Positions 1 to 64,000 of a DNA stretch of 64,000 nucleotides are shown here, one piece after another. The notes under the pieces are model-generated. The model was not told where the DNA came from and made no database searches. It saw only the letters and a list, made by a program, of their open reading frames with translations. The DNA is from Glycera tridactyla (Eukaryota). The stretch's first letter is position 1. Every line of letters starts with the position of its first letter. The stretch is from positions 35,154,001 to 35,218,000 of the forward strand of contig OZ286462.1 of NCBI GenBank assembly GCA_965644265.1. Direction: 5' to 3'. The position numbers were made by a program, and so were the translations under genes.

Positions 1-14580: not shown

Positions 14581-15700
14581 CTCCATGGGTGAGTAAATCA
14601 TTATACATCCATAAAGGTTCATGCTGGAAGTCTTGAACACTGGAACATTTCCATACAAGTACAAGCATCAATAACTCGAACAAATGAACATACAAGGTAC
14701 AAGGAAGAGAAGATAAGGACAAAGCAAGAAATCATATCACTGGAGACCCGGAAGAGGAGTCTTGGGTGGGTGCATACATGCCTCTCGCATAGACATCTCA
14801 AAATAGTCAGGATGATGCTCATGGGATGTAAAACAACAACAGTATAATAGTCCACTCATTTCTGCAAGTCAACTAATGATAACAGAGACATTGTGTGCTT
14901 TCTGATACAATAAATCAGTAAATTATGGTGAGCTGTATTCCAATGGTAAGCCCTCCTTCCCACCCTGAATTCAACTCCCCTCCTCTTCACCCTGACTTCA
15001 ACTGGGTAAAGACTGATGCTGACACCAATGTTTTCATAAAAATAAATCACTTTCAAAACACCATAGGTACAGCCAGGTGCCAATAAATAGCTCGAATGAT
15101 GACAATACCTGCATGTTTCATGATCATTTCTGAGAAAATCACAAAACTTCAACATAAGTAGGATTAAAATATTCGGCAGGTATAACCATGCGAGAATATT
15201 CCACCATCAGACCACAATCTTAAGAAGGTGGCCAACAATGAAAAATGTCAATTTGCATTACACAAATTTTGTCCAACATTAACTGATGCCAGACACGTGA
15301 GTACAAACAATAATGAAGCCCAAATTACTATCAAAGATGTGGGCTATCTGGCAATGGGCCATGCAAGGAGAAAATTGCCTTATTTACTGGCTTATCCATG
15401 ATCTATCACATCACTCAAATTTGCTGAAACTGATCGCAGAATGGGTAAATTGGCCTCTGTGTGAATTTGAAATGCTGTTTTCGTTTCATGATCATCACTA
15501 GTGTTCGCAATTCGCTGTGTTCTGTCTGGGCAAAACCATTGAGTTATTCAAAATGTGTGATATTGACTAAATATGGACTTTTTTGAGAGTTTTGGGACAA
15601 CATATATCTTGGGTCGACCTGTGTGCCAATATATACAATACTTGCAATAAATGTGGTGTGGAACCTCTATGATGATACATCAAGCTGTTGGAATGGCAGC

Positions 15701-15830
15701 ACTCTGAAGATGTGCTGTATTATTGACTGTCTCAATGCTTTTTGATAACAATTAATGTAATGGCATCACTTTGAAGATGTGCTGTATTATTGACTGTCTC
15801 AATACTTTTCGGTAACAATTAATGTAATAA
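15701..15830. repeat. 67-bp tandem duplication
   Basis: act(c/t)tgaagatgtgctgtattattgactgtctcaat... at 15701 and 15768. Confidence 0.9.
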
Positions 15831-16296
15831 ATTTTTTAAACCATCTGGTCCCCTATTTTCTTCATCTAATCATTTTTCACAAATTCCCTTATCCTAGCAC
15901 CTATAGTCATATATGTGGGGAATGAATGGAAAACAAAGAAAAACTCAAAAAATGAAAATAGTGACCTCTGAAGATTCATGATGCGCATGCTCAAACCAAT
16001 TTGTCTTGGAACAGTCCTCAGTCAACCAGATGAGGCAAAGATGTTTGCCAAATATTATACGGAATGGATAAAGTACCTAGAGCTGTACAGGCTCAAAGAT
16101 CGCATGTAATGCAATGCGTCTTATATTAAAAGGCACAAAACAAAACTGATATGGAGATGTGTGGCGAGCCACAGAGATCTGTAGCTTAAAGTTCAAAATA
16201 TGTGCGATTTGCGGTTTTTGCACTATTAGATGAGGTTTGAAAAGAAGTGAATTAGCCACTCAGATAACTCCAAATTTATTGCAGTCGCCATTGTAA

Positions 16297-16890
16297 AACA
16301 TAGCCTTCACTGAAGGCGGCCCTCGTCTCAACGAAAACGCCTCGAACACTAAACTCAAACACCTCCAATATATGTAAAACAGAGATGACCCAACTCATGC
16401 TGTGAATACAAATTTTCATACAAGGGTTGGATCTATAAGCTGATGCTCATTGAGAGTATGCCTTCATGGCTGGCATCCATCATGGATTGGTTACTGGTTA
16501 GGGACAGCCACCTCCATCTTGAAAATTGATTCCTGAAAGCGATTTTGACATTAAATTAGTAGGCCTTCTTTCAAGACCCTGCATTGGCTAGAATTCAATA
16601 GGTAATGCTATGATATGCATCTATATCAAGTTCTATGTAGATAAAGACAGCCCCCATCTTTGGAAAGATCCATATTAGGAGAAGCAATTTTGTCTTGAGT
16701 ATCAGCAAAGATTATCATGAGGACCCCCTCATGAATGACATCCGTTGAGGGGGTGGGGGTGGAATGGTATGAAATACATGTCACATCTGCTTCAGCTAGG
16801 GACAGGCACCATCACTTGAAACTAGAATTTTAGTGAGGCACCTCCTCAATCGATATGTCCCCCCCCCCCCCCCGACTTATTATTCACTAC
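16297..16890 (+). mobile_element. Short member of the same HINE-like family
   Basis: Start aacatagccttcactgaaggcgg matches 45024; contains the unit motif. Confidence 0.5.
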
Positions 16891-17029
16891 CCGCATGCCT
16901 CCCTGGCTCCCCATCTGCTTGCTTATTCATCTTTGAGTGAGCATGCTCACTGATAAGATAGACATTATTGGTTGACAACTATCCTTTGAGTGAAAAATAA
17001 TGATAATAATGTAGTGTACCTGGCCGCAG

Positions 17030-17340
17030 TTGTTGTATGAGACTTACAAGATCCGTCATAGGGAAACATCATCTGACCTACATGCCCTGTTTACTCATTA
17101 TATGCCAGACTATAGCAGGGAAACCCTAAGAACAAGGCACCTTTTACGAGCAGGCATGATGGTACCACAACGTTCTGCAGGGATTGGCAGATGCTCACTG
17201 ATCTGCCGAGCGGTCAATGCCTGGAATAATCGGCCAAGTGAATTACAAAATGCAACATCATCGTTGGCCTATAAACGGGCACTCCAATCATATTTCTTTA
17301 AATTGATCTAACAAAAATTGTTAGTATTATTATTATCATT
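17030..17340 (+). mobile_element. 3' end of a CR1/L2-group LINE
   Basis: ...SLICRAVNAWNNRPSELQNATSSLAYKRALQSYFF* followed by a (TAT)n tail. Confidence 0.7.
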
Positions 17341-18899
17341 TCTGTAATAACTTGTAGATCCTGGGTAGGATCCAATAGCAAGACAAAATGCAATTATATC
17401 GTTGAGATCTAATATGTAGAAATATATGTACAACGGTTAACAGCAATTGAGAAAGGACGTGATGTGTGAAAGAGAAGCGTCGATTTGAATGACGAAGCAT
17501 GAATGGTTTTCCACAAAGAAGCCCATGCACTTGACTGGCCATCTATATTTTTGAAATTGTATATATTGCTGAGCTATCCATCTTATTTATCTCCGCCATA
17601 TATGTAATACACATGTACTGCATTATGACAAATTATTATCTGACAGAGATCACCAGTTAGTAGGGAGTATATATCTTTATGTTTTCTGTATCTATCCTAT
17701 TGTCGCTCTCACGCGGACGACATAGGCCCCTTTCTGTCGTGTAGAGCATCCTAAATAAAATATGTTATATGTTATATGTGAGTATAACAATGTGTCCTGG
17801 GGTATGGGGGGGGGGGGGAGGGTCTCCTATGGTAGGATTTGTCCTTGAGATTATGCCCAGGCATCAGAGAAGTTCAGTCGAATTTGGGTCAGCGGTTTGA
17901 GTGGAATATTGCTAACAAGGGACGCCCTTGATCAGGTCACCTTGACCTAGGAAACTAGAACAATTCAACAAGTGAGATTTGTCCATATTGGTTAAGGTTT
18001 AGTTAGATTATAGTACAAAATATCAAATTTTGAAAGTAGCTCCTGTGACCTTGACCTTTTACCTTTTGGCACCATCATCAAAATGCCTGTTTATCACCAC
18101 TAGTTGTAGATGCACTCAATGATTATGGATGCACTGTCATGTTCCTGCTTGTGACAGGAACAATGAATGAGAGAAGTGAAATACATGAACAAAACTATTA
18201 CATTTTCACACTCAAGGACCTCGAAAGTTGAGATGACCCGAAAAATCTTGCCATAACTTTGCTGCTAACAGCAATTGTATACCAATATTCCAAGTATGAT
18301 TGCCATTGGGTATTCACAGGTAGCAACAAGGAGCACACACATGTGAGTGTGCATGCACGCACACGAACACACACACACACTCACAGAGGGAAGGCATTTG
18401 AATTGTGGCTTTTGTTTGAGGAGATAGGGAAGATGGAATCAACGACAAGTCACTAGAGCTGGTCAAAGGAGCATTGTCAATGACTGATGAATCATGCATA
18501 AAATGAATGCAACAAAGATGTCGTTCATTTCAGAGAGGTCACAATACAGACTGAGTTTAACTAAAATTGGTATCTTTTCGGTGAGATTTTGGTGAAATTG
18601 TGGCCCCTTGTGATCTTTAAAATTGTGTCACATGAACCAAAATCCAATCAACTCATTGGATTCTTCCAAGGGGTATGCCTGCCAAATTTCATCAAATTCA
18701 GATGAGTAGTCTCACTGCAGTCGTGCTCACATGATCTGTGACAGACAGATGGATGGACAGCCGGACAATACGAAATATATGTGTCCTTCTTCAGGGGGGA
18801 GACATAACAATTGTTCCTGTAAACAAATCTTTGTCCTCCAAATCAAGCAGGCTTGTTTCCATTCATTGCTGGCATTCAAGAGGGAATGCTATGAAATAT

Positions 18900-20100
18900 T
18901 TATGTTGTAAATTAGGTGCTGCCTGAAAAAAGCACCTCTGTTTGAAAAATCTACTCATGAATCACCAATTTCGCCCCAAAAATCATTCAGGCTTTTCAGA
19001 CGACACCCATCCATAGCCAATGTTTATTAGGGAACACTATGAAATGCATCTGCATCAAGTTTGTTGTTATTCAGGAGAACCAGCTTCTTTAGAACAAGGC
19101 ATCAGTGATGCAGGGTCCCCCGCCGATGTGGGAGCTACTACAGTGAGCACCTCTGCTCCCTGAACTGCACAGAATGAAAGTTTTTTTTTTTTTATGGAGT
19201 CGACAATGTGCATGCCATTATGAAGTGTTTTGAGTAATTCAACTACCCATGGGCAGCCCAGCACTGGCCCAAGCCCGGAATAAATGTGCCAGTGCACAAT
19301 TCAACTGCCACGTGGGCAGCCCATCACATATCTAAACCTAGAATAAATGTGCCAGTGCACACCTCCACATTAAAATGCTTCTGGCAAAGTTGATTTAGTG
19401 TGATTCAGCTACAGAAGATAATATGGCTTCTGCATGTTCTGCAAAATCTTGATGGGAGTATATACCATCATGACATGAAGTTTTTCCGACATTTCAACTG
19501 CCTGTCCCCCAAAATCAATCACGCCTGTTGAGTGACGCTGTCCATGGCTACCATTCATAAGGGAATGCTATGAATTGCATCCATACCAAGTTTGGTGTGG
19601 CTATGGACAGACACCATCTTTGAAAAGACCCATTTCTGATTTTGATCTCAAAAGCACTCAGGTATGTTGGGAGACCCCATTCATGGCTTGCATTAATTAG
19701 GGAATGCTATGAATTGCATCCAGGTGTGTAGCTATGGTGTAGCTATGGACAGCAACAATCTTTTGAAAAATCAATTTCTGAAAAACAATTTTGACTACAA
19801 AACCGATCAGGCCTGGTGAGCATTCATAAAGGAATGCCCCAAAAATCATCAGACCTATTGCGAGACCCTGTCCATGGTTTACATCCTTTCAATCATTCAT
19901 CAATCTTTACAAAAATCCATTTTTGAGAAAGTGATTTCGACCCCAATACCAGTAAGATTCATGGCTGGCATTCATTAGGGAATGCTATGAATCACATTCA
20001 TGCCAAGTAGGGTGTGGCTATCCATGGCTGACATTCATCAAGGGAAGGCTTTGAAATCCATCGGGGTCATGTTTAGGATGGCTTGGTACTGAAAAACTCA
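18900..20100 (+). repeat. Tandem units of the same 145-bp family as 45020-46450
   Basis: Repeated agggaatgctatgaa...tttggtgtggctatggac; also at about 16440-16700 and 55080-55300. Confidence 0.75.
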
Positions 20101-20245
20101 CCAGATATGACAGATTATTGACTCTAAAAATATTAATCCCCAAAACACCAATGTCGTCTTACACCCTATGAGCACCATCTCGGCTATATTGAGTTGCCAA
20201 AGCATAACAGCATAAATGAAAACTTGAGAGTGTGAGGAACAACAT

Positions 20246-20451
20246 TCAACACCATTCTGGGTAGTGTTCTTCCAGAATGGTTCGAATGTGTTGAATATTC
20301 TCCTCACACTCCCAAGTCTCCTCACCGGTACTCCACAATATCTTGTAGTGCCAGACATTTTTAATCTTCCTCCTCAACAGAAGTCGCTCGAAATGATGAG
20401 ATGAGTCAGGAGATTCCCCCTTTGACATTGGCAGCAGGATATCCATAGCAC
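20246..20451 (-). CDS. Chromodomain-encoding candidate terminal exon
   Basis: tttttgtag phase-1 acceptor, then AMDILLPMSKGESPDSSHHFERLLLRRKIKNVWHYKILWSTGEETWECEENIQHIRTILEEHYPEWC*; fits chromo consensus E-x-I/L...Y-x-I/V-x-W...TWE-x-EEN-I/L. Confidence 0.65.
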
Positions 20452-21254
20452 CTACAAAAACCACAAATACACGGTGAACTATCATTTCCCTGACTCATCG
20501 GAATACAATGAAACCTGCAATGAGATACCACCTCTGAAAAAAGACCATTTTCCAGAGCAGCATGCTTATTGCCTACATCAATATATGTCTGACGAGAGAC
20601 CAACTCTCATGAGAATCTGTTTTTGGTGACATTCAGAAAGGTCTTTCATTGCGCATTTTGCTGGACAAGACATAGGTTTTGGAAACGAAATGACTAAATT
20701 AGATCTCAAATTTTCCAAGATTGGAAATGCTCTCAAAGGGGAACTAGAGAGATTGTTTGAGCATCATTGAAAATATGATTATTGTTAAGATGTACTTGCA
20801 TCTTGATTAGTGTGTGTAGGAGTAGGAGTGTGTGTGTGTGTGTGTGTGTGTGTTTGTGTGTGTGTGTACATGTGGCTTCAAATGTGTGCTACAAGTCATG
20901 ATGAATCATAATGCCCATAATTTGTTTATGAATGGGTATTATTGTATGTATGTAGCCACGTGAATTGAAGAGAGACAAAAGTGATTAACAAAGTGTTAGA
21001 TTGACTATCGGATCGTCTGAAGAAATGATTGGACAATCAGACAAGTGACACCGACCGAGACAATGTACTCCACTCACTTTTAGGTTCCTCCTTTCTCAAC
21101 CGCTTGGTCTTGTTCATTCCTAAACAAACATTAGTAACAGGTCATATTAATGTTGACACATCGAAAAGACAAAATTAAAAATGCACCAAAAGTGAACAAG
21201 AATGTTTGCAAATATCATATCTGAATATACATAAATCAATGTAACATATATGAG

Positions 21255-22100
21255 GTAATCTCCCCAATAAGCGCTCCAATCCTCATTAGAGCCCCTTCCT
21301 TTGAATGCCTGACTATGATAGCCCCGGATGTCCAAATTTTCTACTCAATCTGTCAGCAAAGAAGCCAGATCCAACTTGCTAACTATGTGGATGAAGATGT
21401 CTTCTTACATCTCTGCTGTTTTGGGTGAATAGACAACACATCAATGAGATTTATGAATGAGTACCATACAAATCTATGTGAAGGAATACATTTGTATGAT
21501 CATTTTTAGTGTGCATTCGATATCTCCTGCGGTTTTGCTGATTACCTATCAACTCTGACACTCATAAGAGAACTTGACGGCCAGCTTTGACAGCTACTTA
21601 TATTTCAATTTCCCGCTCTTTCAGAGCCAACAAGGAGGCCAGATCCAACATGGTGCACGTGGATCTCTGCAGATATTGGCAAATATTTTGAGGAATCTTG
21701 AGATTTATGCATGGATACCACGCTATTTGATTCCAAGAAATTCATTCATATGATCGTTCTCGGTATGAGTTGAATATTTCTTTCTTATAATTATCGCGGC
21801 AAACTACCTCCATGGAAACACGGGTTTGACTTGTCGAAGTGAGAGCGCTTATCTGCTTATGTAGATGCTGCTTGTTGGTGAATATTTATCATATCCTCGC
21901 AGTCATTCTGTTTTCTCATCTATACAATACAAAAGGAACCTGAAGAATACATCTATGAAATATTTCTTTCATATTTCACCAGTCACTAATGTTTGTTCAC
22001 CAAAATACCCGATTATTCGCCCTTGTCAATTTTTGAACAAATAAGCGCCCCCCCCCTCTTTCTCAAATCACAAGTGCCCCATGGTGATAATCAGGGAGAA
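21255..22100 (-). mobile_element. Decayed inverted relative of the 59904-60542 MITE
   Basis: Shared motifs gccagatccaacatgg and caaaatacccgattat...gaacaaataagcgcccccc. Confidence 0.55.
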
Positions 22101-22304
22101 TATGGTATCCCCGTTTCAGAAACAGGACCAAAAAGTGTTCAAAAAGGCCTGAATTCCAAATTTGTCACATCATATAAAACTTCGCAAGGAATGAGGGATG
22201 TACTTGTCTGCTTCTGAAAACCACCATAATAGTTCTTTGGATGCAAAAACATACCCCCGGCTTATACGAGGAGGCTGATATGTGAGTATATACATTATAT
22301 GGTA

Positions 22305-23360
22305 CAGTAAAACCTCTTTCGTGAGACTGCCCCAAATGTCAACCGAAAACGGTCGTTCAAAAGAGGTGGTTGCTCATAAGAGGTTCGAAGTTGGCTGGTA
22401 AACAGAATGAAAGCACAAGGCAATTTCCAATACGTACATTCAACTCGCCACTGGTGATACACAAATATACTCCCGTGCACCTGAACATCGCCAAATTGAT
22501 GTTTATATCCTATATTTGTATACCGGATGATCGTTTTCGAAAAAATATTGAACACAATAGCATCCATGTCCGCCCCTTCTTCAATTCTTCTTTTCATTCG
22601 ACAGATGACGCATAATATTACCAAGGCAATATTCATACGATAATTGCATATGAAATGATTTTTATCGGGAAATATCGGCATTCTTGTCATTGCAATGATA
22701 AATTAATTCGAAACATAACCATCCAGTAGAATGTTCTCGTCTAGCGTGAGAAGACCCACAAAATGGCGCCATTGAAACTTTTATTATTATCCAGTAATCT
22801 ATGATCATCAACTCTGAGAGAGCATATACACGTTAGATAAAGAAATAAATGTACAGCTGTATTCCCTAGAAAATCTACCAATGCGTTCCTGTACGATTTC
22901 GAACATAATTGTACGTATAAACGAAATATTGGCCAAGATGCTTCATTCTCAATGATAGTTTCTTTGGGGCTGGCCACCATCTTGTTTTCTTGATGATCAT
23001 CTGATGGCAGCTCAGCCCACGTGTACAATTGCGTTTCACATAAAGATTGCTATTTAGACATGGTAGTTCGCCGAGATAGATGTTTACAGCAAGCGATCGT
23101 TGAGTATCAGTGAGGCATGTTGGCAAGAGAAGCCAAACAATGGCGTGAGGGTGATAAAAACAGTGAGCATTGCAAGGTGAGCAGATGTGAAGCCATGCAT
23201 GTAATTTTTGGCGATTCGACTGTATGAAGGTGGTCGTTCAAAAGAGGTGGTCGCTCATTGGAGGGGTCTCACAGTAGAGGTGAAATACATAAGAAAAATA
23301 ATTTTTGACGGGAAAAAGCGGTCGTTCAAGAGAGGTGGTCGCTCATAGCAGCTTTTACTG
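22305..23360. mobile_element. Non-autonomous TA-flanked DNA transposon, about 1.06 kb
   Basis: ta-CAGTAAAA ... TTTTACTG-ta, with internal ggtcgttcaa..gaggtggtcgctcat subrepeats. Confidence 0.7.
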
Positions 23361-25794
23361 TACTAGATTCGCACATCACTTTCAACTATGAGTTACAAAT
23401 GTTCTTCTCTTCACTCAAGAGTTATTTGTTGGACATTTTTTAACAGCATTTTCTGATGGAATCTGAGATTTTGTAATTATTTCTGGACAGAAAATCATGG
23501 AAAAGATGTTTACCTCAATAACATCCTTGTAACATTTTCATGAGTGACAAGTAAGATAGTTTTGTCCCATGCCCATAAAATCATATCAAGATATATAACA
23601 CTGGTAATGATAACACAAATAAATCCCATCTGCCGCATCAGGATTACAGCCAATCCTGCTCTAAGCAGACACCATTCGGGAAGGCAAACCGTGGCTGCTT
23701 AGGGCATATGGCTGCTTAGAGCAGGTTAATTATAGTGGAAAAACCTCTGGCAGGAAATTCAAAAGTGGCTGCCTAGGGCAGGTTGCTGCTTAGTACAGTG
23801 GCTGCTTAGGACAGTTCAGACTGTATAATATATGTTATACATATATATGCATTTGTTTCAGCAGCGGCATACTCATGCCATCTCAGCACCAATCAAGGTT
23901 GGGGAACATTAAGCTCAGTCCATCTTTGCCTTAATGTTGCACTCTCACAGACCATACCTACTCTCATAGTCATTTCACTGATATTTCAACCATGCCACTA
24001 TGCCGAGATCCTGAGATTTAAGTGAAATATTCTCTTGCTTGAGGTGAGTCAAAAGCCACTAACCAGAGAGGAGTAAGTGACCTTAGCTTCCTGAGTTCAA
24101 CACACATCTGACTATCATGAAGAATGTTAACGCTTTTGAAACTCAGAGAAGAAATGAATTTCAAAACACCAGTATTATTCATGGAAAAAGCAATGTGTCA
24201 CTTAGAGTGAAAAAGCTGAAAAGACAGGAAAATGGATGGTAAACTCACTTTCTTTTGCTCTTTTTCTTGTGGCTGACTTATTTCTTGTGACTGGAAAAAG
24301 AGGGCATCATTGTCATTTATGCTGTAATTCTCAAATAAAGCACAGTAAAATCTCTCTGTCATTTATCATGAAATTCTCAAATAAACCACAGTAAAATCTC
24401 TTTTCGGAAACCACCCCAAATGCCAACCACAAGTGGTCTCTCAAGCGGTCTTCATTGGGCAACTGCCAGATTACACCTGGGTGCAATGTGTTTGATCATT
24501 TTTAAGAAAATCATGACAATTTGCCATAAACGTGATGAAACATGATATGGATATGACCATTTGAAAAAGTTCCACCGGCTTGCAGCAAGATACAGTACAA
24601 TAGGATGGGGGTCAAGTGAAAAAGCAACATTCACAAACATCATTTATTTGTTTCACCACCTTTTTGCTTGATATCAATATATATATTCTTTTTCTAATTG
24701 TATCCAATTCACATATTAAACCTGAGTAGCAACTTTTTGGCCAAAAGAATTGATCTACGGGCATCCATTAGAATAAATGGGATCCATAACTGAAGTTGCT
24801 GCTTTTCCACCATGAAGCAACTCATTGTCATCCTGATCTCTCATAAAAGACTTGTTCCTGCTTGGAATTTCGCACATATTGAAGGAATCTTAGGATTGCT
24901 CTGAATTGATTGTATTGGTTATTTCAGAGATCAAATCACATATCAGATATTGCTGTAGTCAGGTGATTGCTTATAATGTTGGAACTCTAATCCTTTGCTA
25001 TATATCATTCCATACCCATTTCTCACCTGATTTTCCAATGATCTCTCCAGATAGTGCTTGATGTTCAGCCTCTTCTGGAATTAGACAAATTTACATAGAA
25101 CATCAACAAATTCCATCAGTTCATTACTGTCAAAAGGCATTCTTTTGCTATATGGGCAAAATGATGCTAATGACCTGAAGCGAAATTGTTGGCCAAGTCA
25201 ATACCGCTTCATGTATGTCTTGATACTTCCAACAAGATTCTAATTTCAATTTGCCATCTGAATTACTGGAATTCCAGAAGTTAATTCAGCATCCAGATAA
25301 CATCTATGTTACCTCAGAATGGATCCTCTTCACTTGCAAATATTTTTGGCAGCCTCCTGATACCACAAAACATTTATGCCAGAAACAGTTTCAGCAGTTC
25401 TGAATTCAGCAATAATTAAACACACTGTGATTCAGTTGTACCATGGTCTTTTCTTTCTCATGGTCATTCTTTGCAGGTTGAATTTATCTCAAGGCAGATA
25501 TTTCTGATATTCGAACCTTTTCTCCACACACGTGCCCAAATGATCATGCACCAAGCATATACTTTGAAGCGTTTGGTACATGCCCAGGGGTGCTCATGGG
25601 TGATAGGTGAATTTTGAACATGATGTGTGTCAAAGCACAAAAAATACAAAGGGTTCAATGAGAAAATTGGAGGCACTTGAATCATGTATGTTTCACTGGG
25701 ACCACCAACTCCCATCATTACCTCCATAATGATGTAGCCACAAAGAGAAAGCAAGAATCGAGAGATAGCACCCGACTCCTTTGAATTCTCTTAC

Positions 25795-25875
25795 CTATGG
25801 ATGTCGCGGATTGTTGGGGGAGTGACGATGACGTAGCCACACTTGCAGCCAGTGAAGACTGCATTGGGGAACATA
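25795..25875 (-). CDS. Ser/Thr-rich phase 1-1 exon, copy C (CSPMQSSLAASVATSSSLPQQSATSI)
   Basis: tttcag / G|GTAAGA; 81 nt. Confidence 0.6.
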   Translation of the reverse strand, partial: YVPQCSLHWLQVWLRHRHSPNNPRHP

Positions 25876-26329
25876 CTGAAAGGAAAAAATTCTGCTATTG
25901 AAAATATACTGAGCTTTCTCAAAAATTAGTNNNNNNNNNNNNNNNNNNNNNNNNNNNNNNNNNNNNNNNNNNNNNNNNNNNNNNNNNNNNNNNNNNNNNN
26001 NNNNNNNNNNNNNNNNNNNNNNNNNNNNNNNNNNNNNNNNNNNNNNNNNNNNNNNNNNACGAAGGATGCAACCTTTCTCTTTATAATATTGAATTATTCA
26101 TTTACACATCTCTCACATCACTTTGGTGACTTTGAATGATATGATAAAGGCAAGGAGGTTATTCTAGTGAAATACAAGTGTCACTCGAAGGCTCCATTTT
26201 TGGCAGTGATTTTCAGCCTTCAGACTCCTCTTGCTTCAAAGAAACATAATATGATGAATATTGTTGATGGGAAGACACCAAAATCCAGCATGCAGAATCA
26301 TATTAATCGCTGGCAATGGAACTCACATT

Positions 26330-26530
26330 AAGGACATGTACAATAATCTGAAGTTGTTTTACTTATCCGACAAATGCTTCTACAACCTTTGTGTACAGAC
26401 ATTCAAATGCCTAATTGGTCTCTCTCCACACTACCTCTCTGACAAACTGCGACTAGTCAGGGACATCCAAAGCTGCATTCAGGATTTTCAAAAGGAGGCC
26501 GATGTTTGTCAGAGAGGGTCCAATTTTACC
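26330..26530 (+). mobile_element. LINE RT C-terminal fragment (duplicated at about 28840-29030)
   Basis: LCVQTFKCLIGLSPHYLSDKL resembles the CR1/L2-group FKxLxGLxPxYL motif. Confidence 0.5.
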
Positions 26531-26862
26531 ACATCCTAACAGCCCAAAAACCACCATAAAGGGAAAATGTAAAGGTGTAATCACACCTGTCTATAAAGGC
26601 CACCTCTCGTCTAAAAAAGGCCATCGAAGAGTTGGAAAGTGGGGTGGGCGGGATGCTTTGGAAAATGCGGTGAAATCAGGAAGTAGGGGTGAGACAGGGT
26701 CGGAATAATAAAAAAGCGGGGTTGGTGAGGGTCAAGTTTCTATCAAGACCGGCCCCAACCCTATTCCAATGGAATAGCCCTAATGATGTTTCTCTAAATG
26801 AAATGTGAGAATTGAGACAATTTCGATCAAGCATAGCACCCAACTCCTTCAAAATCTCTTAC

Positions 26863-26955
26863 CTATGGATGTCGCGGATTGTTGGGGGATTGACGATGAC
26901 GTAGCAGCAGTTGTAGCGGTGGAGGTGGAGGTGGAGGTGGTGGTGTTAGAACACA
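26863..26955 (-). CDS. Ser/Thr-rich phase 1-1 exon, copy B (CSNTTTSTSTSTATTAATSSSIPQQSATSI)
   Basis: tttcag / G|GTAAGA; 93 nt (in-frame +12 relative to A and C). Confidence 0.6.
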   Translation of the reverse strand, partial: CVLTPPPPPPPPPLQLLLRHRQSPNNPRHP

Positions 26956-27899
26956 CTGAAAGGAAAGAAATCCGCTATTGAATATATACTGAGCTTTCTC
27001 AAAAGGTGGTGGCGGCGGCGATGGTGGTGATATTGGTGGTGGTAGAGGTGGAAGTGGTGGTGGTGGTGGTGGTGGTGGTGCCACAAAGGATGCAACCTTT
27101 CTCTTTATAGGTGACCAAACTATAGGGTTAAGCTATCCATCAACAAAATGAAGCTTCACATCTCTCACATCACTTTGGTGACTTTGAATGTTATGATAAA
27201 GGCAAAGAGGTTATTCTAGTAAAACGCCACAAGCAAAATACAAGATTCACTAGAAGGCTCCATTTTTGGCAGTGATTTTCAGCCTTCAGACTCCTCTTGC
27301 TTCAAAAAAACATAATATGATGAATATTGTTGATGGGAAGATACCAAAACCCAGCATGCAGAATCATATTAATGGCTGGCAAGTTTGTTTGTTTGTTTGT
27401 TTGTTTGATTTTAATGTCACTTAAACCGGCATGGGTTATATCGGACTGAAAAAACTTAAAATGCTGAAGAAAAGAGTCACTGCCTGTCGGGGGTCATCCC
27501 TACTCTTTGCGAAAGACAGCAGTGGATCTTTAAGGTGCGTCATGGAAGAGACTCCTATCACACGGACGGCCTTTGATATCCCAGTTGGCATGCACTGGGT
27601 TATCATGCATACGATCCATATTTGTCTAAATATTCCTAATTCGTGCAAATGATCGAATATGTGTGTTTGATCGCCTTTCATGAAAAGTTGTGTCATATTT
27701 TCAACAGTGTAATACTTTTCTCTAGTTTGCGATAGTTTTCTACAGTCGAGCATAAATGTTTGACTGTGAGATGGCATCTGCATGCAAAGCAATTAGGATT
27801 GCCTTTTTTTATTTCAGAAGGTGTTAACCGGTGAGATATGTATGTCCTATCTTCAGACGGAAAAGTTCTATTTCCTGTCTTCTATTCATAGTCCTAACA

Positions 27900-28790
27900 G
27901 GGAATCTATCCTCTAGTTTTGGTCTGATGCAATATAATTTATTTCACTTTTTGGTTCCCCATTCATTCTTCAAGAGTTGGTCAATATGGAGCTTTATTCT
28001 TGGTTTGACGTCTGAATAATGAATTACCATCTCAGTGACTGGCAGACCTAGAGCTCTTCTGGCCGCTTTATCAGCAGCCTCATTTCCAGGAATTCCAATA
28101 TGGCTTGAAATCCAGCAAAGTCTGACCGTCTTCTTCTGATGTTTGATTATTCTATACTCTTCTAAGATTTGCAAGAGTATACAGTTCCTGAGATGACAGG
28201 AACTTTTGTTTCTCAGAACTCGATATGTATTTGAATGCCATGAGTAAGCCCTCAGTTCAGCTGAGAACACTGTTGACCAATCAGGTACCCTACAGTAATA
28301 GGTTTGTGATTCTGTATAAACAGCTGCTGATGCTTTGCTCTCACATTTGGATCCATCAGTGAAGATGGCCTCATGATCGCTATAAAGCGATCCAATCCCC
28401 AGGTATCTACTTTTGTATAGGGATGGGTTGGTGGTCTCCTTTGTGACCTGAGCCAGTTCTAGGTGTATTTGAGGGACGTCGCAGTCCCAGTCTACGGTCT
28501 GAGCAGGGTCCATTTGTGATATTGGTAGTGTGTCAAAGTCACAACTACAAAAATGACTTTTGTACCTTATTCCAAGAGGAGCTATAAAGCGATTTAATCT
28601 CCAGGTATCTACTTTTGTATAGGGATGGGTTGGTGGTCTCCTTTGTGGACTGAGCCAGTTCCAGGTGTATTTGAGGAACGTCGCAGTCACAGTCTACAGT
28701 CTGAGCAGGGTCCATCTGTGACATTGGTAGTGTGTCAAAGTCACAACTACAAAAATGACTTTTGTACCTTATTCCAAGAGGAGCTATGAT
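27900..28790 (-). mobile_element. Non-LTR retrotransposon fragment (I-group-like RNase H), disrupted, with an internal duplication of about 200 bp
   Basis: IFTDGSK...STVFSAELRA ... LCWISSHIGIPGNEAADKAAR is an RNase H signature; 28380-28585 is duplicated at 28582-28786. Confidence 0.85.
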
Positions 28791-29352
28791 TTGGGGATCT
28801 TCTTTGAATTTTGTGGCTGGCAAGAGAACTCACATTAAGGACATGCACAATAATCTGAAGTTGTTTTACTTATCTGACAAATGCTCATACAACCTTTGTG
28901 TACAGATATTTGAATGCCTTATTGGTCTCTCTCCACACTACCTCAATGACAAATTGAGACTAGTTAGGGACATCCAGAGATGTATTCAGGATTTTTCAAA
29001 AGAAGGGTCCAATTTTACAGCACATCTGAACTGCCCCGAAACCACTGAAAATGCAAAGGTGTAATCACGCCTGTCTATAAGGCCACCTCTCATCGCAAAA
29101 AGAGGTCCATTGAAGAGTTTGAAAGCAGAGGTGGGTGAGGTGCTTTTGGAAAACGGGGTGTAAAATTAGAAAGTGGGGGTGAGACAGGGTCGGAATAATG
29201 AGAAAGCGGGGTTGGTGAGGGTCAATTTCCTTTCAAGACCGGTCCCAACCCTATTTCAATGGAATAGCCCTAATGATGTTTCTCTAAATGAAATGTGAGA
29301 ATTGAGACAATTTCGATCAACCATAGCACCCAACTCCTTCAAAATCTCTTAC

Positions 29353-29433
29353 CTATGGATGTCGCAGATTGTTGAGGGAGTGACGCTGGTGTAGCGGCAG
29401 TTGTAGTGGCAGAGAACTGCATTGGAGAACATA
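29353..29433 (-). CDS. Ser/Thr-rich phase 1-1 exon, copy A (CSPMQFSATTTAATPASLPQQSATSI)
   Basis: tttcag / G|GTAAGA; 81 nt. Confidence 0.6.
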   Translation of the reverse strand, partial: YVLQCSSLPLQLPLHQRHSLNNLRHP

Positions 29434-29838
29434 CTGAAATGAACAAATTCTGCTATTGAAAATAATCTGAGCTTTCTCGAAAATTTCCAATTTAAAAAAT
29501 TCCAGCAAAGTGAAATACTAATACTAATATCTTGATCCATTCAAGAGCAATGTATCCATCATCAATTGAGCCATGGGCATGCTCAGACCTGGGAGCCTTA
29601 AATGAGTTAGTGGAGAAACTGACAGAACCAGCTTACATGTCTTCGGCAATAAAATCAATATATGTATCAGATCAATGTCGCATACCAATCTTCAATGACC
29701 ATATATACATATACGATGACTCCCATGAAATTTATCAGGCTATCATCAATAAAGCAAACAGACATATCATTCATGTTTTAGGTGGACATTAATTTTTTTC
29801 TCCAGCTGTCTTTCGGGCAGGTGAAGTGTAATTTTCAC

Positions 29839-29925
29839 CTGACCTCCCTGCCAATTCCACCTGCCCTTCAGCATAGTCATAGACTAAATAATGGTTAGGT
29901 ACCTGCCCATCAGGCAGACAGACTC
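29839..29925 (-). CDS. Possible gene 2 exon (GVCLPDGQVPNHYLVYDYAEGQVELAGRS); could instead read on to a stop at 29789
   Basis: tttcag phase-1 acceptor; several candidate donors, of which G|GTGAAA keeps phase 1. Confidence 0.35.
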
Positions 29926-30148
29926 CTGAAATCACCTGCCCTAACAACAAATCAGCAAGCCTGTGCTTGAAGGGCAACCCTTAGCATAGAGCCCTGGAAA
30001 CTGCAATCACAGAATTCAAACTTTTGATGCCAATCTGTGAGGGTGATGAGGGCAGTATTTTTGGTGAAATATGATTCACCTTCACTCGAATAATACATTT
30101 CGATCCACATTATGATCATCAGGATAAATTATTGTGAATTCGACTCAC

Positions 30149-30313
30149 CATGGAATTTTATATCCGTCTGGTTTTCAAGGATTGCCCTCCTCTGCAATGT
30201 GTTGTAGGATGAAGGGCACTTCACTGAGATTCCTAGAGGCATCCCAGTTGCTGCTACCTTCCCTTGCAGAAAGGCGATATATGAGCACCGATGATGTGTG
30301 CCTGTTGCTTTTC
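30149..30313 (-). CDS. Gene 2 exon, GTF2I-like repeat core
   Basis: KATGTHHRCSYIAFLQGKVAATGMPLGISVKCPSSYNTLQRRAILENQTDIKFH; ttag / G|GTGAGT. Confidence 0.78.
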
Positions 30314-33300
30314 CTAACAAATATATAAATACATTACCAATACTTGATTAAGTTTTGTGTTTACCATTCATGATATTGCAACAGTTATTCTGTTTTGAGA
30401 AGTGACTTCTCTAAATCAACAGGACTGGGATGAAACACATTAGTCATGGAACGAAATGTTTCTAGAAACACTCTTTGAATAATGGATAACGAAACGAAAC
30501 ACCATTTGTCCTGCCTTAAGGAATCTGGCGCTGCGATCCTCCTCTGCCGGGCGCGCCCTTGACTTTGCACTATGGTCACTGCTACTATCGAATATTGATG
30601 CGCCCGCCCAAAGTTCATCAAATCACTCTCATTCTTGCATCATAATAATGGCCTATCGTGTTATATTTTGCAGAATAAACGTCTAATAGAGACACTTTGC
30701 TCAATTCATCAGTGCGGCTTTAGGCGGAAAACACCCTCATTTTGATAATTTATGTCAAATACGGGCTATTTTTTCATCGCGTCATGACCGCATCCCATTA
30801 CCAAATTCCCCACAACCTTGGTCTGGCCTACGATTTTTTCCTCTATATCATGTTTGAGCATGATGCCATGATGGACAGTGTTTTGAAATCCTATTAGATT
30901 TGGTGGGCTCACTTATTACTTACCTCAATGCATAATATTTCTCCACATGGGCAGCATTGACATGTCTTCAACATTAGGAAATGATTCTGAACTGATGGAA
31001 ATGAACTTTGCAAATCCACTATTTCACTTTATCATTTATCATTCTTGATAGGGCTCCGAGTTCTGTCATTGTCTTGTGCACAATATCAAAGAACAGCAGT
31101 AATAACAGTTGTCTTCTGTGCATATGATATTGCCATAGGAGAGAAGAACTGCATCATCAAGATCCTAAAAAAGTCAAACCTAACTAAGACTGTCTTTAGT
31201 GGCATAAAAAACTGGTCATTGTAGACAGATGGTCTTGGTAGTCAGGTGAACAAACCTCTTCCTGAAACAAATATTACCACTGTGCGGATATTCAGTAGGT
31301 CGCTTCAGGAAGCTGTTAACTCCCAGTGATTATGAGATGAAGCCACACCAAATCAAGGATGTTTGTCAATGAAATCTCTCCCAGCCATCTGCTGCCAGCA
31401 ATGATGGCAGCACTGCATCATGAGTGTTACATGTAAAATGCTATGATTGAACCTATGAAACTATGATTATTAATCCTAAACTGTGACCGCCAGTATCTCT
31501 GTGTATGTTGATATCAACTGATAATGATAGTACTCACTGTAAAGATGGTTGTAAAGGTTCCTGATCTGCTCGTACTCCTGCTTTGCGACACCATCCGCCA
31601 TAGTCGAATCAGCTCTCCTTTCAACTGAAATACATTGGATACCTCAATGAATATCTTCAAGCATGTTCATGTTCCCTAACTTGAAAAACTCTAGTTGAAG
31701 CTTGATTGACCAAGTGAGATTTCTCGTCCAATGTAACCATTGACTGAACAGTGGTCAGTGACAACAATGAGAATGGCTATCACTAGTTCTAAGCAGAATA
31801 CATGTATTTGTGATATTTCTACATCTGGATAGGCAATTCTGTATCAAGAAGTATTCAGACACTGTATTGATCAGCATATCTCATTCAAATGTTCATGCAC
31901 ACTCCTGAACCTACAGCTGCATTCTTGAGTTGGTGCCTGGTGAAGGTGGCAACCTCATACCATTTAGTCAAAACATGTGATCAAATCCATTGTAACTGCC
32001 TGATCCATTGATTTTTGTACATTGAAGTGGGTCATGTTGATAAAAATATATCTGTACTTTCGTGACTGGCTACTGACTCAATGCAAGTTACCTGTGTCTT
32101 GGCCATGATATTACAAGGGACATTCAAGAGTTCACAAATCCGTTTGCTTTGTTTTGGATGGTAGTCGAGCACCAATATCTTTTCAATATCCGTCTCTGGG
32201 TATGCAAATTTAAGATATAAACATTGATTTGGGATTGTTTTGATCTGCTGATATATGGTAAATGATTGGTGAGTTCCCAGTTGAACACTGAATGTACGTA
32301 TTCCAAATTGTTTTACCATTTCACCACTTTCACCAGCTTACTTTGTAGCTCTAGTGTGGAACCACCTCTTTTGAACAGCCGAGATCACTTTGATCACTTC
32401 TGACTGGTGATCACACACTTCAAACAAGGAGAATAATTAATTCTGTGTAATACTCAATATTTGTGTTCATTATGTTCTGTCATATTCATCATGTCTACTT
32501 CCATTCATGCAGAATGCGATGAGAAGAAATCATTTTTGAAGGTGGTGTAGATTTTTTGTGCAAAGCCAAGACAAGTGCTTCTTTTCGGCTAGTAAGTCAG
32601 TAATGTAGAAAGACTGATTTATACATACTACCAGTTGCATTCAGGAAGTCCTTCTTGATTTCAAGTCTATCCACAAACGCCAAACCCTTTCCAGCTCCAT
32701 GAGTGAAGAGCTCCTCATTTCGCCGTATGATAGCCATCCACCCAACATCAGCCACATCAAGTTCCTCGGCTTCTTCAATCTAGTAGCAATACATTAAACA
32801 GAAAATTTATCTCACTTCAAAATATGTTTCACTTCAACATCAATATTGACTAAAGAAAAGTACAAGTTCACATCCTTGGTAGAGTTTGATTCACACACCT
32901 CAAGAGCTGCAAAGAACCTGCTAGAAGACCACCTCCATACAGAGACCATCTGCCTGCAAATACCACAGACCCCAAAACATGGCCATCGCACTATTTTATG
33001 CCACAACCTACCTCTCATGAGACCACACAAACTGCAGTTTCTCCATTGAAAGGTTTTGCTGTAAATTTATGAAGCTAGATGGGGCTAGAGATTCATCACA
33101 GGCCTATGGGTAGATTCCACTTAAAAAGACAATTCACCAACACGAAAATGTTAAACTGATTGACTGATTGTTTGACTGATTGATTGATTGATGTGTGATT
33201 TTTTTATCAAGAATTAGACTCACACGGAATTACAAGTACTATATCGTCCCATGTGAGTACAAAATACAAAACTTACACAAAGCCTGAGCACAAGATGATG

Positions 33301-36188
33301 GGGGTCCTAAAAGGTTGTCAGGTGGAAGTAGCTGGCTCCTCAAGCACACCTCTCTCTACACAACATTAACACATTGAATTTAATGATCCCAGATCTGAAT
33401 GTGTGACTGGCTGGAACCTCACACTCATGCCTATGGGACACAATCGACACCATTGGAATTCCCAGATATATTCAAATTGAAGGACCCAAAGCCTGAGATC
33501 CATCATCAGATTCATCTTTTTTTGAGAAAAGTTGTAAATTAATCCCCATCAAGAATAAATATCATTGGGATGACATAAAATCAGATTCTGATGAGTGGCG
33601 AGTGGAACAGCGCTAACAGTCAGGTCAGAAATATATCAGAATGTATTTCCCACTCTTTTTTCCCTATGAGATAAAGAGTTTCCACAACCATTACTTCCAT
33701 AGCCCATCCAGGGCACTGTAAAAAATGATAATCATTCAGTGCTGCAAATGTCTTGTTTCAAATAGTCACTTTCAGGTCACTCAATACAGAACATGAAATC
33801 TGTATGAGCTACAGTGCAGCTAAATGACGCTGATGATGGGTGAACTGAGAACTCACTAAATCTGCCATCTTGCAACAAATCTGCTTCATGCGAACGATTC
33901 TCTCATCCTCTGTCATCTCATTAGGTTTTAGGACCCAATTGGCAGCAGCAGTCACCCTATAGACTTCTTTCTCCTCAGGAGAGAGATTCAACCAGTCCTC
34001 ATTGATCTTTTTGAGTCTATCCACCTTGCTTGCTGCTCCAACACCTGAATTTGATATAGATATGGAACATGAAAAATTGACCAACTCACTGCCTCAGAAA
34101 GTGATGAGAAAAGTACTGATTTCAACCATGAATTGATACATATTGAGATGAGGGAAGATTCTTTGAAACTGAGTCTCTGAAAGCAATGTTGAGGACCTAC
34201 AGAAAGACTTGGTGTGTTCAGTAACCTGGAGTGGTAGATCTGTCATTCCTGACTGAGGGACATTCTTTTGTGAATATCAGAAGCAGGATAAGGTTGATAT
34301 CATGGCAAATTATGGGCAAAAGGTGGGAACGGGATGACTACACAATTCTTATGACAATTGTATTGCCGCCGTCTTCATTACTGGATCCCCTGACAGAAGT
34401 TGATCAAATTAGAAAAAAGACTGACATTATTGAGACATGTATTGATGGCAAGGCAACTGTCATCTTGTTCAATTTGGGAGAGTGTTTTCTGCCAATTCCT
34501 ATGTTCCCATAAATAGCTGTCAGAGAAATGTCAACATCCATCATAAACAGCAAATGTGGTCATTTCTGTCGGCCGTGTTCCAGGATGCAGGTGTGACATG
34601 ATGGAATTCTGGCACAATTATTCAATTCTGTATAATTCATTGATGAAATCTCATTCAAACACTGAAAACTGTCAATCCAATGATATTCGGCAAATTTGTC
34701 ATCTCACCTATATGTTATGATGCTAATGTGTGTGCTATCCCCCTCACTCCATTATTCCACTAATAATAGGTTTCACTGTATAGTATATACCATAATGTCC
34801 CTAATTACCGACCATCCCTCATTAGCACCCCCTCCTGCCTGAGTGATAGAGAAGGTGCTGCCTAGCATTGAGAGCCCAGAAAATTCAAATTTTCCACTCT
34901 TTTCTTGCCAAGAAGGAAACCAGATCCAACAAGGATGACGATCCTGCCGAAATTTTCACTGTTTTTGGTGAATATTCAAAGGGTATTCGAGATTCATGTA
35001 TGGATAAAACAATATTTGATGCTAACATCTGAAAGATATTTCACCAACCACCGGCATATGCTTGCCAAAATACCTGGTTATCGGGCATTGTAACCCTTGT
35101 AAATTAGCAAGCATCCCAGGGTCTCAATATCGGAAGTATATATTCAAATAATCTTACCTTTCTCTGCCATCACTTTCTTCATTGCTTCACTCCTGAATGC
35201 ATCAAGTCCCCGCTGCTGTCTACGCCGAACATGGATCTGCCTTGATCTTTCCGCCCTTGTTCGGTCTTTTTGATTGTCAATCCATCGCTTAAAAAGATTA
35301 TGATTAACAGTTTCACATCACATAGATCAAAATCGTATTTCATCCAAGGATTTTCTGATCAGAGTAAATAAAGAGGGTTTTTGGACACACTGATACATTT
35401 TCTGAGTGCCATTTTGGAGGTTTGGGTGTTCAAGCTGTATTGCCTTGTCAAGGTACACTGAATGAAATGTGTCTCCTGCAAATTTTGGTGCCTTCCTGCT
35501 CATCTCATTAACATGAACATGGGGTAGATGATTATAATAGTTTAATTACTTGAATCATTAAATTACTCCTCGATGGCAATGTCCCATCATTTCAGAAATC
35601 CATTTTTATCCCAAAATTATTCAAGCAAAACACTGAGATGCTGCTCTGGTGATGGCCGGAAGAATCAGTGAATGTATTGAAATATATATGTGCTACATTG
35701 CTGTGCAAAAAGACTTCAATGCAGCTCCTGATGCCGATGCCAACTGAAATGGCACCTTATGTGTCTGTGAATTTCATATCATTTCACCTTCCATTGGGGA
35801 CCCAGAAGGAGGATTTTTGGAAGATCCCACCCATGCCCATTGCATGGGCGTCACAATATAGCCAAGATGGTGCTGACGTGACGTTAACCAGAACCAACCA
35901 ACCAACCAACCAACCAACACCTTCACTGGGACAACTACAATACCCCATTCAACTTGAGGCGAGGTGAAAGTGGGACCCCATTTTCGCAAGATGCTTGGGT
36001 CCTGCGCAATCAATGGAACCAGAAAATTCTCTTGAATCAAACAGTCTGAAGGTGGATATTTGACCAGCAGGCAAATAGTGATCCCACAAGCAAAACTTTA
36101 TAAAACAAGAAATTTCTTTGAAAAAAAAAGAATGGTCGTTGATTCACAGCGGAGAGGTGGTAATTTGAGAGGGGAAGTATATATATAT

Positions 36189-36219
<31 letters not shown>

Positions 36220-36886
36220 CAAAGAGAGAAAGCGAGTGAGTGAGCAGAGCTGCATCCAGGATTTCAAATGAGAGAGAGTCATACCAAACTGCGTGGAACA
36301 AATGCGCGAATATTCCAGCATGTATCAGCGACGTGAAAGGTGGTCTCTCGAGCAGGTTTGACTGCATATATACTCTGTGCTAGTCAGTGTGAAAAAAACT
36401 AATTTGAATTTCCCGCCACTATTCGAGAATATGTGGTTCGCCATCGCCACCGCTAGGGGACACTATGCCCGCCTCTCTCAGTCACTGCAGAATGACTTAA
36501 GGAGGGATAGTCATATGAGATGAAAAACTTGGCAACCAAAAAAGGGGCTGGCGACCAAATTGAAAATCAATTTGGCACTGAAAAAAAATTGCCTGGCGAC
36601 CCAAAGTTTTTTTCAGGAGCCAGCAGGCTGCTAAATATTTTTCCCAACGTAGAGTCCTGTAATGTCTAGATTGAGTGGAAATCCCAAAGTGGAAATAGTA
36701 CCGTCTCCGACGGAAAAACACACCTTTATTCTGTTTGCAGGTAAGCCTGTCTCAGCCTCACACTGGTTTACCAGTTGTTTGGTTACAACAGTCCCATAAT
36801 TGGTCATCCCCTGCTGTTTGAACTTTCTCAAGGTTCCAATGAAAGGAGTGTAATCGAATGCCTTCCCTGTCCTTCGTCCGCCAAAG
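30149..36886 (-). CDS. Spliced multidomain nuclear protein: homeodomain-like + HMG-box-like + GTF2I-repeat-like (6 core exons; start and end unresolved)
   Basis: Exons 36724-36886, 35158-35287, 33857-34044, 32632-32779, 31538-31624, 30149-30313; GT-AG, phase-compatible, 881 nt open. ...ETGLPANRIK|RWIDNQKDR (homeodomain helix 3-like); RGLDAFRSE...INEDWLNLSPEEKEVY (HMG-like); QIRNLYNHLYRKATG...SYIAF..GKVAATGMPLGISVKCPSSY..LQRRAILENQTDIKF (GTF2I-repeat-like). Confidence 0.8.
31538..31624 (-). CDS. Gene 2 exon, start of GTF2I-like repeat
   Basis: ERRADSTMADGVAKQEYEQIRNLYNHLY; tttcag / A|GTGAGT. Confidence 0.78.
32632..32779 (-). CDS. Gene 2 exon
   Basis: IEEAEELDVADVGWMAIIRRNEELFTHGAGKGLAFVDRLEIKKDFLNAT; phase 0-1. 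Confidence 0.75.
33857..34044 (-). CDS. Gene 2 exon, HMG-box-like
   Basis: VGAASKVDRLKKINEDWLNLSPEEKEVYRVTAAANWVLKPNEMTEDERIVRMKQICCKMADL; ttcag / TTA|GTGAGT. Confidence 0.8.
35158..35287 (-). CDS. Gene 2 exon, homeodomain-like helix 3 plus start of HMG-like box; absent from ORF track
   Basis: RWIDNQKDRTRAERSRQIHVRRRQQRGLDAFRSEAMKKVMAEK; tttaag / G|GTAAGA. Confidence 0.8.
35745..35917 (+). mobile_element. SINE-like 3' portion with (AACC)n tail
   Basis: cccatgcccattgcatgggc..atatagccaagatggtgctgacgtgacgttaacc + (aacc)n; inverted homologue at about 9120-9280. Confidence 0.6.
36520..36660 (-). mobile_element. Short hAT-like MITE remnant (relative at about 49146-49260)
   Basis: Shared gattttcaatttggtcgcca core; CAGG(G/A)CTC-type terminus. 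Confidence 0.45.
36724..36886 (-). CDS. Gene 2 exon, homeodomain-like helices 1-2
   Basis: FGGRRTGKAFDYTPFIGTLRKFKQQGMTNYGTVVTKQLVNQCEAETGLPANRIK; tacag / AAG|GTGTGT. Confidence 0.75.
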
Positions 36887-36939
36887 CTGTAATAAATCAT
36901 TCAGGAAAATCAACACACTCGTGATGAAATATTTGCGGA

Positions 36940-37360
36940 AAATTTGAATAAAATCACAAATTCGATATGTCAAATGTTGCATATATCCAAGTCACAGGGG
37001 GGTGAAATTCAAATTCAAATTCACCCGCCCCCACCGAAAAACAACCGGTCCGAAAATCGTCTTCTGCGCACATTGTTGACATGTCACGCTGTGAGCCCAT
37101 GAAAGCAGTTCGCTGATTGGCAGATTTTGCCGCAATTTCAGCAATCTGGCCAATCAGGGACTGCGACAGGTATCTGTGTCACTTCTTGATCACTTCCAGC
37201 ATTAAAGATGGCGATTGGTCTGACGAAACTCGCGCGAATTTGACAAATAAACTTTTGGCGAATTTCAGATGCAATTCGATGATATTTACAACCCGCCCGA
37301 AAAATATCGATCCGCCCGACCCTGATTTCGGCACGCCCGAGACGTTCGGGAGGTGATCTC
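36940..37360. promoter_or_regulatory. CpG-enriched promoter-like segment with three CCAAT boxes and a YY1-type core
   Basis: ATTGG 37116-37120, CCAAT 37150-37154, AAGATGGCG 37205-37213, ATTGG 37214-37218; immediately upstream of the first visible gene 2 exon. Confidence 0.45.
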
Positions 37361-38067
37361 TTCACGCCCTGAAGATATTGTTATTTTCTTTCATATACAT
37401 TGATTGCTGCATTTAAAAAAAACAAAACAAGGAAATCCATGCATCCAATGGACTATCATACCTGATATTACAAATATCATGGCCTGTACTCAGAATGATG
37501 AGCCATTTACTATTCATCCAGTAGACAGTAAATAGCTGTGACAGTGGCCTCATATCATATGTTTGTGTGAGTGTGAGTGCATGCATGTGCATGTGTGCAT
37601 GAGTGTGTGTATGCATGCATGTCCCTGTACACCTGTGTGTGTGTGTAGGTATGTGTAGGTGTGCAGGCATCACAACATACTGATTTGTATTCTTACCTTC
37701 CAACTTTTTCCTCTATGTGCTCTTGTAATGGTATCTAAATGGAAACAGAAAAGTACCATGGAAATTGTTCAGTTTATATTAGGGTGTTGGCAAGATCAAG
37801 AGGGGCATTTAGGGGACAAAGTTGAATTTTGTAAATCACAGAAACAAATATGACTGTGGCAATCTCTCACACAGGGACTTGCAGAGAGGTGGGCCCTGCA
37901 CCATTTGCCACAATCAAATTTGAATTGGCCCACTGAGAGATGATGTGAAGGGAAACTGAAAGAGACTGACCTTGATTCAGTCTGCAGGTCTGTATTTTTT
38001 ACTTGAATCTACAGTAAGAATATGAGATGACCAATGATGCATGGTGCATCTTTCATTCGTATCAGAT

Positions 38068-38069
<2 letters not shown>

Positions 38070-38132
<63 letters not shown>

Positions 38133-38272
38133 ATGTCCATGATCTTAAATCCATATGCGCAGATTGTGTCAGTGTCTATGTCTGTGTCAGTCAGCAGCCC
38201 CCCCCCCCTCCACACACAATCATGTGAAATCTGATCACACTGGTTCAGCCCCCCCCCCTCCACACACACACA

Positions 38273-38332
<60 letters not shown>
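38070..38332. repeat. (TG)n and (CA)n microsatellites in inverted arrangement
   Basis: (TG)n 38070-38128, (CA)n 38262-38332. Confidence 0.95.
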
Positions 38333-38335
<3 letters not shown>

Positions 38336-38851
38336 ACAGACATCTGCTTACACCTGTGCTCACTGACACAAGCCTACTCACTGAGAACAACAGTGATTTC
38401 AGTACATACCTGATAATGGCTGCTCACTCACGTCGTCGGTTCATTTGACTGACAAATAACAGATTTGGGAATTACCTGTTCATTTCGAATCGAATCACTG
38501 TCGTCCATGGCGTCCACAACACTGCCACCACTTGCTGTTGGATCAATCCCTTCCATCCTCATGCTTATGCAACAATAATCCAATAATTGGAGCGAAATGA
38601 TCTCAACTTGTGAGTGAATCAGCCATGCAAAACACGTGTGAAATCGCTCAGGACATAGCTTCAAAAAGAGACACTAGATGGCAGTGTTGTAGTTCTCCTG
38701 CTTTGATAACTAGGCCAGTAGGGTACAAATGAATGACACGAGAAGTAATTGCTGAAAGGTCCAATCATAGCTTGGCCTGTGGAGTCGATGAGTAGAAGGG
38801 TTCCAAGAGAGAGAGAGTGAGTGAGAGAGAGAGAGGGAGAGAGAGAGAGAA

Positions 38852-38888
<37 letters not shown>

Positions 38889-40049
38889 CGATGGCAGATG
38901 AGATAATATGGAAATATCACTATCTCAAAAAATGGTTTATATCCTACTGCCACCATCCTTTTTGCCGTCATTGTCCATATCATTGTTGCTGACCTTGTCC
39001 TTGTGTATNNNNNNNNNNNNNNNNNNNNNNNNNNNNNNNNNNNNNNNNNNNNNNNNNNNNNNNNNNNNNNNNNNNNNNNNNNNNNNNNNNNNNNNNNNNN
39101 NNNNNNNNNNNNNNNNNNNNNNNNNNNNNNNNNNNNNNNNNAAATCATGATAATAATCTTCATTCTGGTGGCCAGGGTCGCGTGGTAGGTTCAGGGACAT
39201 CACACAATCTGCCAGCTGTGGGCTGTAGCAAAGGCTGATANNNNNNNNNNNNNNNNNNNNNNNNNNNNNNNNNNNNNNNNNNNNNNNNNNNNNNNNNNNN
39301 NNNNNNNNNNNNNNNNNNNNNNNNNNNNNNNNNNNNNNNNNNNNNNNNNNNNNNNNNNNNNNNNNNNNNNNNNNNNNNNNNNNNNNNNNNNNNNNNNNNN
39401 NNAAATTATGAAAATAATCTTCATTCTGTTGGTCAGGGTCGAGGGTCGAGTGGTAGGTTCAAAGACCACACTCAATCTGCCAGCGAGGCTGTAGCATAGG
39501 CTGATATCCGAATGCCTCTTTTCTGAAGGAATTGCCCTATCTTGGGTGATGTAAGAATGTAGAAATCACCCTCATACACATCCCCCATATTTGGCCATGT
39601 TGGCAATAACTGTGTCAGCACTCAACATCGAACAGGAGAGGTCTTATGAGCGAATAAAGGGTGCGAAACACTACAGATGTGACTGTTCTGTATGGGAATC
39701 AAAGGAGTATTGAGCAGAAGCTTGTTACCCTTGCCTCGTTGCTAGAAAGTGACAGGTGCGTGCCCTGTGCATTGGTGATCTGCTCACTTCTTCTCGATTG
39801 AGGCTAATTGAAGGTGTCCTAGTGTAGCTGCTCAGTAGTATCAATTGCTAGATTTCTGCCACTCGTTTCTGTCACTCCAGCGACGACTGATGAGCAGAAC
39901 ACTCCCGACACTGTGCAACCCTCCATCATAATCAAAGTGAGCCTCTGGGTGACCAGCTATTGGCAGATATGCGATAGTTGGTTAGTTCCAGGTTAACATC
40001 ACATCAGCTCCATTCGTGCTATATTGTGATGGCAATGCAATGATTATGG

Positions 40050-42950
40050 GTGGTACAGGCAGATATGTAAACTCAGACCAGGAACTAAACTACCCGAAAT
40101 TCGACTTCTGTCAGAACCACAGGTGGGAAGTGTGATATCGTGATATGTCTGAAATGGGCTAGTACTGTGCTTTACACTGGTACCAAATATGTGTGGCTAC
40201 CACTCTTGATGGCTATGCTACCAACCAAAAACTGGCTCAAAAATGGCATTTTTTGGCAATTTAGCCGACTTTTGAGGCATTTTGATCTGATATCTTTGCA
40301 ACCGGATATGGTATTCATAATATCATGACAATTTAGCAAAGCAGAGATATGGGGCATTCCAAAACTTCCATATTTTGTGAACAGAGCCTCTTGGTTCACC
40401 GGTAATTGGCAGATATGTAAACTCAAACCAGGGACTAAAATACCCGAAATTCGACTTCTTCAAAAATCAATCAATTCATGCAACCATGGGTGTAATCAAC
40501 GAGTATTGGGCCAAGAAAGATATTCTGATGCATTTTTGGAGCTATGACCATAGAAAGTGACTCAAATCGGGGGTCGTTTTTCTCGGAAATCACCATTTTG
40601 GCTATATTTTACCATTAACTCCGGAACCACGAGTGGGAAGTGTAATATTGTGACATTTCTGCAATGGGCTAGTAGAGCGCTTTCCGTTGGTACCAAATAT
40701 GTGTGGCTACCATTCTTGATGGCTATGCTACTGATCAAAAACTGGCTCAAAAATGGCATTTTCTTTGCAATTTCGTCGACTTTTGAGGCAATTTGATCAG
40801 ATATCTTTGCAACCGAATATGGTATTCATAATATCATGACAATTTAGCAAAGCAGAGATATGGGGCATTCCAAAACTTCCATATTTTGTGAACAGAGCCT
40901 CTTGGTTCACCGGTAATTGGCAGATATGTAAACTCAAACCAGGGACTAAAATACCCGAAATTCGACTTTTTAAAAAATCAATCAATTCATGCAACCATGG
41001 GTGCAATCAACGAGTATTGGGCCAAGAAAAGATATTCTGATGCATTTTTGGAGCTATGACCATAGAAAGTGACTCAAATCGGCGGTCGTTTTTCTCGGAA
41101 ATCACCATTTTGGCTATATTTTACCATTAACTCCGGAACCACGAGTGGGAAGTGTAATATTGTGACATTTCTGCAATGGGCTAGTAGAGCGCTTCACACT
41201 GGTACCAAATATGTGTGGCTACCACTCTTGATGGCTATGCTACCAACCAAAAACTGGCTCAAAAATGGCATTTTTTGGCAATTTAGCCGACTTTTGAGGC
41301 ATTTTGATCTGATATCTTTGCAACCGAATATGGTATTCATAATATCATGACAATTTGGCAAAGCAGAGATATGGGGCATTCCAAAACTTCCATATTTTGT
41401 GAACAGAGCCTCTTGGTTCACCGGTAATTGGCAGATATGTAAACTCAAACCAGGGACTAAAATACCCGAAATTCGACTTCTTCAAAAATCAATCAATTCA
41501 TGCAACCATGGGTGTAATCAACGAGTATTGGGCCAAGAAAGATATTCTGATGCATTTTTGGAGCTATGACCATAGAAAGTGACTCAAATCGGGGGTCGTT
41601 TTTCTCGGAAATCACCATTTTGGCTATATTTTACCATTAACTCCGGAACCACGAGTGGGAAGTGTAATATCGTGATATGTCTGAAATGGGCTAGTACTGT
41701 GCTTTACACTGGTACCAAATATGTGTGGCTACCACTCTTGATGGCTATGCTACCAACCAAAAACTGGCTCAAAAATGGCATTTTTTGGCAATTTAGCCGA
41801 CTTTTGAGGCATTTTGATCTGATATCTTTGCAACCGGATATGGTATTCATAATATCATGACAATTTAGCAAAGCAGAGATATGGGGCATTCCAAAACTTC
41901 CATATTTTGTGAACAGAGCCTCTTGGTTCACCGGTAATTGGCAGATATGTAAACTCAAACCAGGGACTAAAATACCCGAAATTCGACTTCTTCAAAAATC
42001 AATCAATTCATGCAACCATGGGTGCAATCAACGAGTATTGGGCCAAGAAAAGATATTCTGATGCATTTTTGGAGCTATGACCATAGAAAGTGACTCAAAT
42101 CGGGGGTCGTTTTTCTCGGAAATCACCATTTTGGCTATATTTTACCATTAACTCCGGAACCACGAGTGGGAAGTGTAATATTGTGACATTTCTGCAATGG
42201 GCTAGTAGAGCGCTTTCCGTTGGTACCAAATATGTGTGGCTACCATTCTTGATGGCTACGCTACTGATAAAAAACTGGCTCAAAAATGGCATTTTCTTTG
42301 CAATTTCGTCGACTTTTGAGGCAATTTGATCGGATATCTTTGCAACCGAATATGGTATTCATAATATCATGACAATTTAGCAAAGCAGAGATATGGGGCA
42401 TTCCAAAACTTCCATATTTTGTGAACAGAGCCTCTTGGTTCACCGGTAATTGGCAGATATGTAAACTCAAACCGGGACTAAAATACCCGAAATTCGACTT
42501 CTTCAAAAATCAATCAATTCATGCAACCATGGGTGCAATCAACGAGTATAGGGCCAAGAAAAGATATTCTGATGCATTTTTGGAGCTATGACCATAGAAA
42601 GTGACTCAAATCGGGGGTCGTTTTTCTCGGAAATCACCATTTTGGCTATTTTTGACCAATAACTACAGAACCACAAGATGGAACTCTGATATCATGACAT
42701 TTATGAAAAGGGCTTGTGTAGTGCTTTCCGTTGGTACCAAATATGTGTGGCTACCATTCTTGATGACTACGCTACCAACAAAGAAACTGGCTGGAGAATG
42801 GCCTTTTTGGCAATTTGGTCAACTTTTGAGGCATTTTGATTGGATATCTTGGCAACCAAATATGGTATTCATAATATCATGACAAATTAGCAAAGCAGAG
42901 ATATGGGGCATTCCAAAACGCCCATGCTTTGCAAACAGAGCCTCTTGGTT
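40050..42950. repeat. About 511-bp tandem satellite, about 5.7 copies, with sequence variants
   Basis: Equivalent positions at 40557, 41069, 41579, 42090, 42601. Confidence 0.95.
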
Positions 42951-45019
42951 CAGTCTCCCATCAGAGGTGATTACTTGTCAGTCGGTGTTTTGTCGCACAA
43001 TTTACTGCAGCTACAGATTTGATTGTGAGAGAGGTCTATAAAAAACAAACATATCAACTTCCACGCATCCAGTTCACCTTTATTGTGTAGTTGGTCATGA
43101 ATAACAGGTATCAAGCAGTATCCAGTATCAATACCCCCAAAACATCATAAAATCCACGAATCATGTGTTACTTCATCAAGGAACAATCATGGTATTATAT
43201 TGATCAGTGGTAAGTCTCACATGGTTACTTGGAGAGAATCAAGGATCATGGTCATTGGGTCTGGTTGAGGTTCAACAGCATGCATCAGCACAGAGGATTA
43301 TGTTTGACTTGCATTCTCATTTGCCACCTATATTGGCAGTCTAATTTTATCTATCCATCAGCCAGCATATCAACCCTCGATATTCAAAGGTCACTACAAA
43401 TATGACCTCTCAGACTTAGATGACGAAATAAATCATGGATGCCTTGCATTTCCTGAGACCATGATTATTGGAGAAAGATCAGCTCAAATGTGAAACGTAT
43501 TAATTTTATGGATATCATTATACATTTACAACATAGACTTCTCTGAAGGCAGATTCTGCTTCAGCCTGGGTGCACAATGCACTGCATCTAGGAAAAAACA
43601 TATTCAGCTGAAATTACAATGCTGTGACAATAATTGGTGTGTACCATTTCTGATAATATCCTGCACATTCAATGTACACAATGAAGTGCACGCAGGGGAT
43701 TTCATCAGCGGATGTGATGGAATGTATCCTTGTTAAGTCTGATGTGACTGGGAACTGGCACTATTGGTTGGAAGACCCCATTGATGGTTTTCATCTCTTC
43801 AGGTATGTAATTGAATATGTCTGCATCAAATGAGCAAGTGGATAGGTGACAATTGTTAGAAAAAAAATCAATTCTGAAAAAGGTTTTCTGTCCACGAAAT
43901 CATTCAGGATTGTGTAATAAGACCTCATATATATGTAGCATTCCTCAAGGGATGCCATAAAATGATTATGCATGAAGTGAGAGGAGGCAAAGTAAGGTCA
44001 TGTTTGCTGGAAAAATTGTTTGGTGAGAAACAATTTTTGCTTAAGATCTTTAACTGATTTGTTGATGAAAAAATCCACACAAATTATACATAATGAACAA
44101 TTATTTGAGGATGCTAAGGTAGATTGATGTTGCTAGCCACAATCTATATCAGAAAAAAACATTTATGTATCCAGAAATCAAAAAGAAGTTTGCATACATA
44201 GCTGGGCTTCATGAGGTAATACCCTGAAAGGTAGTGAAAAATCTTGGATAGTGTAGTGTCAGCACAGGGAACACAGCACCATCCAAAATATATGAGAGGT
44301 GAAGGTCATACATCCAGGGTCAAACTACACAGAGTTGAGGTGACATGACCATGCACACCTACCCCTAGGGGGGTAGTTCACACATCCAGAATGGTCAGTG
44401 TAACATCAACACAATGGTCACAGCAGCCACCGCGTATCAGAGGTTAAGGTCATACCTATGCCCGCCTTGCTCGGCTTGCTAATCGAGAGGGGGGGGGGGG
44501 GGGGGCTCTTATTTCATAAGATGTCAAAAAATGCTGATGAGCAATAATCAGATATGTTGGTGAACGAACACAGGTGACTGGGGAAATATCAAAGCACATT
44601 TGTAACAAGGAAAACATGAAAAAACTACGACCATACAAGGGAAATCATCAGAATAAAGAGTGGTGTTTGCATAACCATTCTGACTTTGACATGTCAATCG
44701 AGAGGTTTCATGCACATAGATGCCATGATAATAACACATGAAATATCAAACTTAGTGGCATCTTAATCAACGTGGGCACCGCCACGTTGGATCTGGCCCT
44801 CTTGCTGGCTAGGATGAGCAGGAAATTCACCCATGTGGGACTATCAAACCCGGTGACAGCTTCAATCTCCATCTCGAAGGGGCCAGAGGGCACTGATGAA
44901 GGTCAGGGTGCTAATTAGGGAGAATACAGCATCAAAAGATCAAGGTCATACTTCCAAGGTCAAATAACTAAGTGTTAATTAAATGGAGAGTTCACACCTT
45001 CTTCTAGGTAGTCTACAAT

Positions 45020-47130
45020 CCAAACATAGCCTTCAATGAAGGCGGACCTTGTCTCAACTAAGCCAACTCAAACACCTCGAATATGAGATGAAGCAACTCA
45101 TCAGAAGTCACATCTGGTTCACCAAGGGACAGGCACCATCATTTGAAAAATCTGTTTCTGAAAACATGTTTTCGTCCCCAAAATCTAGCAAGGTTTTCAT
45201 CGGTTCCCATCCATGGCAGGCATTTGGGAAGGAACACTATGGAAGGCATCTGTGTCAAGTTTGGTGTGGTTTGAGGGAGCAACAATCTTCAGGAAAAATC
45301 CATTCCTGAAGTCAATCAGCATTGTCGGGAGCCCTAATCCATGGTTGACATTCATTAGGGAATGATATAAATTACATCTGTACCAAGTTTAGTGTGGCTA
45401 TGGACAAACAACCTCTCAAAACCAACAAGACCTCACAAGAGCACTATCTGTGGCCAGCGTCCATTAAGGGAACTTATGAATTGCATTCATGCCAATTTTA
45501 GTGTGGCTATGGACATCCACCATCTTCTGAAAAATCCATTTCAGAAAAAAAAAACAATTCTCTCCCCAAAACCAATCAGGTCTGCTGGGAGTCCCTCTCC
45601 ATGGCTGGCATCAGTTAGGGAATGCTATGAAGTGCATACATGCCATATTTGGTGTGGCTATGGACAACCACCGTATTTAGAAGAATCCATTTCTGAATAA
45701 CCAATGTTGACCCAAAAATCATCCAAGCCTGTTGGGAGACCCTGTCCACGGCCAGCATGCATTAAGGGATGCTACGAAGTGCACCCATGTCACATTTGGT
45801 GTGGCTATGACGACCGCCATCTTTAGAAAATCCCTTTCTGAAGAACCAATTTTGACCCCAAAATCAATCAAGCCTGTTGGGAGACGCTGTCCATGGCTGT
45901 CATTCATTATGGATTTCTATTAGGTACATCTGTACCAAGTATGGTGTGGCTACTGACAGCCAAACTCTTTAGAGAAATCTGTTTCTGAAAAAAAAAATTC
46001 CACCCCAAAACCAACCAGAGCTGTCTGGAGACCCCATTTATGGCTAGCATTCATTGGGGAATGCCATGAATTGCCAAGTTTGGTGTGGCTATGGTCAGCC
46101 ACGCTCTTTCGAAATATCCATTTATGAAAAAAAAAATCACCTCAAAACAAACCAGGCCTGTTGGGAGACCCCATTTATGGTTAGAATTTATCAGGGAATG
46201 CTATGAATTGCATCCATGCTAAGTTTCTTGTGGCTAAGGACAGCCGTCATCTTTAGAAAAATCCATTTCTGAAAAAAATATTTGACCCCCAAACCAACCA
46301 GACTTGTTAGGAGAGCCAATCCACGGATAGCATTCATTAAAGAATCATAGGAGATCCATATGTATCAAGTTTGGGATGGCTTGGTATTGATAAACTCAGT
46401 TCAAAACAGTGATTTTTGACCCCAAATCACCTATCTTGCACCTAGACATGTGGAGAATCAACTGCAAACTGAACATGAATAAATTGGATCATCATGAATA
46501 TCACAGAGATGGCTCATCATTTCAAAACACAATTTCCAACCCGAAATCGATCAAGCAGAACACAGGGATGCTACCTTGATGATGGCTGAGTTCATTAGTA
46601 GATGTACTAAAGTATATGCATCCCGAATTTCATGCACCTAGACCCTCTAGTTGCTGAGCAATGTGACTTCAACGTGACTTCAACATTGCCCCCTGATGAC
46701 CGAGTCCCATCATTTCGCGAAAACCCAATTTTCAACCCGAAACTAATCAAGCAGAACACTGGGATGCCACCTTGATTATGGCTGGATCCATTTGTAAATG
46801 TACAGTGAAACCTGCAATGGGAGACCCCCTGGTGAGAGACCACCTCCGACGGGAGACCGCTTTTCCAGGGCGGCTTTTCTATCTGACATAGTCAAATATG
46901 CCTCCGACGAGGACTTTTTGATGACATTTGGGGAAGTCTCTCGTCGCAGGTTTCAATGTAATGGAGTATATGCAGGTGAAATATCATGGAGCTAGGCCCT
47001 CTAGTCGGTGAGCGAAGGCACTTCAACATAACTTCAACATGACCTTAACGCCGACCTCAACACAGATGAGAATGCCGACGCCGGAGTGACCGCAATACCC
47101 CTGCAACTTTGTTGAGACAAGGTAAATTTG
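45020..47130 (+). mobile_element. HINE/Helentron-like non-autonomous element with about 9 internal tandem units of about 145 bp
   Basis: 5' palindrome GCCTTCA-A-TGAAGGC; repeated cattagggaatgctatgaa...ccaagtttggtgtggctatggac units; 3' gacgccgacgcc plus hairpin-like end. The family assignment is inference. Confidence 0.5.
46803..46958. mobile_element. 156-bp MITE
   Basis: ta-CAGTGAAACCTGC ... GCAGGTTTCAATG-ta. Confidence 0.85.
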
Positions 47131-47390
47131 AGCAGTGTAGCCTCAATACAATGCATGAAACAAAAATTGTTTAGAGATGACCGGACAGACATATGGCTGG
47201 ATGGATGGCTAGATGGACTGAATTTGGCATACTCTCCTAACTTCTCTCAAGGGGCATTAAATAATTCCTACTTTGATAGGTAGGGGAGATCCCTCATGAT
47301 GTTCTAAACACTGCTGAAGACTCATGGCATAAAGGTGAGAAATGGTGTTCAGCTCCATACATAGATAATAATGCCTATGACTAAACTGCT

Positions 47391-47837
47391 TCATAAACCA
47401 ATATCTGCCAGGTCTGCCAAATCAGATGGTGAAAGAGACTCCAATTCAAACTCATCTTCCAGATACAACTCCTCCTGTTCAGCTTCATCTTGCAGCAGTT
47501 GTTGAAGCCCACAAGTATCATAAGAAACCTCTGGAAGATGAGATGAATCGGACAATTCAGGGATCAATGCAGAAAACAGATTTTTTGCACGATCTCTCAA
47601 CTGACACAGTCCAACACATTTTTTTTTTAGCAATGCTCTAGCACCAGTACATAACTCATCAGCAGTCTCTGCATTTTTGAGGGAAGCAATTCTCTCATCC
47701 AAGCTGGTTATTAAGCTCATCATCTCCGACCTTGTGGCTTGCATCTCCTCAAGACTCCTGGCTTTGCGGTTGTTGAGGTCAACCAATTCCCTCTTGATGT
47801 TCTTTGGGATCTCGGGCGAGGAAGTTGATGGGTTAGT
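47391..47837 (-). CDS. KDZ transposase terminal exon (coiled-coil-like region, acidic tail, stop)
   Basis: TNPSTSSPEIPKNIKRELVDLNNRKARSLEEMQATRSEM...EDEFELESLSPSDLADLADIGL*; ttccag acceptor. Confidence 0.85.
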   Translation of the reverse strand, partial: TNPSTSSPEIPKNIKRELVDLNNRKARSLEEMQATRSEMMSLITSLDERIASLKNAETADELCTGARALLKKKCVGLCQLRDRAKNLFSALIPELSDSSHLPEVSYDTCGLQQLLQDEAEQEELYLEDEFELESLSPSDLADLADIGL

Positions 47838-50800
47838 CTGGAAGATCAAAACCATGATGCAATTAATAACAGAAGATAAAATGACACAATTAATAACAGA
47901 ACATGAAAGACAAATCTTTTCATGAATGCAAAATAATACTGACTTCAGATGTACATGTAGATGCTTGTTTATCAAAAGTTTATGCTGTAGAATGTGGAAT
48001 TAGAATACCATTCTGACAAACACAATAGCTCATAAGGATATCTTTTGAAGACAGATTAGTATTGATGTCAAGCATTTTCTCACACATTATGACTTGACCT
48101 GTGTTATGAAAGTGCAACTGCTCAGTTGGTGGAAAAATCATGTTCGTGGATAGATTTGACTGCAATGTGGCAAGTACAATGGCACAGCCTACTGATATTA
48201 TCTGTTTGGGATGAGCTACTGATGGAACTTTAAGATATTTATGCGGAGATGAGATGCATCAAGATATTCAAAATTGGGTCAAGTGGCTTATTGTATCAAC
48301 AAGTTGGGGCCAATGTGACATTTTAGGGGGTCAATTGAAGGGAAGCAATAACCAAATTTGGGGAGATTTGGCCTTGCACTGTTACCAAAAAGTGGGCCCC
48401 ACTCCCACAACCTCAACACAATGCTGTTTATGTCCACTTACCTCTGAAGACAGGAGTACGAAAACATCAGCTGTGGTGCACTGGATATCATCCGTGCTAA
48501 GTGTATTTGGTAGGCGGGAATATTGCGTGAAGTGCTGCTCGTTATATAAAGCAAGTAGGATCTTCACTTTCTGCCCGACTTTAGTAATCTGGCGACTGAT
48601 ACGCCCTGCTATCGCCTGTCCAGCTGTAACAGAAACAAACCAAAAACTCTGAGAGGAGAAAGTTTCCAGCAGCTTTGCTAGTACTGAAGTTGTTGTCAGC
48701 ACACCATCACATGTGTACAGTATACACTGTTTTGCAACCTGAATTTCAAGAATTGGGAATATTGTCCCTTGGGATAGAAGAAATGGGGGCCTCTCTTCTA
48801 AGGACATATTTAAAATGTGTTTCCTCGAGGATGTTTGTAGTAATTTTCAGCATCATGGCCCACACTCAGAAAATGCTCTCATGCACTCTCTGGATGCAAT
48901 CCCATATATGAAACATATTGAAGCATATTAAACTCTAGCAGAGAATGTCAACTGGCAATATCTTTTCCAAAATGAAAACAAAAGTTTCACATGCAGGCCA
49001 TTCACGGTGATAAAGACAAAGTCATACACATACATCCATGATTCATCATTCATCCGCTTGTCTCATCAGCCTTACCCGGGCTGCAATACAGCACTCAGGC
49101 CATTGTCATCGATGGGATCATTGGAAAAAAAAACATTTTCCTGGCAGGGCTCAACGTTGGGACTGGCACCTAAAAATTTCGTTTTGATTGCCAGGTAATT
49201 TTTTTCAGTAGCAAACTGATTTTCAATTTGGTCGCCAACCATTTTTTTTGGGTGGCCGAGACAGTTATTGACCTTATATGACCATCCCTCCTCAAGGTAT
49301 CTAGGGCTGTGGTCCTCGGTGAAAGTCATGAGCCGATTACCCGTGGCACCATGGCCAAGTACATCGACAAGAGGACATAAAAATCTTGAACTTACATGAG
49401 TACTTTGATCGAAGATGGATGAGGAAGGACTTTTCCTCAACTAATGCCAGTAGCTTGCAGAGGAAATGAACTTTGGAGTTCATTTCAAACACCTCCAATT
49501 CTGAGAGATAATCCAGCGTATTTCGTCCCCATCTACTGAAGCCATGGCGGTTTTCAGTTTCTCGCAGTTTCCTGTAAGTACAATTAGATGGCCATGAAAT
49601 GAGGATCATTTCAAGCTTTCCTACTCTGTGATATGATCAGATACCAACTCAGCAGGGGGAGAGCTTCATTATGCTAGGTGATGCAGGTAGTGACATGTAC
49701 TATTGGATATCAGAATATCAGGTGGCAGATCTGATGATTTTGAATATTCAAGCCGCACCTGATTGCTCACACCAGATGGGCGCTCATTGAGCCCATCAAC
49801 AGGAGGATACCATGTTTGATGAGGCTGACGAGTTTAAAATTTCAGATGCTCTCTTAGTTGTACTAAATATTGAATGAATGCTTTGGTGGGCAATAGGAAA
49901 AAAAATGCCAATGCTGACAATTCCAATCCCATCTTATTACAATAAAATAAGGTTCAGTCACGATACAAGCTTTTATGGTTGTGTGGAAGATAGGATCTAT
50001 TTTGTCTTCTACTGTCCATTGCATGATGCCCCGACCTGACGGAATTTGGTGAAATAATTGAAATCCTTTATGAGATCAGGATAAAAGCTTCATACTCAAC
50101 TACATAATTTGTCCATATATCCATTTGATATTATACCATTGATGTCTCAATAACACACTGATAAGGAAACAACCAGTGTATCAACCCAGTGAAATATGTA
50201 TCTAAGTTAGATGTATGATTTAAGTAACACATCTGCTTGATTGATAGGGTGACGACTATCCTCTGTCAGATGTAACACCACTTAGTTGTCACAGCAGTAT
50301 GTGCTGAAACATAACCAAGACTGCTAGCCTCAGCAAAGATTGATGCCATGGACTTTGCAAGGCACCAAGTTGGGTAGGCCCACAAAGGGCTGGTAGTGCT
50401 AATAAATTTCATCTTTATTTTCTTTATTCTTTGGTTTTTGTCATCCATTTCTCTTGACAGTCATCTATTTATCTTGACAAACTGTTGTCTGATATTGTCC
50501 CACCAAAATTATGAAATGCTTGATAATGACTCATTAATAAAAGATTGTTGACTGTTACTTACAGAGTGAGAATCTGGAACTTCTCTGTGTCCTCAGATCC
50601 TTCTTCATGGTCACTGATTGTATCCCTGCAATGAGCACATTAGTATCAGCTGAGCATGCACTTACAGGAAGTACAATAAAACCCAAAAGACCACCTTAAA
50701 ATACAAGAAAAGGGGGTCATTCATGACAGGCCATACATGTATTTCATACAATGCTAGCAACCAATCTTCTTCTGGATACGCACTGATGATTTCAGAAAAT

Positions 50801-53800
50801 ACCAGAAAATATATTCAAGGAGGCATACATCTTTCTGAACACATATCTACTCGAAAAAATATAACCATAACTCATCACATGAATTGATTTGATTGCTGCT
50901 GTCAATATTGTTTCAGCTACTATATCCTTCACCATTATACCAGGTAATGGCCAACAAAAAGTTACATGGGGTAAAATGACTTAAACTATATGTATCATTG
51001 TCTGGAATGTCGGAACTGGATGTAAATGCCATTGTAGGTTGAAAGCACATCACATGGGCAGCATTGACATGTCTTCAACATTAGGAAATGATTCTGAACT
51101 GATGGAAATGAATTTTGCAAATCCACTATTTCACTTTATCGTTTATCATTCTTGATAGGGCCCCGAGTTCTGTCATTGTCTTGTGTTCATTTAGAGCACT
51201 GGTAAATGTACGTTGTAGTAGATGCCCATCAGAGATCATCTAATTAAGAAGTCAAAATTAATTAGGGAAGAAAATGGTTGCTTGAGAGGGTTGGTCATTT
51301 GTCCAGAAGCCAGTGCTCATAGCCCTTCAATTTGGCCCCCGCTTGTCATGATGCAATCAGGTCAGCAAATAGCAAAGTAATTTTCACATCATGTTGAAAT
51401 CCGATTAGATTTGGTGGGCTCACTCATTACTTACCTCAATGCATAATATTTCTTCAGATCTGCAACATACTTCTGTTTCCACACAGGCCCCGTACCTGGA
51501 AAGAAGTTGAAATATCTGAGTATCTAATCAAATGGAATTGTTTCAGAAGACAGCACATCTTTGGAAATGTTTGAATTGCAGCCAAACCTGAATATAACAC
51601 AGTCCAGCCCAAAGCAGTCATTGCAAGGAAGTGGTCATCTTATGTGGGGTGGATATGTGTGAAATAACTAGTGATAAACAATGGTCAGGAGCTACAGTGG
51701 AAATGTTGATAATGATGATCTTGATGAATCTTATTCTCATTATAGAAGAAAATCATGCAGGCAAGGTTCACTGAAAGTGACAAATGTAACTCAAACAGCT
51801 CTTCATGTGTGTATTTCCATGCAGGCCTATTCAAGGAAAATCACTTTTATTGGCAGGAAAGGCAATCATTTCACCAGCATCGTGGCACAGATCCAATTTC
51901 GTTTTCAGACAAAAATACATGTTCTGATATGACTGGTTGCTGTATTGTTTTGGTCACCATCTTGTCATCTGCATGGCATGCTCACTCATGCTCGCTCATC
52001 CAGGATATGGCTACCACATATCAATGGACATCATGTTATGACGTTAACCCAGGAGATGCCAACTGTAACACTGACATTGAGGTTCAAAAGTGGGACCTGG
52101 CCATGAAATACGTGCCATATACTCGCTGTGCCAAACCTTCCTCTAAACCACACTCACATATGCATGAGCATGTATGCATGTGGGTGAGTTGGTGTGTTGC
52201 AGAGGGAAGGAAATAGGGAGTGAGCATGTATTCCTGGAAAGAGAATAAGTGCCGAAGAAGTCGACAACAGTCATAACAAAGGACTCCATAATACCCTGAG
52301 ACCTGTGACCAGAAATGAATGACAAAATAACAGACTAACATTCTGCTGCGCATTTAAATCAAAATTGTCACAAGATATCAAATGTCAAGCGCATATCTGT
52401 GAAGTCAAAGGTCAGAAGGTCAAAAAGACATGCATAGACTCACCTACTGGTACCCCTCATGGCTTGTCCACTTGTCCCCAAAGTGATAGTGTATCATCTA
52501 CACAGTGTTCACAGCCATACCAAAATGTTGTTTACAGACACACACACAGACAGATGTATTGAATCTGAATTCCCCCACCCCACACACACCTCCAGTTAAA
52601 TGACACAGTATCATATATTGATGAGGAGATTTGTCTGGATCTCATGAGCCTGTGGAAACCTTGCAGTATATCATCTACTACGATAGGTATACTGGTTCCA
52701 ATCTCTGAAATGGGGTGGGTGAAATTCAATCAATGTACCTGCCATAATACAGGGGGCAAACAGGCCTATACACATACCTTGTTGGATTCCTCCAGATGGC
52801 CTGTTACCCATTGACATCATCTCTTCCTGGTTCCACTCACTGATCTCCTGCTCACTGACAGCCACTGGAAGGAAGAAAATGAGATCAAATGCATGATAGA
52901 AATCACAGAACATCACCATATGCATGTTGGGTTAGTTGGTTGTTTGGAACAAAATGAGAAATACATGCCACTGAGGCTTTAGCCCCAAATTTGATCAATA
53001 ATATGGTGAATACAGTTGAGTCTTCTCAGGAAACACTTAGAGTATGAGGGCCACCTAACCAGTACCTACAAAGACCACCCAAAATAATACCAAAACAGCA
53101 TTTCATACATTACTTCACATTTAGTTTGACTGTCCGGTCTTGAATTGGAAAAGTTTAATGAAACCTGGTATTCCGGATTGATTCAGCAACAGGTAACAAC
53201 AGACATATTTGCTGAGTATGTAGTATTTGTGCTCAATGATGATAGTTGCGGCGTCATAAAACTGGATCTTCCAAAGTTGGTAATCCAGCACTAATGTGGT
53301 TTTAAATTGTGCTCCACTGCCCATTTATAATTCATCAACTGGATATGCAAATCATTGGAAACACATGAATGCAGTTATCCATCTACTGAACACCATATCA
53401 ATTACCTGTTAGGCTGTTCATTAGTATCAGTTGGTTCTCTGTCGCCTGTGCATACAGCTTCTCGGCAGCCCGGTGTCGCTCCACCAAATTCAAATCTACC
53501 AGAAATCAATCAAAGCAATCACAGTTGTCTAGATACTATCAAAACATGAAAAAAGTTACATATGTCAGGTGACCTACACTAATAAGTTTGTGATCCAGTA
53601 AAGATAGCTGCAGTATGCTTCCCCGTCAAATTTGAATCAATGAGTAAGAATTAACCACTATGATCACCATAGATTGATCTAATAGCAAGGTATTTACTTT
53701 CATATATGGAATAGCTGGTGCCCACTTGCGCACTCAGCCAATTACACAGGTGATCTGAGTGGGGGCCATGTGTGATGTTGGAAGTTTGTATGGCAGCAGG

Positions 53801-56800
53801 CATACCATTTCATAAATTAAATGCTACTGCCACTGCACAGAATAGCCTTACACAAGCCAACAATGCACATGAAGGCCCTTTTTCTATATTGTAAGTAGAC
53901 CTCATTCAAAGAGCAGGAATCTTGTATTGGGTTGGTATGAGTGGAGAGTAAAGTTCGTTGTTGCACAGTGAAACTCAAAATTCACCCGCCTGTCACTTCA
54001 TGAAGGAAGGGTGAGAAGTGATGATTGGTGAAATTTCAACCTACCAAGTGAAGCTATCTTTTTCTCAGCAAAATGCCTCAATGCTGCAGAGAGCAACTGG
54101 TTCCTGTGCGTTGCTGTCTGCTCTTCAGTAATGAGGTTGAATCGCCTTATGAAAGACCAAAGGCGTTCCATTTGCTCGCCGTCAATCATTCCGAAGCCTT
54201 CCTTTCTTCTTGGACTATACTTCAGCTGTAAAATAAAGGCAAACACTTCAGTAATATTCAAATTGGTCTTCTGTTATGTTTAGAAAAATTTCAGATCAAG
54301 CTATTTCATCATATATGCATACCTGCCATGTCGTTCAGTAGTGATCCACCATGGTTTCAGTAGTTTTGGTTCAGTAGTGATTTTCTCATCATTTTCAGTA
54401 GTGATATTCACAACTCAGAATCCATGCACATGAATGTATTTACATGTTCAGATAAAAAAATGGATTCTTATGCAAATCAGTGTTGAAATATTGACACTAT
54501 AACTTGTGAAACTATCAGGTTTCATTCAACATTTCATGAATATTTATCAATCCTGTCCTAGCAACATTTTTTTTTGGGATCATGCTTCATTTCTGAATCA
54601 GTAGTTTGTCACGGGCATCAGTAGTTCAGTTTGACCTCATTTCAGTATTCAGTAGTAGTTGACAGGTATGTATATGGATATCTTGGATAAGTCCAAGTAA
54701 ACAGAGAAAAACTCTAAGAGGGACTCTTCCCCATTTCGCTAATAGGAATGACAGAAGAATACTAGAATATATCTACTCTGCTGTCTATATTTTCTTTCAT
54801 TTTATGCTATGAAGGCAGTAGTTTCCAATGTGATCTTCTCTGAATGTAGAAAAGTAAATCATGACTGCACATCAGGTGCCCAATATCAACTGATCAGATG
54901 GGGAGTTGTCACGCTGACCTTCACATGGGCCAGCACTACTAACCCATACAAATAGCACTAAGAAGTGAAAAAGGAATGAAAAAGCTATGTATGCATTAGA
55001 TGCATTTTATTTCTTTTCTCCCACTTATTGGTCCATGGGCAATGCATTGTGAATAAAAAAATTGGAATCAAAATGCTTTAAATTACATCTGTGACAAGTT
55101 TGGTGTAGCCAGGTCAGTCAGCATCTTCAAGAAAATCCTCTCTGGAAATGCAATTTTGTCCTATGAATCAGTGAGGCTCGTTGGAAGACTCCATTTATGA
55201 AAGGCAGACATTAGGGAATGCTATGAGATGCATCTTTGTCAAGGGACAAGGATGCTGCCCTGGGTACTGAAAAACCCACCAGAAATGACAGGTTTTAGTC
55301 AATTGAAAAATTGATGTGTTGCCGTCAAATCAAATTGGGATGCTGAATGGACGATGGCGGGATACATTAGAAATGGGACATATTTAAGACATCAACATCA
55401 TTGATGTGTGACCTCAACACTGCTACAGGAATGGGAGTGGATGCTGCAGCAACCGCAATACCTCTCTCAACTTTATGGAGGTGAGGTGAAACTGACCAGC
55501 CTGTTTCTTAATGTTTTACCATGCCAGGCTTTGATGAAGGGCAAGTAGAACCCTTTCATCAGTGTATGAATTCTTTTTGTTTGGGTTTCAGAAACATAAC
55601 TTATCCATTTGAAAGCATTGAAAGCATTGGAATCGTCCAGCTCCAGTTGGGGGGGGGGGGGTATTTGCAATATTCCTCAGCATGTAATGCTCTGGATATA
55701 TCTAGTATCTGATTTGTCTCCGGACTAGGAGGCAAATATTCACATTTCACATCTGTCTGAATGTGGTGATTAAGAAAACAAGATAATGTCTATCAAAACT
55801 CAGCTTTTAGCATTTCATATTTGATGTGATTTCAAATTGCATTTTGGGAATTACCTACCTGGCATGATGCTTGATGTCCGTAGCAGTGAAATACTGGTAT
55901 GGCCAGGCTAATCTTTTCAAGCAAGTCTTTGTCTCCTGATTTCTGAAACATATTAGCATTTTGGGAATTACCTACCTGGCATGATGCTTGATGTCCATAG
56001 CAGTGAAATACTGGTATGGCCAGGCTAATCTTTTCAAACAAGTCTTTGTCTCCTGATTTCTGAAATAAATTAGCAACATTGTCTTGACAGACAAACCGAA
56101 TCAAACGGATATGCTCATTAGATGATGATGCATATCTCAGTTTGCAGCACATTGCCATCCCTTGGTTGTAAGGTCATGAAACTAAATGACCTGTAATGAA
56201 CCATCCTCTGTATTTACCAGAATATTTGATCATAAAAATTGCATATTCTAGTATTCAAACCATACTTCTGTTAAATATGTACAAGTGGACTCATATGATT
56301 CAGATGGAATCAGCTGATGTGCTTATTATAACTATTTTCCGAATTTTGTATGATCATTTTTCTGTCAGACCGTATATTTCATTGTTTTTATGTGTATATT
56401 AAACAGTTCAAAATTGGATTGAATTGGCATAGTGAGTGACTTGGTGAGTGTAATGAGATATACTCACTTCCAGATGGGAGGTAAGCACGCAACCAATGTC
56501 ATATAACACATTCAAATCAATGGACTCGTCGAATGACTCGATCAGGTTTTTGATGAGAAAGACAGGGTATGCAAGCCTGAAATCACAACCAGATGGAACT
56601 ATACAAGATGAACTGGAACTGTACTCTAGAAGATGACTAATGACCCCCCCCCCCCTCCCCCTCCCGCACTCACCCCAGCCAATTTGAACTTATGAGCACC
56701 ACAATTTAGCATTCAAGATGAGAACATCAGGTCTGGGTACTGTAGCCATAGTGTACACACAGGTAGGAAGTCACATAATATTTTCCATCATTCGGGTATG

Positions 56801-59800
56801 ACATCTTTGAGAATACTAAGATTCAGCTATCCTCAGCCTTTCCATCTACATTGAAAATAATTATTCTATAATGAAATGGGCCCCCTCAAGGACCAAAATT
56901 ACCTTGATTACTGCATTTTATTGACAATAAAATCACTCTGGAAATATCTGATTATATCCATGGGTCGAGACAGCTTCACACCTGGACAAAATAGCAGTCA
57001 CAACCACAATTTGCTTCTCTTTGGGCTCTAATTAACAGCCAAGGAAAGCCAACACACAAAATGGAACAGTTGGAGTCTGCTATCTTTGAACTGACTCAAA
57101 CTCTGCGAAGTCATCGACACCTGCAACAACCTCTGTGACATCATCAATTGTTTAGATAGCCTAGCAATACTTTCACAATAATTTTATGAATAGTGTCTAT
57201 AGTGAATTGACTTTTGACATTTCACACATCCAACTCACCTCTCTCCATGTATGAGATTCATGAATAGCAGAGGAATCTCGTGCTTACAGCTGGATCCCAG
57301 CACACCAGTATACTGTAATTTCGCTGCACGATTTTTGCTTCGCAGAATATCACCAGCTTGGAATCGATTGCATTCCTGGAGGGACAGTGGCATAGTTAGC
57401 TCACTCAGTTCAATCATGTACAATACAAAGATACATTCTGGAAAAGCTGCTCCATGGAGTGATATGTCCTGCTCGCCTGACTGAAGTCATGATTGGAATC
57501 TTGATCGATGTTGATGATGAGAATGATGGCAACAACAGAATATGATATGCATTTGTATTGCCCATGTTATAGCATTAAGGAATATATTTCTTCAGGTTCA
57601 TAGGCAGAAATCTGATCAAATCTCACCTGTAACACCTCCCCCACAAGCAGACTCACAACACCTACACAATTATGCCTGCCTTCATAATGCATGTGTGTGA
57701 GTGGATGTGTTTGTGTGTGTATGTACATGCACACTTGTGTGCATAGTGGGGGAGGGGGTTGAGGCTCTGTTCTATTATACATTGGTTGAGGGGGGAAGTG
57801 CTAGACATTATCAACAACCCTATTACATTACAGAAATAGAGACAACAGAAACATTGTTAATTTCGAAGAACCTTCCATATTGGTTCTATCATCTCAAACA
57901 ATTCCAAACTCACAAATGAAAAAGGTCTTCTTTTCCCTCGAAATAACCCAATTACATATAATAGAATATGGAATATCATATGCCTACGTTATTTTCCAAA
58001 TACAGATACATATGTACCGTATATACTCGCGTATAAGCCCATTTCTTTACGACAAAAAATCGGGGCAAAAGATGGGGGCGGCTTATACATGAGTATACAT
58101 TTCGTCAGAGCCAAATATCAATGTAAACGAAGATCCATGAGCTGGTGAAGGTTTCTCTAGCAGCCGCCGCCATCTTTGATTTTGAAAGAACCACCGAAAA
58201 AACGTGCAAATATCATCAAATTTGACAAGGTTCCCCAACAAATAAGATTCTATCCATGCAAGAGATTTGTCAGCAATATTGTTCTATCTATCATGCCATA
58301 AGCTGTTAGTCAATCCATTGCATGGTTCTCGAGAAATCAATCTTTTTATAACATGGAATCCATTACGAGTACAGATGCCATAGCCAAACACTGACCAGTT
58401 GAAGACTGATTCTGAAAACAATATTTTTCACAACTCACAATCTCTCTTGAAATGCCCGAAATACTGCCAGATGGCAATGAATAGTCCCATATGTACAAAT
58501 ATCTAATCTAATGCCACAAATGATGATCGTTTGGTAGGATATTCCAACAAATTCACCATAAACGTGATGAAAACAAGGCCTGTATAACCATCCGATTGTG
58601 TTAGGCCATTTTGATCATCATCAGATCACATGATCAAATGACCAAATATGGCAAAGAACTAGAATTTTTTTGTTGCATAATTTATAAGTATATATGACGT
58701 AATTCCAGGGTTTCCCTTTATATTCAAAATGCCAGCATCGTCACATGATACAACAATGACACTCAAATCGCTATGGAAGAAGCCAGCCTTTTCTTTTCAT
58801 CGCCAAATACATGCTCATGTGGCTTTGAAACATGTTTTCCTTGACGGAGATTGCCCCAACATGGATTGTACCCTTGAATCATTGAAGTGTGGAGGCGAGA
58901 ATAAACCAACAATATCCATGATAAGCTGCAAAATGGCTTCTCTACACAGCTGTCTTTGATATATTGTGACACTAGTCACCGTCTTCAACAAAATCGGGGG
59001 GAGGCTTACATTCAAATAATTCCCAACTAAATCCCGACTTTTGGAGGCAAAATCGTACCCGGGATTATATGCGAGTATATACGATATACCAAATTTCAAG
59101 AATGATGGAGCAATATTGATGGAGTGAGGCTTCAAAGAAAAAACCTAACCAAAATCTTAACCAAGACTTAAACCAATGTTAACGATGCAAACGCTGACAC
59201 CGACACCGACGCCGACACCTATGCCGACGGAATGGTAACACCTATGTCCCGCCAATGCTGAAGCAGGCGGGGCAATAAATCCAATCAGGCAGTGAAACCT
59301 GAGGTGAAACCCCTGAAGATATCTACTTCTAAAATGTAGTTTGAATCTTTATGGAATAATAGGATATAACTAGTATAAAAGATTGATCTAAATATGTGAC
59401 CAGACAGCCCAGAATGTCAGCAAAAAGCCATATCTAAAAATATTGGACAATGTCAGATATGAATGCAGACCTAAGAAAACAGTTTCTTGTCAGAGGTGGT
59501 CTCCAGTCAGGAGGTCTATTGAAGCAGGTTCCACTTTTCAGTTTATTCATCAGGAGGTTGATGACAAACAAGTGGCAAATGAGATTTTCCTTCTTCACTA
59601 TTAAGTGAAAGACACTTGACTATGGAGATCATATTAAGTGAAATGAAAAAATGACTGAATCCATACTCACTCCAGCTCCTGCTTTTTTATGGTCATTGTA
59701 ACCAGCAACAAATCTGTTGACAGCTTCTTGCTGAAGGAAGTAAGCTGAAGCCTTGTCAACATCTGCACTCTTTCTTTTCAGCACCAGACCGAAATTTCCA

Positions 59801-62800
59801 TCGATTGACAATGTTACACGCCCATTTTTCTACAATAGATCAGACTTTTTTGAAAGAAGGATTCTGTATTTCAATCAGAAATCAAACAAATAAATCCCAA
59901 GTACCGTATTCTCCCTAATTAGTGCCCCGGGGCGCTTGATAATTGAGAAAGGGGGGCGCTTATTTGTTCGAGATCTGTCAAAATCCCCGATGGGCGATAA
60001 TCGGGTATTTTGGCGAACATAACTCCGATGGCCGGCAAAATATCAACGAAACATTCGATAAACATATTACACGAGTTCTATTAGCTTCACAGAGGAGAAA
60101 AACCGATAGAACTACAAGGATATGACGTAAATTTGCCGAATAAGCATGTGCAAAGAGCAGCATATGCATAACGAATCTCACTTTGACAAGTCAATCCCGT
60201 ATTGTCAGACGTAGTTTGCCGCGATCATAACCCACGATATATCAAACTTACAGGAAAAACGATCGTGCGAATGAATTCCTGAGTATAAAATCGTGTGGTA
60301 TCCATACATAAATCCCTCAAATCCGTCGAATTTTCGCCGAAAACAGTGGAAATATCGAGCGGCAATGACTGGCATCTTTAACCACGTGCGCGCCGCCATG
60401 TTGGATCTGGCCTTCGAGCTCGCTCAGAAAGTGCGGGAAATTCAAACGTCCGAGACTATCAAAGGCCAGTCTGCAACTTCTCCCTCCCACGGGAGGGGGG
60501 GGGGGCTTATGAGGGTGGGGGCGCTAATTAGGGAGAATACGGTATTTGTAATTGCTAATGAACAGGTACAGTGAAACCTGTCAAAAGTGACCACCCTACT
60601 AGACACAAGAAAATGGTCACTCGAAAGAGGTGGTCACTTGTCCAAGGTTCCACTGACTTGTCCTAGATGCAAATACACATAACACAAGATATTTCCAATA
60701 CCGCCCACTAATCTTTTGCAGAATGAACATATACTTCACAAATTACATGCAAATGGCACAATATGGGGGGAATTCCCCTCTCCGCATAATTTATGTGGGT
60801 ATCTATTTTCAGATTACACAGATTAGACAGATGGGCTAAGATATTATGCAATTGAAGATCGTCCAGAACCAAGCTGTTTCTGAAGCAGGTGGAGATGGAT
60901 ATCATATTCAATACCATGATACAAATCCCGTCTTTGAAGGAATTGACCAATCCCTGTTGCATTTACAACTGCTATTCGACTTCAACTTTCTGATAGCTGA
61001 GGTGAAGAATTAAAATGCGGGATGGGAAGGGTCAGAAATACCGAAATGGGGGAGGGGAGAGGGAAGGGTCACAGTTTTTCTCCAGACAGGGCATTTCCCC
61101 ACTTTTTATAATGGGGTAGCTCTGAGTGAATTATTCATAGGGATGACCAGAACTTCCAAGTATCTAATTGCATCAATTCATATTCAACAGAGGAGAATTA
61201 TGCCAACGATGTTTTCATTGAGCGAGTAACAAAGATGTCAGCTATACATGAGTCAGGTCAAACAAGAACAGCAAGATCAAACAGGTTACACTGGTGTCAG
61301 ACTCACCCTTAATAGGGCATTTTGGACTGTTTTTCGACACAAATGCCAAAATATCTGCATAGTTACGCCCATGCTGCTTTCTGATTATACATCCTATCCC
61401 CCCTGCATTCAAATTGTTTTCCCTGATCATATTGCCCACATGCCAACTTTTGCACTTTTGTAGAGCCCCACCACTGCTTTCATGTTGGACTGTAAATGAT
61501 CTTTCATCAATGAGGAGCAATGAACATACATGATATTTTGAGCTTATACAGGCTTTCATACCAACCAGCACCATAATTGCAAGGTTCAAGACTCAAACCC
61601 CAATATTAATTTAATTCCATAAAGATAAGTATTGTTGATTCACCTTAGGACAAGCTGGACAAATGACCTTTTTGCCTTCACGGAATTGATCCAGTGCTGA
61701 TAAGAATTCTCTGAATTGGGCCAGACATTCTCCCTTCATGAAACGCTGCAGTTTTGAAATCTGAAAGTACAGAGTGAGAACAATTACCAGCAGTGTGACA
61801 CATGTTCTTCCACACAACAATGATGTTTACGACAAATCTATGAGGTTCATGATGAACTCATCTCATGAATTATGACCTCTCAAAATTTTAAGAGCAGCTG
61901 GCTCCTGACCTTTGAAATATGGTAGCCAGAGGGTAAATTTGGTAGCCATTGGCCACTCAGGGGTAGCAACATAGAGCCCTGGTTAGAAACAATGCACAGC
62001 CAAATTTGTATACGACAATCAGAGATGGATTTGGAAAACTGGTGGGTTTTTTTCACAGAGAGGTGACCTATTGTATCAGATACTATCGTGGTAATCACTC
62101 TGGGTGATTGTTATTGAAGGATGAGGAGGTGGCCACTTTCAAGCTAGACTGTAATAGTGTTTTATACTAAGAATTGAAGTTCAGGAATTTTGGATTTTTG
62201 AAGGTTGGTAAGACTGGTGAAACCTTAATTATCAAATCTGTAAGGAGCCATCACATGTTTTGAGCAATCTTAAGCTTTTTGAGGCAGTTCCCAGTGATTT
62301 TCCCCTTATTCACAACCGTGGTTGTCTCCAGCAGACGGTGGTTGATTTCCTCTAGTATGTTAGATTGAAGAAACCTTGATCTCTGTGGCATTTGAATGGA
62401 TGATGAGAATAATCAGACTGAGGGGTGGGGGGGGGGCAAATTGCTGTCAAGTATTACCTGAGTAGTATCAAGCCCCTTTAGATACTTCAGCGCCATGACA
62501 AATCCATATGCAGGAACCTGGCACTCCAATGTTAGTGCATGTAGCCAGCTAAGCAGGTCTATCGATACAGCCATACCTGGTTGATCAGGAGATCCTGCCC
62601 AGTAGCCATGGCGAACCAATGTCTTGGCCCATGGCTCACACTTACACAGTTGGACATTGGCTTCAACGAATCTGCCTGTAGAGTAAAATGGGAAAAGTGA
62701 ATGAATTATAAGGACAACATGAATAATTGAAGTGGCGAATGTAGTAATGTCATTGATGATAATTCTAATATGAAAACTTCACATATTTTCAATACACTCA

Positions 62801-63698
62801 GGCTAGTGTGATGATATGTTTTCACTGAATTCATGACTGGGCTCTCGCTATGGAGAATAAATTCCCACTATGTTATACTTCACTTTTCTATCAGATTATT
62901 AGTCAAGGAGGTCGGGAGGCCACCCTCCAGTGCGAGAATGGTAGCACATACTTTTGCCAAGATAGAGAGGATGAACTCGATTGTGTGAGGTTTGTTTTGT
63001 TGGAGTTTGATGGCATGTGACACCCAAAAAGATTATGTATGCTGTGTTACTGTTCAAAGAAAGCTAGATACTCTGTCCCCCATATGCATCACATACACAA
63101 ACCCTGAAGTCGAGATGGGAAACTGGGAGCTTGTCACAAGGAAGTAGCTCAAAGTTGAGACATGCTTTAGTTTATTTGACATGAATATGATGACCCTGAA
63201 AAGGTGATGAAATAGTGTTGAAATAAGTTGAAATTTGCCACTGAGCAAAGATAAAATTCAAGATTGGCATCGAAATGATGTCATGGGCCAATGAATTGTG
63301 CCAAACTGTCAACAAATATTCAAGGTCTCACTAGACAGTTGTGCTTTTCCTGAGTGTGCACTGAACTCAACAACCTTCCCTAAGCAACCATGACCTCATG
63401 CTTAGAACAGGTTTGACTGTCGGTGCATATTGAGAACCACAATCATCCACAATCACTTTCAACTTCAGCCACTCTTCAATTTTTTCTCCTTGAGTATGAT
63501 CATCATCTCCTTTTTGAGAGTGATGAATTAAAATATTTCATAGTGGATTGACTGTGATAAGTTGTAACTCATGGATATATCATTTTCTAGGTATTTACCT
63601 GATTTTGTCACAAGAGTCAGATGCCTTGACTGCACTGTCTCACAGTCATGAGTTGCCAGCAAGGTAACTTGAATTGTATAATCGATGTACATATCATC
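47391..63698 (-). CDS. Spliced KDZ (Kyakuja-Dileera-Zisupton) family transposase with CxC-type Cys cluster; at least 15 exons, 5'-incomplete
   Basis: Exons 63599-63698, 62458-62675, 61644-61760, 59671-59829, 57239-57375, 56468-56576, 55976-56059, 54045-54225, 53406-53495, 52778-52864, 51435-51495, 50563-50625, 49396-49571, 48442-48623, 47391-47837. All have AG/GT boundaries and compatible phases; 2211 nt = 736 aa + stop, with no internal stop. Motifs: CKCE..LVRHGYWAGSP, CPACPK, SIDGNFGL, TGVLGSSCKHEIP..GER, LYDIGC, AIPVFHCYGHQASCQ, GFGMIDGEQMERLWS. Confidence 0.9.
48442..48623 (-). CDS. KDZ transposase exon
   Basis: GQAIAGRISRQITKVGQKVKILLALYNEQHFTQYSRLPNTLSTDDIQCTTADVFVLLSSE; GAG|GTAAGT. 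Confidence 0.82.
49396..49571 (-). CDS. KDZ transposase exon
   Basis: KLRETENRHGFSRWGRNTLDYLSELEVFEMNSKVHFLCKLLALVEEKSFLIHLRSKYS; T|GTAAGT. Confidence 0.8.
50563..50625 (-). CDS. KDZ transposase small exon
   Basis: DTISDHEEGSEDTEKFQILT; ttgcag / CT|GTAAGT; phase 2-2. Confidence 0.7.
51435..51495 (-). CDS. KDZ transposase small exon
   Basis: TGPVWKQKYVADLKKYYAL; ttccag / AG|GTAAGT; phase 1-2. Confidence 0.75.
52778..52864 (-). CDS. KDZ transposase exon
   Basis: AVSEQEISEWNQEEMMSMGNRPSGGIQQ; ttccag / G|GTATGT; phase 1-1. Confidence 0.75.
53406..53495 (-). CDS. KDZ transposase exon (helical C-terminal region)
   Basis: LNLVERHRAAEKLYAQATENQLILMNSLT; tag / G|GTAATT; phase 1-1. Confidence 0.75.
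54045..54225 (-). CDS. KDZ transposase exon with catalytic Glu (DGEQMERLWS)
   Basis: LKYSPRRKEGFGMIDGEQMERLWSFIRRFNLITEEQTATHRNQLLSAALRHFAEKKIASL; G|GTAGGT. Confidence 0.9.
55859..55942 (-). CDS. Tandem duplicate of the FHxYGH exon (copy 2)
   Basis: KSGDKDLLEKISLAIPVFHCYGHQASCQ; 117-bp repeat unit that includes both splice sites. Confidence 0.75.
55976..56059 (-). CDS. KDZ transposase exon, FHxYGHxxxCQ motif (copy 1)
   Basis: KSGDKDLFEKISLAIPVFHCYGHQASCQ; tttcag / CAG|GTAGGT. Confidence 0.88.
56468..56576 (-). CDS. KDZ transposase exon with second catalytic Asp (YDIGC); absent from ORF track
   Basis: LAYPVFLIKNLIESFDESIDLNVLYDIGCVLTSHLE; tttcag / GAA|GTGAGT. Confidence 0.9.
57239..57375 (-). 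CDS. KDZ transposase exon (CxxFxA...TGVxGxxCxH...GER)
   Basis: ECNRFQAGDILRSKNRAAKLQYTGVLGSSCKHEIPLLFMNLIHGE; AG|GTGAGT phase 2. Confidence 0.9.
58017..59084. mobile_element. Non-autonomous pogo/Tigger-like element, about 1.07 kb, inside a KDZ intron
   Basis: ta-CCGTATATACTCGCGTATAAG ... ATTATATGCGAGTATATACGA-ta. Confidence 0.8.
59671..59829 (-). CDS. KDZ transposase exon with first catalytic Asp (SIDGNFGL)
   Basis: KNGRVTLSIDGNFGLVLKRKSADVDKASAYFLQQEAVNRFVAGY; gtag / GGA|GTGAGT. Confidence 0.9.
59904..60542. mobile_element. MITE (Tc1/mariner-pogo type), 639 bp, inside a KDZ intron
   Basis: TIR CCGTATTCTCCCTAATTAG(T/C)GCCCC at both ends, flanked by TA. Confidence 0.9.
61644..61760 (-). CDS. 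KDZ transposase exon ending in CPACPK
   Basis: ISKLQRFMKGECLAQFREFLSALDQFREGKKVICPACPK; tttcag / AAG|GTGAAT; phase 0-0. Confidence 0.85.
62458..62675 (-). CDS. KDZ transposase exon, CxC1/CxC2-like Cys cluster region
   Basis: RFVEANVQLCKCEPWAKTLVRHGYWAGSPDQPGMAVSIDLLSWLHALTLECQVPAYGFVMALKYL; cag acceptor, CAG|GTAATA donor. Confidence 0.85.
63599..63698 (-). CDS. KDZ transposase exon (first visible): DDMYIDYTIQVTLLATHDCETVQSRHLTLVTKS-G
   Basis: tttcag acceptor; G|GTAAAT phase-1 donor that joins the next exon as TKSGRF. Confidence 0.7.
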
Positions 63699-64000
63699 CT
63701 GAAACAAATAGATACATTGTCTTTCTTCTTCAAGTTTCAGCAATATACACTTATACCAGACAAGTTTGGACCATGACAAGTCACAACCTTTACTTGCGTA
63801 TTTGTGATTGTAAGTGGGGTGCAACTAGCTCTCAGCTCAGAAAATGACCACAGTGTCACCCTGTGAGCATGGGATTGATCCACTTAACTTTCACTGGGTC
63901 AATAATTTTGGCCACCATGTCACACAGTGCATATATGACAGTGAGTCTGCCACAGTATTTTTCATAGTGTTCTCTTCTCAATGCCAGTTCTGCAGGTAGT

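What the first reader, a model, noticed from the sequence alone, without database searches (positions are those of the whole stretch)
20246..63698. Candidate two-gene animal KDZ system: intact spliced transposase followed by a homeodomain/HMG/GTF2I-repeat(/chromodomain) partner gene
Seen: two co-oriented minus-strand, intron-rich genes 10.5 kb apart; the KDZ gene and the six core exons of gene 2 are open across every junction. Known: fungal KDZ elements are linked to TET/JBP and other chromatin-related genes, and vertebrate HMGXB3 pairs an HMG box with a KDZ-derived region. Inference: this could be a giant (>40 kb) KDZ element whose second gene supplies DNA-binding and chromatin-reading functions such as end recognition or target selection, or a domesticated pair. 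I do not recall this domain combination being described next to a KDZ transposase.
Basis: partly seen in the sequence, partly recalled or inferred. Interest (0 to 1): 0.9.

Follow-up and report, generated by a model that had tools for sequence, protein, structure and literature searches.

The report
KDZ transposase gene beside DNA-binding gene
Two real, intron-rich genes lie head-to-tail here, a KDZ-type transposase gene and a gene for an HMG/GTF2I-repeat DNA-binding protein, but I found no evidence that they form one mobile element or a working pair, and the test that would settle it could not be run with these tools.

Summary
The sequence observation largely holds.

**KDZ gene.** Seven minus-strand exons (62675-54045) join through canonical AG/GT sites into an open 334-aa core. 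It has a CxC1 cysteine cluster and the whole KDZ catalytic domain in order. The 5' end is unsettled. The seven 3' exons rest only on an unreliable ab initio chain.

**Gene 2.** It starts 10.49 kb downstream. Six exons (36900-30149) join into an open 298-aa protein.
- The GTF2I repeat reaches Pfam's cut-off.
- The HMG box is probable.
- The chromodomain-like exon, 9.7 kb further on, is phase-compatible but weak.
- The homeodomain was not detected by any profile.

**Assembly gaps.** All three lie in an intron or in the spacer, none in an exon.

**Linkage.** This could not be tested. Eleven exon-level searches for relatives were blank, apart from one unrelated multi-HMG protein. The spliced proteins have no reference, so they could not be submitted. 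No terminal inverted repeats were found. The spacer is filled with satellites.

**Context.** Multi-exon animal KDZ genes and multi-gene fungal KDZ elements are already published. The most likely reading is two neighbouring genes. A two-gene element remains possible at about 12%. Earlier scan notes cover only this same stretch, not other DNA.

The parts
63599..63692 (-). Candidate first coding exon of the KDZ gene, starting at the ATG at 63692. Unverified.
   Evidence: Ab initio chain only, score 2.9. No Pfam hit. The true 5' exons may lie beyond the window end.
62458..62675 (-). KDZ exon a: CxC1 cysteine cluster
   Evidence: Pfam CxC1 2e-10, 41.2 bits against a cut-off of 26.9, profile positions 39-97. 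AG/GT sites.
61644..61760 (-). KDZ exon b, ending in the motif ICPACPK
   Evidence: In frame with exons a and c through canonical sites. Recovered by the exon chaining.
59671..59829 (-). KDZ exon c: first acidic motif, SIDGNF
   Evidence: Pfam KDZ profile positions 3-47. Canonical sites.
57239..57375 (-). KDZ exon d
   Evidence: Pfam KDZ profile positions 51-98, 4.8e-5. Canonical sites.
56468..56576 (-). KDZ exon e: second acidic motif, LYDIGC
   Evidence: Pfam KDZ profile positions 101-137. Canonical sites.
55859..56059 (-). KDZ exon f in two tandem copies, f1 56059-55976 and f2 55942-55859, carrying the motif HCYGHQASCQ. Each copy has its own splice sites.
   Evidence: Tandem Repeats Finder: 117-bp unit, 2.1 copies, 95% matches. 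Self-BLAST: 96.7% identity. Pfam KDZ 6.6e-11 with two stretches. Either copy keeps the frame open.
54045..54225 (-). KDZ exon g: third acidic motif, DGEQMERLW
   Evidence: Pfam KDZ profile positions 164-215, 4.8e-9, 36.7 bits. Canonical sites.
47391..53495 (-). Candidate 3' part of the KDZ gene: seven ab initio exons (53495-53406, 52864-52778, 51495-51435, 50625-50563, 49571-49396, 48623-48442, 47837-47391 with the stop)
   Evidence: Best-scoring chain from exon g to the stop at 47391. No Pfam family in any of them and no homologue found. The same method over-predicts elsewhere, so only the 148-aa terminal exon, inside a 202-codon open stretch, carries weight.
36901..47390 (.). Spacer between the two genes. 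It holds a 511-bp satellite x6 (40114-42967), a 146-bp satellite (45181-46398), microsatellites, and two assembly gaps (39009-39141, 39241-39402).
   Evidence: No gene-like open frame and no Pfam hit.
36724..36900 (-). Gene 2 exon 1: ATG and the first two helices of a homeodomain-like helix-turn-helix. Unconfirmed.
   Evidence: Open and in frame. In-frame stop immediately upstream. AlphaFold single-sequence model has helices at residues 18-29 and 35-51, pLDDT 71. No Pfam or PDB homeodomain hit.
35158..35287 (-). Gene 2 exon 2: putative recognition helix (RIKRWIDNQKDR) and the start of the HMG-like box
   Evidence: Canonical sites, phase 1 at the 3' end. No Pfam hit on its own.
33857..34044 (-). 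Gene 2 exon 3: remainder of the HMG-like box
   Evidence: PDB TFAM HMG box 8.9e-5. Multi-HMG protein P0001 2.2e-8. Pfam HMG_box 0.0085, below its cut-off.
32632..32779 (-). Gene 2 exon 4: linker of unknown fold
   Evidence: Canonical sites, in frame. No family hit.
31538..31624 (-). Gene 2 exon 5: probably the N-terminal helix of the GTF2I repeat
   Evidence: Canonical sites, phase 1 in and out. No family hit on its own. The role is inferred from the position of the exon-6 match in the GTF2I profile.
30129..30313 (-). Gene 2 exon 6: GTF2I-like repeat. It has a GTGAGT donor after 30149, or alternatively reads on to a TAA at 30131-30129.
   Evidence: Pfam GTF2I 27.7 bits for the exact exon and 30.1 bits for the open stretch, cut-off 27. 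PDB TFII-I, GTF2IRD1 and GTF2IRD2 repeats are the five best hits.
20246..20451 (-). Chromodomain-like exon with a stop codon. Possible last exon of gene 2.
   Evidence: The acceptor phase fits the exon-6 donor, giving 366 aa in total. All 16 PDB hits are chromodomains, best CDYL2 0.003. Pfam Chromo 11.3 bits against 25.1. One of three aromatic-cage positions is kept in the CDYL2 alignment. No integrase or other domain lies upstream of it.

Best explanation
These are two separate neighbouring genes.

**Gene 1** is a multi-exon KDZ (Kyakuja-Dileera-Zisupton) transposase gene. Its product has an N-terminal CxC1 zinc-chelating cysteine cluster, followed by the RNase-H-like KDZ catalytic domain with the motifs DGNF, YDIGC and DGEQMERLW. 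If complete, it would act as a cut-and-paste DDE-type transposase. This copy, with kilobase introns full of repeats, is most likely an old resident copy, immobile or host-retained.

**Gene 2** encodes a small nuclear DNA-binding protein of about 300-366 aa. It has a divergent helix-turn-helix that is homeodomain-like but unconfirmed, then an HMG-like box, a linker and one TFII-I-type GTF2I repeat. It may also have a degenerate chromodomain-like tail.

**Shown:** the exon structures, the open frames, and the KDZ, CxC1 and GTF2I domain calls.

**Inferred:** catalytic competence, DNA binding, and the independence of the two genes.
For: - KDZ core is open over seven canonical exons with the ordered Pfam matches described above.
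- Gene 2 is open over six canonical exons, with GTF2I at the Pfam cut-off and HMG-like matches.
- No usable splice donor exists in the last KDZ exon, so a fused transcript is unlikely.
- The 10.5-kb spacer is satellite DNA with assembly gaps.
- No inverted terminal repeats and no shared boundary sequence were found.
- Multi-exon KDZ/Zisupton genes of 18-31 exons are the published norm in animals. They are described there as gene families encoding a transposase, with no partner gene mentioned (PMC9297572).
- The best named ESM Atlas neighbour of the HMG exon is a 283-aa cnidarian cluster of 166 members carrying GTF2I and Homeodomain. This hints that gene 2 belongs to a family of its own with the same size and layout (score 0.75, a lead only).
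- Base rate: every gene has a neighbour, and co-orientation is a coin toss.
Against: - Independence was not demonstrated. No homologue of either gene could be retrieved, so adjacency elsewhere is untested.
- Both genes are equally orphan-like in very large databases. That is what genes of one lineage-specific element would look like.
- Gene 2's mix of DNA- and chromatin-binding modules is the kind of accessory protein transposons use.
- Fungal KDZ elements are known to carry extra genes (PMC11343200, PMC12730594).
- No canonical poly(A) signal lies within 1.5 kb of the KDZ stop.
Confidence: 0.55

Rival explanations
1. A giant (>44 kb) two-gene KDZ transposon, active or fossil. The KDZ protein cuts and pastes. 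The HTH/HMG/GTF2I(/chromo) protein binds the element ends or picks targets, like the Myb-like partner of PIF/Harbinger elements.
For: - The genes are co-oriented and adjacent.
- Both are orphans in the databases.
- Gene 2 is made of DNA- and chromatin-binding modules.
- KDZ elements with extra genes are documented in fungi: 8-bp TSD, 236-bp TIR, up to 10.9 kb (PMC11343200). TET/JBP cargo is also known (PMC12730594).
- Two-protein Harbinger/Nuwa elements are a precedent (PMC12730594).
Against: - No TIRs or shared termini were found in the window.
- The interior carries kilobases of satellite and nested repeats.
- No second copy is available.
- It would be about four times the size of the largest described KDZ element.
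- Animal Zisupton families are described in PMC9297572 as transposase gene families, with no partner gene mentioned.
Confidence: 0.12
2. A domesticated pair. Both genes are host-retained derivatives of one former element and now work together, for example a catalytically active or inactive KDZ protein recruited by the DNA-binding partner.
For: - Both coding regions are intact although their introns have accumulated repeats, which is compatible with purifying selection.
- Zisupton-derived host genes are reported in vertebrates (PMC3424704).
- F-box/CxC7 fusion genes are reported in fish (PMC12062965).
Against: - No orthologue, synteny or dN/dS evidence could be obtained.
- Intact exons with repeat-laden introns are equally expected for any expressed gene, or for a young copy in a repeat-rich genome.
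- There is no sign of co-transcription.
Confidence: 0.08
3. Gene 2 belongs to a separate multicopy, possibly transposon-associated, family (homeobox plus GTF2I proteins expanded in some invertebrates). It landed or was duplicated next to an unrelated KDZ copy.
For: - The Atlas cluster named under the best explanation has 166 members and the same length and domain mix as gene 2.
- The domain mosaic is unusual.
- The surroundings are repeat-rich.
Against: - The Atlas score is only a lead, and the other two exons gave no such hit.
- The exhaustive search with the HMG exon found no family member.
- No second copy lies in the window.
Confidence: 0.15
4. The adjacency is an assembly artefact. The two genes are joined only through the two gaps in the spacer.
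For: Gaps at 39009-39141 and 39241-39402 sit in tandem or low-complexity sequence. The left flank cannot be matched to the right.
Against: The 99-bp island between the gaps is 79% identical to the sequence just after the second gap. This suggests one repeat array rather than a join of unrelated contigs.
Confidence: 0.05

Closest known systems
Animal Zisupton/KDZ multi-exon transposase genes (Pristionchus, fish, lancelet, sea star, mussels; PMC9297572)
   Same: It has the KDZ catalytic domain PF18758 and a CxC cysteine cluster. It has many exons: at least 7 shown here and about 15 modelled, against 18-31 published. It looks like an ordinary host gene.
   Different: The modelled protein here is about 735 aa, against 1000-1400 published. 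The N-terminus was not found. No SWIM domain was detected. The cluster is CxC1 rather than CxC4 or CxC7. Introns are much larger and repeat-filled. Copy number, TIRs and TSDs are unknown.
Fungal KDZ elements with extra genes: Cryptococcus KDZ1-3 and KDZx1 (PMC11343200), and TET/JBP-carrying Kyakuja, Dileera and Zisupton (PMC12730594)
   Same: A KDZ transposase gene lies next to a further protein-coding gene.
   Different: Those elements are 6-11 kb, have shown mobility or defined ends (7-8-bp TSD, TIRs in some), and exist in several copies. Their extra genes are TET/JBP dioxygenases or domain-less ORFs, not HMG/GTF2I proteins. None of those defining features could be shown here.
PIF/Harbinger (Nuwa) two-protein transposons: transposase plus Myb/SANT DNA-binding partner (as summarised in PMC12730594)
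   Different: It is a different transposase superfamily. The elements are compact, a few kb. The partner has a Myb/SANT domain. No interaction or co-mobility is shown here.
TFII-I family (GTF2I, GTF2IRD1, GTF2IRD2) I-repeat proteins
   Same: One GTF2I-like repeat reaches Pfam's cut-off. The best PDB matches are TFII-I-family repeats.
   Different: There is a single repeat instead of 2-6. No leucine zipper was found. It is combined with an HMG-like box and a helix-turn-helix, which the vertebrate proteins lack.
ESM Atlas cluster 'Homeobox domain-containing protein' (283 aa; GTF2I in 52% and Homeodomain in 18% of 166 members; mostly Cnidaria)
   Same: It has the same length class and the same pairing of a weakly detectable homeodomain with a GTF2I repeat. 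It is the best named neighbour of the HMG exon.
   Different: The similarity score is only 0.75. No alignment or E-value is available. Its members could not be fetched, so kinship is untested.

Membership tests
KDZ (Kyakuja-Dileera-Zisupton) transposase | KDZ catalytic domain (Pfam PF18758) | tested here: met
   Profile positions 3-215 of 217 are covered in order by exons c-g. Exon f scores 42.8 bits and exon g 36.7 bits against a cut-off of 26.6.
KDZ (Kyakuja-Dileera-Zisupton) transposase | CxC-type zinc-chelating cysteine cluster N-terminal to the catalytic domain | tested here: met
   CxC1 at 41.2 bits against 26.9 on exon a, upstream of the catalytic exons. Only profile positions 39-97 were found; the first 38 were not located.
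KDZ (Kyakuja-Dileera-Zisupton) transposase | Conserved acidic catalytic residues | tested here: met
   DGNF, YDIGC and DGEQMERLW are present in the spliced core. Their assignment as the catalytic triad comes from general knowledge of the family, not from an alignment made here.
KDZ (Kyakuja-Dileera-Zisupton) transposase | Complete uninterrupted coding sequence | tested here: inconclusive
   The core is open. The N-terminus was not found inside the window. The 3' exons come only from an ab initio chain, and that method over-predicts.
Zisupton (canonical architecture) | SWIM zinc finger plus CxC4/CxC7 cluster (PMC11343200, PMC12062965) | tested here: not met
   No SWIM hit in any scanned open stretch of the gene. 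The best cluster is CxC1. Small exons may have been missed.
Mobile KDZ element | Terminal inverted repeats and 7-8-bp target-site duplications at defined ends | tested here: inconclusive
   No candidate TIR was found by the repeat finder, self-BLAST or a sensitive search of 62.7-64.0 kb against the window. The upstream end would lie outside the window.
Mobile KDZ element | Several copies in the genome | not testable with these tools
No eukaryotic genome search is offered. There is no second copy in the window.
Two-gene transposon (transposase plus accessory DNA-binding gene) | Same gene pair, order and orientation in other copies or genomes, inside common ends | not testable with these tools
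   All exon-level searches for relatives were blank. The spliced proteins have no reference and were not submitted.
GTF2I / TFII-I repeat proteins | GTF2I-like repeat (PF02946) | tested here: met
   27.7 bits for the exact exon and 30.1 bits for the open stretch, cut-off 27. PDB TFII-I-family repeats are the five best hits.
GTF2I / TFII-I repeat proteins | Several I-repeats in tandem | tested here: not met
   Only one repeat. tblastn of the spliced protein against the window finds no further copy. The other exons give no hit.
HMG-box proteins | HMG box (PF00505 / PF09011) | tested here: inconclusive
   The box is split by an intron. The larger part scores 16.9-17.2 bits, below the cut-offs of 25.4 and 22.4. 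It matches TFAM box 2 at 8.9e-5 and a ten-box HMG protein at 2.2e-8.
Homeodomain proteins | Homeodomain (PF00046) | tested here: inconclusive
   No Pfam, PDB or Atlas signal on exon 1 or exon 2 alone. The domain would span the exon 1/2 junction, and the joined sequence could not be submitted. Support is limited to the motif RIKRWIDNQKDR and two predicted helices.
Chromodomain proteins | Chromo domain (PF00385) with an aromatic cage | tested here: inconclusive
   Pfam 11.3 bits against 25.1. All 16 PDB hits are chromodomains, best 0.003. In the CDYL2 alignment the first cage residue is His, the Trp is kept, and the third position is deleted. The single-sequence model was poor (pLDDT 62) and was not used.

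The most novel reading that the evidence does not exclude
The two genes are one animal KDZ element, mobile or recently immobilised, or its domesticated remnant. The KDZ transposase would rely on a dedicated accessory protein that combines a helix-turn-helix, an HMG box, a TFII-I-type repeat and a chromodomain-like tail for end recognition or chromatin-guided target choice. That would be the first two-component KDZ system in animals and a transposon origin for an invertebrate GTF2I-repeat family.
Probability: 0.12. Interest if true: 0.75.

Novelty: new member of a known kind. Interest (0 to 1): 0.3.

Why it matters
If the pair were one element, it would extend the accessory-gene habit of fungal KDZ transposons to animals. 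It would also give a testable case of a transposase served by a separate chromatin- and DNA-binding partner, and hint at a mobile origin for invertebrate GTF2I-repeat proteins.

As it stands, the locus offers two things. One is a cleanly modelled animal KDZ catalytic core. The other is an uncharacterised small DNA-binding protein with an unusual domain mix. Both are useful for annotation but not surprising: multi-exon KDZ genes in animals and multi-gene KDZ elements in fungi are already published.

Tried and rejected
**Searches for relatives (all blank unless stated)**
- The search for homologous proteins with gene-2 exon 1, the last KDZ exon and the CxC exon. Its length filter excludes full-length relatives of single exons.
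- The exhaustive representative search with the HMG exon returned only P0001, an unrelated ten-box HMG protein.
- Metagenome scans with the HMG exon and KDZ exon g, viral scans and a prokaryote-genome scan.
- ESM Atlas on the GTF2I exon and on exon 1 gave low-recognition noise: phage terminases and LAGLIDADG.

Any search, Pfam scan or fold with the spliced 298/366-aa gene-2 protein or the spliced KDZ protein. This is why the homeodomain and the adjacency test stay open.

**Other analyses that led nowhere**
- The AlphaFold model of the chromodomain-like exon came out all-helical with pLDDT 62. I judged it unreliable and ran no fold search. The exon-1 model is too small for a meaningful fold search.
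- My ab initio exon chaining recovers the known KDZ exons. Downstream of gene 2 it strings a LINE RNase H fragment and tiny exons together. Its KDZ 3' and 5' models are therefore tentative.

**Ideas rejected**
- A KDZ-gene 2 fusion transcript: there is no usable donor in the last KDZ exon.
- The open stretch 32035-32337 as a gene-2 exon: no phase-compatible acceptor.
- The chromodomain-like exon as the tail of an LTR-retrotransposon integrase: no integrase or RT upstream of it.
- The 135-bp 98% repeat shared by introns of both genes as an element boundary: both copies are intronic and in direct orientation.

**Also checked**
- No RNA genes.


Full report
**What the window is.** The window is 64 kb of about 40% G+C animal-type DNA, rich in micro- and minisatellites and interspersed repeats. 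It has no tRNA or Rfam RNA genes. Earlier notes of this scan on the same genome mention ZMYND8, MTHFD1, Meis and TCF genes and several large DNA transposons. The notes that touch this finding are all on this same stretch. The scan has not recorded this on other DNA.

**Assembly gaps.** I tested these first, as asked. None of the three gaps touches an exon.
- Gap 25931-26058 lies in the 9.7-kb interval between gene-2 exon 6 and the chromodomain-like exon. Its left and right flanks match an ungapped repeat copy at 26833-27382, colinearly and in the same order. The two sides therefore belong to one repeat unit.
- Gaps 39009-39141 and 39241-39402 lie in the intergenic spacer. The 99-bp island between them is 79% identical to the 104 bp after the second gap, so they sit in a tandem array with a period of about 261 bp. 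The left flank is microsatellite, and continuity there cannot be shown.
- The 10.5-kb spacing is therefore an estimate. The physical linkage of the two genes depends on the scaffold across those two gaps. I did not fill or look up any gap letters.

**The KDZ gene.** Pfam scans of minus-strand open stretches gave these results:
- CxC1 at 2e-10 on 62416-62778.
- KDZ (PF18758) matches on five successive stretches, covering profile positions 3-47, 51-98, 101-137, 141-171 and 164-215.

I placed the splice sites by eye and checked them by script. The exons are a 62675-62458, b 61760-61644, c 59829-59671, d 57375-57239, e 56576-56468, f 56059-55976 and g 54225-54045. All have AG/GT borders and join into an open 334-aa sequence with DGNF, YDIGC, HCYGHQASCQ and DGEQMERLW.

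Exon f, with both of its splice sites, is tandemly duplicated. The unit is 117 bp, the copies are 96.7% identical, and the second copy is at 55942-55859. The 33-nt spacer between them is open in frame, so any splicing choice keeps the reading frame.

Downstream, my exon-chaining script finds a chain of seven further exons. It ends in a 148-aa exon (47837-47391) inside a 202-codon open stretch. Three cautions apply:
- These exons have no family hit and no retrievable homologue.
- The script recovers exons b-f, but it was trained on them.
- Elsewhere the script visibly over-predicts.

Upstream of exon a, only a weak 31-codon ATG exon at 63692 is offered. The first 38 positions of the CxC1 profile were not found, and the window ends 1.3 kb upstream. 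So the catalytic core is intact, but "intact transposase" is not established. No SWIM domain was seen.

**Gene 2.** Six exons join into an open 298-aa protein. They are 36900-36724, 35287-35158, 34044-33857, 32779-32632, 31624-31538 and 30313-30149. All have canonical borders and compatible phases. The protein starts at an ATG that follows an in-frame stop. The domain evidence is:
- **GTF2I repeat.** Pfam gives 30.1 bits on the open stretch and 27.7 bits on the exact exon, cut-off 27. The five best PDB matches are TFII-I, GTF2IRD1 and GTF2IRD2 repeats.
- **HMG-like box.** It is split by an intron. Its larger part matches TFAM box 2 at 8.9e-5 and a ten-box HMG protein at 2.2e-8. Pfam gives 0.0085, below its cut-off.
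- **Homeodomain.** It was not detected on either exon by Pfam, PDB or the Atlas. It rests on the motif RIKRWIDNQKDR spanning the exon 1/2 junction and on two predicted helices in exon 1. The joined sequence could not be submitted.
- **3' end.** Exon 6 can end at its GTGAGT donor, or read six more codons to a TAA at 30131-30129, giving 304 aa.
- **Chromodomain-like exon 20451-20246.** It is phase-compatible, bringing the total to 366 aa, and it ends in a stop. All 16 PDB hits are chromodomains, best 0.003, with one of three aromatic-cage positions kept. Pfam gives only 11.3 bits. It lies 9.7 kb away, past a LINE fragment and a gap. No integrase lies upstream of it.

**Are the two genes linked?** This is the crux, and I could not test it.
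- The tools take only contiguous references, and single exons are short.
- The word-indexed protein search also filters by length. Its three runs were blank.
- The one exhaustive search, with the HMG exon, found no family member and not even this protein itself. The genome's own proteins are therefore apparently not in the collection.
- Metagenome, viral and prokaryote scans were blank.
- The only lead is an ESM Atlas neighbour of the HMG exon: a 283-aa cluster with GTF2I in 52% and Homeodomain in 18% of 166 members, mostly Cnidaria. The score is 0.75. It suggests that gene 2 belongs to a family with the same size and layout. Its members could not be fetched.

Within the window:
- There are no inverted terminal repeats and no second copy of either gene.
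- The last KDZ exon has no usable donor for a fusion transcript.
- The spacer is filled by a 511-bp satellite (six copies, 40.1-43.0 kb) and a 146-bp satellite (45.2-46.4 kb). The 146-bp family also occurs at 16.5-20.0 and 55.1 kb.
- A 135-bp repeat, 97.8% identical, lies in an intron of each gene. It is an ordinary young interspersed repeat.

**Comparison with what is known.**
- Animal Zisupton/KDZ genes are described as multi-exonic (18-31 exons), encoding proteins up to about 1400 aa, and looking like host genes (PMC9297572). Intron richness therefore says nothing about domestication.
- Zisupton-derived host genes exist in vertebrates (PMC3424704). F-box/CxC7 fusions exist in fish (PMC12062965).
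- Fungal KDZ elements carry extra genes. These are TET/JBP dioxygenases (PMC12730594) and, in experimentally mobile 6.4-10.9-kb Cryptococcus elements with 8-bp TSDs and 236-bp TIRs, ORFs without recognisable domains (PMC11343200).
- Harbinger/Nuwa elements pair a transposase with a Myb/SANT protein (PMC12730594).

**Verdict.**

| Reading | Probability |
|---|---|
| Two independent neighbouring genes | about 0.55 |
| Gene 2 belongs to a separate multicopy family | about 0.15 |
| One two-gene KDZ element | about 0.12 |
| Domesticated pair | about 0.08 |
| Assembly artefact | about 0.05 |

The decisive step is genome-wide tBLASTn with the spliced proteins, followed by boundary analysis of paralogous loci.

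Noticed in passing
window 55859-56059 (minus): The 84-nt KDZ exon carrying HCYGHQASCQ is tandemly duplicated together with its acceptor and donor. The unit is 117 bp and the copies are 96.7% identical, differing by one residue (F/L). This could mean mutually exclusive exon use, an in-frame 39-aa insertion, or an assembly artefact.
   Followed up: partly
window 30944-31078 and 51051-51185: A 135-bp repeat, 97.8% identical and in direct orientation, sits in an intron of gene 2 and in an intron of the KDZ gene. It is probably a young MITE- or SINE-like element.
   Followed up: partly
window 40114-42967: A 511-bp satellite in six tandem copies (64-99% identity) lies in the spacer between the two genes.
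   Followed up: partly
window 45181-46398, 16552-20036, 55072-55234: A satellite or repeat family of about 146 bp lies on both sides of gene 2 and inside a KDZ intron.
   Followed up: partly
window 27947-28693 (minus), with related copies 25765-27382 and 28816-29485: A LINE-type fragment with an RNase H domain (Pfam 1.1e-7) and an internal 202-bp tandem duplication. It lies inside the long interval between gene-2 exon 6 and the chromodomain-like exon.
   Followed up: partly
window 7800-10800: A 3-kb G-rich minisatellite built of 8/12-bp GGATGGAT-like units with GC skew up to +0.54. It reads as long proline/serine/histidine-rich open frames on the minus strand, which are not genes.
   Followed up: no
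window 36724/35287 junction: The intron between gene-2 exons 1 and 2 falls just before the putative recognition helix (RIK|RWIDNQ). From memory, this is where many homeobox genes have a conserved intron, at homeodomain position 46/47. Not checked against any reference.
   Followed up: no
window 45891-47390 and 28629-30128 (minus strand, the 1.5 kb downstream of each stop): No AATAAA or ATTAAA lies within 1.5 kb downstream of the KDZ stop or of the exon-6 read-through stop of gene 2. The 3' ends of both transcripts are therefore undefined.
   Followed up: partly

Follow-up and report, generated by a model that had tools for sequence, protein, structure and literature searches.

The 64,000-nucleotide stretch of Glycera tridactyla DNA analysed here (contig OZ286462.1 of assembly GCA_965644265.1, positions 35,154,001 to 35,218,000; hereafter the window, numbered from its first letter) carries a true GTF2I-type I-repeat, encoded by two spliced exons and confirmed by profile, fold and gene structure. 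We consider it rather probable that this single repeat belongs to a spliced seven-exon host gene whose exons 4–6 are homologous by descent to exons 2–4 of vertebrate TFII-I (GTF2I), and that the KDZ transposase upstream is a gene of its own. The model of the repeat gene runs from 36900 to 20246 on the minus strand and has 366 codons; exons 1–7 are joined by GT-AG sites throughout, with compatible phases, and keep one open frame over 16.6 kb. None of the exons contains a stretch of Ns. The features of the gene are:

36724..36900, minus strand: exon 1, 177 nt coding from the ATG at 36900; N-terminal homeodomain-like region
35158..35287, minus strand: exon 2, 130 nt, phase 0 to 1; homeodomain-like third helix and basic stretch
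33857..34044, minus strand: exon 3, 188 nt, phase 1 to 0; putative HMG-box-like stretch
32632..32779, minus strand: exon 4, 148 nt, phase 0 to 1; TFII-I N-terminal-region-like
31538..31624, minus strand: exon 5, 87 nt, phase 1 to 1; linker and first helix of the I-repeat
30149..30313, minus strand: exon 6, 165 nt, phase 1 to 1; last two thirds of the I-repeat
20246..20451, minus strand: exon 7, 206 nt including the stop; candidate terminal exon, putatively chromodomain-like
37105..37240, minus strand: promoter-like stretch read from the sequence, with three CCAAT/ATTGG boxes 200–330 nt upstream of the ATG

The repeat itself is divided between exons 5 and 6, which are linked in frame by a split AGA (Arg) codon and bounded by canonical splice sites (acceptor tttcag/TT and donor A/GTGAGT for exon 5, acceptor ttgttag/GA and donor G/GTGAGT for exon 6, the slash marking the junction). 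An earlier note, made from the letters alone, had proposed these two exons and their spliced peptide, and we recovered both on the minus strand, with exactly the same coordinates and the same translation. The resemblance to the GTF2I repeat that it had noticed by eye also held against the Pfam GTF2I profile (PF02946, gathering threshold 27 bits), where the addition of exon 5 lifted the score from 27.7 bits for exon 6 alone (E=3.6e-6) to 35.2 bits for the 83-aa product of the two exons (E=1.6e-8, profile positions 4–71 of 75). Repeats of TFII-I, GTF2IRD1 or GTF2IRD2 made up 8 of the 10 phmmer matches among PDB sequences (top match 2eje, E=0.0028). When a hidden Markov model built from bird and crinoid repeats was run against the 1260 six-frame segments of the window, it identified this place only (E=9.5e-10, runner-up 1.9), and no second copy of the I-repeat was found in the 64 kb. 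The repeat has both conserved core motifs, G-[LM]-P-x-G and P-[ST]-x-[YF], and finishes in I-x-F. Across an 18-sequence alignment with bird, crinoid and fragment repeats, three positions never vary (G23, P25 and P33) and three more hardly do (Y11, I44 and I51).

The fold agrees with the profile. An AlphaFold model of exon 6 (54 residues only, from an alignment that included vertebrate repeats) reached a pLDDT of 80.3, and its ten best Foldseek matches in the PDB were all ten of the solved GTF2I domains, at probabilities of 0.94–1.0, TM scores of 0.65–0.75 and rmsd of 1.2–2.0 Å, after which the probability fell to 0.06 or below. Exon 6 gave no usable match in the ESM Atlas (scores of at most 0.77), and a word-indexed protein search with the 83-aa spliced peptide, in which candidates were limited to 46–145 aa, returned no match.

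The third line of evidence is the position of the intron within the repeat. A phase-1 intron lies in the codon just after the residue that ends helix 1 in the window repeat, in 4 of 4 crinoid repeats and in 6 of 6 bird repeats, a feature recognised in this analysis rather than a published criterion. Vertebrate TFII-I was compared through bird proteins (P0097, P0004 and P0005) and a locus of Gavia stellata (L005), in which every repeat is interrupted in this way after an aromatic or Cys residue closing helix 1; the window repeat shares with them the sequence and fold of the domain, including the G-[LM]-P-x-G and P-S-x-[YF] motifs. It is closest to bird repeats R1 and R6 (33–36% identity), with R2–R5 at 24–26%, and it differs from the vertebrate form by two 2-residue gaps (RCSY in place of V-x-VPY, and a shorter loop). 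The exon for the second half of the repeat is 165 nt long and of phase 1 to 1 in the window, whereas in the bird it measures 184–187 nt and is of phase 1 to 2. Proteins of the TFII-I family carry several I-repeats (2 to 6); vertebrate TFII-I has six, whereas both the model and the window hold one, a point against the proposed kinship given the 4–6 of known multi-repeat proteins, and the window gene has additional homeodomain-like and HMG-like exons ahead of the shared part and a chromo-like exon after it. No neighbour of the vertebrate TFII-I locus was recognised in the 64-kb window.

The second comparison is with a protein of the crinoid Anneissia japonica, RefSeq XP_033122800.1, named ‘zinc finger protein 665-like’ (P0002, locus L004), which carries four GTF2I repeats (Pfam E=1.4e-32). 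The view in the earlier note that I-repeats define vertebrate genes is therefore outdated. All four crinoid repeats are split as in the window, with a second exon of 165 nt and phase 1-1, although the repeats themselves are only 26–28% identical to that of the window. The resemblance extends to the N-terminus, where exons 1 and 2 match P0002 at 36% identity over 53 aa (exon 1 resembling residues 9–58) and the intron between them falls at the same spot (K/RWI versus K/NWI). Beyond this the two proteins diverge: the crinoid repeats are followed by a long array of C2H2 zinc fingers, and P0002 has neither the TFII-I N-terminal-like exon nor the chromo-like tail. As a query in the word-indexed protein search, region 1–500 of the crinoid protein returned itself only.

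The closest sequence relatives of exon 6 are five short gene fragments in assemblies of Logan and ENA (P0003, P0006, P0007, P0008 and P0010), which share 43–50% identity with it and the short, RCSY-type form of the repeat (Pfam GTF2I E=1e-9 to 3e-12). They are single exons on contigs of 0.6–2 kb, unlike the multi-exon gene of the window, and one of them (L001) has an exon form like that of exon 6, at 162 nt and phase 1-1. In a tree of the repeats the fragments group with the window repeat (support 81/81), while crinoid (100/99) and bird repeats (91/88) each cluster by lineage. Two further candidates, P0001 and P0009, were rejected as low-complexity repeat proteins with no GTF2I domain.

Whether the kinship with TFII-I extends beyond the repeat depends on exon 4. 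A BLASTP comparison with region 1–111 of the bird protein P0004 aligned 37 aa of it at 41% identity (E=2e-5), and hhalign aligned it to a profile of the bird N-terminal region with a probability of 65.6% (E=5.8e-5). The match is short and modest, covering profile positions 42–78 (36–37 columns) at 13.5 bits, and is to a bird-only profile, since the search with region 1–111 of P0004 returned bird GTF2I alone and the N-terminal profile is thus narrow. For residues 1–41 of TFII-I no match was detectable. The modest match of exon 4 is one reason to consider that exon 4 is unrelated to TFII-I and that exon shuffling alone inserted a phase 1-1 pair of I-repeat exons into an unrelated homeodomain-like/HMG-like gene. 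The repeat exons are all of phase 1-1 in both window and crinoid, as is classic for a shuffling module, and in the crinoid protein the same repeats occur alongside very different partners, namely C2H2 fingers. We nevertheless regard this account as unlikely: exon 4 is the best match in the window to the TFII-I N-terminal profile (first among the 1260 six-frame segments with E=0.005, the second at 0.5), it immediately precedes the repeat, an arrangement shared with vertebrates, its phases of 0 to 1 equal those of bird exon 2 (139 nt), and its score was attained by none of the 17720 shuffles scored. Exons 4–6 also stand in the same order as bird exons 2–4, and BLASTP returned a single colinear alignment of model residues 175–297 to residues 42–182 of P0004, spanning the N-terminal region and repeat 1. 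If exons 4–6 are indeed homologous to vertebrate exons 2–4, the gene is a one-repeat invertebrate relative of the TFII-I family.

The earlier note had further linked the I-repeat gene to a KDZ transposase and suggested that a mobile element could have acted as a reservoir for the domain. A KDZ gene does adjoin the repeat gene:

47391..62778 (confirmed part), minus strand: separate, multi-exon KDZ transposase gene, by Pfam

Pfam CxC1 matches at 62416–62778 (E=2e-10), and pieces of the KDZ domain (PF18758) follow in profile order at 59632–59829, 57238–57486, 56411–56689, 55835–56173 and 54001–54273. The last open reading frame stops at a TGA (47393–47391) 10.5 kb upstream of the repeat gene, with which the transposase gene shares its strand; its 5' end lies at or past the end of the window. 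The CCAAT-box stretch is, as read from the sequence, a putative promoter of the repeat gene. Because the transposase has its own TGA and the repeat gene its own ATG at 36900 and CCAAT boxes, the link that had been proposed amounts to the adjacency of two separate genes, without fusion, and this adjacency is probably incidental. Tipney et al. 2004 are said to have described GTF2IRD2 as a fusion of I-repeats with a Charlie8 hAT transposase. The window is like GTF2IRD2 in bringing an I-repeat gene together with transposase-derived sequence; it differs in that the GTF2IRD2 transposase, a hAT, was joined in the same reading frame to a pre-existing I-repeat gene, whereas the one here is a KDZ transposase in a separate gene.

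It could still be that the transposase gene and the I-repeat gene belong together as a single unit of two, either mobile or domesticated jointly, and that such elements spread the I-repeat; the two genes are adjacent and on the same strand, the order of the KDZ domain is intact, and GTF2IRD2 sets a precedent for I-repeat genes becoming joined to a transposase. Such a unit is improbable, given that each gene has its own stop or start, that the unit would span more than 43 kb with repeat-filled introns, unlike an active element, and that the intron is common to vertebrates. The only inverted repeats found in the 12–64 kb part of the window were microsatellite-based (with the KDZ 5' end at or past the window's end). 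Weak evidence against such a unit, from limited sets, comes from the single copy of the repeat in the window and from the lack of KDZ homology within 10 kb of the crinoid homologue. The reservoir proposed earlier found no support in these observations on copy number, inverted repeats and the surroundings of the crinoid gene, and the shared intron together with the TFII-I N-terminal-like exon argues for vertical descent instead. A related reading, in which the two genes are a coupled, jointly domesticated pair (a nuclease or recombinase with a DNA- and chromatin-targeting partner) and ancestral pairs moved the I-repeat between lineages, is weakened by these observations and we regard it as highly doubtful; the genes are neighbours in the same orientation, and both look intact.

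Splicing was examined in a public run (X1) of a related organism, other than this genome, whose label as RNA is a guess. One X1 contig joins 31537–31624 to 32631–32692, that is, exons 5 and 4 at the predicted sites, and another joins 33963–34037 to 35176–35290, exons 3 and 2 near the predicted sites; in the contig bearing exon 6, the match ends exactly at 30149, the exon 6 donor. The introns of the repeat gene are without X1 coverage, repeats excepted. Identity of the contigs to the window is ~93–98%, and among six listed differences, with codons read by eye, four are synonymous at third positions and two are conservative (Q>R, R>K). The same joints might in principle arise from a processed DNA copy. 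No X1 contig was found that bridges exons 3–4, 5–6 or 6–7, so the full seven-exon transcript is a model only, and a run search with a 1.6-kb query listed no run. At the 5' end of the model an in-frame TGA directly precedes the ATG at 36900 and the exon 1 donor reads AAG/GTGTGT; at the 3' end the exon 7 acceptor (tttttgtag/GT) is phase-compatible with exon 6. The domains assigned around the repeat are putative: exons 1–2 gave no Pfam homeodomain match, the HMG box of exon 3 stayed under the cut-off with partial coverage of the profile (Pfam HMG_box E=0.017–0.019), and exon 7 reached E=0.34 at best against Pfam Chromo, with an all-helix single-sequence AlphaFold model of pLDDT 61.7. That the locus holds no functional gene at all, only chance open frames or a decaying pseudogene with residual I-repeat resemblance, might be suggested by these sub-threshold domains and by the failure to retrieve any annotation or protein of the repeat gene, but is extremely improbable in view of a Pfam match that exceeds the curated cut-off, of one frame kept through seven canonical exons over 16.6 kb and, above all, of the spliced contigs with mostly synonymous changes in a related organism, which largely refute it.

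Under the reading that we prefer, descent of exons 4–6 in common with vertebrate TFII-I, the shared block would comprise a TFII-I-like N-terminal region (exon 4), the linker and helix 1 (exon 5) and the remainder of the repeat (exon 6), and crinoids and vertebrates would each have multiplied the split-repeat module of phase 1-1 exons on their own. If it acts as in TFII-I and GTF2IRD1, the I-repeat would most likely bind DNA and contact proteins as a module of a nuclear factor; the TFII-I N-terminal-like region, by the same analogy, may mediate pairing.

A review (PMC7298749), with reference to Gunbin and Ruvinsky 2013, dates the ancestor shared by GTF2I and GTF2IRD1 to early vertebrates, and our search for literature on I-repeats outside vertebrates found none. 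The window gene and the crinoid protein together show that the I-repeat and its split-exon structure predate vertebrates, and if the exon 4 match holds, so does the whole block of N-terminal region and first repeat. A transposon source for the I-repeat domain is no longer needed. If the proposed relationship is true, the six-repeat proteins of vertebrates, which are linked to Williams syndrome, would be the outcome of later internal multiplication, and the Glycera gene, with its one repeat, would allow the role of a single I-repeat to be studied.

The earlier note had recognized by eye, at 30149-31624, a module resembling the I-repeat of GTF2I (TFII-I), and our analysis confirmed that this observation is real, with the domain call backed by profile, fold and gene structure. 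By tracking reading frame and splice phases, the repeat was placed in a model of seven exons (E1-E7), in which all introns are GT-AG and phases are compatible at every junction:

36900-36724, minus strand, exon 1 (E1)
35287-35158, minus strand, exon 2 (E2)
34044-33857, minus strand, exon 3 (E3)
32779-32632, minus strand, exon 4 (E4)
31624-31538, minus strand, exon 5 (E5), I-repeat, canonical sites tttcag/TT...A/GTGAGT
30313-30149, minus strand, exon 6 (E6), I-repeat, canonical sites ttgttag/GA...G/GTGAGT
20451-20246, minus strand, exon 7 (E7)

The two proposed repeat exons join in frame through a split Arg codon, and their translation is identical to the peptide originally quoted. E6 alone (27.7 bits, E=3.6e-6) clears the curated 27-bit threshold of Pfam GTF2I (PF02946), and splicing E5 to E6 gives 83 residues that score 35.2 bits (E=1.6e-8) and align to profile positions 4-71 of 75. 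TFII-I, GTF2IRD1 or GTF2IRD2 repeats made up 8 of 10 phmmer matches among all PDB sequences. A custom HMM of ten repeats (six bird, four crinoid) was run on the window's 1260 six-frame segments and matched the E5/E6 place alone (E=9.5e-10, against 1.9 for the runner-up); the window holds one I-repeat copy. An AlphaFold model covering E6 only (54 aa, 18-row alignment, mean pLDDT 80.3) was searched against PDB with Foldseek, and ranks 1-10 were the ten solved GTF2I domains (probability 0.94-1.00, TM 0.65-0.75, rmsd 1.2-2.0 Å over 42-47 residues), with probabilities of at most 0.06 from rank 11 onwards. With so short a query, E-values reached only 0.02-0.6, and the fold test depends partly on the sequence evidence since the alignment included vertebrate repeats. 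Similarity to the GTF2I repeat was found by both profile and structure.

Relatives were sought by HMMER with E6 against 1.84 billion cluster representatives. The 10 matches comprised two bird GTF2I proteins (P0004, with the UniRef name GTF2IRD1, and P0005), one crinoid protein, five single-exon fragments from Logan/ENA contigs (43-50% identical to E6, Pfam GTF2I in all five) and two false matches (P0001, P0009), which are of low complexity and carry no GTF2I domain. The crinoid protein, from Anneissia japonica, is listed in RefSeq as "zinc finger protein 665-like" (XP_033122800.1). Its four GTF2I repeats (E=1.4e-32) are preceded by an N-terminal homeodomain-like region and followed by a C2H2 array; non-vertebrate I-repeats are therefore already in public databases. 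Our literature searches found no paper that remarks on I-repeats outside vertebrates, and a review citing Gunbin and Ruvinsky 2013 places the GTF2I/GTF2IRD1 ancestor in early vertebrates (PMC7298749). In one fragment (P0006, 152 aa, Logan contig), a vertebrate-like first half (IPY..F stretch) seems to run into a second, RCSY-like half-repeat, which hints that multi-repeat genes may exist in yet another organism. A maximum-likelihood tree of 16 repeats, based on few columns, grouped the window repeat with the five fragments (81/81), and the crinoid (100/99) and bird (91/88, R2-R5 as a subgroup) repeats each by lineage. This topology fits a module that would have multiplied separately in each lineage.

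When the crinoid protein and the loon (Gavia stellata) GTF2I protein were mapped on their loci, a phase-1 intron was found in the codon after the aromatic (or Cys) residue closing helix 1 in 4/4 crinoid and 6/6 bird repeats, and the E5/E6 split lies at exactly that position. The second-half exon is 165 nt, phase 1-1, in all four crinoid repeats and in E6, and 162 nt, phase 1-1, in a fragment contig (L001), whereas those of bird GTF2I are 184-187 nt, phase 1 to 2. The homeodomain-like regions of crinoid and window are 36% identical over 53 aa (E=4e-4, three-protein database) and have an intron at a common position. Exon ends examined in the repeat region of the crinoid gene (10001-26996 of its locus, L004) are all phase 1, in half-repeat and linker exons alike, so that this gene clearly exemplifies a module suited to exon duplication.

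Directly upstream of the repeat exons, E4 resembles the conserved TFII-I N-terminal region preceding repeat 1. BLASTP of E4 gave 41% identity over 37 aa with P0004:1-111 (E=2e-5, single comparison) and no match with P0005:30-140. With an HMM of the bird N-terminal region, the best of all six-frame window segments was the one holding E4 (E=0.005, runner-up 0.5). Its 13.5 bits exceeded every one of 17720 scored shuffles (highest 11.3), and hhalign gave a probability of 65.6% (E=5.8e-5). BLASTP of the whole model against P0004 yielded a single colinear alignment, in which model residues 175-297 pair with P0004 residues 42-182 and which takes in both the N-terminal region and repeat 1. Bird exons 2 (aa 34-80, 139 nt, phase 0 to 1), 3 (135 nt, 1 to 1) and 4 correspond to E4 (148 nt, 0 to 1), E5 (87 nt, 1 to 1) and E6, respectively. 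Mainly due to the N-terminal match, the colinear alignment and the agreeing exon boundaries, we read E4-E6 as a block fairly likely to be inherited from an ancestor of the TFII-I genes, on modest evidence.

The model reads open over 1101 nt (366 codons). Its ATG at 36900 comes immediately after an in-frame TGA and has three CCAAT/ATTGG boxes at a distance of 200-330 nt on its upstream side. Outside E4-E6, the homeodomain-like (E1/E2, no Pfam match), HMG-like (E3, Pfam E ~0.02, profile covered in part only) and chromo-like (E7, Pfam E=0.34, structure model unusable) regions are unconfirmed resemblances. Intron 6 (9.7 kb) contains an N gap and a non-LTR retroelement fragment, namely a 249-aa minus-strand open frame (27947-28693) whose RNase H domain (Pfam E=1.1e-7) is characteristic of such elements, overlapped by a 202-bp tandem duplication (28379-28787).

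A public run search with a 1.6-kb stretch found no run, while E6 alone found one, X1 (contigs of organism A), whose label as RNA is a guess. Its contigs were compared with window 30050-35400. One runs from 31537-31624 to 32631-32692, the predicted E5/E4 junction (intron 31625-32631), and a second from 33963-34037 to 35176-35290, the E3/E2 junction, with 10 unmatched letters against 25 expected from the window, an in-frame difference of 15 nt. The match of a third (30149-30286) ends precisely where E6 has its donor site, and the contig has 13 further letters. No X1 contig bridged E3/E4, E5/E6 or E6/E7. Introns had no X1 cover apart from repeat stretches also matched by runs X3 or X2 (low identity, huge depth). 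Identity to the window was about 93-98%, so X1 stems from a related organism or strain rather than the assembled individual. By eye, four of six listed differences are third-position synonymous (30219, 34004, 35231, 35252) and two conservative (31579 Q>R, 35241 R>K). Formally, the joints could stem from a processed DNA copy; we take the joints and mostly synonymous differences to mean that the gene is spliced as predicted at two junctions (E5/E4, E3/E2) and looks constrained. A GATT/CAATCA-type simple repeat with an adjoining element in intron 3 (33093-33450), where contig depths sum to thousands in X1 and X3, is high-copy, transcribed or contaminating, and unrelated to expression of the gene.

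The earlier note had also called the gene transposase-linked and proposed a mobile-element reservoir for the domain. A KDZ transposase gene is indeed present upstream on the same strand, as confirmed by Pfam:

62416-62778, minus strand, CxC1 (Pfam E=2e-10)
59829 to 54001, minus strand, five KDZ (PF18758) pieces (Pfam, in profile order)

Its last open frame stops at its own TGA (47393-47391), 10.5 kb before the repeat-gene ATG, and the interval contains repeats of ~510 bp period, a 147-bp satellite and N gaps. Between 12 and 64 kb the only inverted repeats found were microsatellite-based, none of them terminal ones, and the window showed no second I-repeat copy, so the linkage reduces to mere adjacency. 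The surroundings of the crinoid gene, out to 10 kb, likewise showed no KDZ homology. In GTF2IRD2, the hAT part joined a pre-existing I-repeat gene; that case is therefore no argument for the repeat having come from a transposon. No support was obtained for the reservoir interpretation.

Further repeats were seen in and around these genes. At 40175-42800, at least four head-to-tail ~510-bp units carry a recurring pair of open frames (47 aa and 95 aa) every 510-511 bp, and were missed by TRF with its maximum period of 500. The satellite between the genes (45451-46340) has 6.1 copies of 147 bp (72% match). A 117-bp tandem duplication in a KDZ exon (55833-56075, 2.1 copies, 95% match) repeats 39 residues with the HCYGH motif in frame, and Pfam gives two KDZ stretches there. 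Degenerate simple sequence of the (GATG)n type takes up about 3 kb at 7861-10800 and has strong GC skew (0.54); the long open frames on its minus strand, which consist of IHPS-like repeats, derive from the simple sequence and are not evidence for genes.

The spliced host gene is best read as a non-vertebrate relative of the TFII-I family that has one repeat, set among flanking regions in a new combination. Its function would, by analogy, be that of the vertebrate TFII-I proteins.
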